Source: Spirochaetia bacterium (GTDB lineage: Bacteria > Spirochaetota > Spirochaetia > DSM-2461). From it: a stretch of DNA of 64,000 nucleotides. Every line of letters begins with the position of its first letter. Positions within the stretch are counted from its first letter, which is position 1. The translations under genes were made by a program, and so were the position numbers. Below, in pieces: positions 1 through 64,000 of the stretch. Where the stretch lies: the NCBI GenBank assembly GCA_963666985.2, contig CAXXIA010000002.1, forward strand, positions 2,496,001-2,560,000. Direction: 5' to 3'. The notes beneath the pieces were generated by a model that had not been told where the DNA came from, did no database searches, and saw only the letters and a program-made list of their open reading frames with translations.

Positions 1-797
1 CGCCCTTTATCTTCGGGTAGCGTGCCGCCGATGGGCAGATAGTTGGAGGCGTGGTTGCTTCGAAAAATGCAATGATTGAGTTCAAGAGCACCGACGAACA
101 AGCGGAATTCTTCAAGAGTATTCTGAGGTGAAAGCGGCTCGAAGGAACCTTCCGATAAATCACGGTGGAGGGGTGTTCCGGGCACCACCATCAGGGTGAG
201 GAGGCTTAAATAATCCGGCTGAACGGCATTCATTAAAGACGCCGAATCGGCGGCATGTTCCTTCCAAAGTTCTTTTCCGCCCAAACCTGAAATAAGTGTT
301 ATTGAAAGCCCGATTCCCGCATCGCCGATCATCCGGCAGCTTCGGATAATCTCGTCTCTTGACGCGCCCTTCCGGACATTCGTCAGAATAGTCTCACTTC
401 CCGATTCGGCGCCGAGATAGATTAAATCCAATCCCGCGTTCTTTAAAAGCTGAAGCTCTTCCGGTTTTTTTCGGAGAAGATCCTGCGGCGATGCGTAGAG
501 CGACAGTCTTTGAAGATGAGGAAAACGGTCTCTGATTTGTTCAATAAGGATCAGCAGCCGGGCGGCCGGAAGGCAAAGAACATTGCCGTCCGCCAGAAAT
601 ATCCGGCTCGCGTTCGGTAAGAAGGCGGCGGCCGACTCGATGTGCCGATTGACTTCCTCTTCGGTACGGATTCTGAACGTTTTCTCTTTATACATTCCGC
701 AGAAAGTACAGCGATTGTACGAACAGCCTACGGTAATCTGAAGGATAAGGCTCTTCGCTTCACTGGGCGGTCTGTAGAGCGGATCTTCGTAGATCAT
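1..797 (-). CDS. Radical SAM protein (runs off the window start)
   Basis: Manual translation from ATG at 797: MIYEDPLYRPPSEAKSLILQITVGCSYNRCTFCGMY, with a Cx4Cx2C cluster motif. Not in the ORF track because it is truncated by the window edge. Confidence 0.85.
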   Translation of the reverse strand, partial: MIYEDPLYRPPSEAKSLILQITVGCSYNRCTFCGMYKEKTFRIRTEEEVNRHIESAAAFLPNASRIFLADGNVLCLPAARLLILIEQIRDRFPHLQRLSLYASPQDLLRKKPEELQLLKNAGLDLIYLGAESGSETILTNVRKGASRDEIIRSCRMIGDAGIGLSITLISGLGGKELWKEHAADSASLMNAVQPDYLSLLTLMVVPGTPLHRDLSEGSFEPLSPQNTLEEFRLFVGALELNHCIFRSNHASNYLPIGGTLPEDKG

Positions 798-802
798 GAA
801 TG

Positions 803-1189
803 TTAAGCCAGACGCTCGGCCCCGCAGTAGACTTCGTCCACTTTAAGATAGAAGGCGGCTTTTGGGGTCATTTGGGGGTGGTTGATATGAACCCAATCCA
901 CCACTTTGTTGTAGCGGTCTCCATCGGTGACGCATTCGGAGCGGCATTTAATTTGGTACGCTTTCTTGGTATCGGGATCGAGAACCACCACACTTAACCG
1001 GGGATTTTCGTCGAGATTTTTTCTGGTTTTCTCAAATTTATTATCGGCAACTACAAGTGTCTCGTTATCAACCGCTTTGATATAGGTAACGTAGACAATG
1101 TTGGGGATTCCATCGGAACTGGCGCTGGCGATACAGGTGGGCATTGTTTTTTCAACGGCCTTCAAAACTTCGTCGGTTAATTTCGGCAT
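803..1189 (-). CDS. Pyridoxamine 5'-phosphate oxidase family (FMN-binding split barrel) protein
   Basis: IASASSDGIPN...DNKFEKTRKNLDENP pattern; 128 aa. Confidence 0.8.
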   Translation of the reverse strand: MPKLTDEVLKAVEKTMPTCIASASSDGIPNIVYVTYIKAVDNETLVVADNKFEKTRKNLDENPRLSVVVLDPDTKKAYQIKCRSECVTDGDRYNKVVDWVHINHPQMTPKAAFYLKVDEVYCGAERLA

Positions 1190-1355
1190 ATTGGGATCTT
1201 CCTTGGAATAATGATGAAATACATCTTTTAAGAAAAATCACTTTCTTTCAATGGGAGGGATAAGGGAGCGGCGGACTTCCTTATCCTCAGAAGCGGATAG
1301 ACGTTTTTCGCGCGAACGATTGGATTCCGATAGAACTATTCGAGCGGACTCCGCA

Positions 1356-1901
1356 TTACCTGAGCAGATAAACGTCTTCCGCGCGGAAAATGGTGACGTG
1401 CTTTCCTTGACGGCCTCGGAGCACATCTTTCAGTTCCAGCATCCGTTTCCGGTTTTCCAGCGAACCCTGGATAACCGTTCTTTTTGTTCCGTCCAGGTAT
1501 TCCCGAATCTCCATTGTAAAATCGAAATGCCGTTCCTTGAGGGTTTCGATGAGCTCGCTCCGATCGATATCGTCTTCAAGGGAAATGCGTGCGAAGAACT
1601 TGCGCTGTCCTTCCAGCCGGTCGTCAAGCTTTCGTTTAACCGCGGAACTGATGAGGCCTCCGAGTATGGAACCGAAACCGTAAATAAGAACGTAAATCGA
1701 GCTTCGGTCCATAAGATCGAGGATGATTTTTATAACGGTAATACCGTACATCGCTTCGAGGAAATTGATGGCCATCGAGTAGTATTTATTGTCCCGGTTG
1801 AACGCGTCGATTTTAGCCAGGAACAAACTGTCCTGTCCGATGCGCAGTACAAGGATGGCCAAGCCGATGAGCAGGATGGATATCATGTGCGGTGCCTCCA
1901 T
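1356..1901 (-). CDS. DUF5698/UPF0316-like membrane protein
   Basis: Three N-terminal hydrophobic helices (FLEAMYG, YGFG motifs) plus a soluble C-terminal domain. Confidence 0.55.
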   Translation of the reverse strand: MEAPHMISILLIGLAILVLRIGQDSLFLAKIDAFNRDNKYYSMAINFLEAMYGITVIKIILDLMDRSSIYVLIYGFGSILGGLISSAVKRKLDDRLEGQRKFFARISLEDDIDRSELIETLKERHFDFTMEIREYLDGTKRTVIQGSLENRKRMLELKDVLRGRQGKHVTIFRAEDVYLLR

Positions 1902-2122
1902 TTTGTATTTTCCTCATATCTTCGCGAGTGACCAGCGGGGGGCGGGTGTTCTTCGGATTAATTCATCCTCAGGATGCGATTGAATCGATCAAGGTTTGGA
2001 GTTCTTCCGTTCACGAAGTGATGAGGCGGGAATAAAACGATAAGAATCCAAGTCTAACAGAGTCCTAACATTAGGGAGATACATTATTAGGAAACGATTG
2101 AATCGATCATAAGGAAAAGATT

Positions 2123-3747
2123 ATGAATCGCTTTCTGAACCGAATAATTTCCGCCGTATTCTCAACCGCCGTACTTTCGGCAGCCGTTCTTTCGGCGGTA
2201 CTTTTCTCTCTTGCCGTACTGAGTTCCTGCGGAGAGGATTCATCCAAAAACTTGAGGTTGTCTCCGGTTCGGAAAATGAAACCTTGGAACCCCTTATTCA
2301 GGAATTCGCACGAAAGAACGGATGCAGAATCAATGTTCACTACAAAGGTTCGGTGGACATGATGCTGGAAATGGGAAGTGAGGACTTTCCCTATGATGCG
2401 GTATGGCCGGCGAACAGCCTTTGGATTTCCCTGGGCGACAATCTTCGGCGGGTAAAATACACGAAATCAATCATGACCTCACCGGTTGTTTTCGGAATAC
2501 GGGAATCCAAAGCCCAAGAATTGGGTTTTGTCGGCACCGATGTTTACGTGCGGGACATTCTCGATGCCATTCGTTCCGGCAAGCTGTCCTTTATGATGAC
2601 TTCGGCAACGCAGTCCAACTCCGGCGCCAGCGCCTATCTCGGATTCCTCTACGCGCTTTCCGGATCGGAAGATGTGATTACTCCGGATACTCTGGCCGAT
2701 CCCGATGTGCGGCGGGATATTCGGGATCTTCTGGCCGGAATCAACCGTTCCAGCGGCAGCTCGGGCTGGCTCAAGGAACTCTTTCTGGAATCCGACTACG
2801 ACGCGATGGTGAACTACGAAGCCGTGATGATCGAGACCAATCAGGAACTGACATCCCGGGGGCTGGAGCCGCTTTACATTATTTATCCCGTGGACGGCAT
2901 CGTTATCGCCGACAGCCCCCTGGGTTACGTGAATAAAGGACAGGAAGAAAAGGAGACCCTTTTTCTTGAACTTCAGGAATATCTTCTCTCCAAAGAAGTT
3001 CAGGACCAAATCAGCGGTTTCGGACGGCGGACCGGATTGGGCGGTATCACCGGCAAGCTTGATCCGACGATTTTTCGTTCGGAGTGGGGAATTGACGTAC
3101 AGCGGCCCCTGGCTCCCATCCGCATGCCGGGTGCCGAAGTTATCCGCGAGGCATTAAGGCTGTATCAGACCGAGTTCCGGAAACCGAGTTATACCGTTTT
3201 TGCATTGGATTACTCGGGTTCCATGGCCGGTTCGAATGAAAAGCAAATGAAGGCGGCCATGAGGACTCTTCTGGATTCTCAAATCGCCGCTCAGTATATG
3301 ATTGAAGCGGGAGAGAACGATGTTATTAAGGTTCTTCCTTTTTCGTCGGATGTCCTGCTTTCTTCTCCGTGGGCAATCTATGGGAACAATCAAGCGGATT
3401 TGATGTCCCTCGATTCCGCCATAGAGAACCTTTCTCCCGGAGGCGGAACCGATATCTATCTTCCCATTATCCATGCATTGAGTGTTTTACAGAGCGAGCC
3501 GGATCTGGATCAATACATTCCCGCGATTATTCTGCTGACCGACGGAGAGCATACGGAGGAGACCACATTCCATCAGTTCCAATCCGTCTATGATAAAATC
3601 GGACTCGATATTCCGGTTTTTTCCATTGTTTTCGGAGGAGCCTCGGAATCTGAATTGGAAGAGATCAGCGCGTATACCCGGGGACGGGTATTTGACGGAC
3701 GGAAAGATCTTATCGCGGCGTTCCGGAAAGTGAAGGGCTACAATTAG
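2123..3747 (+). pseudogene. Lipoprotein with substrate-binding-like domain and C-terminal vWA domain; frameshifted at A5 run 2246-2250
   Basis: Signal peptide and lipobox (LSSC) in one frame; LEVVSGSENETLEPLIQEF..., MIDAS DYSGSM and LLTDG in the other. One extra A joins them. May be a sequencing error. Confidence 0.7.
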
Positions 3748-4370
3748 TGGCCGATCGTTCCAACAATTCCTGGATTGGGGCCGGTATTCTCGGCGGACTT
3801 ATATTCGCCGGCCTTCTCTTCCTTTTCGGCCTTTCGTTTTGGACTTTTCTCGGCGGAATAGCCGGTTTTGTCGCAGGATTTTTAATTTTTCAGCCGAAAG
3901 CACCGGATAAGCATGATTTCGCCATGCTGGGAATCAGCAAGGAAGATTTGAATGCCGCTCTCGCCGAAGGGGCTTCGAAACTGGGCATAATCCGCAGTGA
4001 AGGAAAAACCATCGAAAATCCCTCCGTCCGGAAGAAAGTTGACGATGTTACGGAAGTTATCGAGCGCATCCTTCACGATATTGAAAACGACCCCAAAGAC
4101 CTGCGGCGTGCCCGTCAGTTTTTTTCTTACTATCTTGATGCGACGATTAATATCGTCAAACGCTATGCCGACTTAAGCCGCCGGGGAAGTCAAAGCGCGG
4201 CCTTGAATCAGTCTCTGGAAAGAACCGAATCTACCCTCGATACGCTGAAAAAAGCCTATGACAAACAGCTGACACTCCTTTTGGAAGACGACGTGATGGA
4301 TTTGGATGCGGAACTCGAACTTTTGGAAAGAACGATAAAGATGGAAGGACTCGCGGACGATGAAAGGTAA
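3747..4370 (+). CDS. XpaC-like (5-bromo-4-chloroindolyl phosphate hydrolysis family) membrane protein
   Basis: Two N-terminal TM helices, ARQFFSYYLD motif, terminal DLDAELELL; adjacent to a TelA gene. Confidence 0.8.
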   Translation: MADRSNNSWIGAGILGGLIFAGLLFLFGLSFWTFLGGIAGFVAGFLIFQPKAPDKHDFAMLGISKEDLNAALAEGASKLGIIRSEGKTIENPSVRKKVDDVTEVIERILHDIENDPKDLRRARQFFSYYLDATINIVKRYADLSRRGSQSAALNQSLERTESTLDTLKKAYDKQLTLLLEDDVMDLDAELELLERTIKMEGLADDER

Positions 4371-5442
4371 AACCATCGGGATATTGATTCTCCTTGTTAT
4401 AGTCGGGGCCGCGCTGCTCTATCAATTCGTCTTGAGAGACGGTGCCGAAAAGAGCAAAGGCGGATTGCTTAACAGGGAAACCGTTACGATTACCGGTTAT
4501 ATCGGCAGTGAAAAAAGCGGATTCCTTGATGATGAAGAGGTGAAGAACCTGCTGAAATCACGGTATGGAATCGTGGTTGATTATCATAAAGCCGGATCCA
4601 TCGAAATGATCGATCTTCCCAAAGAGGGAATGGATTTTCTTTGGCCTTCCAGCCAGGTGGCGCTGGAGCTCTACAAGCTTCGAGGCGGTCAGTCTCTGAA
4701 AAGCGAGACCATTTTCTCCTCTCCCATCGTGCTTTACAGCTGGCAGGAAGTGGTGGACGCCTTTGAATCGGAAGGATTGGTGACGATTCGGGGGCAAGGT
4801 CAGGCGGAAATTGATGCCGGAATCCTCATTGAGAAAGTTCTGGCGGGCGAAACATGGAAATCGGTAGGTCTCTCCAGTCTTTACGGAGACATCATCATTA
4901 CATCCACCGACCCGACTCGGTCGAATTCCGGAAATATGTGGGCCGGTTTGGTGGCGAATCTTCTCTACGGTGAAGTGGTGGACGAGGTTTCTTTGCCGAG
5001 TGTCCTGGATGATGTGAAGCGGGTTTTTACAATCCAGGGTTTCATGGAGCATTCCACCGGTACGTTGTTTGAACAGTACATCACCAAAGGTATCGGTCCT
5101 TATCCGATAATCGTCGGATATGAAAATCAAATGGTGGAATTCGCTCTTCAGAATCCGGAGATCTGGAATGCCGTGAAGGATTACATGCGGGTGATTTATC
5201 CCATGCCGACTGTGTATTCCGAGCACCCGCTGATTGCCTTGGATGAAAACGGCAAACGTCTTCTCGGGGCCCTTCAGGATTCGGATATTAAAGACTTGGC
5301 CTGGCGCCGTCACGGTTTTCGAACCGGTATTGAGAACGATCCCGCGGAACTCGGCATTGAGAATATTCCCCGCCGGGTAACGCAAATCATCCGAATGCCG
5401 GTTCCGGCGGTGATGGATGAAATTATAAGCGAACTTCAGTAA
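4360..5442 (+). CDS. Membrane-anchored substrate-binding-like protein
   Basis: N-terminal TM; GSEK, WPSS, SPIV, SNSG motifs paralogous to the N-terminal domain of the vWA protein. Confidence 0.65.
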   Translation: MKGKTIGILILLVIVGAALLYQFVLRDGAEKSKGGLLNRETVTITGYIGSEKSGFLDDEEVKNLLKSRYGIVVDYHKAGSIEMIDLPKEGMDFLWPSSQVALELYKLRGGQSLKSETIFSSPIVLYSWQEVVDAFESEGLVTIRGQGQAEIDAGILIEKVLAGETWKSVGLSSLYGDIIITSTDPTRSNSGNMWAGLVANLLYGEVVDEVSLPSVLDDVKRVFTIQGFMEHSTGTLFEQYITKGIGPYPIIVGYENQMVEFALQNPEIWNAVKDYMRVIYPMPTVYSEHPLIALDENGKRLLGALQDSDIKDLAWRRHGFRTGIENDPAELGIENIPRRVTQIIRMPVPAVMDEIISELQ

Positions 5443-5463
5443 ATCAGATAAAAAGGAGAATCT

Positions 5464-6540
5464 ATGAGCGATTTGGTACCGGCCCGGCAGAAAACCGTCG
5501 ACATCATGAAGATGTCTGTTGAGAATCAGGAAAAAGCCCGGCGGATGGCCGAAGGAATCGACATCAGCGATTCGAATGCCATCATTCAATACGGGGTGGG
5601 AGCTCAGAGTAAAATCTCCGGCTTCGCCGACAGTATCCTGACGGAAATCCGATCCAAGGATTCCGGTTATGTGGGAGATACTCTCTCCGAACTGGTTGTA
5701 ACCGTGAAGAACGTGGATGTCGACGGCCTTACCGGCAGCGGCAGTGGGCTGTCGAAGATGCTTGGAGGATTGAAGCGCAAGGTTCAGAAATTCATGACGC
5801 GCTATCAAAAACTCTCCACCCAGATTGACACCATTGTAAATCAGCTCGACAAAGCGCGGATGACGCTGCTTAAAGACATTACGATGCTCGACACTCTGTA
5901 CCAAAAGAACGTGGAATACCTCGGTGAATTGGACCTTATCATCGCGGCCGGCCAGGTAAAAGTAGAGCAGATAAAAACCGAGGTGATTCCCCGAATGGAA
6001 GAGGCGGCTCAATCCTCCGGCGATCCCATGGATGCCCAAAAGCTTCAGGATATGAATCAGCTTTTGAATCGGTTTGAGAAAAAACTGCACGATTTGCTTT
6101 TAAGCCGGATGATCAGCATTCAAACCGCCCCTCAGATTCGGCTGATCCAGGGAAACGATCAGACTTTGGTGGAAAAGATTCAGAGTTCGATTCTCAATAC
6201 CATTCCTCTCTGGAAAAATCAGATTGTCATCGCCATCGGTCTTTATCGGCAGAAAGAAGCTTTGGAACTTCAGAAGAAAGTTACCGAAACCACCAACGAT
6301 CTTTTAGCCAAAAACTCGGAGATGCTGAAACAGGGGTCCATCGAGGTTGCCAGGGAAAGCGAGCGGGGTATTGTGGAAATCGAGACATTGAAGAAGGTTA
6401 ACAACGATCTGATTTCCACCATCGAAGAGACCCTGCGCATCCAGCGGGAAGGTAAACAAAAGCGCGCCGCGGCGGAAGCCGAACTGGTTCAGATGGAAGG
6501 GGATTTGAAGAAGCGTTTATCGACGGTCGGTACGTCTTAA
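5464..6540 (+). CDS. TelA toxic anion resistance family protein
   Basis: IIQYGVGAQ, QTAPQIRLIQ, TIPLWKNQ motifs; coiled coil. Confidence 0.9.
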   Translation: MSDLVPARQKTVDIMKMSVENQEKARRMAEGIDISDSNAIIQYGVGAQSKISGFADSILTEIRSKDSGYVGDTLSELVVTVKNVDVDGLTGSGSGLSKMLGGLKRKVQKFMTRYQKLSTQIDTIVNQLDKARMTLLKDITMLDTLYQKNVEYLGELDLIIAAGQVKVEQIKTEVIPRMEEAAQSSGDPMDAQKLQDMNQLLNRFEKKLHDLLLSRMISIQTAPQIRLIQGNDQTLVEKIQSSILNTIPLWKNQIVIAIGLYRQKEALELQKKVTETTNDLLAKNSEMLKQGSIEVARESERGIVEIETLKKVNNDLISTIEETLRIQREGKQKRAAAEAELVQMEGDLKKRLSTVGTS

Positions 6541-6688
6541 TCGAAGTCCAAGATAAGTTGAGTGCATGCCTGCGGTATTGAGATCCCGGACATGCACTCC
6601 TTATAGGGGAAATTAGAGCAATTTTACCACCCGATGGGCCGGCTTCGCAGATTGGAATCAATGAAGCATAGCCGGAGCGGGAGGCAAA

Positions 6689-7624
6689 TCAGTCCCAAGC
6701 TTTCAGGAACCGAAGCAGAACTTCCGCCGCGTTGTTCGCGGCCAATCCGAAGAACGTGCCGATCTCGTTTTCTCCCTCGCCGCCTCCGGCCAGGTCGGAT
6801 AAAGAACGGAAAGCCAGATAGGGAACATCGGCGATATAAGCGACGTGGGCTACCGCCGCTGATTCCATATCGAGACAGTCGGCCTGGAAGTTCTCATAAG
6901 CCCAATCCCGGTAAGCCGCATTATCGACAAAGGCCATTCCCGAGACACCGTTTCCTCCCACGACGAGTTTGGGAACATGTGTCAGTTCCGCTTTATCCGT
7001 CTTGGATTCGAGCTGGACATCACTGATTTCCCGGGCAACCGCCAGAAGATTCTCGTCGACATTGAACCAAAATTTGTTTTCCACCGCATCCGCTTTTTCC
7101 AGCCTTCCGTGAGTAACGCCCACTTCCTGGGGATACATCATACCGAAACCGGGATAAATCTCATGATGGTATCCCAAATCATATCCGTCTTCGGTTTCAC
7201 GTGCGAAAAGCGATTCCTGGTACTGAGCCCATTTGGCGGGAATGGTAACATCGCCGATATTCAGATCCGGATTGACTCCGCCCGCGATTCCGCTGAACAG
7301 GATGGCTTCGATGTTGAAGTTGTCCAGGGCGAGCTGAGTGGTCATGGCCGCGTTGACCATACTGATGCCGGAAAGAAACAGAACAGCCTTGTGACCTTCA
7401 ATTTCGCACAGAGTAAAACTTCTGCCGTTGATGACGATTTCTTCTTCGATATCCGCAACGGCTTTGAGCTTTACAATCTCGGGACCGAAGGCCGAGATAA
7501 TGGCGATTCTTCCTTCCTGAGAGGGAGAAATCGGCTCCTGGACTCCCTCGGCAAAGAGTGCCGCGCTTAACGTACACAGCACGATGAGAAGAGAGGCGAT
7601 TTTCAGCAGTTTCTTCATTTTCAA
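6689..7624 (-). CDS. Secreted 5'-methylthioadenosine/S-adenosylhomocysteine nucleosidase family protein
   Basis: SGISMVNAA, FSGIAGG, DMESAAVAH, RSLSDLAG motifs; N-terminal signal peptide. Confidence 0.85.
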   Translation of the reverse strand: MKMKKLLKIASLLIVLCTLSAALFAEGVQEPISPSQEGRIAIISAFGPEIVKLKAVADIEEEIVINGRSFTLCEIEGHKAVLFLSGISMVNAAMTTQLALDNFNIEAILFSGIAGGVNPDLNIGDVTIPAKWAQYQESLFARETEDGYDLGYHHEIYPGFGMMYPQEVGVTHGRLEKADAVENKFWFNVDENLLAVAREISDVQLESKTDKAELTHVPKLVVGGNGVSGMAFVDNAAYRDWAYENFQADCLDMESAAVAHVAYIADVPYLAFRSLSDLAGGGEGENEIGTFFGLAANNAAEVLLRFLKAWD

Positions 7625-7820
7625 AATCTCCTAAAGATCCTTTTTACGGATGGTAGATTTCAATAGATAAGAGAGTCCATATCTCGGCATGAATAACCGA
7701 GGCGAATACCTCAGGAAAACAATAAAAGTCAAAAATCATACCGAAGCGTAGGTTTTAAACGGCGGCGTAATCATCTGGAAATTACGATAAAAATCTTTGA
7801 ATCCTTCTATATAATAAGTT

Positions 7821-9308
7821 ATGCCCCGGAAGTCGGATTCTTCTTCTTTTCAATTGAGTCTTTTCATAATCACTCCTTTCATTTTCCTCCTTGTTTCATG
7901 CCGTTCTTCCGAAGTTCCGGTTCTCCGGGCCGAAGACGGTTGTCTGGACCTGCGGAAGGTTGATATCGCCGAGAAACCTTTGCCGCTCGACGGAGAGTGG
8001 AAATTCGTCTGGAAAGAATACCTTAGCCCTGATTCCGAGGAATGGAATAATCCGGAGATTACAACGGCGGTGATTCCGGGAACCTGGAACGACGTGAGCA
8101 TCAACGGGACCACTCTTCCCGATACCGGCTACTGTTCCATGCGGCTTCGCATTCTCCTGCCGCCGGGAATCGGGGGGATGGGGATTAAAATCAACAACAT
8201 CAGTACGGCCTATAGGCTGTATATCGATGATGAACTCTTCATTGAAAACGGAACGGCCGGGACCTGCCGCGAGGCATCCGAAGGGCGCTATCAGCCGAGA
8301 ACTGTCTACTTCGAGCCTGAAAAGAATGAAATCACCGTCACCATGCATATTTCCAACTTCCATGATCGTCTTGGAGGCGCTTGGACGCGGATGTACATCG
8401 GGTCCGCCGAAGGAATCTCCGTTAAACATTACTGGGACGGCAGTTTTGATATGCTGCTCTTCGGCATGTTCTTCATTATCAGCACTTATTACTTAATCAG
8501 TTGGTATTTCGGCGCGAGGAAAAAAGCCTTTTTATGTTTCGGTCTGGCTTCGCTGATGATTGCCGTTCGAACCCTGAGTGCGGGCGAGATTTATTTAATG
8601 ACGATATTCCCGCGGATGGGGTTTGAACTCAACCATAAAATTCAGTTGGGCAGTCAGCCGGCATTAGTCGCCTTCTTTCTTCTTTCGCTGAAGAATGTTT
8701 TCCCCCGGGAAATCTCATCCTCGGCGGTTAAAATTATTCTTCCCATTTTGGCTCTCTATGAATTAATCGTTGCGGCTTTTCCGCTTATGATCCATTCGTA
8801 TCTTCTTTTCCCCTTCCATGTTGTTGTCATGATTCTCGGGGTTTATTTGGCAGCCGCGATTTTTATCGCCGCCCGCAGCAATAGGCCGGGAGCGAAGATG
8901 CTTTTTCTCGGTTTCCTTGTTCTGTTCATCACGACTCTGAATGATATCCTCTACAGTATTTCGATTATCTATACCGGATATCTTGTAGTATTCGGAATCA
9001 TCTTCTTTTCCATTTCTTATATCATTACCTTAACAATGCATAAGGCGGATTCGGGCGCTGTTCCTCACGATGTTACCGATGAACGAATCCTGCCTTTGTT
9101 GATGGAAAAAGGTATTTCGAACCGGGAAGGGGAAGTCCTGATTCAATTGCTTCAGGGACTATCCTACGGTGATATTGCCGAGAAACTTTTTATTTCAAAA
9201 TCCACGGTTACCAAACACGTCCACAGCATCTACAAAAAATTGGGAACAAAAAACAGAGTCGGTCTTTACGACTCAATTGGAAGCATGCTCCGGAATCTCG
9301 AAAAATAA
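7821..9308 (+). CDS. 7TM-DISM sensor fused to a C-terminal LuxR-type HTH (one-component regulator)
   Basis: LDGEWKF extracellular domain, about seven TM helices, ISNREGEVL...IAEKLFISKSTVTKHVHSIYKKL HTH. Confidence 0.85.
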   Translation: MPRKSDSSSFQLSLFIITPFIFLLVSCRSSEVPVLRAEDGCLDLRKVDIAEKPLPLDGEWKFVWKEYLSPDSEEWNNPEITTAVIPGTWNDVSINGTTLPDTGYCSMRLRILLPPGIGGMGIKINNISTAYRLYIDDELFIENGTAGTCREASEGRYQPRTVYFEPEKNEITVTMHISNFHDRLGGAWTRMYIGSAEGISVKHYWDGSFDMLLFGMFFIISTYYLISWYFGARKKAFLCFGLASLMIAVRTLSAGEIYLMTIFPRMGFELNHKIQLGSQPALVAFFLLSLKNVFPREISSSAVKIILPILALYELIVAAFPLMIHSYLLFPFHVVVMILGVYLAAAIFIAARSNRPGAKMLFLGFLVLFITTLNDILYSISIIYTGYLVVFGIIFFSISYIITLTMHKADSGAVPHDVTDERILPLLMEKGISNREGEVLIQLLQGLSYGDIAEKLFISKSTVTKHVHSIYKKLGTKNRVGLYDSIGSMLRNLEK

Positions 9309-9330
9309 AAATGGTACGAAAATTCCATTG
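9309..9330 (+). promoter_or_regulatory. 22-bp motif AAATGGTACGAAAATTCCATTG, copy 1 (putative LuxR box)
   Basis: Exact reverse-complement copy at 12885-12906; imperfect palindrome AATGG-N10-CCATT. Confidence 0.65.
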
Positions 9331-9385
9331 CCGACCGGTGTGATTCGGGACTGAATGAGACATCCAAAGTTCTTAAGGAGCATGT

Positions 9386-10135
9386 ATGGGGTCTTTGAAA
9401 CTTTCCGGGAATATTCTATCGGTTAGGGGCGGCGGCGGCCGATCTCGACAATTTACCGTTGACGGGCTTCGTCTGGCTTTTATGGTTACAACCGCAAAGG
9501 TGAGATTTTTCGCCATCACCGGAGGTGACGATTTACTGGTGCTTGATTTGGATGATGAGAATCAGAGTGAAGGGATTGATCTTCTTCATAAGATGTTCTT
9601 GGACTCCAAACCGGGTCCGCTTTCGGGATTTGATATTTGTCTGGCCGATTATGAAGGCAATATGGCCGTTCTTACGCTGAAGAGCTTTAAAAAAGAAGGA
9701 ATCGATATTATCGATCTCTTGGGCAAAACACGGGAACGGCGTGTGGAAAAACGGAAGAGTTGGCTTGCCTGCGATCCCACGGTAACGCTTAAAGGAAGAT
9801 TCGGTACGGCGAAATTGAATCGGCAGGGATATTTCTTATCCTCGAATAAATCACTGAGATGGGATGAGGTCGGTCAAATCCAGATTAATAAACAGGAATC
9901 GCTGATTACCACCACCCATTTGCTTGTTATTCCCCAAGGTGTCGGCGGCGGAGTTTTCAGTATGAAGAAATATAAATACGCCCTTAAAGGCATTCCTAAT
10001 AAGCTGGCGAATTTATATCTCTCCGAGTGTTCTTTCTGGCGGAATCAAACATTTGAGAAGAATGAGAAAAAAATTGAAGAGGAGGCCATGCGGGAGCTTG
10101 TTCGCGACGGTATCGTCTCAGGAAGTTCCAAATGA
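9386..10135 (+). CDS. Hypothetical protein
   Basis: 249-aa ORF with AAGGAG RBS; stop overlaps the next start. Confidence 0.65.
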   Translation: MGSLKLSGNILSVRGGGGRSRQFTVDGLRLAFMVTTAKVRFFAITGGDDLLVLDLDDENQSEGIDLLHKMFLDSKPGPLSGFDICLADYEGNMAVLTLKSFKKEGIDIIDLLGKTRERRVEKRKSWLACDPTVTLKGRFGTAKLNRQGYFLSSNKSLRWDEVGQIQINKQESLITTTHLLVIPQGVGGGVFSMKKYKYALKGIPNKLANLYLSECSFWRNQTFEKNEKKIEEEAMRELVRDGIVSGSSK

Positions 10136-10701
10136 AAACAGGATATGTCGGATTTCTGATGCGGCTGGCAGGCGGGATTATCGATGCCGTTTGTCTGGGA
10201 ATTATCAGCGGTATTCCGATTGCCCTGATTCTCATTTTTGAGAGATCGTCCGGACATCGTTTCGCCAATGTTCTTTTCGTTCAAATGAATCTTGTTGCAT
10301 TTATGGGCTGGCTGTATTTTGCGATTTTGGAAAGCTCGAAGCTTCAAGGTTCCGTAGGCAAGGTGTTCTTGGGAATTGTCGTTGTTGATCTGAACAATGA
10401 AAGGATTAGTTTCGGTCGGGCTACCGGGCGATATCTGGGTATTGTAATTTCCGTAATGACATACGGCATCGGATTTCTTTTTCCTTTATGGACCAAACAG
10501 AAAAGGGCGCTTCCGGATTTTATAGCGGGGACAATGCTTGTTTATCGGGGAACGAAGAATGAAAATATCGGTGTTGATGCTTCTGTTGAAGTGGAAAGTG
10601 CATTGTCCGATGCGAAGCTCAAAATTCTTGCACGGATGCGGGAATCCGGAGAATTGAGCGAAAATGAGTATCAAATCGCGCTGGATAAACTGCGTCGATA
10701 G
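10132..10701 (+). CDS. RDD family membrane protein with C-terminal SHOCT-like helix
   Basis: GFLMRLAGGIID, GSVGK, LPDFIAGT; C-terminal LARMRESGELSENEY. Confidence 0.85.
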   Translation: MKTGYVGFLMRLAGGIIDAVCLGIISGIPIALILIFERSSGHRFANVLFVQMNLVAFMGWLYFAILESSKLQGSVGKVFLGIVVVDLNNERISFGRATGRYLGIVISVMTYGIGFLFPLWTKQKRALPDFIAGTMLVYRGTKNENIGVDASVEVESALSDAKLKILARMRESGELSENEYQIALDKLRR

Positions 10702-10787
10702 TTTGCTGTGATTTTGGCAGGTAGCGTCTTCTGATTTTCCTATGGCGATTCTTTGTCGGAACTCTCCATCTATGGTATTCATAGGAT

Positions 10788-11507
10788 ATGCGGAATCATT
10801 TTATAAAGGATTATATCGGTCCGCCTTTTGATTGGTTCGGACCGATTCATCTTATCCTTCTCGGCATTACTCTGGTTTTAAGCCTTCTGATTCTATTATG
10901 GAAACCTGCGTGCCGAGGTCGGGTTCTTTTCCGTTACAGTGTTGCCGCATTGCTGGTTGTCAATTCGATTGCCTGGCACTGGTGGAAGGCCTCCGTCGGT
11001 GAATGGACCATTCAGGAGATGCTGCCCCTGCATCTTTCCGGGATTCTGGTATGGCTGGTTCCGGTCATGCTGATAATCCGAAGTCGATCTTTATTCGTTT
11101 TCGCTTTTTATGCGGGAATTCCGGGAACTCTGTTGGCTCTTCTTTTTCCTCAGCTCGGTATCTATAACTTCCCGCATTTTCGGGTTCTTTCTTTTTTCAT
11201 CGCCCATATTCTGCTGTTGATTGCGCCGCTTTATATGATTCGTACCGAGGGGATGCGGCCGGTTTGGAAAGAGGTTTGGGCGGTCTTTGGAATAATGGTT
11301 GCGTATACGGCGCTAATGATGGTGATGAATCCTCTTTTAGGCAGCAATTATCTGTTTGTGAACAGTTATCCGGAGGTTTCCGAAACGCCTTTTCTCTGGA
11401 GATGGCCCTGGTATGTGATAATGGAGGCTTTCGGCGCATTGGGTTCCATGATTCTGCTTTATCTGCCGTTTGGCTTTCGCGATTTGATTCGGTTGAAGCA
11501 CGTTTAG
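10788..11507 (+). CDS. TIGR02206/YwaF family integral membrane protein
   Basis: FGPIH, LPLHL, FFIAH, NYLFV, WPWY motifs. Confidence 0.8.
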   Translation: MRNHFIKDYIGPPFDWFGPIHLILLGITLVLSLLILLWKPACRGRVLFRYSVAALLVVNSIAWHWWKASVGEWTIQEMLPLHLSGILVWLVPVMLIIRSRSLFVFAFYAGIPGTLLALLFPQLGIYNFPHFRVLSFFIAHILLLIAPLYMIRTEGMRPVWKEVWAVFGIMVAYTALMMVMNPLLGSNYLFVNSYPEVSETPFLWRWPWYVIMEAFGALGSMILLYLPFGFRDLIRLKHV

Positions 11508-11595
11508 CCGAATCTCTCACGGTCCGCATCGCGAATAGACCGCGGCGTATATGGCTCCGCGGCGCTCGGCGGCTGCGGCTTAAAAAAAACACCGA

Positions 11596-12831
11596 TTAAT
11601 CATCGCCGCTGATTATGTACAGTCTGTTCGGGTAATTCTCTATCAAATAACGGTAAGAGCCGGATACGGCAATCGTGCCTGTCGCATTGGTCGGGCAGTA
11701 ATATGATTTCAAACAATCCCCGCCTGTATCCAGAATCCGGTATTCGCACCATACATCTCCGGGTGCGTAATATGTCGTATGGTAACCGCCGGCCGTTCGT
11801 TCCAATTTGGTTGTTCTGACCAGATCAGGCAGAGACGAATCGAATGAATCGCCTGATAATATCGATGTAACCGCGCCTGTTGAGGTATTGATTTCGCCGA
11901 TTGCCGAAGAGAGAATCGATCCGTTATGACAATAGAGGATTCCCTCGTGCCAGGAAATGCTGTCGGCGGCCGACAATTCAGCATTCGGAATCGGATATCC
12001 CTCTTCAGCGATGCTTAAATCCGTTCCTCTGTATTTATAGAGACTCAATCCGGAGCCGGTGCTTTGATTCCCGACCACCCATGTATTGGTTCCATCAAAT
12101 GTAACGGCAAAGGGTTCCGCGCATGAAATACCGATTTCACCGACCGAACCGTTCGAGATATCGATACCGATGATTTTATACTCGGAATCGTCGAGAATGG
12201 CGGCGTAGAGTTCCCTACCGGAGCTTCCCACATAGCTTATGTCCAGAAATTCCACGGTGCTGTTCGTATCAAGGGTAAGGGCGGAGGCGACTTCGAGGCC
12301 TCCTTCTCCGAGAAGGGTAATCCCGCCGCCCGGGTTTGTATGCCAGGAACCGCTTTCACCGTCGAGCGTGAATGAACTCATCTCCCAGGTTCCATTATTG
12401 ATTTCCGCCGCCGTTTCGTAGTGAATATGCGCGGAAAGCGCCAGCCGGCTGTCCGCGGACTCAATGGTGAATTCAAAAAGATCGTGAGGGACGTTCCCGC
12501 TTGTCGAACGGTTGTTCTCCCATGTTCCCGCGAGTGAGGAGGCGACAATGGTTGAACCGTCAAATCCTTTCCAGTCGATTGTTCCGGAAACGCTTCCCTC
12601 GCCGCCGTAAAAGTCCATATTCTCACCCTCAAGAGTCATGGTTATCGTGAATGTTCCGTAGAATTCGGTATTATTCTCCCATGCGCCTGTCCACGTTAGG
12701 GTATTCGGAGTATTACCGCCTCCCGATTCCATTCGGCAGCCGAGAAGAATTGACAGAACGAACAAGACAGCCGCCGTACGAATAATTCTTGTTTTCCGGT
12801 TGATGGGATTAACTGGGGAATTGGTGCCCAT
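11596..12831 (-). CDS. Hypothetical lipoprotein, beta-rich
   Basis: Lipobox ILLGC; Gly/Ser/Thr-rich; AGGAG RBS. Confidence 0.65.
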   Translation of the reverse strand: MGTNSPVNPINRKTRIIRTAAVLFVLSILLGCRMESGGGNTPNTLTWTGAWENNTEFYGTFTITMTLEGENMDFYGGEGSVSGTIDWKGFDGSTIVASSLAGTWENNRSTSGNVPHDLFEFTIESADSRLALSAHIHYETAAEINNGTWEMSSFTLDGESGSWHTNPGGGITLLGEGGLEVASALTLDTNSTVEFLDISYVGSSGRELYAAILDDSEYKIIGIDISNGSVGEIGISCAEPFAVTFDGTNTWVVGNQSTGSGLSLYKYRGTDLSIAEEGYPIPNAELSAADSISWHEGILYCHNGSILSSAIGEINTSTGAVTSILSGDSFDSSLPDLVRTTKLERTAGGYHTTYYAPGDVWCEYRILDTGGDCLKSYYCPTNATGTIAVSGSYRYLIENYPNRLYIISGDD

Positions 12832-12884
12832 TGCGTGCTCCTGAAGTCTATTTCCTTCATAACGCGCTGAAAGGGCAAATCCAT

Positions 12885-12906
12885 CAATGGAATTTTCGTA
12901 CCATTT
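12885..12906 (-). promoter_or_regulatory. 22-bp motif, copy 2 (putative LuxR box)
   Basis: Exact reverse complement of 9309-9330, at a similar distance (about 55 bp) from the downstream start codon. Confidence 0.65.
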
Positions 12907-12948
12907 GCATTTTTGTCGGCGGTACGTTCAAGATGTTCTTCTAACGAA

Positions 12949-13926
12949 TTAAACGCCGCTTGCGGCAGACCGACGCTTTTCCAGCCGCTCTTTCCTGTAT
13001 TCTTCAACCAAAGCGGTAATTTCTTCTCTTCCCATGTATTTCTCATTGGGATTGTTTATGGAAACTTCAAGAGTTCCGGCTGCCGGATTTAATTCAACGA
13101 TATGGATATTATCTTTTTTCCCGTTACCGTCTCCCGTCGATCCGGTTTCAAAGACTCTTATGGTTTGATTGAGCGTATCTTCCGCCCAGACATGACCATG
13201 GCCGGTAAAGACTGCTTTTATCGAAGAGGCATACCTGGAAGCAATATCGTAGAATCGGTCTCCTTTTCGGATCTGATAGAGTTCTCCGGCACCCGACCAC
13301 ATCGTTTGAAAATTATTGTCGGTGATGGGAGGATGGTGGAAAAACAGAAGACTCGGAGTGCCCATCCGCAGCTCATTTTCCAGCCAGTCCATCTGCTTAT
13401 CGTCAAAACTGCCCGTACAAAAGGATTCTTTTCGGCAGTTCAGACAAACGGCATCTCTGGCGCTGCCCCTGTTGCTGTTGAGAAAGACGAACCTATATCC
13501 TTTGAAAAGAAATGAATAATAAGGATTTATTCCCAGGACTTTCTTCCAGACCTCTTCGATTTTTTTAGGATTCTCGGTCATGATTCCTTCATGGAAATTC
13601 GTGTTATATCCTTTTTGATAATCATGATTTCCGAGAAGGGCATAGTAGGGGATGGTTAATTCATCCATGACGGCTTTAAATCTTTCGGGCGGATTATCCT
13701 CTCCGATGCAATAATCATTCGGATTCTCTGAAAAAAGGCACCCGACCAAATCTCCGGTAACAACGGCAAAGGAAGCAAATGATAATTCGCTGTTTATTCT
13801 CTTAATGGAAAACCGGAGGTTCTCCAAATTCATATCATTGTCATAGTCCTGATTGTCGGGATTACCCGGAAGTCTGACGTGTGTATCCGAAAGAACAAGG
13901 AATGAAAAGGTTTCTTGAGATTTCAT
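12949..13926 (-). CDS. Calcineurin-like metallophosphoesterase
   Basis: SDTH, TGD, GNHD, FHHP, GHGH motifs. Confidence 0.9.
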   Translation of the reverse strand: MKSQETFSFLVLSDTHVRLPGNPDNQDYDNDMNLENLRFSIKRINSELSFASFAVVTGDLVGCLFSENPNDYCIGEDNPPERFKAVMDELTIPYYALLGNHDYQKGYNTNFHEGIMTENPKKIEEVWKKVLGINPYYSFLFKGYRFVFLNSNRGSARDAVCLNCRKESFCTGSFDDKQMDWLENELRMGTPSLLFFHHPPITDNNFQTMWSGAGELYQIRKGDRFYDIASRYASSIKAVFTGHGHVWAEDTLNQTIRVFETGSTGDGNGKKDNIHIVELNPAAGTLEVSINNPNEKYMGREEITALVEEYRKERLEKRRSAASGV

Positions 13927-14068
13927 GTTGGAGAGATTAGGAATATGTGTTTTAGGTTGCGGTTAGAAAAGGCCGATTTTGCGGTTAATAAACAACAGTC
14001 CGTTTGGGAACTTGTCTGCGGGCCGGAATCCGCGTAGCGGACCGTAATCTTACAATAGGTTAATTTCG

Positions 14069-15037
14069 ATGAATTCCCGGCGGGGAATGCGTATCTTTAT
14101 TATTGTGGATAAGAAGCGTAAAAAAAGAGATTTTGCGATAGCCTTCGGCGGCGGCGGAGCCCGGGGCATTGCGCATGTCGGGGTTTTGGAAGTCCTGGAA
14201 AGAGAAAAGCGTTTACTGCCGGGGATTGTCAGCGGTACGTCCGTGGGAGCCATTATCGCCGCCTGTTATGCTTCTCAGACCGATTCTCAATCGATTCATG
14301 AAGTGATCGACGGTTTTGATTGGTTTGAGAATGTGGTGAATCTGAACGAAACCCTGCGGTATCGATTACGGAATCATGGTCTTGTGTCCAACGATAAGCT
14401 GAAAGATACCATGGAGGAGTTGATCGGGAAGGTCGGATTTGAAGATTTGCCGATTGATTTGGCCGTTGTCGCCGCGGATTTGGAGAAGAAAGTCCGGATT
14501 GTTTTCACTTCTCCGAGAATCGCGTCCGGAATGGAGAGGGCCGTAATGGAAAAATTTCTTCCTTCTCCTCGGGAAGGACTCCCCGGGTGCAAAACGGAAA
14601 TTATCAGTGATTGTGAAGTGGCTCAAGCGGTACAGGCCAGCTGTGCCGTTCCGGCTTTTTTTTATCCGGTAAAAGCCTTTGGATACAAGATTCTGGACGG
14701 CGGTGTTCTGAATCAGATTCCCGTTGATGTTGCGAAAGCCATGGGTGCCGACATTACCATGGGTGTGAGTTTGGGACTTCCGTTCTATCCTCAGAGAATT
14801 AGGGGCGCCGCTTCCATAATGGGCGCCAGGATAGGTTTGGAAGGAGTTCATCAGCAGAGAAAGAGTCTGGATATGGCCGATTTGGGTTTTCAGATTGAAG
14901 GTATCGAAGAAACCAGCTTTCTTAGAACCGATAAAGAACGTCTTATCGGGCTTGGCGAGACGGCAATGGAAAAACGGCTGGAGATTTTAAAGAAACTGCT
15001 GTCCGAAAAGAAGCCGCGCCGGTCGCTCCTTAATTGA
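14069..15037 (+). CDS. Patatin-like phospholipase (true start may be slightly downstream)
   Basis: GGGARG, GTSVG and DGG motifs. Confidence 0.9.
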   Translation: MNSRRGMRIFIIVDKKRKKRDFAIAFGGGGARGIAHVGVLEVLEREKRLLPGIVSGTSVGAIIAACYASQTDSQSIHEVIDGFDWFENVVNLNETLRYRLRNHGLVSNDKLKDTMEELIGKVGFEDLPIDLAVVAADLEKKVRIVFTSPRIASGMERAVMEKFLPSPREGLPGCKTEIISDCEVAQAVQASCAVPAFFYPVKAFGYKILDGGVLNQIPVDVAKAMGADITMGVSLGLPFYPQRIRGAASIMGARIGLEGVHQQRKSLDMADLGFQIEGIEETSFLRTDKERLIGLGETAMEKRLEILKKLLSEKKPRRSLLN

Positions 15038-15038
15038 C

Positions 15039-15084
15039 GGGGATTTATTTCCCCATAAGGTTGCTAAAGGGGATTTATTTCCCC
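15039..15084. promoter_or_regulatory. Twin enhancer (UAS) sites GGGGATTTATTTCCCC
   Basis: Identical 16-bp near-palindromes at 15039-15054 and 15069-15084, about 170-215 bp upstream of a sigma54 promoter. Confidence 0.7.
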
Positions 15085-15253
15085 TTTATTCATCAAACAT
15101 AAATCCGGGGAATTCAAATGACAATAAAAAATCTCGTTCCCGGCGAATGATGCAGCCATTGGTTTAAATATATAATGCGAATAACTTTATGAATCCAAAA
15201 TTAAGAAAAAACATGTGTCCGATTCAGAATCTGTATATTCCTTTGAACTGTTG

Positions 15254-15269
15254 TGGCACGAGATTTGCA
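15254..15269 (+). promoter_or_regulatory. Sigma54 (-24/-12) promoter
   Basis: TGGCAC-GAGAT-TTGCA matches consensus; 30 bp upstream of the SBP ATG; operon encodes a GAFTGA activator. Confidence 0.85.
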
Positions 15270-15298
15270 TTTATATGAGAAATCAAGGAGGACGTTTT

Positions 15299-16264
15299 AT
15301 GAAACGACTTGTATCGGTTCTTTGTTCCGTTGTTCTTTTGTTGGCTCTCGGAATGCCTTTATCGGCTTCCGGTCAGGATGAGAAAGGTGACGGCCAGAAG
15401 ACTTTGGCTGTCTGCCTTCCCGGAAGTGTTGAGTTCTTTTCCGTTCAAAAAAAAGGAATGGATAAAGCCGCCGCTCAATACGGATTGAAACTGATATATT
15501 CCGATGCCGAATGGGATGCCGCCAAACAGTTAAGTCAGGTTGAGAACTTCGTAGCACGAGGCGTTGATGCCGTTATGTTGTGTTCCGCCGATAATCAGGC
15601 ACTTATGCCGGCTGTAAAACTGTGTAATGATTCCGGGATTCCCCTTTTTACATTTACGAATACCTTAGGTGCCGATCCTAACGGACAGGTTGACGGTACG
15701 GTAACGTTCATCGGTATAAATGAAATTTCTCTCGGGCATATGATGGGTAAAATGGCCGAATCCGTATTGGGAAATGAGGCGGCGAATATTGTCTTGATTG
15801 AAGGAAATCCGGGCACGGCTCCGCAAAGAATGAGAACCGAAGGTTTTATGGAAATCGTAGGTAAACATGACAAATGGAATGTCGTTTATCAGCAAGCCAT
15901 TCCCGGCTGGACTAAGGAAGGCGCACTCGCCGCCGTTGAGGCGGCTCTTCAATCCGGAGAAACCATTAATCTGATCAGCTGCCAATGGTATAACGGTGCC
16001 ACAGCCGCGGCACAGGCGATTGAGGAATCCGGACGAACCGAAAAAATCTATGTAACCGGTTTGGAATTCTCCAAAGAACTGATTCCCATGATTCAGGACG
16101 GCAAAGTTGATATGACGTCGAATTATTCCATTGAAGATTCGGGATTCACGGTTATTGAAACCGCCTATAAATACTTTCAGGGTGAAAAAATCCCTTCATT
16201 TATTCCTTTGGAGGCATACATTGTCGATAAAGGGAATGTCGACGGTATAACACCGGAACTTTAG
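15299..16264 (+). CDS. Sugar ABC transporter substrate-binding protein (RbsB-like)
   Basis: GGAGG RBS then ATG at 15299; signal peptide; Peripla_BP-type motifs (QLSQVENFVARGVD, RTEGF). Confidence 0.9.
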   Translation: MKRLVSVLCSVVLLLALGMPLSASGQDEKGDGQKTLAVCLPGSVEFFSVQKKGMDKAAAQYGLKLIYSDAEWDAAKQLSQVENFVARGVDAVMLCSADNQALMPAVKLCNDSGIPLFTFTNTLGADPNGQVDGTVTFIGINEISLGHMMGKMAESVLGNEAANIVLIEGNPGTAPQRMRTEGFMEIVGKHDKWNVVYQQAIPGWTKEGALAAVEAALQSGETINLISCQWYNGATAAAQAIEESGRTEKIYVTGLEFSKELIPMIQDGKVDMTSNYSIEDSGFTVIETAYKYFQGEKIPSFIPLEAYIVDKGNVDGITPEL

Positions 16265-16274
16265 AGATTGCTTT

Positions 16275-17471
16275 ATGAACTGGGGAACTCAGCTCTTTTT
16301 AAGCAAAGTTGAAAAAGAAACATATCCCGTAAGGAAGCTGGAATGGAAGCTCTCAAGGATTTTGGGAAAATCCAATATTGGGAAACTGATATTCTGGAAT
16401 ACTCGGGAAGATGAATATACCGATTCCGTTTTAAGACTTTGCCGGGAATTTGATGTTGAGTGTTGGCTGTGGTTCCCCGTTCTGGCGGATTCCGTCGTCC
16501 CGTCTGAGAATGCCCGTCCTGCGGTGAATCATAGGGGTGAGTATGGAATTCGTCCGCCCGGATCCATTAATAAGCCGGAAAAGGGAGAAGAGAATTTTAC
16601 TTTCTTTTGTCCTTCGGATGAGTCGTTTGAAGAACTGACAATAAAGACTCTTTCGGATTTAGTGGATCGATACGAATATACGGGAGTCTTCCTGGATCGT
16701 ATTCGTTATCCCTCTTTCGCAAACGGTCTGCCGCTGCAATATTCTTGTGTCTGCCCCGCGTGCTGCCGGAAGATGGGAATTGATTCGGAGGCGCTTTATT
16801 CCGAATTGGATTTCATAAAAGGGAAGGATTTCCTCAATCTGTTCCGTATGGGTGCGGAGTGTGAAAAAAGTTCGAACCGATTTCCTGAAGTGAAACGATT
16901 TTTTCGGCACCGGATGGGGCTGATTACCGAGAAAGTGAGGAGATTGAGGGAACCTGTAAAAGCCGTAGGAATGGGGCTTGCGCTTGATCTTTTTACACCG
17001 GCTCTGGCATTTTCGGTCGGCCAGGATTATTCGGCATTAAGCGGGATTGCCGATTGGATAAAGCCGATGACTTACGGCTTGGCCTGGGGACCCGCGGGAA
17101 TCCCGTTGGAACTGGACTGTCTTTATCGGGGTTTGACGCAGAGCTTTCCCGAATTACACAAAGAAGAAGTCATGGCGGCGATTGAGAAACTGATGAATTA
17201 TAAAATCACGCCGTATTGGGAAGGAAGATCGGATACGGGTTTCCCGACTTCCCTGGTTTATAACGAATGGAACACAGCTAGGCAATTCTCCGATAAATGT
17301 CTCTTTTTTCCCGGAATAGAAATGGTTCATAGCGAACTGTTTCGAACGAAGGTTCCGGAATATCGTGTGAAAGAGGCTATCGAACTCTTTGGAAACAGAA
17401 CGGATATTATCGCCTGCTGGAATTGCCTTGATATACCTGAATCTTATTTTGCTTTATTGGATAAGAGCTGA
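16275..17471 (+). CDS. Hypothetical cytoplasmic protein, possibly a glycoside-hydrolase-like TIM barrel
   Basis: GVFLDRIRYP, CVCPAC, GQDY, DWIKPMTY motifs; no signal peptide. Confidence 0.5.
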   Translation: MNWGTQLFLSKVEKETYPVRKLEWKLSRILGKSNIGKLIFWNTREDEYTDSVLRLCREFDVECWLWFPVLADSVVPSENARPAVNHRGEYGIRPPGSINKPEKGEENFTFFCPSDESFEELTIKTLSDLVDRYEYTGVFLDRIRYPSFANGLPLQYSCVCPACCRKMGIDSEALYSELDFIKGKDFLNLFRMGAECEKSSNRFPEVKRFFRHRMGLITEKVRRLREPVKAVGMGLALDLFTPALAFSVGQDYSALSGIADWIKPMTYGLAWGPAGIPLELDCLYRGLTQSFPELHKEEVMAAIEKLMNYKITPYWEGRSDTGFPTSLVYNEWNTARQFSDKCLFFPGIEMVHSELFRTKVPEYRVKEAIELFGNRTDIIACWNCLDIPESYFALLDKS

Positions 17472-17474
17472 TCT

Positions 17475-18965
17475 ATGCCTCAAATACTGCTGTCTCTGGA
17501 CGGAATTAACAAAAGTTTTTCGAATGTTTCTGTTTTGCGGAATATTGATTGGGATGTTCATTATGGGAAGGTTCACGCCCTCTTGGGGGAAAACGGAGCC
17601 GGGAAGTCGACTTTAATTAAGATTATTTCCGGCGTCTATACCGCAAGTTCCGGAACGGTTTCCCTCGAAGGTCGGCAATTGGATTTCACATCTCCTCAAG
17701 ATGCGGTCAAAGCCGGAATCAATGTGATTTATCAGGAAACGAGTCTGATTCCTACATTAAGTGTTCTGGAAAATGTTTTTCTTGGAATTGAACCTAAAAA
17801 ACATAACGTCATCGATTCGGTCGCAATGAGAAAAAAATATGCCGAGGTAAACGCACAGATTGGAATTGATATAAACCCCGAGCAAAAGATTTCGCTTCTC
17901 GGTATCGCCGAGAAAAAAATCGTTGAGATTATGAAGGCTCTTGCAAGAGAAAGCCGGTTGATCATTATGGATGAACCGACAGATTCCCTGTCGGGGAAAG
18001 AAGTCTCTCTCCTTTTTAACGTCATATCGGATTTAAAAAAGCGGGGAATTACCATCATCTATATTACGCATTTCCTTGATGAGGTTTTTCGGATTTCCGA
18101 TAGAATCACCATCCTTAAGGACGGCCGGCTGGTTTCGGATGCCGATGCCGATGAAATGTCGGTTGAACTTATCGTCAAATCCATGGTCGGCGATGTAATG
18201 AAATTGGAAAAAGCTCCGGATTATCCCTCCAAATCATCCGAACCGCGATTATCGGTTAAGAACTTGGTTCCCGATGATGATGTTCCGTCAAGCAGTTTCT
18301 GTCTCTATCCGGGAGAAGTGCTTGGAATCACCGGTGTGGTCGGCGCGGGGAAATCGGAATTGGGGAGAGCCTTGTTCGGGGCGGCAAAAAAGAAATCCGG
18401 GGAAATAATCTTGGACGGAAAAATCTGTCGGATCAATTCTCCCAAGGATGCGGTGAGAGCCGGTATCGGAATGACGACCGAGGATCGAAAAGATACGGGA
18501 TTGCTCCTGGATGATTCTATTCTCCATAACCTTACCTTAGCGTCCCTGCAAAAACATATGCGGAAAGGTTTTATTTCAACGGGACTGGAATTGAAGCTCT
18601 ATAAAGGGACAAAAGAAAAATTGGGAATAAAGTGCACCGATTCCGATCAGCATCTGCGTTTCCTCAGCGGCGGGAATCAGCAAAAGGTCGTTATCGGAAA
18701 GTGGCTGGCGGCCGATCCGGATATCCTGATTATGGATGAGCCGACCAGAGGAATCGATATCGGCGCGAAGCAAGCGGTTTATCAAATTATCAGAGCGTTG
18801 GCCGCGGCCGGGAAGTCGGTAATTTTCATATCATCCGAGGTTCCCGGGGTTCATGCTCTTTGTCATCGGATTCTGGTGATGGGCAGAGGTTCTATCCGGA
18901 AGGAATTCTTTCCTGAAGATCCCATTGAAGCCGTTATGAAAGCTATGCTGGAAGGAGAAGTTTAA
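17475..18965 (+). CDS. Sugar ABC transporter ATP-binding protein (RbsA-like, tandem NBD)
   Basis: GENGAGKST, MDEPT, LSGGNQQK. Confidence 0.95.
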   Translation: MPQILLSLDGINKSFSNVSVLRNIDWDVHYGKVHALLGENGAGKSTLIKIISGVYTASSGTVSLEGRQLDFTSPQDAVKAGINVIYQETSLIPTLSVLENVFLGIEPKKHNVIDSVAMRKKYAEVNAQIGIDINPEQKISLLGIAEKKIVEIMKALARESRLIIMDEPTDSLSGKEVSLLFNVISDLKKRGITIIYITHFLDEVFRISDRITILKDGRLVSDADADEMSVELIVKSMVGDVMKLEKAPDYPSKSSEPRLSVKNLVPDDDVPSSSFCLYPGEVLGITGVVGAGKSELGRALFGAAKKKSGEIILDGKICRINSPKDAVRAGIGMTTEDRKDTGLLLDDSILHNLTLASLQKHMRKGFISTGLELKLYKGTKEKLGIKCTDSDQHLRFLSGGNQQKVVIGKWLAADPDILIMDEPTRGIDIGAKQAVYQIIRALAAAGKSVIFISSEVPGVHALCHRILVMGRGSIRKEFFPEDPIEAVMKAMLEGEV

Positions 18966-18968
18966 CGG

Positions 18969-19928
18969 ATGAATCTTACGGATAAATTTAATCAAAAGAA
19001 CGTGAGGCAAATAACTCAGAAATACGGAATTATGATTCTTTTTTCTATATTAAGCATCATTATTTCGATAGTTACTCCCAATTTCCTTAATGCTCAGAAC
19101 ATCATAAACATCCTTCGGCAAAGTTCGATAATCGGCGTTATGGCTATAGGAACCACCTTCGTTATTATCGGCGGAGGCTTTGATATTTCCGTCGGCAGCG
19201 TGTTGGCGCTTTCGGCCGCCATGGCGCTGGGATTGCAGGCTCAGATGCATTGGCTGGCAAGTACGGTTATTGTTCTTCTTGTCGGTATCGGCATTGGGTT
19301 GGCCAACGGTTTTTTATCCGCGAAGATCGGCATCGTACCGATTATCGCCACGCTGGGAACTCAGACCGTTGTCCGCGGTCTTACCTATATGTATACCGGC
19401 GGATATCCTGTTACCGGCGATTCGCAGAGTTTTCAGTTTATCGGTTCCGGATATATCGGGAAGATTCCCTTCCCGATCATTCTTTTCCTGACCATGGTCG
19501 CCCTTTGGCAGTTTGTTTTAAGTAAAACTCCCCTCGGACGTTACAGCTGTGCAATCGGAGGGAATAAAGAATCCACGAGACTCTCCGGTGTTAATGTCGA
19601 TTTTTACCAGATTATGACTTTTGTTATCGGCGGAGGGATGGCGGCTCTTTCGGGAATTATCTATGCGGCCAGACTCAGTTCCGCCACGCCTTTGGCCGGT
19701 CAGGGATATGATCTAGATGCTATTGCCTCAACGGTTATCGGCGGAACAAGTGTATCAGGAGGGCAGGGAAGCATCGTCGGCACGCTGATCGGTGTGCTTC
19801 TTATGACTATTCTAAACAATATGTTTAATCTTATGGGTGTTCAAGTGTATGTTCAGTATTTGGTAAAGGGTATGATTATTCTTCTTGTTGTGGGAATTGA
19901 TTCTTATTCGAAGAAGCAGAAAAACTAG
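18969..19928 (+). CDS. Sugar ABC transporter permease (RbsC-like)
   Basis: DISVGS, AIGGNKES, VIGGTS motifs; multiple TM helices. Confidence 0.95.
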   Translation: MNLTDKFNQKNVRQITQKYGIMILFSILSIIISIVTPNFLNAQNIINILRQSSIIGVMAIGTTFVIIGGGFDISVGSVLALSAAMALGLQAQMHWLASTVIVLLVGIGIGLANGFLSAKIGIVPIIATLGTQTVVRGLTYMYTGGYPVTGDSQSFQFIGSGYIGKIPFPIILFLTMVALWQFVLSKTPLGRYSCAIGGNKESTRLSGVNVDFYQIMTFVIGGGMAALSGIIYAARLSSATPLAGQGYDLDAIASTVIGGTSVSGGQGSIVGTLIGVLLMTILNNMFNLMGVQVYVQYLVKGMIILLVVGIDSYSKKQKN

Positions 19929-19979
19929 ATTTTCATAACCCGTTGGAAACCGGATGTTTAGCTTTAAAAAGAAAATAGA

Positions 19980-21299
19980 ATGGGCCGAAGCAGAATCCTG
20001 ATTATTGATGATGAATTGGAATTCTGCCTCTCAATGAAGGATTTGTTTGAGGATTCAGGCTATTCCTGCATCTACTCGACCGATCCTGAGAAGGCGGCCG
20101 ATCTTCTGCGAAAAGAAAAAATCGATCTGGTTCTTCTTGATTACAAGATGCCTCGTGTAAATGGGATTGAACTTCTCAGCTGTATCAGAGAAGAGAATTC
20201 CGAACTGCCGATAATTCTCGTCTCCGGATATATCGATATTGAGACAACGGTTCAAGCCATGCGGATTGGGGCTCTGAACGTCTTAAGGAAACCGGTGCGC
20301 TTTGCTCAGCTGGAAGAAGAAATCGCGCGAATCCTAAATACGTCCGGTGGCGCCTTCAGATCGGATTCTTCGATTATCAGCGGCGATAAAAAGGTCCTTG
20401 AGATTTTTGGTTCCATAAAGAAGGTTGCGGAAACAAACGCTCCGGTGTTAATTACCGGAGAGAGCGGAACCGGGAAAGAATTGATCGCCGAGGAAATCCA
20501 TCGGCTGAGCGGTCGTACTCAGCATCCTTTTGTTAAACTCAATTGTGCGGCTTTGCCCGAGTCTTTATTGGAAAGTGAGCTTTTTGGTCATAAGAAAGGC
20601 GCGTTTACCGGTGCCCTGGAAAATCGTTCCGGCCGCTTCATCGCCGCACATCAAGGGAGCCTCTTTCTTGATGAAATTGGTGATATGAACCTGCTGACTC
20701 AGGCAAAACTATTAAGAGTTTTACAAGATGGAAAAGTTACGGTTCTCGGATCTGATAAGCCTCAAAATGTTGATGTTCGAATTATTGCCGCTACCAATAA
20801 AAATCTTTTTTCCATGATGAAGGAAGGTCTCTTTCGAGAAGATTTATTTTATAGGCTTTCGGTTGTCCATTATGATCTCCCCCCTTTACGTGAAAGATCC
20901 GGAGATATTCTTCTTTTAAGCAGTTTTTTTCTAGAAATGGCTTGTTATGAATACGGTCGGAAAATAAATGGTTTTGATGCCGAGGTGGAAAAGATCCTCC
21001 TTTTTCATCCTTGGCCCGGGAATATTAGGGAATTAAAAAACTGTATTCAGCGCGCGGTGATTTTCTGTGAGAATACCCTGATTTCCGCTGGAGATCTTCC
21101 CGAACAATATAAGAGGGTTGGAAAACCGGGCTGGACGGACGGATACGAAAAAGCGATTGACAATATTAATAGAGAGTTGATTGAAGAGGCTTTAAGAAAA
21201 AGCGGCGGGAAGAAAGCTCTTGCCGCTCAATTGCTGAAAATTGACAGGAAGACTCTCTATAACAAAATAAAAAAGTTAAACATTCAGGGATTTGAGTGA
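19980..21299 (+). CDS. Sigma54-dependent response regulator (NtrC/AtoC family: REC-AAA+-Fis HTH)
   Basis: IIDDE, LLDYKMP, GESGTGKE, GAFTGA, WPGNIREL, C-terminal HTH. Confidence 0.95.
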   Translation: MGRSRILIIDDELEFCLSMKDLFEDSGYSCIYSTDPEKAADLLRKEKIDLVLLDYKMPRVNGIELLSCIREENSELPIILVSGYIDIETTVQAMRIGALNVLRKPVRFAQLEEEIARILNTSGGAFRSDSSIISGDKKVLEIFGSIKKVAETNAPVLITGESGTGKELIAEEIHRLSGRTQHPFVKLNCAALPESLLESELFGHKKGAFTGALENRSGRFIAAHQGSLFLDEIGDMNLLTQAKLLRVLQDGKVTVLGSDKPQNVDVRIIAATNKNLFSMMKEGLFREDLFYRLSVVHYDLPPLRERSGDILLLSSFFLEMACYEYGRKINGFDAEVEKILLFHPWPGNIRELKNCIQRAVIFCENTLISAGDLPEQYKRVGKPGWTDGYEKAIDNINRELIEEALRKSGGKKALAAQLLKIDRKTLYNKIKKLNIQGFE

Positions 21300-23122
21300 A
21301 CAGCCGGAGATTGCTTCAAGTCAAAGGCGTCTCCTATTCGTACGGGATAAAACAGGCCCTTTTTGGAGTTGGTTTTGATCTGCTTCCGGGCGAAATCCAT
21401 GCCTTGGTAGGCGATCATCGAGCGGGAAAATCCACTTTAATCCGGATTATTTGCGGAGCGCTTCGATGCCGCAAAGGGGAAATTATCCTTCCAGAGGGCA
21501 AATTCGCCGGGCTGTCTCCACGGAAAGCACGCCAACTGGGAATTGGTGCGGTGTTCCAGGAGGAGATGCTTGTTCCTTCATTAAGTACAATTGATAACGT
21601 TTTCTCCGGCCGTTTCGCGGTCTATCCCGGCGGAATTATCCGATGGCGTCGGCATATAGATGAATTTACTCGTTTTTGCCGAAAGTTGGATTTGGATTTT
21701 GATTTTACGAAACCCGTTGGTCAATTGGACAAAGTTAATCAGCATCTTGTTGAGTTTTTAAGGGCGATTTATTTCGATCCTTCCATACTCATTCTGGATG
21801 AAATATCCACTCGATTTACTCCGAGAGAAATGGATTTCATTTATCGGATTATTTTGGATATGAAGAAAAAGGGAAAAGGCATTATTTATATTTCCCATGA
21901 TATGGATGAAGTCATGGAATTTGCAGATAGGGTGACCATCCTGAGAAACGGCCGTTGCAGAAAGACTGAAAATATCCGCAATCTGGATAAAATGCAGCTT
22001 TATTATATGACCTATTCCCATGAGTTATCCAGAAAGGAACTTCGTCAGGCAAATTATGAACTCTACAATTTTAAACGATACAATGAAGCCATTATCCGGA
22101 ACATCCCGGTTGGTGTTGTTATTCTGGATAAGGACAATGGAATCTATCAGGTAAACCAAGCCGCTGAAAATTTGCTGTCTCCTTTTTCCGCCGATGAGCT
22201 TACTCTTGAAAAAATTTTCTCACGAATCGATAAAAGTTCGGTTCATAAAATTCTTTTGGCGATCCGGTCAAAGAAGCGAATGCATTTGGAAAATCTCCCC
22301 TTCGGCGATGAACATATTATTGATTTTTTTTGTTCTCCATTTACGGGTGACGCTGGGGAACTCAGCGGAACAATTTTACTGATTAACAATAAAACGGAAG
22401 AGCATAACGCAAAGGAATATATGAGAAGAACGGAACAGATTTCCTCTATTGCGGAACTGGCCGCCGGCGTGGCGCATGAAATTAATAACCCTCTTAATAT
22501 CATTTTGAATTACATGGATCTGATTACCCTTGAAACCCAGAAGGAATCATCCATTATTCGGCTGAAGAAGATTGAAAAGGAAATCCAGAGAATCTCGGAA
22601 ATTACCGGGAGTCTGCTTTCGTTCTCCAAAGTGAATAATGTGGAATTAGTCGAGTGTGATTTAAGGCAGGCACTTAAAGAAGCGGTACTTCTCCTGAAAT
22701 ATCGTATAGAGAAGAAAAAAGTTGTTTTCTCAATGGAGATTCCGGATGAACCTGTTGTTATCACAGGGAATTTAAATAAACTCGAGCAAGTATTTATCAA
22801 CTTGCTCATAAACAGTCTGGATGCTCTTGAAGCTGGCGGAAAGATTCGGGCCTGTATCCGTTATGAAAATAACAATGTATATGCGGCTGTGTCCGACAAT
22901 GGACCGGGGATTGAACATTCTATTGTCTCAAAAATTTTTGATCCCTTTTTCACTACTAAAATTGAAGATAAGAATTCCGGCCTCGGCTTAACCGTCTCGA
23001 TGCACATCATTATGGAACATAATGGGCTTCTTGAATGCCATAGTGAAGGCGGATGGACGACATTCGGAATTCGGCTTGCCGCCTGTTCTTCGAAAACGTA
23101 TCGAAAAGAAATTATCGATTGA
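21296..23122 (+). CDS. Hybrid histidine kinase: sugar-ABC ATPase domain + PAS + HisKA + HATPase_c
   Basis: GDHRAGKST, VFQE, ILILDE, IYISH; then IIRNIPVGVVILD...VNQAAE; AHEINNPL; QVFINLLINS, DNGPGI, FDPFFTTK, GLGL. No TM helix. Confidence 0.9.
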   Translation: MNSRRLLQVKGVSYSYGIKQALFGVGFDLLPGEIHALVGDHRAGKSTLIRIICGALRCRKGEIILPEGKFAGLSPRKARQLGIGAVFQEEMLVPSLSTIDNVFSGRFAVYPGGIIRWRRHIDEFTRFCRKLDLDFDFTKPVGQLDKVNQHLVEFLRAIYFDPSILILDEISTRFTPREMDFIYRIILDMKKKGKGIIYISHDMDEVMEFADRVTILRNGRCRKTENIRNLDKMQLYYMTYSHELSRKELRQANYELYNFKRYNEAIIRNIPVGVVILDKDNGIYQVNQAAENLLSPFSADELTLEKIFSRIDKSSVHKILLAIRSKKRMHLENLPFGDEHIIDFFCSPFTGDAGELSGTILLINNKTEEHNAKEYMRRTEQISSIAELAAGVAHEINNPLNIILNYMDLITLETQKESSIIRLKKIEKEIQRISEITGSLLSFSKVNNVELVECDLRQALKEAVLLLKYRIEKKKVVFSMEIPDEPVVITGNLNKLEQVFINLLINSLDALEAGGKIRACIRYENNNVYAAVSDNGPGIEHSIVSKIFDPFFTTKIEDKNSGLGLTVSMHIIMEHNGLLECHSEGGWTTFGIRLAACSSKTYRKEIID

Positions 23123-23301
23123 TGAGGTCTTGGGGTGTCGGTGAGTATTTCTCGAAATCCGGCGGTTTTTCTCCTCGGCCGTCGGCATAAACTGTCTCCG
23201 GTGAGATGTTTTCCCCGTAATTCTCTTTCCGAATAAAAGGGGCTGTCTCATAAGAGGCGGCCCTTTTTCATGTCTGGAAGAATTCCCTTCTGAATTCAAG
23301 G

Positions 23302-24882
23302 GTGGTAGAATTCTTCATGGACACTAAAAAGAAGGCTACATTCAAAGATTACGAAATCAGCCAACAGATGCTCCTGCCTCCAAGTCTCGATGAACTGCTT
23401 CCCGCAAACCATATATCCCGCACAATCAACAACTTCATCGACACGATGGATACCAGTGAGCTCTTCAACGCCTATCCGGGAGGCGGTGCCAGCAGCTACC
23501 ACCCGGTGATGATGCTGAAGGTTCTGGTGTTGGCCTACTCGAAACAGCTGTATTCCTGTCGTCAAATCGCAGACGCTCTTCGTGAGCAGATATGCTTCAT
23601 GTGGATCAGTGGTAATAACCGTCCTGATTTCCACACGATAAACAGATTTCGTAACGGTCCATTGAAGAAGAGCATCGAGAAAATCTTTGCCTCAATGGCC
23701 AACAGCCTCATCGAGAGCGGACATGTCCAGATGGAGAACTACTTTCTCGACGGCACAAAAATCGAATCAGCAGCTAACAAATACACATGGGTATGGGGCC
23801 GGGCGACAGACAAGTTCCAGAAGCGCCTGGCCGGCAATATGGATGAGCTTTTCGAATACATCGACCGCATCAATGAAGAAGAGGATGAGAAGTACGGCGA
23901 CCATGACCTTCCCCATGTGGATCCTCAAGGCAGGCCGATGTCGGAGATTCTCGAAGATGCGGTATCCAAGCTCAATGAAGAGCTGCGCAAGGATCGGGAG
24001 GAGCGAGAAAAGAAGGAGATTCAACGGAGATTGAATACCGCTAGCAAGGACTATCTCCCTCGTGCCAAAAAGTATGAGCAGCAGAAGAGAATCCTCGGCG
24101 ACCGAAATAGTTACTCGAAAACAGACTATGATGCGACTTTCATGCGGATGAAAGAAGACTATATGAAAAATGGTCAGCTCAAGCCCGGGTACAACATCCA
24201 AATGGGTACTGAGAACCAGTTCATCCTCGGATATAGCATCCACCAGAGTCCCGGTGACTCCCTGACATTGCCGCTACATATGGAGAAACTGAAAAAGAAT
24301 CTGAAACGCTATCCGAAAAGAATCATTGCTGATTCAGGATATGGTAGTGAAGAGAACTACCAGTGGTGTGAGGATCATGGTGTCGAGAAGTACATCAAGT
24401 TCAGCTACTTCCACAGGGAGCGGAAACGGAAGTTCAAGAAGCAGATTCATATGAAAGAGAACTGGGACTATCGTGCCTCTGATGATACATACCGGTGCCC
24501 CAAGGGTCGCCGATTCAAACACGAGGAGACCAGAATCTCGAAAACAGGTTCAGGATTTCCGACCACTGAAAAAAGGTATACAGGCCCTGGATGCCAAAGG
24601 TGTTCTCTCCGAATCCGGTGCTGCAAATACGGAGGCAAAGAGCGCATCCTGACGGTTCGTCCAAACCTGGAACGGCATAAGTCTGAAGTGCGCAAGTTGC
24701 TGACTTCAGAGGAAGGACTGAGAATGCGCTCTCTCAGGCCGATTGAAGTCGAATCTGTATTCGGAGATATCAAGACGAATATGGGATTTCGGAGATTCCG
24801 AACCAGGGGATTGAAGATGGTCAGTACTGAATGGGGACTGTTGAGTATGGCTCATAACATGAGGAAGCTACAGAAACGATAA
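23302..24882 (+). CDS. IS1182-family transposase
   Basis: YHPVMMLKV, PDFHTINRFR, DGTKIES, SKTDYDATFM, ADSGY, VESVFGDIK. Confidence 0.95.
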   Translation: MVEFFMDTKKKATFKDYEISQQMLLPPSLDELLPANHISRTINNFIDTMDTSELFNAYPGGGASSYHPVMMLKVLVLAYSKQLYSCRQIADALREQICFMWISGNNRPDFHTINRFRNGPLKKSIEKIFASMANSLIESGHVQMENYFLDGTKIESAANKYTWVWGRATDKFQKRLAGNMDELFEYIDRINEEEDEKYGDHDLPHVDPQGRPMSEILEDAVSKLNEELRKDREEREKKEIQRRLNTASKDYLPRAKKYEQQKRILGDRNSYSKTDYDATFMRMKEDYMKNGQLKPGYNIQMGTENQFILGYSIHQSPGDSLTLPLHMEKLKKNLKRYPKRIIADSGYGSEENYQWCEDHGVEKYIKFSYFHRERKRKFKKQIHMKENWDYRASDDTYRCPKGRRFKHEETRISKTGSGFPTTEKRYTGPGCQRCSLRIRCCKYGGKERILTVRPNLERHKSEVRKLLTSEEGLRMRSLRPIEVESVFGDIKTNMGFRRFRTRGLKMVSTEWGLLSMAHNMRKLQKR

Positions 24883-24927
24883 GGGGATGGGAGGGAACCT
24901 CCCGTCTTCGGAGGTCAACCAAATTTT

Positions 24928-24961
24928 AAAAGGGGCTGTCTCAAACTAATGAGACAGCCCC
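24928..24961. terminator. Hairpin at the IS right end, likely terminating the convergent GRE gene
   Basis: GGGGCTGTCTCA-loop-TGAGACAGCCCC with a T-tract on the minus strand. Confidence 0.55.
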
Positions 24962-24985
24962 CAAAGAATCAAGAAAAGAAAAAAA

Positions 24986-27403
24986 TCAGTTCTTCACTTC
25001 GAATTCCATCCGTGCGATGACATCATTCTGGAGTTCCCGATTCAGGGGTGTAAAGAACGCGCTGTATCCGGCGATTCGAACCATGAGGTCCCGGTATTCT
25101 TCCGGTTTCTCTTGAGCCTTTCGAAGAATCTCATCACCCAGAACGTTGAACTGAATATGGTATTGGTTGTTCCTAAAATGAGTTTTTACCAGGGATAGAG
25201 CACGATTTCGTCCCGCTTCCGTAGACAGGGAATCGGATGTGAGTCTCATGTTGAAGAGGGAACCTTTCTGGAACCAGATGGCCGGCAGTTTCCCTTCGGA
25301 GTTGATCAGCGCCGTTGGACCGTTTTGCTCCATGCCGTTGGAAGGTGAAACACCGTTGTTCATCGCTTCTCCGGCCTTGCGGCCGTTCGGGAGGGCGCCG
25401 ACGGATTTCCCGAAGGCGATATTGCCCGTTACCGAGCTCTGACTGAGCGCGAATGTTCCGGGGATGGGGCCTTTGCCGTAACGGGAACTTTTAAACTCCT
25501 TGAAATAGGTCGATCCCAAATAGTCGTCGATGGCGACGGTCCATCGATCCGCGTAATCGTCGTCGTTCCCGAATTTGGGAACTTTGTTGATCAGAGTTTG
25601 CCGGATTTCAAATCCCGTGGGAGAGGTCTCCTGATCTTCAAAGTTCGTTTTAAGCGCATGCATGAGCTGCCGCGGGGTGAAGATTTTTTTATCAAAGAGA
25701 ACATAATCTATTGCGGCGATGGAGTCTCCCGCGGTAACCGCTCCGGCTGTGGGACCTCCGTCGGCGGTGTAGCGTGCGCCGCCTTCAACCAGTGATTTAC
25801 CCCGTTCGATGCAGTCGTGTACCAGGGAAGAACGGAAAGCGTTTTGGTCGTGCAGGATGTGCATTTCATCACTGATATGCTCCACAATAACCTGCAGCTC
25901 CATATAGAAGTGCAGCTGTTTTTTATAAGCCGCCAGAATTGCATCCGCGCTTTTAAAAGTTTCCAGAGTTCCGTCTCCGGGTAGCAGTGTTTGTCCGGTG
26001 GCCGGATCGGTACCGTTGTTCAGCGTGATTTCGAACACTTTTCCAAGGTTCAGCCAGGAGCCTTTGGCCGCGAAGTCCCATTTCCCGGGTACCGAAGCTT
26101 CTATGCATCCTACGGGCGCCCAAGTGTAGAGGTCTTCGTCGGCGACTCCCATGTTTTTCAGAATGCGCATTACTCCCGCATCATTGTAAAGGGCGGGCTG
26201 ACCGCCTTTATGCGCCTGTATCGTCCGAAGCACCTCGTCCATGAACGCATCGTCGGTTCCTTCAAACCACTTCATTGAAACCGAAGGTTTGGTAAGGCCC
26301 ATCTGTGCGGTGGCGTCCAGAATGATTCGCGTCAAATCGTTCACCGCGTTTTTTCCGTCCGCGGTTTGGCCTCCGACGGCCAGATTCTCCGCAAGGTGAT
26401 AACCCGGAAAAAACTCGCTGTCGGACCATGAGCGAAGCTTGTTGATTTCATTGCACTTGATGAAAAACGATTCCACCAGTTCCAGGGCGAATTCCCGCGT
26501 TATGGCGCCGGAAGCAAGGTCGGCTTCCAAAAAGGGCCACAAGTATTGGTCGAATCGTCCCAGAGAAACAGCATGACCGTTGGTTTCAATTTGGATGGCC
26601 AAATGAACAAACCAGACGGTTTGAATCGCTTCCCAGAAGTTCCGGGCCGGTTCCGCCGGAACCCTGCGGCAGTTTTCGGCCATTTTTTTCAGTTCCGCCT
26701 TACGGGCCGGATCCGCGGCTTTTTCGGATTCTTCGACGAGTTTTTCGGCGAAACGCCCGGCGAAGTTGATAACCGCTTCATTGGAGCGAATAACCGCTTC
26801 AAGAAACCAGGATTGATTGATGGCTCCCGGTTCGGTCATATCGAGGTTCTTCAGGCGTTCTTTCGCTTGAGCGATAACGCCGTTCAGTCCTGCGCGGAGT
26901 ACCATTTCGTGGTCCGGCAGAACATTGCCCAATCCGGCGGCCGCGCACCAGGTATCGTCGATGGCGTTCAGTTCCCAGGCTTTTCGCGCCGCTTCCGGCA
27001 ATTGATCCCACACGCAGCTGATAAGAGATTTGTTTTCCCAATATGCGATGGTTTTTAGAACACGTGACTTGGTTTCTTCCGTATAGCTGAATTGATCACA
27101 GGGCCTTTCATGAAAATGGTAGGGATTTCCTTCGAATTCCTCAACGATCCACCGGGTTGAGTATTCCGGAAATACGGGTGCCGCATGAACGGAACTTGCC
27201 TGATTCCCTACCAGCAGTTCTCCGTCCCTGACAAGAATGGACATCCTGTCGAGAACATCATAAAAGGCGTCGGCCCGTCTTTTAACAATGGGGCGGCCTT
27301 CACTTTTTTTCATTGATTCGGTAAAGATTTCTGCCCGTTCCGGACATATCGCCGGAAAACTCTCGAATAGTCCGTTACGTAATTTTTGGATTCGATCGGT
27401 CAT
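24986..27403 (-). CDS. Glycyl radical enzyme (PFL2/eliminase class), substrate unknown
   Basis: Cys loop PVGCIE, Gly loop VRIAGYS, SLGRFDQYL; GAGGAG RBS before ATG 27403. Confidence 0.95.
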   Translation of the reverse strand: MTDRIQKLRNGLFESFPAICPERAEIFTESMKKSEGRPIVKRRADAFYDVLDRMSILVRDGELLVGNQASSVHAAPVFPEYSTRWIVEEFEGNPYHFHERPCDQFSYTEETKSRVLKTIAYWENKSLISCVWDQLPEAARKAWELNAIDDTWCAAAGLGNVLPDHEMVLRAGLNGVIAQAKERLKNLDMTEPGAINQSWFLEAVIRSNEAVINFAGRFAEKLVEESEKAADPARKAELKKMAENCRRVPAEPARNFWEAIQTVWFVHLAIQIETNGHAVSLGRFDQYLWPFLEADLASGAITREFALELVESFFIKCNEINKLRSWSDSEFFPGYHLAENLAVGGQTADGKNAVNDLTRIILDATAQMGLTKPSVSMKWFEGTDDAFMDEVLRTIQAHKGGQPALYNDAGVMRILKNMGVADEDLYTWAPVGCIEASVPGKWDFAAKGSWLNLGKVFEITLNNGTDPATGQTLLPGDGTLETFKSADAILAAYKKQLHFYMELQVIVEHISDEMHILHDQNAFRSSLVHDCIERGKSLVEGGARYTADGGPTAGAVTAGDSIAAIDYVLFDKKIFTPRQLMHALKTNFEDQETSPTGFEIRQTLINKVPKFGNDDDYADRWTVAIDDYLGSTYFKEFKSSRYGKGPIPGTFALSQSSVTGNIAFGKSVGALPNGRKAGEAMNNGVSPSNGMEQNGPTALINSEGKLPAIWFQKGSLFNMRLTSDSLSTEAGRNRALSLVKTHFRNNQYHIQFNVLGDEILRKAQEKPEEYRDLMVRIAGYSAFFTPLNRELQNDVIARMEFEVKN

Positions 27404-27429
27404 ATGTTTGTTCTCCTCAAGAGAATGAG

Positions 27430-27443
27430 TGAAAACGCTTTCA
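27430..27443. promoter_or_regulatory. LacI-type operator TGAAAACGCTTTCA
   Basis: Palindrome with central CG; related copies at 27599 and 29749. Confidence 0.7.
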
Positions 27444-27445
27444 CT

Positions 27446-27463
27446 ATGTTCATAACATAACAT
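27446..27463. promoter_or_regulatory. DeoR/GlpR-type operator ATGTT-N8-AACAT
   Basis: Related copies at 29668, 39812, 40047. Confidence 0.7.
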
Positions 27464-27598
27464 GCTTTTCTAAATATCGCAAATTGAATATTTCCGGCTT
27501 TCCGGCGATGAAAAAGACTCATCGAAGTGTTTTTACGGAAATAGGAAGAAACGGTCCCGAATTGACAGGTGTTCTTCGGGCCTTTACTATGAATAAAT

Positions 27599-27612
27599 TG
27601 AAATCGGTTTCA
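27599..27612. promoter_or_regulatory. LacI-type operator TGAAATCGGTTTCA
   Basis: Downstream of a TTGACA...TACTAT promoter, just before the lacI-family gene. Confidence 0.65.
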
Positions 27613-27625
27613 CCAAAAGGTCTGC

Positions 27626-28639
27626 ATGGGGCGCTATACCATTAATGAAATTGCTGAAATCTGCCATACCTCACCGGCTACGGTGTCGCGGGTTCTTAAC
27701 AATCCTCATCTGGTTGCCGAGCCCTTAAGAAAAAGAATCCGGAAAACGATGGAAGAGGTTGGGTACAGGCCGAATCCGTTCGCTTCACGCTTAAGCTCCC
27801 GCTCCGGCTGGGGATTGGCCCTTTTCGTCTTCGATATTCTGAATCCCTTTTTCGCTCTTATCGTGAGGAAGATCGGCCATTTGGCCATGGAACAGGGGAT
27901 TCCCCTGACCATCTGCGATACCGAGAATAACGAGGAAAAGGAAAAGATGTTCCTCGATTACCTTCTGGATAATCAGATAGGCGGCATTATTTTCGGTGAA
28001 GGTATTTCCGCGGGAACCATTGAACGGGCCATGGATTCCACCGAGACGGTTCTGATCGACAGGCATTTAAAGGAAGGTTTGGTTTCCGAAGTCACCAGCG
28101 ACAACTATCGCGGCGCCTGCCAGGCGGTTGAATATCTCTATCAATTGAGTCATCGCCGAATCGGTTTTATCGGCGGGCCCGAGAGCTGGGCTTCGGTTGA
28201 GGAGCGGTTTCGCGGGTATCGGGACACTCTGGAACGCAACGGAATACCCTACAATCCCGCCCTTATGTTCCGGGGAGATCTCCGTTTTGAGTCGGGGATC
28301 GGGGCGCTGGAGTATTTTCTGACCCTTCCCGAATGGCCGACGGCAATCTTCAGCGCCAACGATCAGATGGCGTTCGGCGTTCTTACCAAGGCTAAGGCCA
28401 TGGGGATTGATGTTCCCGGCGATATATCGCTGATCGGTTTCGACGATATTCCTCTCTACAGCTTGTATTCGACGAGGCTTACGGCGATACAGCAGGACAT
28501 CGACGCTCTCTGCGAGAATGCTTTTCGAATTATGATGGAAAAATTGAACGGAACGCCGGAAGAGGGCCCTAAGGATAGAGTCGTCGTACCGACGCGTTTA
28601 AAAACGGGCGAAACCTGCGGGAAATGCTCCCGACCGTGA
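27626..28639 (+). CDS. LacI-family transcriptional regulator
   Basis: TINEIAEICHTSPATVSRVLN HTH, YRPN, NDQMAFG, GFDD. Confidence 0.95.
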   Translation: MGRYTINEIAEICHTSPATVSRVLNNPHLVAEPLRKRIRKTMEEVGYRPNPFASRLSSRSGWGLALFVFDILNPFFALIVRKIGHLAMEQGIPLTICDTENNEEKEKMFLDYLLDNQIGGIIFGEGISAGTIERAMDSTETVLIDRHLKEGLVSEVTSDNYRGACQAVEYLYQLSHRRIGFIGGPESWASVEERFRGYRDTLERNGIPYNPALMFRGDLRFESGIGALEYFLTLPEWPTAIFSANDQMAFGVLTKAKAMGIDVPGDISLIGFDDIPLYSLYSTRLTAIQQDIDALCENAFRIMMEKLNGTPEEGPKDRVVVPTRLKTGETCGKCSRP

Positions 28640-29556
28640 ATATTAATGCAATTCTTTTTGATATAGAACGTTATGCCCTTGAAGACGGTCCGGGTATCAG
28701 AAGCGTCGTGTTCTTTAAAGGGTGTAATCTGCGCTGTCTTTGGTGTCAGAATCCTGAATCGCAAGACGGGAATCCTCAAATACTGTATTCACGGAACGAA
28801 TGCATCGCCTGCGGCCGATGTGCCGAAATATGTCCTGTTGATGCAATCCGGGATGTTCCGGATTTCGGCTATGTTACGGATCATTCGGTTTGTACTGTCT
28901 GCGGCAAATGCGTGGATGCCTGCTATACGGGAGCAAGGAAAATCGTCGGTCGAAGCATGGATATCGATTCGATCATGGAAGAAATACTTAAAGACAGGGA
29001 TTTCTACAGGGAATCCGGCGGCGGAGTCACTTTTTCCGGCGGCGAGCCCCTTTTGCAGGATGCGGTTGTATCCGCGCTGGCCCTGCGGTGCCGGGAACAA
29101 GGAATTCATACGGCGCTTGAAACCGCCGGTTTCGTTTCGCGTTCCGTTTTGGATAAGATTGTGCCCTTAATAGATCTTATTTATTTCGATTTGAAGCACA
29201 TCGACTCCGGTGAACACCGGAAATTTACCGGCGTTCCCATAGAGCCGATCCTCGAAAACTTGAAAGCGGTCTCGGCTTCGGCGGCCCGCCTTATCGTTCG
29301 GATTCCTCTTATTCCGCATGTGAATGATGATAATAAAACAATAAGCCGGATGTTTGAATTTCTGAAGAAGGAATGCGCGGGGCCCGAAGTGGAAATCCTG
29401 CCTTTCCATCGCCTCGGTTTGGGGAAGTACGAAGGATTGGGGCGGAGTTATTCAATGGCCGCAACCTTGAATCTGGGAAAGGCCGATTGTGAACCGTTTG
29501 CGGAGCTGGGAAGAGCGATGGGACTCGTGGTTCGAACCGGAGCCGGCGGGGTTTGA
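28636..29556 (+). CDS. Glycyl-radical enzyme activating protein with 2x[4Fe-4S] insert
   Basis: DGPGIRSVVFFKGCNLRCLWC, CIACGRCAEICP, CTVCGKCVDAC, SGGEP; GTG overlaps the lacI stop. Confidence 0.95.
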   Translation: MNINAILFDIERYALEDGPGIRSVVFFKGCNLRCLWCQNPESQDGNPQILYSRNECIACGRCAEICPVDAIRDVPDFGYVTDHSVCTVCGKCVDACYTGARKIVGRSMDIDSIMEEILKDRDFYRESGGGVTFSGGEPLLQDAVVSALALRCREQGIHTALETAGFVSRSVLDKIVPLIDLIYFDLKHIDSGEHRKFTGVPIEPILENLKAVSASAARLIVRIPLIPHVNDDNKTISRMFEFLKKECAGPEVEILPFHRLGLGKYEGLGRSYSMAATLNLGKADCEPFAELGRAMGLVVRTGAGGV

Positions 29557-29667
29557 ACGGCCCCGATGATATCCGGATGAAAGAGTGTTTCTCGGGCTCC
29601 GTCCGTATCACAAGACCGGGAAACGAACCGCCTTCATGACCCAAAATTGTTATCAATTAACGATTAG

Positions 29668-29685
29668 ATGTGAACAAACGAACAT
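29668..29685. promoter_or_regulatory. DeoR/GlpR-type operator (ATGTG-N8-AACAT)
   Basis: One mismatch to the shared palindrome; upstream of TTGACA(29711)...TACAAT promoter. Confidence 0.6.
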
Positions 29686-29748
29686 TTTGCAATGAAACAT
29701 AACATTTTTCTTGACATCCGCCCGGGAGTCGTTACAATTTTATCAAAC

Positions 29749-29762
29749 TGAAAGCGGTTTCA
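29749..29762. promoter_or_regulatory. LacI-type operator TGAAAGCGGTTTCA
   Basis: Extended palindrome ACTGAAAGCGGTTTCAGT just downstream of the -10 of the ABC operon. Confidence 0.7.
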
Positions 29763-29814
29763 GTGACAATCAGCACATTGCTGTCACTGAAGACACAAAC
29801 CGTAAGGAGGATTT

Positions 29815-30765
29815 ATGTTGAAAAAGATTCTCGTCATCGCCTTGATCCTGATGGTTCCCGCCGGTTTTCTTTTCGCCAACGGCGGGGGAGAGAAATCGGC
29901 GTCCAATCTGATGGTGATTATTACTCCGGATAAGGACAATACGTTCTTTACCGCCGAGGCCGATGCCGCGAAAGCCATGGCCGAATCTCTCGGTTATCAG
30001 ACGCTTCTTGTTGTTCATGGCGACGATCCCAACAAAGAGAGTGAGATTATCGACACCGCGATCTCGCAGAAAGCCGCCGCGATTATCATCGACATCGCCA
30101 ATGCCGATGCCTCTCCCAACAACTTGCGCCGGGCCGATGAAGCGGGTATCCCCGTATTCTGCATGGATCGTGAAATCAATGCGGCCGGCATCGCCAAGGC
30201 TCAGCTGATCTCCGACAACTTCCAGGGCGCTCAGCTCGGCGGCGAGTATTTCGTCGAACTGATGGGCGAAAAGGGCGACTGGGTTGAGCTCGTCGGTAAA
30301 GAATCCGATACCAATGCCGGTGTTCGTTCCAAGGGATTCCACTCCATTATCGATCAGTATCCCGATATGGTGATGGTTGCCCGGGAAACCGCCAACTGGA
30401 GCCAGACCGAAGCTTATTCCGATGTTGAGTCCATTCTTCAGGCCAACCCCACGGTGAAGGGCATCATTTGCGGCAACGACACAATGGCTCTTGGTGCGAT
30501 GGCCGCCGCCGAAGCCGCGGGCCGCGGTGACATCGTCGTTATGGGATTCGACGGAAACGACAATGTTCTGGATTCCATCATGCAGGGAAAGATCAAAGGC
30601 ACCGTTATGCAGCCGAACGCCCTGAACGCCGAGATGGCCGTACAGCTGGCCGATAAGTACATCAAATCCGGTTCCACGGGTATGGATCAGGAAAAGATTC
30701 TTAACGGATGTTTCCTTATTACGAGTAAAGAAGCCAAACAATGGCGAGGATTCAAGAAGCTGTAA
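29815..30765 (+). CDS. Sugar/polyol ABC transporter substrate-binding protein
   Basis: Signal peptide; DNTFF, DREI, SDNFQGA, GKESDTNAGVRSKGF, ANWSQTEA; resembles SBPs of DUF2291-associated importers. Confidence 0.9.
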   Translation: MLKKILVIALILMVPAGFLFANGGGEKSASNLMVIITPDKDNTFFTAEADAAKAMAESLGYQTLLVVHGDDPNKESEIIDTAISQKAAAIIIDIANADASPNNLRRADEAGIPVFCMDREINAAGIAKAQLISDNFQGAQLGGEYFVELMGEKGDWVELVGKESDTNAGVRSKGFHSIIDQYPDMVMVARETANWSQTEAYSDVESILQANPTVKGIICGNDTMALGAMAAAEAAGRGDIVVMGFDGNDNVLDSIMQGKIKGTVMQPNALNAEMAVQLADKYIKSGSTGMDQEKILNGCFLITSKEAKQWRGFKKL

Positions 30766-30863
30766 GGCGCTGCTGAGAAAAGCATCGTTATGATCATTGA
30801 GGGAGCTCCGCCTCCTCGGGGCGGGCTCCCTTTCCATACCCGGGAAATCCCCGGAGGACAATA

Positions 30864-31550
30864 ATGCGAGAAAACAAAAATTCACCGATTCTGCTGACGG
30901 CGTTAATATTCTGCGTTGCACTGATTTCTTCGTGCACTGTCGTCAAGATCGAAGATAAGGAATCAGGCGAAGGGGACGAATACTCCACATGGACCAAGAC
31001 GGGGACGGGTTTCGTCGCGGTTGATTATGTCGAGTCGGTCTGGGAAGAGAAAATGATCCCGATTTTCGAGGAAGAAGCCGTGGACTACGAAATGCTCATG
31101 AGCGCTCTTGCCGAAGATCGTCAGGGTAAATCGAAAGAGTACGGACTTCTCCGGCAGACCGGAGAACCTTTTTATGTGTTTAAAGTCCGAGGCAAAGCGA
31201 AGGTTCTGGAGTTCGACGACAGTTCCCGAAACGGCGTAATCAGGGTGGATCATGAGCCTGAGGACGGTATCGCGGATGCCGTTATTCAGGTCGGACCGGT
31301 TCTGAAGGGATCGGCATTAAGGGATTCGGTGGAGTTCATTCGGTTTACCGATGTGGGTAATCAGCTCCAGTTTGCCGATCTGGCGAAAGAGATGAACATG
31401 CGGATGAAGGCCGATTCTCTTGATCCTCTCGATTTGACCGCCCTTAAAGGAAAAACAATCGAGTATCTGGGAGCTTTCCGTCTGGAAACGGAATCACCGC
31501 TGGAAGATGTGGTTATAACACCGCTGGTTTTGAACGTGGTGGAAGACTGA
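30864..31550 (+). CDS. DUF2291 family lipoprotein
   Basis: Lipobox SSCTVVK; IQVGPVLKGSALRD...FTDVGNQLQFA. Confidence 0.85.
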   Translation: MRENKNSPILLTALIFCVALISSCTVVKIEDKESGEGDEYSTWTKTGTGFVAVDYVESVWEEKMIPIFEEEAVDYEMLMSALAEDRQGKSKEYGLLRQTGEPFYVFKVRGKAKVLEFDDSSRNGVIRVDHEPEDGIADAVIQVGPVLKGSALRDSVEFIRFTDVGNQLQFADLAKEMNMRMKADSLDPLDLTALKGKTIEYLGAFRLETESPLEDVVITPLVLNVVED

Positions 31551-31559
31551 GGATGCGAT

Positions 31560-33113
31560 ATGACTGAAAATGAAAAACCCTTGGTTCTGGAAGCCGAGGG
31601 CATCCGAAAGGTCTATCCCGGTACCGTTGCTCTCAGCGGCGTGGATTTTAGAGTATACGGCGGCTGCGTCAATGCGCTTGTCGGTGAAAACGGCGCGGGA
31701 AAATCCACTCTGATGAAGATTCTCGCCGGTATAGAACAGCAGAACGGCGGTACGATCACTCTCTATAAAGAAAACGGCGACGGGGAGCAGGTGAACTTCG
31801 CTTCTACCCGGGAGGCCGTCGCAAAAGGCATAGGAATTGTTCATCAGGAACTGAACCTGTTTGCCGACTTGAGCGTTGCCGAGAACATCTTCATGAATAA
31901 AGAGAAGGTGAAATATCGGAAGCTCTTCATCGATCATTCCATTCAAGAAAATCTGGCGGCCGACGTACTGAAGAAACTCGGTCAGGATATTGATCCGAGA
32001 ACTCCCGTGCGCGATCTTCGCCTTGGCCAGCAGCAGATTGTCGAAATTGCCAAGACAATGATCGACGAACCGAAAATCCTCATCATGGATGAACCCACAT
32101 CTTCTTTGAGCATTCCCGAGGTTCGGGTTCTTTTTAAGGTGATGAATGATTTAAAAGCCAATGGAGTCGCCATTATTTATATCTCCCATCGTTTGGAGGA
32201 AATAAAGGAGATCGGCGATTATATCACCATCCTGCGGGATTCGCGTCTGATTGATTCGGGGCGGGTTAACGAGATGAAAATGCCGGACATCATCGAAAAA
32301 ATGGTGGGCCGCGACCCGAAGAAATTTTTTACCGGTCAGGCACATGCAACCGGTGAAGTTCTTTTAAAAGCGAAGGATATAACCCTCCCGCGCTATGGCG
32401 GCGGCTATACGCTCGACCATGTTTCCTTTGAGGTGCGCAAGGGGGAGGTTCTCGGTATATACGGCCTCATGGGCGCCGGGCGAACGGAGCTTCTGGAAAG
32501 TCTTATGGGAGGCATGCCGGCCGCGGAAGGCGAAGTATGGCTGGACGGCAAGCGTCTCGACGGCTTCGACATGAAGAAGCGGATAGAGGCCGGTTTGGTT
32601 CTTATCCCCGAAGAACGGCAGAGGGAAGGTTTGTTCCTAAATCTTGAAGTCGACAAAAACCTTACCATGTCGAGTATCGGTAAGTTCACGAAAGGCTTCC
32701 ATATAAGGAAAAATCCCGAAGCGAAAAGCGTCAGGGAGATTATCGAATCCATAAAAATCCGAGTTGCCTCTCCTGAAATCTCCGTTACGGCGCTTTCGGG
32801 CGGCAATCAGCAGAAGGTGGTTATCGGAAAGGCTCTGCTCACCGATCCCAAGATTCTGCTGATGGATGAACCTACTCGCGGGATTGATGTCGGTGCCAAG
32901 TCCGATGTCTTTAAAATCGTCGATTCGATGGCCAACGAAGGCTTCGGCATCGTGCTTGTTTCTTCGGAGCTTGAAGAGGTCTGTTCCATGTCGGACCGGA
33001 TTCTCGTTTTGTCCAAGGGACAGGTAACCGGTGAGTTCAACAGAACCGAAGCGAACGAAGAAACAATTCGGAAAGCTTCGGAAATCGGTCATGGAATATC
33101 CGTTTCTGCATAA
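31560..33113 (+). CDS. Sugar ABC transporter ATP-binding protein
   Basis: GENGAGKST, MDEPT, LSGGNQQK. Confidence 0.95.
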   Translation: MTENEKPLVLEAEGIRKVYPGTVALSGVDFRVYGGCVNALVGENGAGKSTLMKILAGIEQQNGGTITLYKENGDGEQVNFASTREAVAKGIGIVHQELNLFADLSVAENIFMNKEKVKYRKLFIDHSIQENLAADVLKKLGQDIDPRTPVRDLRLGQQQIVEIAKTMIDEPKILIMDEPTSSLSIPEVRVLFKVMNDLKANGVAIIYISHRLEEIKEIGDYITILRDSRLIDSGRVNEMKMPDIIEKMVGRDPKKFFTGQAHATGEVLLKAKDITLPRYGGGYTLDHVSFEVRKGEVLGIYGLMGAGRTELLESLMGGMPAAEGEVWLDGKRLDGFDMKKRIEAGLVLIPEERQREGLFLNLEVDKNLTMSSIGKFTKGFHIRKNPEAKSVREIIESIKIRVASPEISVTALSGGNQQKVVIGKALLTDPKILLMDEPTRGIDVGAKSDVFKIVDSMANEGFGIVLVSSELEEVCSMSDRILVLSKGQVTGEFNRTEANEETIRKASEIGHGISVSA

Positions 33114-33133
33114 AGGGAGGAAGTAAGACAACT

Positions 33134-34198
33134 ATGGGAAATACGGAAATTGCTAAGAAACAGGGAGCCTCTTCGATTGGAATGGTTCTTCTGAAATTAC
33201 GATCCCTGATTGCTTTTTTGGGAGTATTTATCGTTTTCGCTTTCATCGCGCCGAATTTTCTTACAACGAGCAACCTGATATCCATGGCCAAGCATTCGGC
33301 CATATGGACGATACTGGCGATGGGAATGTCTTACGTTATCATCGGTGATGGTATAGACCTTTCGGTAGGATCCATCGCCGGGCTTTGCGGTATGCTCGCG
33401 GGCGGACTGATCATCGAAGGATTACGGCTGCCCATATTCGGCGTTATCATTTATTTCCATACTTGGATGATTATTCTCATTATTCTGGGAATCGGAGTCC
33501 TTCTCGGTGCCGTGAACGGTTTATTGGTAACAAGACTCGGTGTGGCGCCGTTTATCGCGACATTAGGGCTTCTCTATATGGCCCGCGGTTTCGCGATGCT
33601 TCGTTCCGGCGGAAAGACATTCCCCAATCTTGTGGGAGTTCCGGCGCTTGGAACAACGGGATTTCGCGTATTGGGGGCCGGGACGATTCTCGGGATTCCC
33701 TTGGTGGTGTGGATCGCCCTGGTGATAGCCTTGCTGGCTCACTACGTTTCTCGAAAAACTCCTTTCGGACGTCATGTTTATGCCGTCGGCGGAAACGAGG
33801 ATGCGGCGCGGCTCTCGGGTATCCGGGTTAAGCGGATTAAGACGGCCACGTATATGTTCTCGGGATTCTGCGCCGCCCTTACCGGTTTGGTGCTCGCTTC
33901 TCAATTGATGGCCAGTCATCCCGCCACGGGAGAATCATACGAATTAACGACGATCGCGGCCGTTGTTCTCGGCGGCACCTCCTTAAGTGGAGGACGGGGG
34001 TCCATCGGCGGTTCGGTCGTCGGGGCGCTTATTCTGGGTGTTCTGAACGACGGCCTTGTAATGGTCGGTGTCTCTTCGTTCTGGCAGACGGTTATCAAGG
34101 GGCTGGTTGTGGTCCTTGCCGTTGTGATCGATCAGTATCAATTGAGAAAACAGAATGAAGCCGCCTTGAAGCAGCAGACGGCAACGGCGGAGAAATAG
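33134..34198 (+). CDS. Sugar ABC transporter permease
   Basis: IDLSVGS, AVGGNEDAARLSG, VVLGGTS. Confidence 0.95.
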   Translation: MGNTEIAKKQGASSIGMVLLKLRSLIAFLGVFIVFAFIAPNFLTTSNLISMAKHSAIWTILAMGMSYVIIGDGIDLSVGSIAGLCGMLAGGLIIEGLRLPIFGVIIYFHTWMIILIILGIGVLLGAVNGLLVTRLGVAPFIATLGLLYMARGFAMLRSGGKTFPNLVGVPALGTTGFRVLGAGTILGIPLVVWIALVIALLAHYVSRKTPFGRHVYAVGGNEDAARLSGIRVKRIKTATYMFSGFCAALTGLVLASQLMASHPATGESYELTTIAAVVLGGTSLSGGRGSIGGSVVGALILGVLNDGLVMVGVSSFWQTVIKGLVVVLAVVIDQYQLRKQNEAALKQQTATAEK

Positions 34199-34252
34199 GA
34201 AAAGCTAATAAACAACTGGAAGTATAGGGAGAAACAGGAGTATTATAATGCG

Positions 34253-35083
34253 GTGAAACGACAATCAAGAATCGACTATTTACAAGATATTATCGCAGAA
34301 GCGAATTCCATAACCATAAAAGACCTGGCGGATCGGATGGATGTTTCCGTCATGACGATTCGCCGGGATATGGAGGTTCTGGAAGAAGCCGGATTAATCC
34401 GGACTTACCGCGGAGGGGTGATCGTTTCCGAGAAGCCCTCTCACCATAATTCCATCGCCGGATATTCCCTGACTTCGGCGGAAACTTCCCAAGTGGAAGA
34501 GAAAAAAGCCATCGCCCGGGTTGCCGCTTCTCTTATTGAAGAAGGTGATGTGGTATTCTTCGATGCCGGATCAACAGTGGAACTCATCTTAAGTTTCTTA
34601 AATCCGGATATCGAGATGACGGCCATTTGCTACAGCCTGAACATCATGAATCATTTGGCGAAATGGGCCCACACGCGGATTATCTTCGCGGGCGGTCATT
34701 ATCATCCCGACTCTCAAAATTTTGAGAGTCCCGAGGGGTTGGAACTTTTATCGAGGAACCGGATTTCCAAGGCCTTTATTTCCGCCAATGGAATACGCGC
34801 CGACCTCGGAGTCACCAGCTCCGGTCAATTTGAAATCCCTATAAAGCGGATTATTATCGAAAACAGCATCGCATCCTACTTGGTCGCCGACAGTACGAAA
34901 TGCGGATTGGTTCGAACGGCGCATTTCGCCGATGTCCGTGATTTTTCCGCCATTATAACCGACTGGCATATCTGGGATGATATGAAGGAAAAGCTGATTG
35001 AGGTTGGTGCCGATGTTATGGTGGCCCCGAATCCTTTGGGGAGCGCCGCTACGGAACACGAAACACCCTCCATTGAGAACTAG
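34253..35083 (+). CDS. DeoR/GlpR-family transcriptional regulator
   Basis: VSVMTIRRD HTH, EKKAIA, FFDAGST, ADSTK. Confidence 0.95.
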   Translation: MKRQSRIDYLQDIIAEANSITIKDLADRMDVSVMTIRRDMEVLEEAGLIRTYRGGVIVSEKPSHHNSIAGYSLTSAETSQVEEKKAIARVAASLIEEGDVVFFDAGSTVELILSFLNPDIEMTAICYSLNIMNHLAKWAHTRIIFAGGHYHPDSQNFESPEGLELLSRNRISKAFISANGIRADLGVTSSGQFEIPIKRIIIENSIASYLVADSTKCGLVRTAHFADVRDFSAIITDWHIWDDMKEKLIEVGADVMVAPNPLGSAATEHETPSIEN

Positions 35084-35268
35084 TGTGGTGCTCCGGAAAT
35101 CCTAAGACGGCGAAACGGCGGCTTAACGGAACGAATTGAGGCCGAGGATAGTCACTTGACGTCTTTTTGGGTCACGTTCGTAATTCAACGATGCGTTTCC
35201 AGAAGCCGCCGCTCCGTGAGAGAAATACCGGGACACCACACCAGCCGCTTCATTGCGGCTTAAGTTTC

Positions 35269-36777
35269 TTAATGGCCGGCAACGGCCGCGAATCGATCTT
35301 TCAAATCATTGTAAAGACCGAGAAAATGGGGGTATCGCTGTTCGTAGATGTCGCTGGGAGATGCTTCCACGGTTCTTTCGATTCGGATGAGCCTCTTTAC
35401 CGCTTCGTCGGCGTTTTTATAATCGCCGATCGCCATGGCGGCGATGATGCTGTTGCCGACATTTCCCGTATGAGGATTCGCGGCTATACAGATGGGCCGC
35501 TTGATAATCTGGGAAAGAACCGACAGCCATACGGGGCTTTTTAACCCGCCGCCGACAGCCTGGACGCGATCCACGGACATTCCGAGGGATTCCACCGTTT
35601 CGATGTTGTTTCTTAAGGCGAAGGAAACACCTTCCATAATTGATTTGATGAAATGTGCTTTTGTTGTGTTGATATTCACGCCGAAAAAGACACCGCGCGC
35701 GTGTGAATCCCAGTAAGGCGTTCTTTCACCGTTTAGATAGGGAAGAAAGATAAGCCCGTCGCATCCGTCGGGAATTTCGGCCGTTTCTCGATCATAAACT
35801 GAAAAAATGTCTCCCGAATCTTTGCCACCTTCCGAGTCGAAAGCGTTTTTAAACCAGTTGAGAGATTCTCCGGCCGTCTGCGTAACGCCGATGTTGATCC
35901 ATCGGTCTTCCAGACAGTAATTCCAGCAGAGAACCCGGTTTTTCGGATCGGGAAGCGGTACGTCCGAGCATGCGCTGGCCACACCGGCGGTACCGATGAT
36001 GAGAGTGACTTGCCCCTTCTGCGTCATGCCGGCCCCCAGGGCCGCCGCTTGGTTGTCGCCGCTGCCGTTGGCCACCGGCGTTCCTTCCGGAATGCCCGTG
36101 GCCGAGGCCACCTCCGCCGTGATTTTGCCCATGACCGTCGCCGACGGAGCGGCTTCGGGCATCATGCTCCGGGGGATTGAGAAGATATCGAACATCGTTT
36201 GCGACCAGCGCCGATTTTTAACGTCGAAAAGAAGCGTGCCCGAAGCATCCGAGTAATCGATAAGCATTTCGCCGGTAAGTTTGTACTTGATGTAATCCTT
36301 GGCCACCAGGATATGCTTTGTCGCTTTCCAAGTTTCCCGGTCGTTTTCCTGAACCCATGCAACCTGAGGAGCGGTGTAGGTCGGTGTTGCGTTATTGGCA
36401 ACTTCCTTCATAATGACCGCCGCCGTCGAAGCGTCGGCGTTAAGCCTGTTGGTAATGGCAAGGGATCGCTGGTCCATCCACGTAATGGCGGAACGGAGAG
36501 GTTTCCCCGCGGAGTCGAGATAGACATGGGTGTGCATCTGTCCGCAGAGTCCGACGGCCCGGATACGGGCCATGTCGTCGGGATTGGAAGCACGAAGTTT
36601 TTTGCATCCGGAAAGAACCGCATCCCACCATAAACCGGGATTTTGCTCGGCGAACCCCGGGCGGGGTACCTCGATGGAGTATTCGGAGTAAGCGTCGTTG
36701 ATCGTTGCTCCATTTTCCGCAACCAGCGCGACTTTCGTGCCGGTTGTTCCGATATCCAGGCTCAAATAGGTGTGCAT
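35269..36777 (-). CDS. FGGY carbohydrate kinase, xylulokinase-like
   Basis: DIGTTGTK, GQMH, SDASGT, GDNQAAA, PYLNGERTP. Confidence 0.9.
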   Translation of the reverse strand: MHTYLSLDIGTTGTKVALVAENGATINDAYSEYSIEVPRPGFAEQNPGLWWDAVLSGCKKLRASNPDDMARIRAVGLCGQMHTHVYLDSAGKPLRSAITWMDQRSLAITNRLNADASTAAVIMKEVANNATPTYTAPQVAWVQENDRETWKATKHILVAKDYIKYKLTGEMLIDYSDASGTLLFDVKNRRWSQTMFDIFSIPRSMMPEAAPSATVMGKITAEVASATGIPEGTPVANGSGDNQAAALGAGMTQKGQVTLIIGTAGVASACSDVPLPDPKNRVLCWNYCLEDRWINIGVTQTAGESLNWFKNAFDSEGGKDSGDIFSVYDRETAEIPDGCDGLIFLPYLNGERTPYWDSHARGVFFGVNINTTKAHFIKSIMEGVSFALRNNIETVESLGMSVDRVQAVGGGLKSPVWLSVLSQIIKRPICIAANPHTGNVGNSIIAAMAIGDYKNADEAVKRLIRIERTVEASPSDIYEQRYPHFLGLYNDLKDRFAAVAGH

Positions 36778-36795
36778 GCGGTCCCTCCTCGCGCA

Positions 36796-37509
36796 TTACT
36801 CCGGATAGAAAAGATCGATTAAACCCTTGTTCGCCCCCGGCGCACCGATCATGGGGAGTTCACGGGTTTTCATCGTCCGTTCCATTTTTTCCACTTCTTT
36901 ACGCGGAATTTCCTTCACTTCACCGGCCGCCAGGGCGGCAAGAATGGAAATGGAACTCACTTCAAGCATATCGACGATATGCATAAGCCGGATGATGTCC
37001 GAAGGACTTATGGCCGTAATTCCATGGTTTTCCATGATGAAGGTGTTGTACTTCTGAAGATAAGGGATGAAGTTATCCGCCAGTTCCTGTGAAATAGGCT
37101 CTCCGTAGGGAACCACGGGAACGGGACCTATCTCCACGACGCTTTCGGGAAACAGCGGACGCATCAGCCAGTTTTCCTTCATGATGGCGAATGCGTTTGT
37201 CCAGGGCGGATGACAATGGATGGCCGAAACGATGTCCGGTCTGTGCTTGAAGAAATTCAGGTACATCGGCATTTCGCCGCTGGGTTTTCTGGTTCCTTCA
37301 AGAACATTGCCTTCGATGTCGACGAACACAAGATCTTCGGGAACGAGGATATTTTTATATCTTCGCGTCGGGGTGATGATGTAGATATTCTCTTCCACTT
37401 TGTAGGCAAGATTTCCGCCGTGGCTCGTGGCGAAAAGGCGATCGGCCAGAATCTTGCAAACATAAAGAAAATCATCGACTTCTTTTTTGTGTTTTTTGAG
37501 CAAGCTCAT
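36796..37509 (-). CDS. Class II aldolase/adducin family protein (aldolase or epimerase)
   Basis: GGNL, ITPT, PSGE, AIHCHP, MENHG. Confidence 0.85.
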   Translation of the reverse strand: MSLLKKHKKEVDDFLYVCKILADRLFATSHGGNLAYKVEENIYIITPTRRYKNILVPEDLVFVDIEGNVLEGTRKPSGEMPMYLNFFKHRPDIVSAIHCHPPWTNAFAIMKENWLMRPLFPESVVEIGPVPVVPYGEPISQELADNFIPYLQKYNTFIMENHGITAISPSDIIRLMHIVDMLEVSSISILAALAAGEVKEIPRKEVEKMERTMKTRELPMIGAPGANKGLIDLFYPE

Positions 37510-37520
37510 GTATTTCTTCC

Positions 37521-38402
37521 TTATTTTGCTTCTTCGGCCTTAACCTGCCGATAGATTTCAAACGCTTCTTTCGGCTTGGCGCTGCCGTGAACAACGGCAT
37601 TAATGGCCTGCATCATTCCATGGGGAGAATCCGATTGGAAAATATTTCTACCCATATCCACGCCGGCGGCTCCCTGGTCGATGGCCCTGTAGGCCATTTC
37701 GATGGCGTCCATTTCCGGTCTTTTCTTTCCGCCGGCGATTACGATGGGCACCGGACAGCAGGCGGTTACCGTTTCGAATTCTTCGTCGGTGTAATAAGTC
37801 TTAATAACGTGAGCCCCGAGTTCCGCGCACATTCGGGTGGCCAGTCTGAAGTATTTCGGCGTTCTGGCCATTTCCCGTCCGACGGCCGTTACCGCCATCG
37901 TGGGAATCCCGTACCGGAGTCCGGCGTCCACGAGTTTGGTCATGTTCACGACGCTTCGTGATTCGAACTCGCCGCCGATGAATACCTGAATCGCGGTTCC
38001 GCAAACGCCCAGACGGATGCAGTCTTCGATATCCATCGCGATTTCCTCATTGGAAAGCTCTTTAAGAATGCTGGGGCCGCCTGAAGCCCGAATCATGACG
38101 GCTTTCGTCATCGAGGGAGGAACGACGCTTCGCAGAATTCCCCGTGTACACATCAGTGTATCCGCATACGGAACCAAGGGCATGATATCGACATCGACCC
38201 GTTCGAGGCCGGTCGTAGGTCCCTGAAAGTATCCGTGGTCTATGGCCAGCATAATGGTTTTTCCATCTTTCGGATTGAAAACCCTGGATAAACGGTTTTT
38301 CATTCCCCAGCCGAGTTCGTTTGAACCTTTCAGTCCGTATAACTCCGATTTCTGAGGGATATCAACGTGATAATTACGACCTTCAACATCGGCTTCAGGC
38401 AT
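37521..38402 (-). CDS. lsrF: LsrF-type 3-hydroxy-5-phosphonooxypentane-2,4-dione thiolase
   Basis: [52 protein letters not shown]. Confidence 0.9.
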
Positions 38403-38411
38403 GATTTTCTC

Positions 38412-38990
38412 CTAATACTTTAATGTTCCGTCGGGATTACGGAAATCATCCAGAGTCATTCCTCTCTCTTCCAATTCTTTGAGAAGAATCTCCAAGCCCC
38501 AGCGGGCTCCGTCGCCGACGGCCATGCAGCATTTATCATCGTCGTGATGTGCTCCCGCCGCTCGGAAAGCTTCCTTATCTTCATCAATGCGAAGGTCGAA
38601 ATGACGTCCGTCATAAAGGGATTTCTGGACGCCGCTACAGAGCACGCTGCCGAATTTCTCTTCGAATTTATCATGGAGAGCCCGTGTCATGCGGAACGAA
38701 TCGTATTTATCGGCTCGTCCCTCCTCGCTGGCTTCCTTGGCGCGGGTGCGGCCGAAAAAACTGGCCATAACCATGGACGCGCCCGTGTAGCCGCCGCAGT
38801 TCCCGTCGGTACATTCTCCGCCGCCGCCGGCCAGACCGCTTCCGGCCTTGTAGACAATTTCATCTTTTATGCCGATGGCATCGAATATCCCGGCAATGGC
38901 GCATTGAGCGCATCCGCGATAATCCCGTTCGTACTTAAAACCCAGATCGAATGCTTTTTGCAGCAAAGCGTCTTTTTCTTTCTGATCCAT
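38412..38990 (-). CDS. C-GCAxxG-C-C family putative redox protein
   Basis: CAQC, GLAGGGG...CGG, FGSVLC, C-terminal Cys. Confidence 0.8.
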   Translation of the reverse strand: MDQKEKDALLQKAFDLGFKYERDYRGCAQCAIAGIFDAIGIKDEIVYKAGSGLAGGGGECTDGNCGGYTGASMVMASFFGRTRAKEASEEGRADKYDSFRMTRALHDKFEEKFGSVLCSGVQKSLYDGRHFDLRIDEDKEAFRAAGAHHDDDKCCMAVGDGARWGLEILLKELEERGMTLDDFRNPDGTLKY

Positions 38991-39014
38991 ACAGGTACCC
39001 TCCTGATGTTGTTT

Positions 39015-39776
39015 CTATTTATATGTCGATCCACCATCGACGATGATGTTTTGTCCGCAGATAAAACCGGCCTGGTCCGAAGCGAGGAACAGTACAAGAT
39101 TCGCGACATCCTCAGGCCGGCCCAGACGGCCGACAGGAACCCGGCCTATCATGTCTTTCCATTGTTCCGGGTCCGGATAACGATCCCGGAAGAGATCGGT
39201 TTCGATCAATGCGGGCAGAACGGAATTGACCGTGATTCCTTTCGGCGCCAGTTCTTTGGAAAGATTCCGGACAAGACCGTTGATTCCCGCTTTCGCCGCG
39301 GAATAGAAGGCCGAACCGCCTCCGCCGGTGATGGAGCCGGAAGAACCGATATAAATGATTCGGCCGGTTTCGCTCATGTATTCCAAAGCGGCGCGGGTAA
39401 CATAGAATGCCGCCGACAGATTCACTTCGATGCCGCTTTTCCACTGCTTGTCGGTAATTTCCTTGGCGCCCAAAGGAACGGCAAATCCCGCGCTGTTGAT
39501 CAGGATATCAAGCCTTCCGTAGGTCTCTTTTGCCGTTTTGCAGAGTTCCGAGCAGAATTGGGAATCCGTAATATCGCCGGGGCATGACGTGCAGCGTCCG
39601 CCGAATCCTTCGATTTCCGCCTTTACCTTTTCAAAACCCGCGATATCCCGTTCAACCGGAAGATAATTTATAACGACCGATACTCCGGATTGGGCGAGAG
39701 CCGTACAAATGGCCGCTCCAATTCCGCGGGATCCGCCTGTGACGACGGCAACTTTATCCTTCAGCCGCAGCTCCAT
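39015..39776 (-). CDS. Short-chain dehydrogenase/reductase (FabG-like)
   Basis: TGGSRGIG, YSAAK, GRLGRPEDVA, VDGG. Confidence 0.92.
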   Translation of the reverse strand: MELRLKDKVAVVTGGSRGIGAAICTALAQSGVSVVINYLPVERDIAGFEKVKAEIEGFGGRCTSCPGDITDSQFCSELCKTAKETYGRLDILINSAGFAVPLGAKEITDKQWKSGIEVNLSAAFYVTRAALEYMSETGRIIYIGSSGSITGGGGSAFYSAAKAGINGLVRNLSKELAPKGITVNSVLPALIETDLFRDRYPDPEQWKDMIGRVPVGRLGRPEDVANLVLFLASDQAGFICGQNIIVDGGSTYK

Positions 39777-39811
39777 ATATTCCTCCAGAGTCTTTGAGTT
39801 GTTGCCTATTA

Positions 39812-39829
39812 ATGTTACAAACAGAACAT
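39812..39829. promoter_or_regulatory. DeoR/GlpR-type operator ATGTT-N8-AACAT
   Basis: Upstream of the SDR-lsrF-aldolase-kinase operon. Confidence 0.7.
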
Positions 39830-40046
39830 TAAATTGTGACTTATTCTTACATTATAGGCCGGGATGTGAGAATGTCAACAAGAAGAAAAGTAATTCAAGA
39901 GGATAATTTCGGGATAAACGATGGAAATTCGGTATGGTTTCGGCGCTTCGGAGATGGATGTTTTATTCATTTATTCCATCTCACATAAGTGTTTAAGATT
40001 TGTCGGCGGAACAGGTTTCCGGTTGTGGTAGAGTTTACACAAAAAA

Positions 40047-40064
40047 ATGTTGACAATGGAACAT
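40047..40064. promoter_or_regulatory. DeoR/GlpR-type operator ATGTT-N8-AACAT overlapping a TTGACA -35
   Basis: Upstream of the second ABC operon. Confidence 0.7.
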
Positions 40065-40112
40065 TGAACGCTTGATACTGATGGAAGCGACAATTTGAAA
40101 TGGAGGTATTAC

Positions 40113-41105
40113 ATGAAGAAATGTTTTCTGGTGCTCCTGGTGCTGGGCCTGACGGCGGCGCCGGTATGCCTGTTCGCGGGCGGAGGATCGGAGGCCAAAG
40201 GGGATTCCTACGAGATTGCCACGGTCGTCAAGATTACCGGTATCCCCTGGTTTAACCGGATGGAAGAAGGCGTGAAACGGGCCGCCGATGAGCTCGGTGT
40301 GAACGCTTATCAGGTCGGTCCGGCCGACGCCGATCCCGCTCAGCAGGTTCGCATGGTTGAAGATCTGATCAGTAAAGGCGTGGACGCCATCTGCGTAACT
40401 CCCAACGATGCAAAGGCTCTCGAACCTGTATTCAACCGGGCTCGGAAGGAAGGTATCATCATTATTACTCATGAGTCTCCGGATCAGAAAGGCAAGGACT
40501 ATGATCTTGAGCTTATCGATAATGAGAACTTCGGCCGGCATCACTGGGATATGCTGGCAAAGTATATGGGGAATTCGGGGAAGTACGCCATTTTCGTCGG
40601 ATCTTTGACGGTTCCCCTGCACAACCTCTGGGCCGATGTGGGTATTGATTACGCCAAGACGAAATATCCCGGCATGGAACTGGTAACCGATCGTATTCCC
40701 TGCGGTGAAGATCAGGAACTCTCCAAGCAGAGAACTCTTGAGTTGCTTCAGGCGTATCCCGATTTGGCCGGTATCATCGGTTTCGGAAGTCTCGGCCCTC
40801 CGGGTGCGGCTCAGGCGCTCAAAGAGAAAGGCCTTACCGAAGAAGTCTCCGTCGTCGGTACGGTTCTTCCCGGACATGCGGCTCAGTACCTGAAAGACGG
40901 TTCCATGGATCACGGTATCCTGTGGGATCCCGCCGATGCCGGTTACGCCATGACTTGGGTTGCCCTGCAGATGCTGGAAGGCAAAGAGATTAAAGACGGA
41001 ATGACGGTGCCCGGCATGGGCAAAACGGTCCTTGACGGTGATGTTATCAAGGTTGACGCCATGATCGATATTACCGCCGAGAATGCGGACGATTTCGGAT
41101 TCTAA
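40113..41105 (+). CDS. Sugar ABC substrate-binding protein (LsrB/RhaS-like)
   Basis: GGAGG RBS, ATG 40113; VKITGIPWFNRMEEG, LWDPADAG. Confidence 0.88.
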   Translation: MKKCFLVLLVLGLTAAPVCLFAGGGSEAKGDSYEIATVVKITGIPWFNRMEEGVKRAADELGVNAYQVGPADADPAQQVRMVEDLISKGVDAICVTPNDAKALEPVFNRARKEGIIIITHESPDQKGKDYDLELIDNENFGRHHWDMLAKYMGNSGKYAIFVGSLTVPLHNLWADVGIDYAKTKYPGMELVTDRIPCGEDQELSKQRTLELLQAYPDLAGIIGFGSLGPPGAAQALKEKGLTEEVSVVGTVLPGHAAQYLKDGSMDHGILWDPADAGYAMTWVALQMLEGKEIKDGMTVPGMGKTVLDGDVIKVDAMIDITAENADDFGF

Positions 41106-41116
41106 GTGATTCTTTC

Positions 41117-41163
41117 GGCGGCGGACCGTATTTCTTCTTCGAAATGCGGCCCGCCGTCTTTTC
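41117..41163 (+). terminator. Hairpin after the SBP gene (attenuator or mRNA stabiliser)
   Basis: GGCGGCGGACCGTATTTC...GAAATGCGGCCCGCCGTC followed by TTTT. Confidence 0.5.
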
Positions 41164-41196
41164 TTAAGCAATAAAAAATAGGAACAGGCGATTGAT

Positions 41197-42690
41197 GTGA
41201 AATTCCTCGAAATGCGGAATGTTAGGAAGCGGTATACCGGTGTCCAAGCCCTGGGGGGTGTCGATTTCGATATCTCGGCCGGTGAGGTTCATTGCCTCGC
41301 CGGTGAGAACGGCAGCGGGAAATCCACGCTGATTAAAATCATCTCCGGTGTTGAAACTCCGGATGAGGGGACGGAAATCCTTATTGATGGGAATCCGATC
41401 GGACAGCAGGATTCCCTGAAAGCGATGAGGCGGGGCATTGAGGTGATTTACCAAGATCTTTCTCTGTTCCCGAATATGACCGTATCGGAAAATATTGCTC
41501 TGAATGAAGTCATCGGTTCCGGCAGCCGGATTATCACCAAGTCGAAGGAACGCGAGATTGCCAAGTCCGCGATGAATCGTGTCGGAATCGAACTTCCGAC
41601 GGATGAGCTTGTCGGTGATTTGTCCATGGGCGATCAGCAGCTTGTCGCCATTTGCCGTGCTTTGACATCGGATATCAGGCTTCTGATTATGGATGAGCCC
41701 ACGACGGCTTTAACCCGCAAAGAGGTTGTGGGGTTGTTTCGAGCGGTGGAGGAACTTCGAGCACAGGGAATTGCCTCTCTCTTCGTCAGCCACAAACTCT
41801 GTGAAGTTCTGGAAATTGCCGAGAGGGTGACTGTGCTTCGCGACGGACAAAAGGTGGGAGTCTATCCCGCCTCCGAGCTTGACGATGCAAAGCTGTCCTT
41901 TCTGATGACCGGAGAAAACTTGGAATATGAGTCTTTTGTTTATGACTTGGGAAATCGGAAACCTCTGCTTGAAGTGAACAATCTCTCCCGCAGGGAGCAT
42001 TTCTCAGGCATCGATTTTCAGCTGTTTCCGGGAGAAATCCTGGGAATTACCGGATTGCTGGGTTCGGGAAGAACGGAACTGGCCATGGCTCTTTTCGGAC
42101 TGAATCAACCCGATTCCGGAGAGGTTGTTCTCGACGGAAAGAAGGTGAATCTTAAAAGCGCGAAAAAGGCGGCCGCGGCGGGGATGGCCTATGTGCCCGA
42201 GAACCGGCTGGTTCTAGGTTTGGTTATGCCTCAATCGGTCGCTCGGAATACCGTTCTTACCACCATACGCGGACTCGTCGGCCGCTTCGGTTCCGTGGAC
42301 GAGCGGCGCTTCGACGAGAGCGTCGATTACTGGGTGAAGCGTCTGCGAATAAAAGTTCCGAATGTATCCTCGCCGGTTTGCACCCTTTCCGGAGGAAATC
42401 AGCAGAGGGTTGTTCTGGCCAAATGGATGGCCGCGAGTCCCAAGGTTCTTATTCTGGACGGACCGACGGTCGGAATCGACGTTGCCGCGAAGAGCGCCAT
42501 TCATTCGTTTCTCAGGGAACTCGCGGCAACCGGGGTGGGTATTATCATCATTTCGGATGAAATCCCCGAAGTTCACGGGAACTGCAACAGAATCCTGCTG
42601 ATGCATCGCGGCCGCATTCGGGGAGAATTTCTGTCCGCCGAAATCACACCGGCGGAAATTCAAGATGAGATAGAACGGATCGCTCAATGA
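41197..42690 (+). CDS. Sugar ABC transporter ATP-binding protein
   Basis: GENGSGKST, MDEPT, LSGGNQQR. Confidence 0.95.
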   Translation: MKFLEMRNVRKRYTGVQALGGVDFDISAGEVHCLAGENGSGKSTLIKIISGVETPDEGTEILIDGNPIGQQDSLKAMRRGIEVIYQDLSLFPNMTVSENIALNEVIGSGSRIITKSKEREIAKSAMNRVGIELPTDELVGDLSMGDQQLVAICRALTSDIRLLIMDEPTTALTRKEVVGLFRAVEELRAQGIASLFVSHKLCEVLEIAERVTVLRDGQKVGVYPASELDDAKLSFLMTGENLEYESFVYDLGNRKPLLEVNNLSRREHFSGIDFQLFPGEILGITGLLGSGRTELAMALFGLNQPDSGEVVLDGKKVNLKSAKKAAAAGMAYVPENRLVLGLVMPQSVARNTVLTTIRGLVGRFGSVDERRFDESVDYWVKRLRIKVPNVSSPVCTLSGGNQQRVVLAKWMAASPKVLILDGPTVGIDVAAKSAIHSFLRELAATGVGIIIISDEIPEVHGNCNRILLMHRGRIRGEFLSAEITPAEIQDEIERIAQ

Positions 42691-43706
42691 AGAAATCTGA
42701 CATCACGCGCTTAATGCGCAAGCACGAAACTTACGTATTCCTCGCCATCCTGATCTTGACGGTTTTAATTACGGCTTTAAATCCCAATTTTCTGACGCTG
42801 GAAAATATTTTCGATATTCTCAAGAGCTATTCGTTCATCGGAATCTTGTCCATCGGCGTTTTGGTTGTGCTTATCTCCGGAGGGATGGATATTTCCTTTA
42901 CGGCCGTCGCCACGGTGGGCGAATATGTTATGGCCGTTATTATTTCCAAGCATACCGGGAACATCGTTATCGCCTTTGTTATTTCCATGGTCATCGGTTT
43001 TATCCTGGGAACGCTGAACGCGGTTTTGATTTACCGATTCAATATTCCTTCCATGATCGTCACTATTGGGAATCTGAATGTGTTCTACGGCCTGCTGATT
43101 GTATTCTCAGGAGGGAAATGGATTTACACCATGCCCGAATGGTTCGCCAAGTTCGCGGAGATTCGCCTGTTTTCTCTTGCCGCCGCCGATGGGGTTCAAT
43201 TCGGGCTGTCCATCATGACGGTTATCTGGATTCTTGTGATTCTCGTCGCCGCGTTTATTTTGAAGTTTACGGCGCTGGGCCGCAGTTTGTATGCCTTGGG
43301 CGGATGCGGTTCGGATAAAACACCGGCCCGAAGGGCGGGGATTAATGTTTTTAAGGTGCAGCTTTTCGTCTATTCCTTCATGGGCGTTATCGCCGGTATC
43401 GCCGGTGTGGTGCAGGCCCTTTTGGTTCAGGCCGTGGCTCCCAACAGTATTGTCGGCAAGGAGCTTAATGTCATTGCCGCGGTTGTTATCGGCGGCGCCA
43501 GCATTTCCGGCGGGACGGGAACCATTATCGGAACGCTGCTCGGCGTGTTCCTTTTGGCTGTGCTGAGTAACGGCCTCACTTTGATGCGGGTGCCGTCTTA
43601 TTGGTACGACGTTGTGATCGGTCTTGTCATCGTTGCCAGCGTCGGCGCCAGTGCGCTTCAGCAGAAAAGAAAAAATCAGCGGGCCATCGCCGTGGAGGAA
43701 CTATGA
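42687..43706 (+). CDS. Sugar ABC transporter permease
   Basis: GGMDISF, VIGGASISGG; multiple TM helices. Confidence 0.92.
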   Translation: MKKSDITRLMRKHETYVFLAILILTVLITALNPNFLTLENIFDILKSYSFIGILSIGVLVVLISGGMDISFTAVATVGEYVMAVIISKHTGNIVIAFVISMVIGFILGTLNAVLIYRFNIPSMIVTIGNLNVFYGLLIVFSGGKWIYTMPEWFAKFAEIRLFSLAAADGVQFGLSIMTVIWILVILVAAFILKFTALGRSLYALGGCGSDKTPARRAGINVFKVQLFVYSFMGVIAGIAGVVQALLVQAVAPNSIVGKELNVIAAVVIGGASISGGTGTIIGTLLGVFLLAVLSNGLTLMRVPSYWYDVVIGLVIVASVGASALQQKRKNQRAIAVEEL

Positions 43707-44707
43707 GCGGGAATGTCATGAGGAAGAAATCCAACTTTCTGGAGAACGAATACACCCTTTTGGGAATTATCATCGTCGTGATGCTGCTGCTCATGGGGAT
43801 TCTGAATCCGTCCCGTTTTTTCAGAATTACCAATCTGCAGTCCATGGCTTTCCAGATGCCCGAATTGGGGCTTTTGTCTTTGGGTATGATGCTGGTGATG
43901 CTGACCGGAGGCATCAATCTTTCCATAATCGCTTCGGCGAATCTCTCGGGGATTCTCATGGCACTGGTGCTGAACGCCATGGCGCCGCCCGATCTTTATA
44001 CGGGAGCCGGATTGGGCGCGGCATTAACGGCCGTCGCCGTCGGGCTTGCGGCCGGCGTACTGGTGGGTGTGATCAACGGGTTTCTCGTTGCGAGAATCGG
44101 CGTATCTCCGATTCTGGCGACTTTGGGAATGATGACGCTTCTGGGAGGACTGAATATCCTTATTACCAAGGGCTATGTTATCTCGGGATTCCCGCCGGCC
44201 TTCCTGTTCTTGGGAAACGGCAAAGTTCTGGGACTGCCTTTTCCCTTCCTCATTTTTATCGTTATAGCTTTTATCGCGGGTTATGTGATGAAGCGGACTC
44301 CGTACGGTCTCGAAGTCTACATGCTGGGAACAAATGAAACCGCCGTTCGATATTCGGCGGTGGATGTACCGCGTGTTCTGATGAAAACGTATATCGTTTC
44401 CGGTCTGCTTTCTTCCGTCGCGGCCGTTGTGATGATTTCACGGTTCAATTCGGCAAAGTCCGATTACGGCGAGTCTTACCTTCTGGTGACTATTCTGGCG
44501 GCCGTGCTCGGCGGGACGGATGTGGACGGCGGATTCGGTAAGGTGTTGGGCCTGTTCCTGGCCTTGGTTATTCTGCAGATTATCGGCAGCGGACTCAATC
44601 TGCTTCAGGTGAACGCTTTTCTTACCCGGGCGATTTGGGGCCTGATTCTGGCCGCGGTGATGATCGGTCAGTACTACAGGGGGCGGGCCGCCACCCGGCG
44701 GAGATAG
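43703..44707 (+). CDS. Sugar ABC transporter permease
   Basis: ATG 43703 overlaps the previous stop; GGINLS, VLGGTD. Confidence 0.92.
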   Translation: MSGNVMRKKSNFLENEYTLLGIIIVVMLLLMGILNPSRFFRITNLQSMAFQMPELGLLSLGMMLVMLTGGINLSIIASANLSGILMALVLNAMAPPDLYTGAGLGAALTAVAVGLAAGVLVGVINGFLVARIGVSPILATLGMMTLLGGLNILITKGYVISGFPPAFLFLGNGKVLGLPFPFLIFIVIAFIAGYVMKRTPYGLEVYMLGTNETAVRYSAVDVPRVLMKTYIVSGLLSSVAAVVMISRFNSAKSDYGESYLLVTILAAVLGGTDVDGGFGKVLGLFLALVILQIIGSGLNLLQVNAFLTRAIWGLILAAVMIGQYYRGRAATRRR

Positions 44708-44903
44708 GAACGCGGACGGGGCTGTCGTATAGGCGGCCCCCGATGGGCCGCCTATGGGCCGCCGTTTTGTCCGTGATTCGCCGACTGGCCGAATGGAATC
44801 TCGGCCGCGGAATCCCGCGGCGAAAAGGGCAAAACCTTTCGAATCACCCGGATGATTCGGGAAACATAGACATCAATGTGTGTGTCCTTTAGGATCGGTA
44901 TTT

Positions 44904-45202
44904 ATGACGTCCACCCCTCTTTACCTGGCTTTGGATATCGGGGCCGCTTCCGGCGCGAAACTGGCTTTGTTTACAGATGGTTCCATGCCTATTACCGAAC
45001 CGAGAAACTGTGCTTTGCGGTATCATGAGGTTTTCGACGATTTCGTCGATGCCCTGCTCGCCGGCGCGGAAGAAACCCTCGGAGAAATGAACCGATCTTT
45101 CAAGGATCTGGCCGCGATCGGAATCGCCTCGGCGGGAATCCTCGGGAAAGACGGACGATTCCAGCTGTTTCATAACCGTCCGCAGTACAACGGATTCAAT
45201 CT
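44904..45202 (+). pseudogene. ROK family sugar kinase/regulator, N-terminal fragment cut by the prophage
   Basis: LALDIGA, AAIGIASAG motifs; frame stops a few codons after the prophage junction. Confidence 0.75.
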
Positions 45203-45216
45203 TGTAACCGCTCGCC

Positions 45217-45257
45217 GAAAATGAAAAACAAATTCACTGAAAATGAAAAATGCAATT
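45217..45257. repeat. Tandem putative transposase-binding sites at the prophage end
   Basis: GAAAATGAAAACACAATT (45217) and GAAAATGAAAAATGCAATT (45239), 22-bp period. Confidence 0.7.
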
Positions 45258-45302
45258 TTCAAAGTTATTCAAACGACAATTAAACTCTTTTTAAACAACC
45301 TT

Positions 45303-46112
45303 TCAGGACACATTTCCTGATATCTTACTGATCGAATAATTAGCTGTTAGTACTTCGATTTTCCTGCCCTGCCGTCCTTCTTTATCTCTGGACATTGACT
45401 TTGCCATGCTTAGCTCAAACGAATCCCAATGATTTTCTTTAATACGACTGGTCAACTCAGCATTACGAAAAGAACTTAATAAGAATCTACCTTCAATCTT
45501 TTCCAATTCGTTTAAAAGGTTTGAGAAATCCTCATCTGTATAGCCATCGTAATGTCCCATGTCCGTACCGACATATGGAGGATCAAGATAGAAGAAAGAC
45601 TCCGAAGTATCTCGACTTCGAATAATTCGTAATGCATCAGCACATTCAATTTGGACATCCTGAAGTCTGATTGCATAGTCATAAGTAAAAGCCTCTCGCT
45701 TTCGTCTGATAGTCTTTGAGGTAGAGCCTGAACGATCATACCCGAAGGAACCATTCAGCTTTGATCCATAAGATTGAGCGGACAACACCCAGACGGCCCA
45801 TGCTCTTTTTAAGCTGTCGAACATATCCGGATTCTGATAGATCACAGCCGCTTTTCGATGAAGATCCCTACTATGCAGGCTAATTTGGACTTCCTTCTCA
45901 AGACCAACAAAGTCTCGCTGCACCACATCGTAGAAATTGATCAACTCACTATTGATGTCATTAATTACTTCAACAGGAGATGGCTTCTTCTTGAAGAAGA
46001 CAGCTCCTCCTCCGATAAATGGCTCACAATAGATTTTATGATCCGGGATCAAAGATATGATTCTATCAGCCAGCTGTTGTTTCCCACCGTAGTAGGTTAA
46101 TGGTGTTTTCAC
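45303..46112 (-). CDS. D12-class N6-adenine DNA methyltransferase (Dam-like)
   Basis: GGAGG RBS, GTG 46112; YYGGK, EPFIGGG, NDIN, YLDPPY. Confidence 0.92.
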   Translation of the reverse strand: MKTPLTYYGGKQQLADRIISLIPDHKIYCEPFIGGGAVFFKKKPSPVEVINDINSELINFYDVVQRDFVGLEKEVQISLHSRDLHRKAAVIYQNPDMFDSLKRAWAVWVLSAQSYGSKLNGSFGYDRSGSTSKTIRRKREAFTYDYAIRLQDVQIECADALRIIRSRDTSESFFYLDPPYVGTDMGHYDGYTDEDFSNLLNELEKIEGRFLLSSFRNAELTSRIKENHWDSFELSMAKSMSRDKEGRQGRKIEVLTANYSISKISGNVS

Positions 46113-46201
46113 TCTTCCCTCCAATAATGATGCAAAGTGATGATGAGGGATAAAGGAACGATGAGATTTCGCCGACCATAATTCTATGCAAATTAAGTGG
46201 T

Positions 46202-46284
46202 GGTGGCGGGTTTCCCGTAGGTGTTGGCGCACCTGTTCCGGGAGGGGTTTTCTCCTGGAGCCGCCACCCTTTCCGGCGGCCCGC
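46202..46284 (+). ncRNA. Putative structured antisense/leader RNA upstream of the methylase
   Basis: AGGTG-TTGGCG-CACCT hairpin nested in longer stems (GGTGGCGG/CCGCCACC); boundaries and strand uncertain. Confidence 0.45.
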
Positions 46285-46292
46285 TAGAAATC

Positions 46293-46529
46293 TTATTCCG
46301 TAATAAACCGAACTGAGTGTTTATACCCGGAGTCTCTTGTTAAAAGCTCTGCCCTAAGCTTGTACGCCTTAGAAAGCTTTGCCTTTGTATCATCCGTAAC
46401 TTCAATCTCCCGAATGGTTTCAAGAATCTCAGATTCATACGGTTCATCAATAGTATTTCCTTCTTCGTCAGTGGTTTTTCGTGTCAGAGTTTCGTATTCA
46501 TCGGTGTGCTTGGTAAGTTGGATTGTCAT
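46293..46529 (-). CDS. Small phage protein, possibly tail-fibre assembly
   Basis: AGGAGG RBS; follows the tail fibre gene. Confidence 0.55.
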   Translation of the reverse strand: MTIQLTKHTDEYETLTRKTTDEEGNTIDEPYESEILETIREIEVTDDTKAKLSKAYKLRAELLTRDSGYKHSVRFITE

Positions 46530-46538
46530 ATCGCCTCC

Positions 46539-48068
46539 TTATGTGGACGCCAGGTAACGGCCACCGTGTATATAAAAGAATCCGCCGAGGGCTTTCGGCT
46601 TGGTTTTGTCGCCAACACGTGGTGTTCCATTTGATCCGTCTGTTATGATGCCGTCGGTGTCGTAGTATTTGATAACTGTACTCTCGGCACGATCAAACCA
46701 CCCACCGTCGCCGTCGTCAGATGTCATTCCAAGTTGATGCTCATGCCCCTGGAAGAAATCCCGATGTCTAAGCCCTGAAATCGCAGAACCGTCAGAAGCC
46801 TCAGAAATCAAAGTTCGGTCGGAACACTCAAAGAGACGAGCCGTTGTGGTTGATCCCGGTATTCTGTAAGGATAAAAGGCGACCGTATAAGATCCGGTTC
46901 CTGAATTATCATCACCGGCATATGCAAACGAAATTGTCCTTGTTGACGGATCGATATCAGAGATTGCATAGTCGCCCGCAGCAATGTCTCCGATCACCGA
47001 GCTGAAAGAAATGGGCCTCCATCCGGAGTAAGAGTCATGAACCAGATTGTCCTCGGCCAAGGCCGCCAGAATCGCATTCTCCGCGTTATTATCAGCGAAG
47101 GTCAGGGTCGCAACATTCGAAGCGATTTCCCAAGCGGTGATTTCAAATTCTGATACTGCGCCTGTTCGACCTGTTTTGTAGGAAAGGGCTTCCGCACGAA
47201 GAAAAGGAACAAGGTCCGGATGATTTGTTTCACTTATATCTTTATATCCACTTATTGTGTTGAGGCAGATACCACCGAAAAAGCTTTTAGGATCAGAGAT
47301 GTCAAACGCAGAAAGTTCTTTGTACTTGGCGTTCCAAAAATATTCCCCGATATCCTTTTTATAGACGGTGCACTCTTTGATCAAAACATCAATATATTTC
47401 TTTGTACCGGCATCAGCATCAGCGTCCGGGTCAGCAAACTGCGCCCGACCGTTTCCATCTCGAACCACCATCCTTGATGCCGTAGCGGCGCTGACCGCAC
47501 CGTGGGCTGTGGTTAAATCGGCATGCTCATCAAGCTGCTTGAAAAAAGGAACCGGCCGCCGAGTCAAATCAATAGATAGGCACCCGGGTGTATCATAATC
47601 AAAGACGGCATCAACAAGCAGAAAGGCATCTTCATCAATTTCGGCATACCCGGCTTCACTTTCGGAGGCGGCCTCATCACCCTCAACAAAAGAGATAGAG
47701 ATACTTTCCGATTTTTCTTTCCAATAAGAGTTCCCGACTTCATCCTGGATTTCACCATCTTCAACTTGGCTGTAGGCACCGATTACAGCTACCTTTTTGT
47801 ACATCCCTGATGAGGGCCTTGTGATACCGGAGAAATCCAGAGTAAAGGCTTCCTCCACATTGATCATGCGACCTTGGCTATCCCATCCAAAACCGGTACT
47901 GATATCGACCGATCCATCGACAGCGGTCCGCTCCGGAATGAGCCCATAGACGATACCGGAGCCAAACAATCTGGCAATCTTTTGTAGATCGTTATGGGCA
48001 TTCTCCTGCATCCCTGAAAAGAAAGTAGCCGGTGGTTTGTACCCGGTTTTTACATTTAATAACTTCAT
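46539..48068 (-). CDS. Tail fibre protein
   Basis: Follows the baseplate genes; C-terminal FQGHEH...GTPRVG motif typical of fibre tips. Confidence 0.75.
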   Translation of the reverse strand: MKLLNVKTGYKPPATFFSGMQENAHNDLQKIARLFGSGIVYGLIPERTAVDGSVDISTGFGWDSQGRMINVEEAFTLDFSGITRPSSGMYKKVAVIGAYSQVEDGEIQDEVGNSYWKEKSESISISFVEGDEAASESEAGYAEIDEDAFLLVDAVFDYDTPGCLSIDLTRRPVPFFKQLDEHADLTTAHGAVSAATASRMVVRDGNGRAQFADPDADADAGTKKYIDVLIKECTVYKKDIGEYFWNAKYKELSAFDISDPKSFFGGICLNTISGYKDISETNHPDLVPFLRAEALSYKTGRTGAVSEFEITAWEIASNVATLTFADNNAENAILAALAEDNLVHDSYSGWRPISFSSVIGDIAAGDYAISDIDPSTRTISFAYAGDDNSGTGSYTVAFYPYRIPGSTTTARLFECSDRTLISEASDGSAISGLRHRDFFQGHEHQLGMTSDDGDGGWFDRAESTVIKYYDTDGIITDGSNGTPRVGDKTKPKALGGFFYIHGGRYLAST

Positions 48069-48080
48069 GAACCCTCCCTA

Positions 48081-48869
48081 TTAGCTTTCAATAATTGTTC
48101 GTGGAACAGATTCGTCCAGAACGACTTCAAGACGTTGATAAACACGAGCTTTCTGGGACTCATTCACATAGATCAGAACCATCTCGGTCTCATCCCAGAT
48201 TCTGGTCGGTACCAAGGATTGACCGGCTGAAAACGCATCATCGGGCATTAATTCACAGCTTGCATCGGTGATATCTTCCAGCTGTTCTTCGAGCCAAGAA
48301 GAGCCGCCATTTTCGCGAAGTTCCTCCATTGTTACCGGCGGGTAAGACACGTACTGCCATTCGATAATTTCTATTTCGATATCAGCCCCGAGGAACCAAT
48401 CAAGAAACTCATATGCATGGTTGTAATCATCTTGAGTCATATCCTTGATAAAGACGATCAGCCGTGAATCCCCGCCGATTCGCGTCTTCCCGATTGCCGA
48501 GTAGCCAACGGTGAATCCTTCTTCCGGATATTCAATATGCTTCCATCTGTCTGGAAATAGCTGATCCATGGTATCCACAAAGGTTCCATACTCACCGGTG
48601 GATTCCAGGGTAAAAGAACCGGTGGCCAGCCTTTCCCGATAGCTGTCATTCGTATCGAAGGTGAATCGGGGAATACCCATGGCATCCCCATGTTCAGGTA
48701 ACCTATCATCAGAACAGAGGGCCGGAAAATGATCCCGAAAAATGCTGTTTCCTGATTCCAATAAGTTCTCATTGCTTTTTGCAATGACTTTATAGAGACT
48801 GCGACGATTGGGCCTTTGAAGCCCTGGTGGATGGATGTACTTCATCAGCCATTTGAAGAGATCCATCAT
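48081..48869 (-). CDS. Baseplate wedge protein (gpI/gp48-like)
   Basis: Directly after baseplate J; LPEHGDAMGIPR...YRERL. Confidence 0.6.
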   Translation of the reverse strand: MMDLFKWLMKYIHPPGLQRPNRRSLYKVIAKSNENLLESGNSIFRDHFPALCSDDRLPEHGDAMGIPRFTFDTNDSYRERLATGSFTLESTGEYGTFVDTMDQLFPDRWKHIEYPEEGFTVGYSAIGKTRIGGDSRLIVFIKDMTQDDYNHAYEFLDWFLGADIEIEIIEWQYVSYPPVTMEELRENGGSSWLEEQLEDITDASCELMPDDAFSAGQSLVPTRIWDETEMVLIYVNESQKARVYQRLEVVLDESVPRTIIES

Positions 48870-49933
48870 TCATCCACCTTGGTTGCCGTTATTGAAGAAG
48901 GAATAATTTTTTCATATTCCGCGCTACAGAGAATGTCTTGAGTCGGGCTGGTGAATTCATACTCGTCAATGTCCAATACAGGATCATTATCCGTATCCGT
49001 TAATGCATCCTGATACAGATCCTTCATCTTGATTGACTCACCGATGCTACGATTCAAGATCCACCATTGCAGTTTTTCTTCAACCTCGTCTTTAGTTGAG
49101 TTTCCGGAAAACTCCAAAATAAAATCCCGATTGATGGCCGTCGGCCCTAAGACAAGAGTGTCCCTGGCTACCAGCCTGGAATTAGCGATAGCCTCATTAA
49201 CCTTTTCGATTAATTCATCAGATGGAAGACCGCTGGTTGAGGCTACGACAACGTTGACGCTTCCCGGTCCTCTTGGTGCTCTGATAATCACCACATCCTG
49301 GACACCAGAGACTTCTCGGGCTAAGGTCTCATATTTTGAAGGCCGATTATCATCACCCTGGGCATCCCATTTGGCACTGATTCTGTCCTGCAAGGTTTCA
49401 TCGTCTTCTTCATCGGTACCGGACTGAGTAATCCAATCAGATGGAACGGCGACTGAATCCACGCCGGTTACAACTGAAGTAAAGGCGACCGAAGTTCCGG
49501 CTATGAGATTGTATTTTTCACCAACAAACTCGGCTTCAACGGGGATGTCAAATTCGCCAGAAACAAAGGATGTATCTTCTATCACTTTGAATCTGAGGCC
49601 GGATGTTGTCTTCAACCATTTCCCAGAGGTGACAGTTCCGGCCGAGTAGGCCGTGACTCGGAAATTGCCTTCTGTCTTCACCTGATCCGCAGGACTGATT
49701 CCAAGTTCAAGAGCCTTGATTTTCAAAATGAAACCGGTAGCCGATCTCCAGGTGATTTGAGTCGTAAAGAGATTCAGAATCTCCGAATAGACCTTATAAA
49801 AAACTCTTGCGAAAGTTTCCCAGATTGCGCGTAATTTCCCAGTACTCTTGAAGTTTTTAATGCCGGTTTCTTCCATCCCGATTTCGAGGATTTCTTCTCG
49901 GATATCATCAAGGCTCTTTTCTTCTATGGACAT
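48866..49933 (-). CDS. Baseplate J/gp47 family protein
   Basis: VEAEFVGEKYN, GTDEEDDETLQDRI, PRGPGSVNV. Confidence 0.88.
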   Translation of the reverse strand: MSIEEKSLDDIREEILEIGMEETGIKNFKSTGKLRAIWETFARVFYKVYSEILNLFTTQITWRSATGFILKIKALELGISPADQVKTEGNFRVTAYSAGTVTSGKWLKTTSGLRFKVIEDTSFVSGEFDIPVEAEFVGEKYNLIAGTSVAFTSVVTGVDSVAVPSDWITQSGTDEEDDETLQDRISAKWDAQGDDNRPSKYETLAREVSGVQDVVIIRAPRGPGSVNVVVASTSGLPSDELIEKVNEAIANSRLVARDTLVLGPTAINRDFILEFSGNSTKDEVEEKLQWWILNRSIGESIKMKDLYQDALTDTDNDPVLDIDEYEFTSPTQDILCSAEYEKIIPSSITATKVDE

Positions 49934-50314
49934 CTATTCCCCCAATAAATCCTTTAAATCAAAGAGCAGTTCTTCTTCATCCACCGAACCGTAGAGAGTG
50001 AAAACCAGATAGTATTTACCGCTTTCGGTGTTCACTCCGCTTTCAACGGTATCAGGATCAATCCGGATATCTTCGATGGCCGCAGAACGAAGAGCGGAAA
50101 CAACTGTGCTGTCACTCACATCGTTATCTTTGATCAGATCCCGAACACCCTTCCCGATGGTGGGAGCCCAGAGTAAGTCACCGGCGGACACCATCACCGC
50201 TTCTTTGACATCTTGAGCCACAACCTGTCCGTCCTGGGCGATTTCGATATCACCGTCTTCGGTGAAAACAAAATCATCATCATCGTCGACGTATAAATCT
50301 TCATACAGACTCAT
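49934..50314 (-). CDS. Baseplate protein (gp25/gp46-like)
   Basis: Precedes J; VAQDVKE...IEDIRIDP. Confidence 0.6.
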   Translation of the reverse strand: MSLYEDLYVDDDDDFVFTEDGDIEIAQDGQVVAQDVKEAVMVSAGDLLWAPTIGKGVRDLIKDNDVSDSTVVSALRSAAIEDIRIDPDTVESGVNTESGKYYLVFTLYGSVDEEELLFDLKDLLGE

Positions 50315-50544
50315 GTAATGCTTCCTGTTCCTGTACCGGTAACAGCCCCACCGGTGGCCGATGAGCCCGTTACGATCGTTGAGACAACAGCGGTCGATTG
50401 GATATGTGTAACGACTCTCTGTGCAATAAGGGCGGCCAGCTGATCGGCATATTCTTTTGCCGATATCCCGTCATCTTCAGACGCACTGAGAAAGAGGCTT
50501 ACTATGTCGGATTTCAGTTGCGTTTTCAGAACTGCGGCATCCAT
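50311..50544 (-). CDS. Small baseplate-region protein
   Basis: Translationally coupled 77-aa ORF ending in TGTGTGSIT. Confidence 0.55.
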   Translation of the reverse strand: MDAAVLKTQLKSDIVSLFLSASEDDGISAKEYADQLAALIAQRVVTHIQSTAVVSTIVTGSSATGGAVTGTGTGSIT

Positions 50545-50547
50545 ACT

Positions 50548-51129
50548 TCATGCCTCCAAGAGCTGAGCAAGCTCATCTTTTATGGCCTTCAAGGCACTCT
50601 GGGAATCCGGGGAGACAACATGCTGAGGCGGAGATCCAATCGTCTTAATGGCGGCAGTCTGATCAATAATCTTTTCAAGAATGGCCTTCAGTGATTGTGC
50701 CGAGGTTGCCAGCTCAAAAAGCCCGGAAGAAGAAATCCTGAATTTCGATTTTCCCTTCACAATGACCAGTTCCCTCTTGGCGAAATCTCCGCAGTTGTAT
50801 TCCTGTCCCCAAATCCCGGAGATAAAAGGAAAGGCGGCCGAGCCTTCCAGAAAATCAACGACGACCAGCATGCCGTCCTCCGGTGGAGCGTATATCCCTT
50901 CGCCGTTTTGTCCTGCCCAGATCGGGCTTATCGCCACATCACCAATAACCCGCTCAGTCTCCTCCAAAGTTGAGGCATCCAAGACCTTGACCGTTATTGA
51001 ATAGGTACCTTTCCCTTTACCGGCATTGACCTTCTCCACCTTGGCCAGTACCGGTTTTTCCCTATTGGGATCTGCTATATCAAGCCAGTTTTTCAAGATT
51101 TTTTTCAGCTCATTTGTCCCCGGTATCAT
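50548..51129 (-). CDS. Baseplate spike (gpV-like OB fold)
   Basis: GIYAPPEDGMLVVVDFLEG...PFI; ATG 51129. Confidence 0.7.
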   Translation of the reverse strand: MIPGTNELKKILKNWLDIADPNREKPVLAKVEKVNAGKGKGTYSITVKVLDASTLEETERVIGDVAISPIWAGQNGEGIYAPPEDGMLVVVDFLEGSAAFPFISGIWGQEYNCGDFAKRELVIVKGKSKFRISSSGLFELATSAQSLKAILEKIIDQTAAIKTIGSPPQHVVSPDSQSALKAIKDELAQLLEA

Positions 51130-51845
51130 GAGGCGCTCCAATAACACATTGTCCGAGACTGACGGGAAGAGAGAGAAATTAGAGAGCGGGTAATAATTCG
51201 CGCTACACCATCAACAGAAACACTCCTTCCGGCCAAAACCGGCAGAGCAAATGACGTCAACCGATCCCGGCTCTGCTGTAAAATGTTGGAACCTGTTTTG
51301 TACTCCACGGGAGAAGAGGGAAACGACGATTCGGGAAGGAAACAGAAACAATTATCCTGATCAAAAAAGGCGGAGTAGGTGCCATATTTATTCATCAGAT
51401 CAAGGAAGGAAAAAAGAGCTTCTTTCAAGGTACCGCGAAACGTGAAGCGGCTTATCTCAACATCCGCCACTTCTATGCTGTAGTTCTCAATTCCGCCTTG
51501 GGAAAGTATCTCAAGAAGAACACCTTGAGCACTCTCGTTGACAAAGGAAACATTAATATCGACGCCCGAAATATCCTGTTGCATGACAAGGCCGATACGA
51601 CCTTCGGATAAGGGCACAACCATTAACACCGGGCCTGTAAAAATGGTATGAAGTTTTCCTTCCGGGGAACGGAGAGAACAGACGACTTCATCGTCTTTAT
51701 CAAGCTCGTTTTCAGCCTTCAAAAAGATCATTTCACAAATGGGAGTTATCAGCGGCAGGCAGGTTGATAGTGTCATAATTGCGGGCCGAACATAGAAATT
51801 TGATCCGTTTTTTTTCAAAACCAAACGATAGGAGGATTCAAACAT
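51126..51845 (-). CDS. Baseplate hub-like tail protein
   Basis: Position before the spike; IFTG motif. Confidence 0.5.
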   Translation of the reverse strand: MFESSYRLVLKKNGSNFYVRPAIMTLSTCLPLITPICEMIFLKAENELDKDDEVVCSLRSPEGKLHTIFTGPVLMVVPLSEGRIGLVMQQDISGVDINVSFVNESAQGVLLEILSQGGIENYSIEVADVEISRFTFRGTLKEALFSFLDLMNKYGTYSAFFDQDNCFCFLPESSFPSSPVEYKTGSNILQQSRDRLTSFALPVLAGRSVSVDGVARIITRSLISLSSRQSRTMCYWSAS

Positions 51846-52399
51846 CAAAGCCCCCTATTGAGCATCTTTTCTTCAAGACGCTTTAGGGCCTGGACATCCT
51901 CTGAGTTATAAGAGGATGTCAATTCGGGATCCGGAAGTTCTTCTTCCTCGGAAGCCTGAGCCTGTTTACTTTCCTGAATGAGATCAATTTCGGGCTTATA
52001 CTCCCTGAACTTTAGCGCTCCGGTATACTCTTGTTTTCCCATTTGCTGGTCGGTCTGTAGACCGGAGAAAAAGGTTCTCGTAATCTTCCAGGCGGTAACA
52101 ATCGGTAAGTCGATTTCATAGATAATGGGGGCACCGGTAGAATCTGTTTTCTTGAAAAGCTCGACAACCTGAGCAAGCTTATCGGTCATGCTCTCTTTCT
52201 CATCACCAATAATTCGGATGTTGACCGAGATATCTCCGTCTTCCCAGCCTTTCAGCTGATACTTTTGACCGTTGGTTCCTTCGGTTGTTGCCGTATCGAA
52301 TATCAACTTGGAGCCTACCGAGGCCGAGACACAGAAGGCCGGTACCGCTTGAGGCGGATTACCAAGTTTCAGACCATCATCATCGAGAGAAATGATCAT
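51845..52399 (-). CDS. Tail tube initiator-like protein
   Basis: Directly after the tape measure gene; LKFREY motif. Confidence 0.5.
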   Translation of the reverse strand: MIISLDDDGLKLGNPPQAVPAFCVSASVGSKLIFDTATTEGTNGQKYQLKGWEDGDISVNIRIIGDEKESMTDKLAQVVELFKKTDSTGAPIIYEIDLPIVTAWKITRTFFSGLQTDQQMGKQEYTGALKFREYKPEIDLIQESKQAQASEEEELPDPELTSSYNSEDVQALKRLEEKMLNRGL

Positions 52400-54547
52400 C
52401 TAAAAGCCTCCCGCTTTCCGGAGCATCTCAATAAAGTCCATCGCACTCTGCATGTCTTCGGCCTGAACCGTCAGATGATCGATATGGATGATATTGTTTC
52501 CACCGGAGTGTCCGCCTTCTTTTGAGGATTGAAAAATGTTGTTTACAGACCGTTTAAAGATGCCTTCCGGAGGAATTAAAATATTACTTAAATCAACGGA
52601 AGAACCTTGTCTTTCTGCTCCGGCACTAAAGGTAGTTATCAAGGAGGAACCGGCGGCCGTCAGCCTCGATAACGGTCCTTTCTTGGCATCGCTATGAGGG
52701 AAGTATGCATCGGCGGCGGCAGCTGCTGTGTACGCGGATTGCTCAATGGCCGGACGGGCGGAATCCATACCTTCGGCCATCGTATAAACCGCAGCCGATC
52801 CCGAATCCTTACCATCGAAGAGTTTCCCCAGAACCGGGATCTTGGCAAGTTTCTCTTTAATCCAATCAACCCCTCCCGTGAAGATTGCCTTAATCCCATC
52901 CCATAGATTTTTGATCCACTCTAATCCCGCAGAAAATGGCGCTTTGATTTTTTCCCAAAGCATCCCGGCCTTTTCGCTGATAACATCCCAGTGCTTAATA
53001 AGCAAAACCCCGACAGCAATCACTGCGGCGACGGCGGCGACAATCAGTAGTATCGGGCCAAGAGTCGCCCAATTCGCGGCCGCCATGGCATACAGTTTCG
53101 GAACGGCCGCTACTGCATTCTTTCCCATTCCGAAAATTGCCGTTGCACCGCTCTTAATAAGCGATCCGGTTTTAGCGAAAGGCGTCGCAAGTAACGATGT
53201 CGCACTCCCCAGAAGCTTGGCATAACCTCCGGCATTGGCAGCCGCCGAAGAGAGAAGAGCAAACTGGCTTGTCAGTTGCAGGCCGGTTGAAACCGCCCCG
53301 AGTCCCGCCTGAGCGAAGACACCGACACCGCCGGCCGCCTGAACAAAGAATGAACCGACCTTTGTATCGAGGATGGCCGAAGACCAGCCCATGACCCCGG
53401 TTGCCATATCGGCCATGGACCGTTTCACAAAGTTCGAACCCTGGCCCATCTTGATCTGCCAGACAGAGGCGGCATTATTCATGCGGGCCATGCTGTCTTC
53501 AAAAGTATCCGCCTGCCGCTCGGCCATGGAGAGGGCCATACCTTGAGAGTTGGCCACCCCTTCGTACTGACCGGCTAATTTCTCCAGATTGGAACCGAGC
53601 AGGGTCACAGCTCTGACCCCTTCATCTCCAAAGGCGGACTTCAGGGCATCGGCGGACTCCAGGGAAAGCTCATCGAGCGGTCCCATCTTCGCCTGGATAT
53701 TTTCCAGAGTTTTGATGACATCAACACCGCCCTGATCGTTGAAAGCAACATCAAAATCCAATGCACCGGAGGCACTGGACATCTTGTTCATCATGGAAAC
53801 AAAGGCGGTACCGGCCATTGATCCCTGAAGTCCGGCGGTGTTCAATGCACCGATGGTCGTTGCAAGCTGAGCCGTTTCAACGCGGTACTGCTTCGCCGCC
53901 GGGATACCATACTTTAAGCCTTCGTTAAGCTGACCGAGATCGGCAATTTGAAAGGCTCCTTGAGTGGCGGCAACAATGTCGGAGAGTTCCGAAAGATCCC
54001 CGCCCAGGTTGTTGTACATCGTACCAAGCAGATTCCCGGCGGCACCGGCATCACCCATGGTGGCTTTCGCCAGAATGAGGGCTTGGCCGGTAGCATTGAT
54101 GGCATCCGCCGCATCAAGTCCGGCGGAAATCATGCTGTAGGTAACCTCTCCAAACTTCTTGGTATCGGCCGTTGCCGCCTTGGCTCCGCGTGAGGTGCTG
54201 GCAGACCACTCAAGGGAAGCCTGCTCAATGGCTTTGTAGGTTGCAGAGACATCACCGCCGATGGCGTTCTGCTCATTGAGCACCGAGTTAACGGCGGCCA
54301 TGGCCGCCTCAAGACCGGCGGCTTTTTGTGAGGGGACATCTAAAGCGGCCGAGAGACCCGCCCGAAGAGGCTCGGTCATCTGAGTCGCCATACTCAAATG
54401 AGCGGCAAGCTGGGTCATCCCATTGTCGTTATTCTTGATGTCCTCCAGAGCGGAGTTCATCCCGGCAAAGGCGGCCTTTGCCCCCTTAACCCCGCCGGAG
54501 AAACCATCAATGAAATTTAATCTGACCGATGTGATGAACTGACCCAA
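52400..54547 (-). CDS. Phage tail tape measure protein (TP901-type core)
   Basis: Ala/Gly-rich; GLQGSMAGTA; PHSDAKKGPLS; likely TTG start at 54547 after AAGGGA. Confidence 0.88.
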   Translation of the reverse strand: MGQFITSVRLNFIDGFSGGVKGAKAAFAGMNSALEDIKNNDNGMTQLAAHLSMATQMTEPLRAGLSAALDVPSQKAAGLEAAMAAVNSVLNEQNAIGGDVSATYKAIEQASLEWSASTSRGAKAATADTKKFGEVTYSMISAGLDAADAINATGQALILAKATMGDAGAAGNLLGTMYNNLGGDLSELSDIVAATQGAFQIADLGQLNEGLKYGIPAAKQYRVETAQLATTIGALNTAGLQGSMAGTAFVSMMNKMSSASGALDFDVAFNDQGGVDVIKTLENIQAKMGPLDELSLESADALKSAFGDEGVRAVTLLGSNLEKLAGQYEGVANSQGMALSMAERQADTFEDSMARMNNAASVWQIKMGQGSNFVKRSMADMATGVMGWSSAILDTKVGSFFVQAAGGVGVFAQAGLGAVSTGLQLTSQFALLSSAAANAGGYAKLLGSATSLLATPFAKTGSLIKSGATAIFGMGKNAVAAVPKLYAMAAANWATLGPILLIVAAVAAVIAVGVLLIKHWDVISEKAGMLWEKIKAPFSAGLEWIKNLWDGIKAIFTGGVDWIKEKLAKIPVLGKLFDGKDSGSAAVYTMAEGMDSARPAIEQSAYTAAAAADAYFPHSDAKKGPLSRLTAAGSSLITTFSAGAERQGSSVDLSNILIPPEGIFKRSVNNIFQSSKEGGHSGGNNIIHIDHLTVQAEDMQSAMDFIEMLRKAGGF

Positions 54548-54551
54548 GCTT

Positions 54552-55081
54552 TTATCCCTTAAACAAAGTGGCAAGGGCATCGATCAGGATGCCCTTTTCA
54601 ATATCCCTGACATACAAGGCTTCTTTGACTTTCCGATCCGCCTGACGTACCGTCAGGCTTGATATGTCATCTCCCAGAAAATGCTTCACCAAGAGACGGC
54701 GTTTATCGGATTTCGTTAAATCTTCTTGAGCGGAAGCACCTCCTTGGTAACTCCGGATAAAGGGTTGAGGTAGCTCTGAATAAAGGTGGAAACGGCATTT
54801 TGATAATTGCCTATTTCGTCCATGATGGATTTGGGGGTAGGAGCTACGATGAGCATTTGCATTATCATCCGGTTGGCCCCGACTTGGGATTTTTCGAATT
54901 GGGAGATATAGACATTCATCTCCTCTTCTTTGGGTTCCCTGAAGACAAACTGCAAATGATGATCCTTATTATCAACATCCGTGAATTTGTAATCGGCCAG
55001 AAAGAGCTCTCCATCATGTTTGCCTTTGGCTTCGATAATCAGCTTGTCGATCTTGGTGGTTTGTTTTTCCTCATTAGCCAT
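54552..55081 (-). CDS. Tail assembly chaperone: 121-aa form (stop 54716) and -1 frameshift form (stop 54552)
   Basis: Between tube and tape measure; in-frame C CCT TTA slippery site at 54764-54758; -1 frame is open to 54552. Confidence 0.7.
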
Positions 55082-55095
55082 TTCTTCGTTCCTTA

Positions 55096-55548
55096 TTAAA
55101 CGCGGCTGATAACCGCTTCTCCGTCATGCTTGATGGGCGCGGTTAGGGCACCTTCATATTCCCGCATCAGAGCTTTGTCGCTCTTGCTGTTGGAGAGACT
55201 TCGTTTATTGATGACAAACTCAAGGGTATCGGTCATGGCAACCTGAACCGAAGAGCCAAAGGTTACGGTCGCGGAAATGGGAAGAAGGTCGTTGTACACA
55301 CCGCCGGAGGAATTCATCTGCGTCTCGAAAACCTTGGCATCCGAGAGCGCCATCTTGAACTTCACCGTTCCCTTGTATTCACCCTCGGCAACACCGCCGG
55401 GAAGACCATTGGTTTTCGTGATTACCTCGCGGTCAACCTCGTCGTCGTAGTCGATGTTGTCCAGATACTGGGGCATTCCGCTGGGCAATACGGCCTTAAT
55501 GTGTACATAACTGTAGACCTGTCCGTTGACAGTTCCGGCTTTGCTCAT
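55096..55548 (-). CDS. Tail tube protein
   Basis: 150 aa after the sheath; VNGQVYSY, GEYKG. Confidence 0.7.
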   Translation of the reverse strand: MSKAGTVNGQVYSYVHIKAVLPSGMPQYLDNIDYDDEVDREVITKTNGLPGGVAEGEYKGTVKFKMALSDAKVFETQMNSSGGVYNDLLPISATVTFGSSVQVAMTDTLEFVINKRSLSNSKSDKALMREYEGALTAPIKHDGEAVISRV

Positions 55549-55551
55549 TTA

Positions 55552-56982
55552 TCAATCCTCCTCTAATGCGGGATTCTCAAACTGAATGGTTCCGCTGATT
55601 TCCGTGAACGACCCTCTGGGAGTGACGTATACCTTCTCCGTCACAACCGGATTGGAAAGGATGTTCTGATTAATGGACATCTCGATGCGACCGGAGGATA
55701 TTTCCTTATCCTTCTGCATGATCTTCAGCTGGGCTTCGCCTGCCGCCTTAACCGCTTCAAGCTGGGGAACCGATCCGTCATCGAGAACATCAAAGTTATC
55801 CTTAATAAAGGGGAACTGAGCTTCCCGAACCAGATTCCGTGCTTTGTTGAGCACGTCAATCCGGGTGCAGATGGTGAAGTCCGATCCGTCTTCACTCATC
55901 AACGTAGAATCATTGATGTACACGCCACTCTTCCCATCGTAATAACGGAAGGTTGCATAACCGGCATCTTCCAAAGAATCGATATGCGCCGAAGGGAAGG
56001 GATTGCCGTCGGCCGTCTCGGGCATAATTCTCTCCACGCCATCCACCGCACCCAGCTTGGTGGCTCCCGGAGAGAGGGCAATGTTGATGGCGAACATCCG
56101 GCCGATAATTTTTCCAAGACCGTTCCGAATATCCACGTAACCGGAAACATCGTTCTCCTCAATCCAATGCGCACAGACCATCAGGCGAACACTCGAAACG
56201 CTTCCCCGCTCAGTGCCGATCAGAGCCGCGACATATTCATCCAGGGTTTCACCTGAAGTAATGTAGCGGGCCATAGTGGAACCGGAGATATACTTATGAC
56301 TGGCTTCAGCCGCCAACAGCTTGGCGGCAAAGGCCGACCAGAAAGCGGCCTGAGTGACGGCGGCAACCGAGATGTGACGGATCAAATAGGAAGAGGCGAT
56401 CAGATCATCTACCGCCGCCAAAAGTTCCGCGTTCGATGCCGTGGGAGCCGTACTGGTGAAGCTGAAAGAATCACCGGCGGCAAAACTGACCCGCTCGCCG
56501 GTCGGAGATCCTGCGGAAAAAGTCAGAGTAATTCCGGCCTCACTGATGAGGTAGGCTCCGCTTTCGGGAACGGTGATGATTGAGGATTGGATTCCATCCA
56601 GAGTATAGCGGAAGGTCGCTTCATTCAGACCGCCTTCACCCTCGATATCTACCGAGACATCAAAGCGGTTGTAGGGAGAGCCCGAAACGGCTAAGCCGCC
56701 GACACCGGCATTACCTGAGCCCGCCGCAACGGCGCTTAATTCTCCGGCAGTGGAAGCGGCAAGAATCCGGCAGTACACCGGTGTATCCACCAGAGAGAAG
56801 ACCTGCTCAAGGAAATCCCTGATCGGGCTTAAGCCCGCTTTGGACTCATAGTTGTCTCTGGTAGCCAAAACAATGCCACTGACGGCCGCAGCACCTACGC
56901 CGACAACGGCCAAAATCCCGTCGGCTTCGGTTACTACACCGAGCCCACCGTCTTCTATCGTCAAATCAACATCTTTCCCCAT
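55552..56982 (-). CDS. Tail sheath protein (DUF2586-like)
   Basis: IEDGGLG, LEDAGYATFRYYDG, SDF...RIDVLNKA. Confidence 0.8.
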   Translation of the reverse strand: MGKDVDLTIEDGGLGVVTEADGILAVVGVGAAAVSGIVLATRDNYESKAGLSPIRDFLEQVFSLVDTPVYCRILAASTAGELSAVAAGSGNAGVGGLAVSGSPYNRFDVSVDIEGEGGLNEATFRYTLDGIQSSIITVPESGAYLISEAGITLTFSAGSPTGERVSFAAGDSFSFTSTAPTASNAELLAAVDDLIASSYLIRHISVAAVTQAAFWSAFAAKLLAAEASHKYISGSTMARYITSGETLDEYVAALIGTERGSVSSVRLMVCAHWIEENDVSGYVDIRNGLGKIIGRMFAINIALSPGATKLGAVDGVERIMPETADGNPFPSAHIDSLEDAGYATFRYYDGKSGVYINDSTLMSEDGSDFTICTRIDVLNKARNLVREAQFPFIKDNFDVLDDGSVPQLEAVKAAGEAQLKIMQKDKEISSGRIEMSINQNILSNPVVTEKVYVTPRGSFTEISGTIQFENPALEED

Positions 56983-56985
56983 GGC

Positions 56986-57210
56986 TTACGCCTCCTTTCC
57001 GTTCTTGGACGTCGAAACGGCTTCAGCTTTCTCCGGCTTTTTCCGGCCGTCGGAGGGTGCGTTTAAAAAGTCTTTGACAGCCTTTTTAAATACGGTCTCG
57101 GTAACGGTTTTACCGATGCCCCATTTTTTATCGATCTTTACGGCTTCCAGAATCGCAGTATCAACTCCGTTCTTTTCAGCCAACTCTTCAATGCTTTTCT
57201 TTTCACTCAT
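56986..57210 (-). CDS. Small phage protein
   Basis: ATG 57210 after GGAG; 74 aa. Confidence 0.55.
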   Translation of the reverse strand: MSEKKSIEELAEKNGVDTAILEAVKIDKKWGIGKTVTETVFKKAVKDFLNAPSDGRKKPEKAEAVSTSKNGKEA

Positions 57211-57709
57211 GCTCCAAATCTCCTTCAAGAGAACTAGGCTCACTCAATGGCAAACCGCTTTGAGTCAAACCGACATCCACACTGAACAGAATCCGTACGA
57301 CGCTGGAATACCGGTTATCCAGAGCCGCATCAAAGTCCGAATGCTCCTCCATCTCCGGTTCAATAAATCCTTGACGGTTATCCAGCGTGAAGAAATCCGG
57401 CAAGGCCGTAATAAAGTCGGAGAAGAGAATATCAACCTCTTCTTCACTGCGGCCGGTAATCGTGACGACCAAAGGCAGTTGCCGACGAGTTCTGACCTTA
57501 AGCAGTTTCCGCTCTTCATCAATGGTGATTACGGCCTCTCTTCCCATCGGGTCGGTGTACCGGCCGGTGCCGGTAATCATCGATGCGTAGGTGTTCTTGC
57601 CGCTGGTCTTAAGATCAACTTCCGCCTTTTTCGTGCGGGCAATAACACCTTCTGCAAGACCGGCTTCAATAAGAGCGGCGGCCGTCAAATCCTTGATTTC
57701 CTTGATCAT
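57203..57709 (-). CDS. Tail completion/terminator-like protein
   Basis: Synteny between the gpG-like gene and sheath. Confidence 0.5.
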   Translation of the reverse strand: MIKEIKDLTAAALIEAGLAEGVIARTKKAEVDLKTSGKNTYASMITGTGRYTDPMGREAVITIDEERKLLKVRTRRQLPLVVTITGRSEEEVDILFSDFITALPDFFTLDNRQGFIEPEMEEHSDFDAALDNRYSSVVRILFSVDVGLTQSGLPLSEPSSLEGDLEHE

Positions 57710-58155
57710 GCGGCAGCCTCCAGAAGGTTCCTAACATACGGATCTCTCATCAGCTCCCTGGGCCAATCATTTGAATGCCCAAGGTATCGCCGCTCGGGAA
57801 TCTCAACACTACGATTTCTCCCGGCCTTGCCTCCCAGGTTGTGAATCCGGGCATAGATCATGCTCGATCCCACAATGGCCGCAACGCCCGTGGACTTCTC
57901 CTCGACACTTTCCTGTAAGGTGCCGCCATCATGAAGAATCGGTCCGGAGCTTCGGCCCTTCCGACTCTTGATCGAGTCCCACCGGATTCCGGTTACCGGG
58001 TTCGTTTCATCTTCAAAAGCCTGCATGCTCAAAAGGTGAAGCTCACCACCGGCAAATTTCACAAGCTTTTCAATGTCGAAAATCGAGAGCTTATCCAGAA
58101 CCCGCATAACCTCACTCATGCCCTGGATATCGACGGTGATACCGGTTCCGGCCAT
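57706..58155 (-). CDS. Phage virion morphogenesis protein (Mu gpG-like)
   Basis: VGSSMIYARIHNLGG...IPERRYLG. Confidence 0.88.
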   Translation of the reverse strand: MAGTGITVDIQGMSEVMRVLDKLSIFDIEKLVKFAGGELHLLSMQAFEDETNPVTGIRWDSIKSRKGRSSGPILHDGGTLQESVEEKSTGVAAIVGSSMIYARIHNLGGKAGRNRSVEIPERRYLGHSNDWPRELMRDPYVRNLLEAAA

Positions 58156-58574
58156 CAGCAGAACCCTCGTACATCCATCTTTCGTCCGGTCTTGATATGG
58201 AACTTCTTTCCCGGCCGAGTACTCTTTTGGTCGGTTCCTTCAGCCGCTGTCGGGATTTGGAACTTGCCTATGGCTACGCCTTCCAGAAACCGAATAGCCG
58301 CCGCTTTTTTCGCGGCCAGCTCCTTATCGGAAGGAGCATCCGTGATGCCCCGAACAACCGCCAGATTGTAGAGGGCAATGGATACCGCATGATCTTTGAT
58401 ATGGTCAGGTACCGGAGAGAGCGGGACTGTATAGCCGCCTGAGAGCAAATAGCCGTCAATCTCGGATGAGGATGCCCTTATGGCTTTGGTGATTTTCGTC
58501 TCATCACCGCCGCTCCAGGAGTCGATCACTCCATCCCTTACGGCCGCTTCAAGGTCCGTCCTCTCGCAGTACAC
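58155..58574 (-). CDS. Head-tail adaptor (Mu gp36/DUF1320)
   Basis: YCERTDL, ASSEIDGYL...YTVPL, IALYNL, AIRFLEGVAIGK. Confidence 0.88.
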   Translation of the reverse strand: MYCERTDLEAAVRDGVIDSWSGGDETKITKAIRASSSEIDGYLLSGGYTVPLSPVPDHIKDHAVSIALYNLAVVRGITDAPSDKELAAKKAAAIRFLEGVAIGKFQIPTAAEGTDQKSTRPGKKFHIKTGRKMDVRGFC

Positions 58575-58588
58575 TTACCAATCCTTAC

Positions 58589-59557
58589 TTACACCAGAGA
58601 CTTCAATGAGTAGAGAAGCTCCGGAGAAACCACCCGCTCATCGGTTCTGGTGGCGACCTTTACGATCCGCTCTCCCTTCACACCGGCTTCCTTATCGTCC
58701 CAAGTGGTGACGACATAGCCCGAACCGTCGGCCTCGGAGTCTTTTACCTGGAAAGTGGAACCGGCACGATTTACAGCCAGATCGTTCTGCTTGTCATCGA
58801 CGTAGGCAAGCACCAGGCAGTTCTGCCAAATCTGAGAAAGGTCACTCATGGAGGTGCCGTTCTTGTTTTTCTTGGCAGGACCGACAATCCCGTCGGTAAC
58901 AAGAACCGTCTCGATTTCAAAAAGATCGGCGATGGTCTGAATGGTGACTCTTTTGGTGTTCTGGACTTCTCCGACGCGGCCGGTAAAATCCGAATGTCCC
59001 TGCATAACCCGCCATACATCCTTACTGATGATCATCATGTTCGGAGCAAAAAGGATGTTGTCGATGGCCGCCCGGATTTCGTCGTAAGGCTTACCGCCGC
59101 TCGAGGGCCATTTATTCCCCAATGCCGAACCGGTACCGGAAAGGGTTTTGTAACGACCGCTCTCATTTAAAACGACTTCCCGAATACGGACTTCCTGAGC
59201 CACTTCCAGCTTCCGGACCAAAGCTTGGACTTTGGTTTTCTCTTTCAGAGCGAAAGGCCCTTCCCGGTACTGCATGTCCTCGATGTCAAAACCGTCCTGC
59301 AAACCATGGGCGGCACAGGAGAGAGTCTTCTCTTCTCCTTCCATCCCAACCCGATGCGGCCGTCCGCCGTTTTTAGCCAGACTGGTATCGGGTACCACCA
59401 GGGAATCAAGGCCGAAGTAGGCATACTTATCGTCGGGTTTCTCAACCGGAACCCTGGGGAACAGCCGATGACCCACCAGCCCCTTGGCCAGTCTTTCCGA
59501 ATAATCCACCGCGAATCCGCTAAGGAGCGGATCAATATAACCTTTACTCTTGGGCAC
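58589..59557 (-). CDS. Major capsid protein
   Basis: IDPLLSGFAVDY...LFPRVPV; 322 aa; synteny. Confidence 0.8.
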   Translation of the reverse strand: MPKSKGYIDPLLSGFAVDYSERLAKGLVGHRLFPRVPVEKPDDKYAYFGLDSLVVPDTSLAKNGGRPHRVGMEGEEKTLSCAAHGLQDGFDIEDMQYREGPFALKEKTKVQALVRKLEVAQEVRIREVVLNESGRYKTLSGTGSALGNKWPSSGGKPYDEIRAAIDNILFAPNMMIISKDVWRVMQGHSDFTGRVGEVQNTKRVTIQTIADLFEIETVLVTDGIVGPAKKNKNGTSMSDLSQIWQNCLVLAYVDDKQNDLAVNRAGSTFQVKDSEADGSGYVVTTWDDKEAGVKGERIVKVATRTDERVVSPELLYSLKSLV

Positions 59558-59596
59558 GTTCTCTTCTCCTTCTTTTCAATTACTAACGGCCGTCAA

Positions 59597-59998
59597 TTAC
59601 TCGGAGGCCGCAGCAATCGTCATCTGCTGGATGTTGACGTTGAACTCCACGTAATCCCCGGCCACACCGTCCTGCTCGAACTGACCGAAAACCTTGTAGG
59701 TTCCCGCATCTTCCGGAAGAGCGACCATCGCTCCGGTGGCATCGGCCACATAGCCGAAATCACCGGCGGAAACGGCTCCGCCTGCAAGTACCTTGGCCGG
59801 TCCCATACGAGTTATGGGAGCCGAATCCTCAGTGTTCGGATTATCATGAATAAACTCATAATCCGCGTCGTACACACCGGCAGGGACACCGGCCCCGGCG
59901 TCTCCGGGCAGATCAACCAGGCCTTCTTCCGAACCGAAAACCACAGCCACTCCGGGCTCAAGATCAGACTCATATCGCATACTTTTCACATTGCGCAT
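59597..59998 (-). CDS. Capsid decoration/cement protein (DUF2190-like)
   Basis: ATG 59998 after GGAAGAG; VLAGGAVSAGD...ADATG. Confidence 0.65.
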   Translation of the reverse strand: MRNVKSMRYESDLEPGVAVVFGSEEGLVDLPGDAGAGVPAGVYDADYEFIHDNPNTEDSAPITRMGPAKVLAGGAVSAGDFGYVADATGAMVALPEDAGTYKVFGQFEQDGVAGDYVEFNVNIQQMTIAAASE

Positions 59999-60011
59999 TC
60001 TTCTCTTCCTC

Positions 60012-61097
60012 CTACAGAATGACCGCGCCCGAATCGTCGCCTTCAAAAAGAGCAGGCTCGGCCTGATACAGCTGGCTGGCGGCATCTTCGTAGTCGATGC
60101 CCTTCTCCCGTGCGAAAGCCTGAATCCTCTGAACAAGGCCTCCGGAGAACTTCTTTTCTCCGGCACCGGCGGCTTTATGATCTGTACCGAGAGAGACAAC
60201 CGGAGCCGCGCCCTCCAGGGACGTAAAAAGAACCTCTCTGGATCTTTCTTCCATCTCAGTTACATCTTTTTCCAACTTGGCAAACTGGGCCGGGGTGATT
60301 TTTCCCTCATCCCGAAGCTTTATCAGCTTCTCTTTCGTTTCCCGATCAACCGCTTCTTTTTCAAAACCGGCAACCTTATCACCCAGGGCCTTGTTTTGAA
60401 CCTGAAGGGCCGCGTTTTGAGTTTTTAAGGTCTCAAACTCCTTCTTTTCCTCTTCCGTCATAGGCTCCTCTTCTTCTTCAGGCCCTTGGGGACCTTCAGG
60501 ATTATTTCCATCGGCCACCCTTTGGCCGGTATGGGCATCAATTGTTTGCGGCGCTGGGCCGGGCTTGGAACTTGCCGCACAGAAGTTCACCAGATCCTCA
60601 ACGGCCTCATTGCTGATCGGACCAAACCAGGAGAACGTCTTCTCTTCTTCCGGTGTCCTCTTGGAGAAAAGCGAAATCACCGTTTTGAAGAAGGATGGCA
60701 CCCTGGCGGCGGGGACTGCCGGAATGGATCGACCCAAAAAGGCCACCCGCCAGAGATAAGGTTCCGCTCGGTCTTCACCCTTCATTTCATCGAAAGGCAT
60801 GATTTCACTTGAGATGTATTTCAGGTTCTTGTTGATGATCCAGCTTCGAAGCTGGGGAGAGATTTCTTCATTGGGGATGTCGGCCCAGACATTACCGAAC
60901 TCATCCATGGATAAAGATTCAACCCAGCAATAGGCCAGTTCGTTTTCAATCCGCTCGGTAAAGTTTTCAATATGGCCTACCACGCCGGGAGCCTGAACGA
61001 ACCCAATCGGATCATAGACGTCCACAAGCTTTTTGACGCGCGGAAGCGGCCAGCTCCCTTGAGGATATTCACCGACCTGAAAGACCTTGATAATCAT
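60012..61097 (-). CDS. Prohead protease/scaffold (Mu gpI-like)
   Basis: VVGH, YISSE, VAFLGRSIPAV, then an acidic linker and coiled-coil scaffold. Confidence 0.8.
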   Translation of the reverse strand: MIIKVFQVGEYPQGSWPLPRVKKLVDVYDPIGFVQAPGVVGHIENFTERIENELAYCWVESLSMDEFGNVWADIPNEEISPQLRSWIINKNLKYISSEIMPFDEMKGEDRAEPYLWRVAFLGRSIPAVPAARVPSFFKTVISLFSKRTPEEEKTFSWFGPISNEAVEDLVNFCAASSKPGPAPQTIDAHTGQRVADGNNPEGPQGPEEEEEPMTEEEKKEFETLKTQNAALQVQNKALGDKVAGFEKEAVDRETKEKLIKLRDEGKITPAQFAKLEKDVTEMEERSREVLFTSLEGAAPVVSLGTDHKAAGAGEKKFSGGLVQRIQAFAREKGIDYEDAASQLYQAEPALFEGDDSGAVIL

Positions 61098-61278
61098 GAG
61101 CGCATGATGCGGCGCATCACATGAAGTTATGAATTGAAATAATTCAAAATCTCATCCGATCCGGTACGGTGTAACCGACTTATGGATGGGAGGCTTTGGA
61201 TAGGGGCTTAAAATCCCACCAGCTGATTTAAATGGCGTTTAAATTCTTACTTCCCGTGAAAGACGGCAAGTTATAGGG

Positions 61279-61307
61279 AAAAAGAAAGCGGCCCCGTAGA
61301 GGGCCGT
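61279..61307 (-). terminator. Intrinsic terminator
   Basis: CGGCCC-loop-GGGCCG followed by TTTCTTTTT on the minus strand, right after a small ORF. Confidence 0.6.
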
Positions 61308-61432
61308 TATTGCGGTCGTTTATTCCGACTGCTTTGTACGGTGGTTTCCTCATCGCCGTCATCCGCTATTTTGAACAGACACCAAGCAAGAAACAGTACG
61401 ATGAAATAGATGATCAATCCGACTTTAATCAT
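61307..61432 (-). CDS. 41-aa single-pass membrane protein
   Basis: MIKVGLIIYFIVLFLAWCLFKIADDGDEETTVQSSRNKRPQ; ATGA overlap with the upstream stop. Confidence 0.5.
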   Translation of the reverse strand: MIKVGLIIYFIVLFLAWCLFKIADDGDEETTVQSSRNKRPQ

Positions 61433-61641
61433 ATCAACTCCAGTTGTCGAACTCTCTCTTCAAACATGGCCGTCAGGCTGACACTCTCGCCGTTCACCAA
61501 ACCGAAATACTCACCCGATGTCAGCACCGGTGATAAATTTCCTGAAAACACCGGAATAAGATTTCCGGTTTTGAGCCAATAAAAACGGGCGAGTATCCCT
61601 AAGATGGAGTAACCATACACCCATCGAAAAGGACACTGCCC

Positions 61642-62895
61642 GTGAAGCTCCAGGAGAAACGCATGCACCAGGCTCAAGTGCTGGCCAAGGAAGGGTACAA
61701 GCAGTACCGAATCGCCGAAATACTCGGCGTTACCGACCGAACGGTTCGAAATTACCTCAGCGGACACAGTCCCAAAATGAGCCCCAGGAAGAAACGGAAG
61801 AGCAAGCTCGACCACTTCAAATCCCATATTCGCAGTGTACTTGAGGAGGAACCGCTCTTCAATTGCGAGGTGCTTTATAAGAATCTTTGCGCCATGGGTT
61901 ACACCGGAGGAATCACCATCCTCCGTGATTTCGCCAAAGAGACCCGAGATGAGATTCAGAGAGAAGTAGTTCGCCGCTTCGAAACCCAGGCCGGCTACCA
62001 GGCACAGATGGACTGGAAGATATTGCCGAAGGAACACTGGCGAGGCGTCTACGCCTTCGTCATGGTCCTCGGCTACAGCCGGACTCCCTATGTGAGATTC
62101 ACCACCGATATGACCAGCGGCACACTGCTGGCCTGCCACCAGAAAGCCTTTGAGTATTTTGGCGGTGTTCCTCAGACTGTATTGTACGACAACATGAAAA
62201 CAGCATGGGTCCACGACGGAGAAGAGTGGAAGACCAACTCCCGGTTACTGGAGTTCGCTTCCTCCTACGGTTTCTCTCCAAGACGATGCGCCGTCAGGCG
62301 TCCCCAGACCAAAGGAAAAGTAGAGAGGTTCATCGACTACCTTTCGGGTAACTTCCTTTCTCAGGCACGGCGTAGTGGCCTGAAGACGATCGAAGAACTC
62401 AATGACGCCATTCTGCCCTGGCTGACTGAAGTTCAGCAGAAAGAGCTCCGGGACTACCAGGAAAGTCGTGCCCAGCGATATGAGGTGGAGAAATCCTTCC
62501 TGCAACCGGCACCGCCAGAGGGAGCTTTTGACTACCGTGACAGCATTCAGCTCATTGTCAGTCGAGAAGGCTCAGTCACCTACAAGACTAACAAGTACAG
62601 CGTGCCGCCTGTATTGGTTGGTAAGAAGCTGACGCTGAAAATCGATGCGCTTTCCATGCAGGGGGAAATCCTCAATGGGAAGGTTTCCATACGGCTATTC
62701 AATCTCCTTCCAGCTGGCTCCCGGCAGAAGGATATCCGCAATGAAGATCGGGAAGCACTCTTTACCCTGTGGGAGAAGCAGCGTAAGAAGTCGGCGAAAA
62801 AACCAGTCCGGAAGCAACAAGATGAGCAGACCATCGTCGATATCAGAAATCCTGCCTACTATGAGCGCTTTGTCGCTGTGGGAGTCTCGGTATGA
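61642..62895 (+). CDS. istA: IS21 transposase IstA
   Basis: N-terminal HTH, RFET...QMDW, YDNMKT, PQTKGKVER. Confidence 0.95.
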   Translation: MKLQEKRMHQAQVLAKEGYKQYRIAEILGVTDRTVRNYLSGHSPKMSPRKKRKSKLDHFKSHIRSVLEEEPLFNCEVLYKNLCAMGYTGGITILRDFAKETRDEIQREVVRRFETQAGYQAQMDWKILPKEHWRGVYAFVMVLGYSRTPYVRFTTDMTSGTLLACHQKAFEYFGGVPQTVLYDNMKTAWVHDGEEWKTNSRLLEFASSYGFSPRRCAVRRPQTKGKVERFIDYLSGNFLSQARRSGLKTIEELNDAILPWLTEVQQKELRDYQESRAQRYEVEKSFLQPAPPEGAFDYRDSIQLIVSREGSVTYKTNKYSVPPVLVGKKLTLKIDALSMQGEILNGKVSIRLFNLLPAGSRQKDIRNEDREALFTLWEKQRKKSAKKPVRKQQDEQTIVDIRNPAYYERFVAVGVSV

Positions 62896-63656
62896 ATATC
62901 AAACTTGAGACCGTCACCGAGAGAATGAATTCGCTGGGTATGAGTTTCATGTCCGCAGGACTGGAATCCTTCCTGGCAGAACCCCGCCGGCAGGAACAGA
63001 CGGTACTGGATATCGTTGCCGACTTGATGGAACTTGAATACATCCCCCGTAAAGAACGGAGCGCCAAGAGCCGCTTGAAGCTTTCAGGAATGCCGGCAGT
63101 GAAAAGGCTGGAAGACTTCGACAGGGGGTGGCTCAAAGGTGGTATCACCAACCGCCAGTTTGACGAGCTCTCCTCTCTGGCCTTCATCGAGCGAAAGGAG
63201 AACGTCATTCTCATGGGTCCCAGCGGCCTGGGAAAATCTCATCTGATGCTGGCCCTGGGGCACAAGGCCTGCATGGAGGGATTCACCACCTACCATACCA
63301 CCTGCATCGACCTCATTGAGAACCTGGTTCTTGCCCGAGAGAACAACCGGCTCAAGCGTCGGCTGGTATGGCTCCGAAAACCGCACCTGCTTCTCATCGA
63401 TGAAGTCGGTTACGAGAAGCTGACACCCGAACAGGCTAATCTTTTCTTCCAGGTTGTGAATGCCCGGTATGAACAGGGGAGTATGATCATTACGACGAAC
63501 AAGCCATTTGGCAGATGGGCGGAGATAATGAGTGATGAGGCTGTTGCCAGTGCAACCCTGGACCGTCTGCTTCACCATGCTCATATCCTGAGTCTTCAAG
63601 GAGACTCGTACCGAATGAAGGATCGGTTGAAAGCGGGAGTCGTTGACTTCCTTTGA
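62892..63656 (+). CDS. istB: IS21 helper ATPase IstB
   Basis: GPSGLGKSHL, LLIDEVGY, LDRLLHH, GDSYR. Confidence 0.95.
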   Translation: MNIKLETVTERMNSLGMSFMSAGLESFLAEPRRQEQTVLDIVADLMELEYIPRKERSAKSRLKLSGMPAVKRLEDFDRGWLKGGITNRQFDELSSLAFIERKENVILMGPSGLGKSHLMLALGHKACMEGFTTYHTTCIDLIENLVLARENNRLKRRLVWLRKPHLLLIDEVGYEKLTPEQANLFFQVVNARYEQGSMIITTNKPFGRWAEIMSDEAVASATLDRLLHHAHILSLQGDSYRMKDRLKAGVVDFL

Positions 63657-64000
63657 CGCCCAAAACCGGAAAAACTAAATCGGTGAAATCCGGAAATGTT
63701 TCGTCGGTGTTGACACCCGAGAGTTCTTCAAAATCGGCGAAGCTGTTTAAGGGATAGTCTTTCTGGAACTCATGCCAAGCTCTTAAAACTTTTTCCCCGC
63801 CATGCTCTTCGGCCAGCCGCACGGCAATCTCTTTCTCAAACTCTTCAAGCTCCCAGTCGAACGGCTCTTGAAGATGGCTAAAATATTCATCCCTCTTCAT
63901 AAAGGCCATCCACGAAAATCATGTTCAAAACACAGCCCCTTTTCCGGTGCTACCACGTACTCACCCGTCGGCTTTCCATACCCCGGTCGATGGGCCATAT

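Follow-up and report, generated by a model that had tools for sequence, protein, structure and literature searches.

A single uninterrupted open reading frame at positions 21,296 to 23,122 encodes a 608-residue histidine kinase whose input domain is an entire nucleotide-binding domain (NBD) of the ABC-transporter type. Positions refer to the whole 64,000-nucleotide stretch of DNA that was analysed, hereafter the window, and all genes described below lie on its forward strand. The union of ABC domain, PAS, HisKA and HATPase in one frame is no chimera: the junction between ABC domain and kinase recurs in some 110 clusters of full-length proteins (50% identity), which disposes of the possibility, raised in the initial annotation, that the fusion is unique to this assembly. 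The model that we propose, and to which we give about an even chance, is a two-component module in which a soluble kinase with a remodelled importer-ATPase input likely activates a CUT2 importer operon, by way of an NtrC-type regulator and a sigma54 promoter, and likely detects sugar through the permease, to which it would bind in place of the motor, taking up ATP but driving no transport.

As the initial annotation had stated, the frame, which begins with GTG, overlaps the stop codon of the NtrC-type gene at 19,980 to 21,299. Pfam assigned residues 24-170 to ABC_tran (E 1e-15), 386-447 to HisKA and 493-594 to HATPase_c, with a PAS domain at 264-358 scoring slightly below the cut-off, and the AlphaFold model (pLDDT 82.9) showed the order ABC NBD, helix, PAS, DHp and CA. 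The input domain proper (residues 6-240; 21,311 to 22,015) is a whole, remodelled NBD of the CUT2 NBD1 type, which carries H41 in its Walker A motif, the D-loop DEISTRF and no LSGGQ, and ends in a family-specific conserved helix reaching Y240. It is followed by a helical linker and the PAS domain (22,016 to 22,390), the linker being nearly fixed in length (32 residues from Y240 to P271 in 95 of 111 family members), and then by the DHp domain, with H394 at 22,475 to 22,477, and the catalytic domain (together 22,394 to 23,083). Residues H394, N502, N506, D534, G536, G538, G562 and G564 were invariant in all 111 members. The earlier reading of these parts held throughout, both for the helical linker, PAS, HisKA and full N, G1, F and G2 boxes and for each of the motifs GDHRAGKST, VFQE, ILILDE, ISH, LDKVNQ and AHEINNPL. 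The absence of a transmembrane helix was likewise borne out, because hydropathy (19-residue window) peaks at 1.26, compared with 2.24 in the permease; only 3 of the 111 members reach 1.9. Judged by their motifs, kinase and regulator are intact and show class I (HisKA) features: an H-box with the acceptor His, the N, G1, F and G2 boxes, and an adjacent regulator with the acceptor Asp (D10, D11, D54 and K104 are present in 48 of 48 regulators). A contig from a second run covers 20,526 to 23,262 with zero differences and, coming from the same sample, is not independent; full-length orthologues of the kinase were found at 60-65% identity.

The kinase had been placed behind a complete set of binding protein, ATPase and permease genes that already has its own ATPase. 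The set is present, with the correction that a glycoside-hydrolase-like gene stands between the binding-protein and ATPase genes. The periplasmic sugar-binding protein (15,299 to 16,264) is RbsB-like and of the CUT2 type: it matched Peripla_BP_4 and sugar- and polyol-binding proteins in the PDB, RbsB was its best NCBIfam model, below cut-off, and its ATG at 15,299 is preceded by a GGAGGA ribosome site. The next gene (16,275 to 17,471) encodes an unnamed 398-residue protein with no match in Pfam or NCBIfam; its structure model (pLDDT 72), a TIM barrel, matched the glycoside hydrolase domain of PgaB (E 1.5e-10, TM 0.54) and also Cwp19, and such a gene occupies the same place in loci L125, L126 and L168. 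The importer itself comprises a tandem two-NBD CUT2 ATPase (17,475 to 18,965), with an intact GENGAGKST in NBD1 and LSGGNQQ in NBD2, and an RbsC-like CUT2 permease (18,969 to 19,928; BPD_transp_2), the sole permease in the operon, for which a sequence search of the PDB gave no solved structure of a relative. The regulator has the features of a sigma54 enhancer-binding protein, namely a receiver with D54, an AAA+ domain with a Walker A motif and the GAFTGA loop, and a Fis HTH; the genome encodes RpoN, and a -24/-12 promoter precedes the operon.

That promoter (15,254 to 15,269, forward strand) matches the full consensus at 12 of 12 positions and is one of three such sites in the whole genome. 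Two identical palindromes, GGGGA-N6-TCCCC (15,039 to 15,054 and 15,069 to 15,084), are candidate enhancer sites; the two matches in the window compare with 0.38 expected, the pattern having been derived from these very sites, and L125 and L126 have a similar palindrome equally far from the promoter. No enhancer motif common to the whole family emerged, the GGGA..TCCC dyad being confined to a few clades. Across the family, 51 of 65 regions upstream of the importer operon, this locus included, contain a sigma54 site matching at least 10 of 12 positions, compared with 0.8% of shuffles, none of 65 opposite strands and 3 of 32 other CUT2 operons. These promoter sites bear out the sigma54 control of the importer that had been suggested, and control of the neighbouring CUT2 importer operon by the kinase-regulator pair is well supported at the level of sequence. 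The permease, binding-protein and kinase genes in the window all seem to lie under the promoter that they would activate, and a source of basal expression would therefore be needed; scans for sigma70-like sites and for terminators gave hits at chance level.

The fusion kinase was found in 30 of 61 related genomes, in one to five copies each, and most paralogues adjoin an importer of their own, which favors a substrate-specific input over a general gauge of ATP. In 70 of 74 loci, a gene next to the kinase encodes a sigma54 response regulator. Where both flanks extend for at least 5 kb, a CUT2 ATPase and permease lie no more than 5 kb from the kinase in 49 of 50 loci; the background was 8.6% for random genome blocks and 2 of 18 for the other sigma54 activators of this genome. 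Linkage of the homologues to ABC permeases, on which the earlier reading depended, is thus tight. In the genome, CUT2 permease genes (65) are outnumbered by those of the other importer type (116; PF00528), yet it is CUT2 importers that the kinase family adjoins. The linkage extends over 18 permease clades, and kinases and permeases show signs of having re-paired: the kinase of L129 is closer to that of L149, where the permeases are 39% identical, than the kinases of L104 and L106 are to that of L153, where the permeases are 70-71% identical. Among linked importers, 16 of 18 clades possess just one permease gene, compared with 15 of 31 unlinked operons (p 0.006, post hoc), and two linked clades have heterodimeric permeases. 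All 64 loci with permease and ATPase in view keep the importer's own ATPase, with no ATPase-less locus among them; in L101 and L115 that ATPase has a single NBD. One uncut locus, L114, contains araBDA and LacI and no importer within the 20 kb examined. L123, a candidate ATPase-less locus, was rejected as an ORF-calling artefact, an antisense ORF having masked its ATPase.

A pattern scan of a collection of genome contigs for further fusion loci returned one unrelated kinase only. The same kind of scan on metagenome contigs gave two full-length members among 80 loci, the other 78, mainly matches to the kinase half, being left out. A weak search for longer fused forms yielded one unrelated match among 904 candidates. 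No plasmid record covered 80% of the kinase protein, and the junction matches on plasmids were weak; the only one with usable annotation (H8) was an ordinary importer ATPase. With six candidates per genome scored and no positive control included, the fusion was seen in none of 201 Desulfobacterota genomes, and an Atlas search with the NBD alone returned ordinary ABC clusters only.

The input NBD resembles the N-terminal half (NBD1) of RbsA-type ATPases, as had been claimed for roughly the first 240 residues, and stands alone with no second NBD. The best family matches of residues 4-254 were the N-terminal NBDs of the CUT2 ATPases RbsA, YtfR, XylG, AraG and LsrA, and identity to NBD1 of the adjacent importer ATPase is 32%. 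The ATP-binding core is retained in 102 of 111 kinase NBDs. By residue, the counts are 106 for the Walker A Lys, 105 for the Ser/Thr, 91 for the Q-loop Gln, 106 for the Walker B Asp and 102 for the Glu, all of which are present in this protein. The degenerate signature is there as originally described, but it is inherited, given that SGG occurs in none of the 111 kinase NBDs and in none of the 33 N-terminal NBDs of ordinary tandem CUT2 ATPases. The Asn of GENGAGKST (position 41), which faces NBD2, is kept in 5 of 111 kinase NBDs, compared with 33 of 33 CUT2 controls, and is replaced by His in 81. The D-loop Pro (P170) is kept in 4 of 111 (controls, 32 of 33), and the H-loop His (H201) in 67, this protein included (controls, 33 of 33), with 44 having lost it. 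All six catalytic residues are kept in 60 members, this protein among them; L168 and L172 have lost several motifs. A new polar patch (H35, D204, E225, D231, K232 and Y240) is conserved. In a quick tree that took every second of 48 loci, the kinase NBDs formed a branch of their own (SH-aLRT 97); they evolve faster than transporter NBD1, and the PAS domain is the most variable part of the kinase. Compared with CUT2 importer motors, the kinase has the Walker A, Q-loop and Walker B features and lacks the two tandem NBDs with LSGGNQQ and the Asn41, DEP and family-wide H-loop features. Because the ATP-binding residues are kept, LSGGQ is absent, the Walker A/D-loop face is rebuilt and the H-loop His is lost in many members, the kinase NBD is likely an ATP-binding switch and not a motor.

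In the mechanism that we propose, the kinase dimer would offer its two NBDs to the two coupling helices of the permease homodimer. Docking of the sugar-loaded binding protein would move the permease, the kinase NBDs would close on ATP without turnover, and the conserved C-terminal helix and 32-residue linker would relay the movement via PAS to DHp. H394 would phosphorylate Asp54 of the regulator, which would bind the palindromes at 15,039 to 15,084 and open the promoter at 15,254, giving more binding protein, hydrolase, ATPase and permease; most of the permease would keep its ordinary ATPase and transport. A bolder version, to which we give somewhat less than an even chance, is that the importer doubles as a receptor. 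Binding protein and permease homodimer would recruit either the motor ATPase, for transport, or a kinase dimer with two hydrolysis-poor NBDs in the motor's sockets, the alternating-access movement being read as His phosphorylation; the arrangement would have been reused in at least 18 spirochaete permease clades and perhaps separately invented in Actinomycetota and Chloroflexota, where fusions also occur.

Whether the kinase docks on the permease is, in our judgment, evenly balanced. In favor of the proposed model we count the type-matched linkage with its signs of re-pairing, the paralogues with importers of their own, the lack of a transmembrane helix, the retained ATP-binding core with its altered catalytic loops, the sigma54 sites and the preponderance of single permease genes in linked importers. 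Against it stand the two clades with heterodimeric permeases, L114, the lack of any ATPase-less locus, the need for a basal source of expression in this window and most of the groove and co-variation results. We took the permease-facing groove positions on the kinase NBD to correspond to those of MalK. At these presumed positions the groove shows looser conservation than the remainder of the NBD (z -2.5), with K50, Y56, E89, L104 and G105 eroded and the groove hydrophobic residues G54, L92, P94, L96 and F103 retained. Mirror-tree correlation with the permease was 0.41 for the kinase NBD, 0.40 for the regulator AAA domain, 0.33 for the kinase core and 0.68-0.73 for the importer ATPase; partial correlation of the kinase NBD was absent with ATPase NBD1 and weak (0.25) with NBD2. 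Cognate and non-cognate pairs did not differ significantly in similarity at the groove (p 0.12), and no shared signature distinguished linked from unlinked permeases or ATPases (the best p was also attained in 3 and 11 of 30 shuffles). The initial interpretation stands as regards a real and widespread fusion, the CUT2 linkage and the sigma54 sites. As for the putative docking in the ATPase's place, every locus in view keeps its ATPase, the presumed groove is less conserved than expected and the NBD co-varies with the permease no more strongly than the regulator AAA domain does.

The relaxed groove and weak co-evolution with the permease would also fit a kinase that is a free cytoplasmic sensor, whose NBD dimer or PAS recognises ATP/ADP or else a sugar or sugar phosphate that has been imported, the importer linkage then reflecting regulon and gene origin and not contact. 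The polar patch could be a ligand or dimer site, the variability of PAS is as expected of a specificity pocket, and L114 adjoins catabolic genes only. This hypothesis leaves unexplained, however, why the kinases adjoin no importers but those of the CUT2 type, although others outnumber them, and the several paralogues of one genome would all read one ATP pool; we consider it unlikely. Alternatively, the kinase might read flux on the intact importer, its NBD pairing with NBD2 of the ATPase, the LSGGNQQ donor, or displacing NBD1 beside it; the signal would then follow, as it does in BceAB-BceS or MalK-MalT, the cycle of the ATPase. The kinase NBD is indeed of the NBD1 type, the half with the working Walker A site, the six catalytic residues are complete in more than half of the members and the ATPase is kept at every locus. 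Yet it is the NBD2-facing Asn that became His, the H-loop His is often absent, the partial correlations are nil or weak and the ATPases of L101 and L115 have no second NBD, and we regard flux reading as improbable. A last explanation, that the NBD is the relic of an old fusion, a mere scaffold for dimerisation or membrane targeting with the signal entering at PAS, would account for its fast evolution and for the motif losses in L168 and L172. It seems to us very improbable, in that the Walker A Lys, Walker B Asp and Glu and the linker length are held across proteins 23-45% identical.

Known transporter-sensing systems use adaptors or in-membrane contacts, and the route from transporter motion to kinase is poorly resolved. 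In the docking model, movement would be coupled to the kinase by a domain that is fused to it, soluble and modelled with confidence, and that is therefore accessible to mutation (of Walker A Lys45, His41 or Tyr240, or in linker length) and to four-protein reconstitution. The family is large (more than 100 clusters at 50% identity, up to five copies per genome), and since its members are often auto-annotated as AtoS or as ABC transporter proteins, a sizeable and probable sugar-sensing network of spirochaetes at present goes unseen. Should one of the rival explanations hold instead, the ABC NBD would still be an input of a kind new to kinases. If docking occurs, sugar biosensors could in principle be made by linking a reporter to any pair of CUT2 binding protein and permease, and if the importer is a receptor, it would represent a new class of transmembrane receptor built from transporter parts.

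The article texts searched contained no description of an ABC NBD as histidine kinase input, though large domain-architecture tables in supplements could list the fusion. In the flux-sensing system BceAB-BceS/BceR of Bacillus subtilis, the kinase has no sensor domain on the outside and relies on an ABC transporter as its sensor, and it controls the transporter's own genes (PMC6978683, PMC8534201). BceS is a separate protein with two transmembrane helices beside an intact transporter (PMC6978683, PMC8534201), whereas the fusion kinase is soluble, without those two helices, has its own NBD and would drive a sigma54 activator for a sugar importer. In PstSCAB-PhoU-PhoR/PhoB of E. coli, the state of the ABC importer reaches a kinase with a PAS domain, which in turn regulates that importer; the relay there is a separate adaptor, PhoU, which touches the ATPase PstB, and PhoR has no NBD (PMC6978683). 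The operon studied here contains no PhoU-like gene. As in the Bce and Pst-Pho systems, the fusion-kinase genes stand beside a transporter (49 of 50 uncut loci), and sigma54 sites occur in 51 of 65 upstream regions. A transporter-derived domain serves covalently as kinase input in the SLC5/STAC kinases CbrA, CrbS and RpuS (PMC9100948) and in Kuenenia Amt5-HK (PMC8534201), and RpuS/R activates a separate working transporter (PMC9100948). In those systems the fused membrane domain binds the ligand, whereas the fusion kinase has no fused membrane transporter domain and carries the cytoplasmic motor domain only, so that the membrane portion would have to be supplied in trans.

The kinase NBD is like the N-terminal NBDs of CUT2 ATPases (PMC11466899) in its family match and in a signature degenerate in both; it differs from NBD1 in the Walker A Asn-to-His change, the replaced D-loop PT, the often lost H-loop and the new conserved C-terminal helix. 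The PAS-DHp-CA core and the sigma54 receiver-AAA+-HTH partner resemble AtoS/AtoC, ZraS/ZraR and NtrB/NtrC, but the input domain is unrelated, and the NCBIfam equivalog model for AtoS scored 220 bits against a cut-off of 646 and matched residues 255-596 only. Many homologues of the fusion kinase are auto-named AtoS. In E. coli, the ABC NBD of MalK, a working motor, reports transporter state to the activator MalT; an ABC NBD is thus tied to a transcription activator in both cases, but MalK is itself the motor and MalT lies outside two-component systems. KdpD, unlike the soluble fusion kinase, is a membrane protein. It too is a kinase, with an N-terminal Walker-motif domain that acts on its transporter, this domain being an atypical serine kinase and not an ABC NBD (PMC11018627).

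The kinase gene (21296-23122, plus strand) is a single 608-aa ORF whose start overlaps the stop of the NtrC-type regulator gene, as the initial annotation had it, and every motif cited there was found in the protein. No hydrophobic segment was found in the kinase, in agreement with the earlier claim that it lacks a transmembrane helix. Pfam assigned ABC_tran, a weak PAS, HisKA and HATPase_c, and the predicted structure contains a complete ABC nucleotide-binding domain (NBD), a helix, PAS, DHp and CA domains (pLDDT 82.9), with a pTM of 0.44 that makes the relative placement of these domains uncertain. The model matched PAS kinases and ABC ATPases, each separately, and no solved NBD-kinase fusion was among the fold matches listed. 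Judged from its sequence, the protein shows every testable feature of a class I kinase and lies outside both the AtoS and RbsA families as their membership criteria define them.

A multi-copy insertion sequence (23239-24961) begins 116 bases past the kinase stop, carries terminal inverted repeats of 16 nt and a DDE transposase (23302-24882; Pfam DUF772 and DDE_Tnp_1_6), and has a read depth approximately 10-20 times that of its flanks. A PFL-like glycyl-radical enzyme (825 aa) is encoded in the region beyond it (24986-34198), divergently from a LacI gene and a probable radical-SAM activase; a second CUT2 importer, which includes a DUF2291 lipoprotein, comes next. The region may encode an uncharacterised pathway of anaerobic sugar or polyol metabolism.

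The fusion might have been a chimera unique to this assembly. This is excluded: with the 76-residue NBD-linker-PAS stretch alone as query, 156 clusters at 50% identity were found, and of the 150 listed, the 110 of at least 580 aa all contain both halves; the other 40, which were fragments or (three) probably ordinary ATPases, were dropped. The same three Pfam domains occur in all of at least 120 homologues, at 40-65% identity and 96-100% length coverage. The family was detected in 14 of 401 genomes phylum-wide (three candidates scored per genome), in 5 of 20 genomes of one class and in 30 of the 61 closer relatives searched, some with as many as five copies, and in none of the 201 Desulfobacterota genomes searched. 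By source name most homologues belong to Spirochaetes, which points to a spirochaete origin for the window; Thaumasiovibrio subtropicus, Ca. Vecturithrix, a Spartobacteria MAG and a Bacteroidales MAG are each named once. The ESM Atlas lists two Spirochaetota clusters with the same architecture, as well as ABC_tran-GAF-HisKA clusters of 166 and 64 members (~850 aa, mostly Actinomycetota; score 0.84), possibly an independent NBD-kinase fusion, which we offer as a lead only.

Homologues of the kinase proved to be closely linked to CUT2 importers. Among 74 loci (72 from genomes, the window's among them, and 2 metagenomic), which are kin rather than independent and whose permeases group into 18 clades at 50% identity, 70 have a sigma54 regulator directly 5' of the kinase gene. 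Three of the remaining four end at a contig edge within 32 bases, and the fourth, L105, rests on an automated call. In 66 loci a CUT2 ATPase or permease is encoded no more than 5 kb from the kinase, and both are in 49 of the 50 loci whose two flanks each reach at least 5 kb; the background was 8.6% for random blocks and, for the other sigma54 activators of the window genome, 2 of 18. The sole uncut exception is L114, which has LacI and araBDA; the other seven loci without a hit have a flank cut short. The importer is usually divergent from the regulator and sometimes downstream, whereas here it lies upstream in the same direction. Family kinases also adjoin importers with single-NBD ATPases, at L115 (3922-10200, two consecutive binding protein-permease-ATPase sets) and L101 (5703-7623). 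Because the kinase at L165 (12430-17101) adjoins a nucleoside-type importer, BmpA/Nup-like by ORF appearance and with two permeases, substrates may go beyond sugars.

The claim of sigma54 control was likewise supported. Scored against the -24/-12 consensus, 51 of 65 loci have a site of at least 10/12 no more than 450 bases 5' of their first recognised importer gene; that of the window is the predicted promoter at 15254-15269, one of three perfect sites in 4.86 Mb. The corresponding values were 0.8% for shuffles, 0/65 for the opposite strand and 3/32 for other CUT2 operons of the window genome. At three of the loci that lack such a site (L109-L111), one scoring 11-12/12 lies a gene farther upstream. 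Two palindromes of identical sequence precede the 15254-15269 site by 185 and 215 bases, with similar ones at matching distance in the two closest loci, and are candidate enhancer sites. The genome encodes RpoN, and all phospho-site residues are kept in 48/48 regulators, which have a GAFTGA-type loop. We strongly infer that the kinase-regulator pair activates the importer operon, whose products are a sugar-binding protein, a glycoside-hydrolase-like barrel, an ATPase and one permease. The barrel (16275-17471) has a conserved GVFLDR motif, no Pfam or NCBIfam match, and relatives in L125, L126 and L168; in this importer clade its gene always lies between those for the binding protein and the ATPase. 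Two other CUT2-type operons of the genome (G000:C2:2580996 and G000:C2:1041048) have sigma54 sites and, no more than 4 kb away, a sigma54 activator, but lack an NBD kinase.

We compared 111 kinase NBDs with 33 N-terminal NBDs (NBD1) that the same genomes encode in tandem CUT2 ATPases. RbsA-type ATPases are reported to have one degenerate site (PMC11466899), and the kinase NBDs share NBD1 features, the already-degenerate signature among them. Most retain K45 (106), S/T46 (105), Q88 (91), D168 (106) and E169 (102). The Walker A Asn is His in 81 kinase NBDs and in no control, Lys/Arg173 is novel (88 against 0), the D-loop Pro is retained in 4/111 against 32/33, and the H-loop His in 67/111 against 33/33. 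A kinase dimer would thus pair two NBDs without LSGGQ or a conserved D-loop Asp, and from the general ABC mechanism such a pair is predicted to bind ATP but hydrolyse little of it. Across an NBD dimer, Walker A position 3 contacts the D-loop; if so here, their alteration means that the dimer face has been rebuilt. Positions more conserved in the kinases than in transporters (H35, P162, D204, T224, E225, D231, K232 and Y240) cluster in sequence at the H-loop and C-terminal helices, which lead to a linker of 32 residues in 95/111 members, an arrangement suggestive of a dedicated output path. A quick tree, built on 89 domains, set the 24 kinase NBDs in it apart on their own side of a branch (SH-aLRT 97), separate from NBD1 (93) and NBD2 (100); a single old fusion would be compatible with this. 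The tree does not place them within NBD1. Subgroup kinases at L168 (8989-10785) and L172 (10760-12058) have the Walker A GEHFCGKSS and lack the H-loop His; the former is 36% identical to the window kinase, yet its permease is 75% identical to the window's, and gene order differs.

Whether the kinase docks on the importer permease, as first proposed, we consider evenly balanced. In favor, the family is linked exclusively to the importer type from which its NBD derives (even though the genome has 116 permease genes of the other type, PF00528, and only 65 of this type, PF02653), the link persists through apparent kinase-permease re-pairing, genomes carry several paralogues, and the hydrophobic residues of the presumed coupling-helix groove are retained. 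Single-permease importers occur in 16/18 linked clades against 15/31 unlinked operons, a post hoc count in which 4/9 two-hit loci were scored single from ORF calls (one long or one split gene). Against docking, the groove is relaxed overall (z -2.5), and NBD-permease co-variation (0.41) is about that of the regulator (0.40), far below that of ATPase and permease (0.68-0.73). In the cognate-interface test p was 0.12; of the 11 windows, a single one (aa 82-107) reached p 0.03, uncorrected. One could envision instead that the kinase is a free sensor of ligand or nucleotide, which has a modest chance of being right, or, rather improbably, that the NBD persists as a relic scaffold.

Also against docking, the importer keeps its own ATPase at every locus, linked permeases and ATPases showed no signature of their own, and basal expression is left unexplained. 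Pairing of the kinase with that ATPase is a less likely alternative than a free sensor.

The NBD-kinase is a real and widespread sensor-kinase architecture, apparently uncharacterised; its target operon is well supported, and the receptor mechanism proposed for it is testable. Automatic annotations already record the domain pair. No description of such an input was found in the full-text literature searched, which includes few subscription journals, nor any mention by term look-up in kinase reviews, a sensor-domain survey and a genome paper. In its gene context the window kinase resembles transporter-coupled systems. BceAB-BceS and Pst-PhoU-PhoR couple an ABC transporter to a kinase through separate proteins (PMC6978683, PMC8534201); SLC5/STAC kinases (PMC9100948) and Amt5-HK (PMC8534201) carry a fused membrane transporter domain, and KdpD an N-terminal serine-kinase domain (PMC11018627). 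In none of these systems is the input an ABC NBD. If docking is true, the NBD-kinase would be a categorically new form of transporter-coupled signalling.

Follow-up and report, generated by a model that had tools for sequence, protein, structure and literature searches.

A glycyl radical enzyme of an uncharacterised, YbiW-related clade beside an LsrF module in a Spirochaetia bacterium: tentative evidence for a radical route to a ketose 1-phosphate

The window analysed here is a stretch of 64,000 nucleotides from contig CAXXIA010000002.1 (assembly GCA_963666985.2) of a Spirochaetia bacterium, in which a family scan covered the genes between positions 17475 and 52399. It contains a gene for a glycyl radical enzyme (GRE; 24986..27403, minus strand; 805 amino acids; Pfam PFL-like/Gly_radical). 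An initial annotation had set its start at 27463; the start was placed at 27403 because a ribosome-binding site precedes this position and a LacI-type operator lies within the longer open reading frame. On the plus strand follow a LacI-family repressor (27626..28639; best model CytR, 209 < 436) and the GRE activase (28624..29556; TIGR02494, 345 bits > 174), whose ferredoxin insert carries two extra ferredoxin motifs. Importer 1, also on the plus strand, consists of sugar-binding protein 1 (29815..30765) and, according to family searches, a DUF2291 lipoprotein (30864..31550), an ABC ATPase (31560..33113) and a permease (33134..34198). Next to it lies a DeoR-family repressor (34253..35083, plus strand; best model DeoR, 157 < 244). 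The minus strand then encodes an XylB-like FGGY kinase (35269..36777), a class II aldolase-fold protein (36796..37509), LsrF (37521..38402), a C-GCAxxG-C-C protein (38412..38990) and a short-chain dehydrogenase (SDR; 39015..39776), the last two found by family search. Importer 2 (plus strand) comprises sugar-binding protein 2 (40095..41105), an ATPase (41197..42690) and two permeases (42687..43706 and 43703..44707), the latter three likewise assigned by family search. Family models recovered the GRE, activase, importers, SDR, C-GCAxxG-C-C protein, LsrF, aldolase and kinase named in the initial annotation, whose list had nevertheless omitted the two repressors.

The operators described there as shared exist, but they represent two motifs. 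The LacI-type motif precedes the GRE gene (27430..27443), lacI (27599..27612; motif search) and importer 1 (29749..29762), and these are three of the four distinct sites in the genome (0.5 expected). DeoR-type sites lie upstream of importer 1 (29668..29686; like sites 5' of 5/19 orthologues) and, according to the motif search, of the SDR operon (39811..39830) and importer 2 (40046..40065). Importer 1 is the only unit with both motifs. LacI-type sites were also found 5' of 36/37 orthologues of the GRE and 18/19 of importer 1, against 0/22 of importer 2 and 0/11 of the SDR. The cluster is composed of two separable regulons, one under LacI (GRE, importer 1) and one under DeoR (importer 2 together with the SDR-LsrF operon, and importer 1 as a weak member).

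The GRE shares 33–36% identity with solved GREs. Its Cys loop (C453/E455), Gly loop (G799), predicted 10-stranded barrel and cognate activase assign it to the PFL-like superfamily, and the predicted fold agrees (TM about 0.9), although folding does not separate the subclasses. Only the broad model TIGR01774 was passed (681 > 678); every function-specific model failed, the NCBIfam equivalogs for PflD, HypD, CutC, HpfG, HpsG, IAD and HPAD reaching 290–527 at cut-offs of 1000–1150. In a tree the clade joins GREs with the YbiW motif (97% local support), apart from the row with the GD/PD motif, and it is well delimited, with a single 50% cluster at 1210 bits and the next one at 907. The enzyme belongs to an uncharacterised, YbiW-related clade; clustering with a characterised enzyme, which would speak against the initial annotation, was seen neither with the models nor in the tree. 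C453 and E455, the class feature of GRE eliminases and isomerases in a 2026 review (PMC13450708), are kept in 73/73 clade members. The position of the catalytic His, which in GD protonates the leaving oxygen (PMC13450708), is Asn in 72/73, while Arg344 and the active-site Lys467 are invariant. The change from His to Asn and the invariant Lys467 are unusual among GREs. In the literature covered, which lay mostly outside subscription journals so that absence from print is not implied, neither this clade nor a link between a GRE and LsrF is described.

With the YbiW/PflD isomerases of anhydroglycolysis (PDB 8ID7, 8ID0) the GRE shares the CxE loop, the Lys-Trp after it, a Ser at the position of YbiW 662 and the layout of a GRE with an aldolase, besides its place in the tree. 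The identity is only 33%, however, and the locus has ABC import, an FGGY kinase and a class II aldolase instead of FSA. Furthermore, His165, His334 and Arg453 of YbiW, which we take to be pocket residues, are replaced by Asn180, Asp348 and Ala465, and two positions after this Ala a new Lys appears, so that neither orthology to this 1,5-anhydroglucitol-6-phosphate isomerase nor its pocket was found. In raw score the GD/PD dehydratases came first, with 530 and 518 bits, and they share the CxE motif and the His281 position. The identity is 35–36%, and membership is contradicted by Asn, Ala, Lys and Ser in place of the general acid His164 and of Tyr339, Asp447 and Tyr640, presumably the discriminating residues. 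A glycyl radical microcompartment was rejected, since the 93% complete genome contained no BMC shell gene, in agreement with the initial annotation.

Binding protein 1 (best PDB matches 5IBQ/4RY0) is a diverged paralogue of binding proteins from apiose clusters. Its homologue in Rhizobium, which lies in an oiaX cluster, is 53–57% identical, against 62–69% in the paralogue comparison; binding protein 1 falls in a separate paralogue group with pocket-side motifs changed relative to binders of oiaX or isomerase/transketolase clusters. Its close orthologues are confined to GRE genomes (4/4). No second apiose-type binder was found in the source genome; three GRE genomes possess a separate, more typical one, so its ligand is probably different. 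For the Firmicute-type binder, folding gave only ribose- and allose-type neighbours (33–38%); among 399 genomes none above 57% occurred without the GRE, and matches of 41–43% belong to another cluster type.

Binding protein 2 (best PDB match 9I1M) is of the AauA type. AauA contacts D-ribulose, which it binds as a ketofuranose, through six residues (PMC12307932), all of which are kept here (Lys37, Trp43, Glu118, His167, Glu196, Ser223), and D-ribulose binding is predicted. Importer 2 resembles the Aau and Rbl D-ribulose importers also in its two permeases, but its partners are either a kinase and aldolase of the C1 type or SDR-LsrF, and not a D-ribulokinase. In a sample of 250 genomes of the class it was present in 5/6 other GRE genomes versus 12/244 without GRE. 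Ten GRE-less importer-2 loci were fetched; all contained DeoR and a FucA/DrdA-like aldolase, and seven the kinase, the other three being incomplete. Annotators have labelled importer-2 homologues as AI-2 binders. Apiose uptake through importer 2 was rejected, as only 4 of 11 genomes with an apiose-type binder contain it. The initial annotation had favoured pentitols or anhydropentitols, but the searches made with the two importers revealed no resemblance to polyol binders already known.

The window kinase exceeds the cut-off of TIGR01312 (438 > 380; best PDB matches xylulokinases) and fails the LsrK model (164 < 528) and NF011601 (276 < 912). It is thus not LsrK, and the specificity for DPD that would contradict the initial annotation is not indicated. 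In the window aldolase (best PDB match 6BTD, which is DrdA), a FucA-type Glu79 and Thr46 stand where AraD 4-epimerases, as we assume, are distinguished by an Asp in place of FucA Glu73 and by a phosphate-binding Lys; an AraD-type epimerase role was rejected. The Glu, with its role as in PMC6079011, occurs in 75/76 class II aldolases of the fetched loci. Both aldolase types match DrdA best, a 5-deoxyribulose-1-phosphate aldolase (PMC6079011), slightly ahead of FucA (125 vs 112 bits). A FucK/RhaB-like kinase (best PDB match L-fuculose kinase) with a FucA/DrdA-like aldolase, without an isomerase, was found in 47/160 related loci. Where at least 8 kb were available on both sides (n = 34), this kinase occurred in 25 and a FucA-like aldolase in 28 loci, and in four of five further genomes the kinase lay just beyond the 10-kb flank. 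In L162 and L163 a single kinase and a single aldolase are common to the GRE and importer 2. These common partners point to a ketose 1-phosphate and not to a 1-deoxypentulose 5-phosphate. A uridine-phosphorylase-like gene adjoins the GRE in four loci.

LsrF is a true orthologue (NF006081, 470.6 > 297; PDB LsrF, 389 bits) with the motifs Asp57, Lys203 and Asp251, which we take to be catalytic. It lies within 10 kb of the GRE in only 6/160 loci, and since the usual partners are kinase and aldolase, LsrF is an optional exit and not part of the core. The co-occurrence expected in the initial annotation therefore held in part: the LsrF module adjoins the GRE in three phyla (four changes on the GRE tree, built with FastTree) and is present in 12/23 GRE-carrying Spirochaete genomes, against five close LsrF matches in the class sample of 250 genomes, but LsrF accompanies the GRE in just 1/6 other GRE-positive genomes of that sample. 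In G155 and G017 a RhaB-like kinase joins SDR-CGCA-LsrF, and the neighbouring genes do not include a class II aldolase; G289 and G282 have the module without this GRE. The canonical lsr operon (LsrACDB, LsrK, LsrG, LsrF) resembles the cluster in its true LsrF, two-permease importer and FGGY kinase. It was rejected: here the binder is AauA-like (LsrB model, 119 < 384), the kinase XylB-like, control is by DeoR, an SDR and a C-GCAxxG-C-C protein are added, and the cluster contains neither lsrR nor lsrG, as noted initially. An LsrG-like ABM protein is encoded elsewhere in the genome (81.6 < 135), with others, also below the cut-off, in G282 and G155. luxS was not found in the 93% complete genome.

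A pathway in two tiers can be proposed. Under LacI control, importer 1 would take up a neutral, ribose- or apiose-shaped sugar X; the activated GRE would abstract a hydrogen from a ring carbinol (Cys453, with Glu455 as base) and, in the manner of YbiW, cleave the adjacent C–O bond of the ring, so that a 2-ketose Y is set free. Under DeoR control, Y, which could also enter through importer 2, would be phosphorylated to a ketose 1-phosphate. The common route would lead from there to DHAP and an aldehyde by the FucA/DrdA-type aldolase, while in the source genome the SDR would oxidise C4 and LsrF would release DHAP and acetyl-CoA. The GRE would thereby replace the isomerase of the L-fucose/D-arabinose and L-rhamnose pathways and of DrdKIA 5-deoxyribose salvage (DHAP shunt), which likewise combine a ketose kinase with a Glu-type class II aldolase, but have an isomerase where this cluster has a GRE; here the kinase is of the FGGY family, not MtnK/DrdK. 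The two-tier layout with its ketose-phosphate hub is likely. It seems that the GRE converts an imported ribose-shaped sugar to a ketose, for whose cleavage two sets of genes can replace each other, and this reading as a whole is a tentative best choice. 5-Deoxypentulose 1-phosphate is the only hub that both exits accept without new chemistry, and X would then be a 5-deoxy-aldopentose such as 5-deoxyribose, an identification that is itself doubtful. In favour of this reading are the kinase and aldolase without an isomerase and their best matches, the association of importer 2 with the GRE and with that aldolase, the LsrF runs of G155 and G017, the YbiW-related position of the clade, the distribution of the LacI-type sites and the uridine-phosphorylase-like neighbour. 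Against it, an aldose can be isomerised to a ketose without a radical, and the MtnA-type isomerase of the source genome suggests that an ordinary 5-deoxyribose route may exist. 5-Deoxyribulose cannot close the ketofuranose ring that AauA binds, and the window kinase passes the cut-off of a C5 kinase. The binder 1 ancestry among apiose-type proteins, the isomerase/transketolase/glycerol-kinase-like module that accompanies these proteins and adjoins the GRE in close relatives, the Asn for GD's His, the small margin between DrdA and FucA and the LsrF modules without this GRE also stand against this reading, as does a sub-clade in which two residues of the pocket differ and whose partners (DeoC-like and KDG/KDPG aldolases, AFOR or AKR) suit a CO-CH2 product instead.

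XylB is known to act on 1-deoxy-D-xylulose. The initial annotation had the GRE convert a pentitol or anhydropentitol to a 1-deoxy-2-pentulose, which would be phosphorylated and oxidised at C4, steps for which we allow either order, and cleaved by LsrF. The YbiW-related position of the GRE, the XylB-like kinase, the SDR and LsrF suit this within the window, YbiW chemistry yields a methyl ketone (PMC13450708), and oxidation before phosphorylation would also fit the RhaB-like kinase of G155 and G017. Most relatives do not conform: the 47 loci with only kinase and aldolase would need hydroxyacetone and glycolaldehyde phosphate, importer 2 is common to both module types, the aldolases have no AraD residues and both importers match ring-sugar binders, which makes the route unlikely. 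Equally improbable is radical chemistry towards D-ribulose, either by skeleton rearrangement of D-apiose/apulose or by methanol loss from a 2-O-methyl pentose, with subsequent formation of DHAP and glycolaldehyde. The matches of importer 2, of the kinase and of the aldolase agree with the handling of D-ribulose, the Asn and Lys467 are unusual for a GRE, and AFOR lies within the operon in L016 and L172. Moreover, an isomerase/transketolase/glycerol-kinase-like module accompanies apiose-type binders in 8/8 loci and adjoins the GRE in 20/52 closest loci; from this link it is a putative apiose module. Its orthologue here lacks an importer, and binding protein 1 is the sole apiose-type binder found. 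On the other hand, the ligand of that protein is probably a different one, an apiose isomerase is missing from most loci, LsrF would have to form glycolyl-CoA, and a search for a polysaccharide source in 66 of 137 flanking genes found one fucosidase, one GH3 and no pattern of pectin hydrolases. A GRE mutase or demethylase is not described in the available part of PMC13450708.

Less probable still is that the LsrF module and the GRE unit are neighbours without a functional link, importer 2 with the kinase, the C-GCAxxG-C-C protein and LsrF consuming AI-2 or another external ketose and the GRE feeding something else. The separate regulons, modules that occur apart (five of six sampled GRE genomes without LsrF), the AI-2 labels and the LsrG-like proteins would agree with this; the recurrence of the adjacency on four branches, the DeoR-type site at importer 1, the position of the LsrF module in the spot of the usual kinase-aldolase pair, the failed LsrB and LsrK models and a cluster that contains neither lsrR nor lsrG argue against it. 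Very improbable is a radical equivalent of phosphoketolase, in which the GRE opens the C5–O ring bond of a pentulose or its 1-phosphate to give 3-hydroxy-2,4-pentanedione 5-phosphate for LsrF, with SDR and aldolase as a reductive side branch. It would use standard YbiW regiochemistry and the D-ribulose-type importer, and a phosphate might be bound through the invariant Arg344 and Lys467. However, most GRE loci are without LsrF, and in these the aldolase would act on the pentulose 1-phosphate before the GRE could, YbiW His334 and Arg453 are not conserved, and the GRE belongs to the regulon of importer 1, not of importer 2.

In the most far-reaching reading, the GRE clade would be a new radical sugar isomerase with Lys for the usual His, forming a ketose from a free aldose, or a straight pentulose by apiose/apulose rearrangement or O-methyl removal. 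The anaerobic pathway would be shared by about ten phyla, Clostridia of the human gut among them, and LsrF would serve it as an energy-conserving exit independent of AI-2; we consider this possible rather than probable. Much of the newly found chemistry of anaerobes comes from GREs, and whole clades are without an assigned function according to PMC13450708. This clade is well delimited, its pocket is constant and out of the ordinary, and its operon is compact and occurs in cultured anaerobes, so that a brief screen of ligands and substrates could reveal its function. Such an assignment would also show LsrF in a role other than the disposal of a quorum signal and would provide a context for the C-GCAxxG-C-C, DUF2291, DUF4125 and DUF4037 families.

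The ROK gene of the initial annotation is present as an N-terminal fragment (44904..45224, plus strand; 106 amino acids) cut by a Mu-like prophage of about 35 kb, past which the C-terminal part lies at C2:2576554; the ROK label was taken from an intact relative that itself matches Pfam only weakly (24.6 bits), and an intact ROK protein in the working pathway was rejected. The D-apiose importer/transketolase pathway presumably resembles the GRE loci of close relatives in its DUF2291 importer and its isomerase, split transketolase and glycerol-kinase-like module, but here binding protein 1 is diverged and the module orthologue lies on contig C3. At the left edge, in the position that this module takes in the closest relatives, stands an IS1182 transposase (23302..24882, plus strand; family search), an element with 14 near-identical copies.

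The gene cluster at 24986-45224 starts on the left with a glycyl radical enzyme (GRE; minus strand, start at 27403), followed by LacI, the activase, a DUF2291-type ABC importer (importer 1) and DeoR. Its right half comprises a convergent operon (SDR, C-GCAxxG-C-C protein, LsrF, class II aldolase and FGGY kinase), a two-permease ABC importer (importer 2) and a ROK-like fragment. The left border is an IS1182 copy (23235-24960); the genome has 14 such near-identical copies. The element occupies the place of the isomerase/transketolase/kinase module of the closest relatives (L145, L209); in the window's genome this module is now located on contig C3 (C3:108390-113958). On the right side, the ROK-like gene is split by a Mu-like prophage of about 35 kb (window 45200-64000 and G000:C2:2560000-2576550), which encodes a Mu transposase, portal, F protein, baseplate J and a Dam-like methylase. 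At 21296-23122, a PAS histidine kinase fused to a sugar-ABC ATPase domain adjoins a sigma-54 response regulator and a sugar importer. Neither BMC genes nor luxS were found in the genome (93% complete). Four more GRE/activase pairs are present (G000:C2:2088919-2104931, C2:1398185-1399867, C1:75374-78198), and the pair at C2:2088919 shows a YbiW-like Cys loop.

Among the profile models, the GRE passed only the broad TIGR01774 and failed all function-specific ones; its best identity to solved GREs is 33-36%. Relatives at 50-84% identity group into a single discrete cluster, whose one representative scores 1210 bits against 907 for the following one; the adjacent clusters are 41-42% identical. In a FastTree of 70 rows, named by motif and not by characterised proteins, the clade and proteins that have the motif of YbiW, the 1,5-anhydroglucitol-6-phosphate isomerase, share a group of 15 rows (97% local support), apart from the row with the glycerol/propanediol dehydratase motif. 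D169, W172, R344, W346, Y355, C453, E455, K461, W462, D463, K467 and V678 are invariant in 73 near-full-length clade members, and N180 is present in 72 of them. N180 takes the position of the His which, according to PMC13450708 (section 5.6), protonates the leaving oxygen in glycerol dehydratase, and K467 that of Asp447 of the same enzyme. The superfamily and the parts are known. In the literature searched, PMC13450708 included, neither an assigned function for the clade nor the combination was found; subscription papers or supplements could hold an assignment.

Two regulons are apparent. Three of the genome's four distinct LacI-type palindromes lie here, at 27430, 27599 and 29749. Such a site was found upstream of GRE orthologues (36 of 37) and importer-1 binders (18 of 19), with none for the 22 importer-2 binders and the 11 SDRs. 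A DeoR-type palindrome lies at 29668, 39811 and 40046. Because this pattern was derived from those same sites and is not rare (nine genome-wide matches versus eight expected), the independent test on regions upstream of orthologues carries more weight: a DeoR-like site was detected for 15/40 partner aldolases, 5/22 importer-2 binders, 3/11 SDRs and 5/19 importer-1 binders, and for 0/37 GREs, 0/22 activases and 0/19 ATPases.

The neighbourhoods of the GRE were compared in 160 loci (best 80 of 120 genome loci and best 80 of 200 metagenome loci), which include duplicates and many short contigs. Within 10 kb, 56 loci carried a FucK/RhaB-like kinase, 63 a FucA-like aldolase and 47 both; LsrF was seen in six, and 12 had at least one component of the window's operon. 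This flank undercounts, as the kinase lay just past the limit in four of five genomes checked, and in the window itself 10 kb separate LsrF from the GRE. Among the 34 genome loci (from the best 80 of 120) flanked by 8 kb or more in each direction, 25 had the kinase, 28 the aldolase and 1 LsrF. The compact form is LacI-GRE-activase-kinase-ABC-aldolase, in which no recurrent isomerase was seen; its cultured carriers include Lacrimispora amygdalina and Ruminiclostridium sufflavum. Among the 52 closest loci, 22 carry importer 1 and 20 an isomerase/split-transketolase/glycerol-kinase-like module within 10 kb, whose orthologue (65-82%) lies on contig C3.

LsrF of the window is a true orthologue. The enzyme converts P-HPD and CoA to DHAP and acetyl-CoA (PMC6410053 and PMC8016206). 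Of 77 genomes with the GRE, 50 were searched: 17 had LsrF, and in 15 it stood with SDR, C-GCAxxG-C-C protein or aldolase alongside, Spirochaetes contributing 12 of their 23 genomes. When 250 further genomes of the class were sampled evenly, six possessed the GRE, five a close LsrF and one both; these counts are given without p-values, since kin genomes are not independent. GRE-LsrF adjacency needs four changes on the tree. One genome (G255) has a GRE at 79% without LsrF, two (G289, G282) have the complete LsrF operon and importer 2 without such a GRE, and in G216 the LsrF operon is apparently decayed.

The structure closest to binding protein 2, of importer 2, is PDB 9I1M, described in PMC12307932 as AauA with bound D-ribulose. 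All six AauA contacts are kept in this protein and seven close orthologues. Such orthologues occurred in 17 of the 250 genomes, among them five of the six GRE carriers. Ten importer-2 loci lacking the GRE all contain DeoR and a FucA-like aldolase, and seven have a RhaB-like kinase in view. One family tree joins the kinases of both kinds of loci. The GRE product would thus pass through kinases and aldolases of the types that also process the importer-2 sugar. In many Spirochaetes, a self-contained operon (DeoR, FucA-like aldolase, AauA-like importer, RhaB-like kinase; L229-L238) is found, which is likely a D-ribulose 1-phosphate route.

The closest structures to binding protein 1, of importer 1, are 5IBQ/4RY0, and the Rhizobium homologue is located in an oiaX cluster. 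Close orthologues (79-82%) were found only in GRE genomes (4/4). A separate group of homologues (52-61%), situated beside the isomerase/transketolase module in all eight loci fetched, is nearer to the Rhizobium protein. From this distribution, binding protein 1 appears to be a specialised branch, whose ligand probably resembles apiose without being identical to it.

In established FucK/FucA chemistry, kinase and aldolase require a ketose whose C1 hydroxyl is free and which also has a hydroxyl at C3. Of 76 aldolases in the loci fetched, 75 have the FucA-type Glu. LsrF requires an acetyl end, and 5-deoxypentulose 1-phosphate would satisfy both demands: C4 oxidation would yield P-HPD, and aldol cleavage DHAP and acetaldehyde, as reported for DrdA in PMC6079011. 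DrdA is the best PDB match of both aldolase types. The initial annotation assumed a 1-deoxy-2-pentulose, formed by the GRE from an (anhydro)pentitol and processed by kinase, SDR and LsrF; this product would match the gene set of the window, yet it does not fit the 47 of 160 fetched loci that have kinase and aldolase. D-ribulose, formed from apiose or an O-methyl sugar, would agree with importer, kinase and aldolase; however, it would give LsrF no evident role and call for more difficult chemistry.

YbiW takes the H from C2 and breaks the ring C1-O bond (PMC13450708). With this regiochemistry, a free 5-deoxy-aldopentose would be the sole substrate yielding 5-deoxypentulose, and it is therefore proposed here as GRE substrate, with a modest chance of being correct. 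Against it, aldose-ketose isomerisation requires no radical, MtnA is encoded in the genome and the window's kinase is XylB-like. Furthermore, the AauA ligand is in ring form (PMC12307932), which 5-deoxyribulose cannot adopt.

A GRE sub-clade with Ile297/Gly348 probably has another substrate. Its partners are either two DeoC-like proteins with AKR, FGGY kinase and Zn-ADH, or AFOR with KDG and KDPG aldolases, 2-hydroxyacid dehydrogenase and HAD phosphatase. Both settings would fit a 3-deoxy-osone product, e.g. from a 3,6-anhydro or 3-O-methyl sugar. The loci form a first (L028, L175, L176, L179-L181, L188, L191, L198, L206) and a second group (L022, L023, L025-L027, L029, L182, L183, L186, L187).

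The activase of close relatives is co-transcribed with a DUF4037 and a DUF4125 gene, which lie between it and importer 1 (L005, L009, L012, L014-L019, L037, L042); these two genes also border a Firmicute locus (L072) and were not found in the window's genome. C-GCAxxG-C-C proteins occur beside clade GREs without LsrF (L023, L029, L039, L060) and in another kinase/SDR sugar cluster of the window's genome (G000:C3, about 26000). Finally, the LacI-activase operon has insertions encoding an AFOR and a long protein with a class II aldolase domain (L016:3764-7209, L011/L172).
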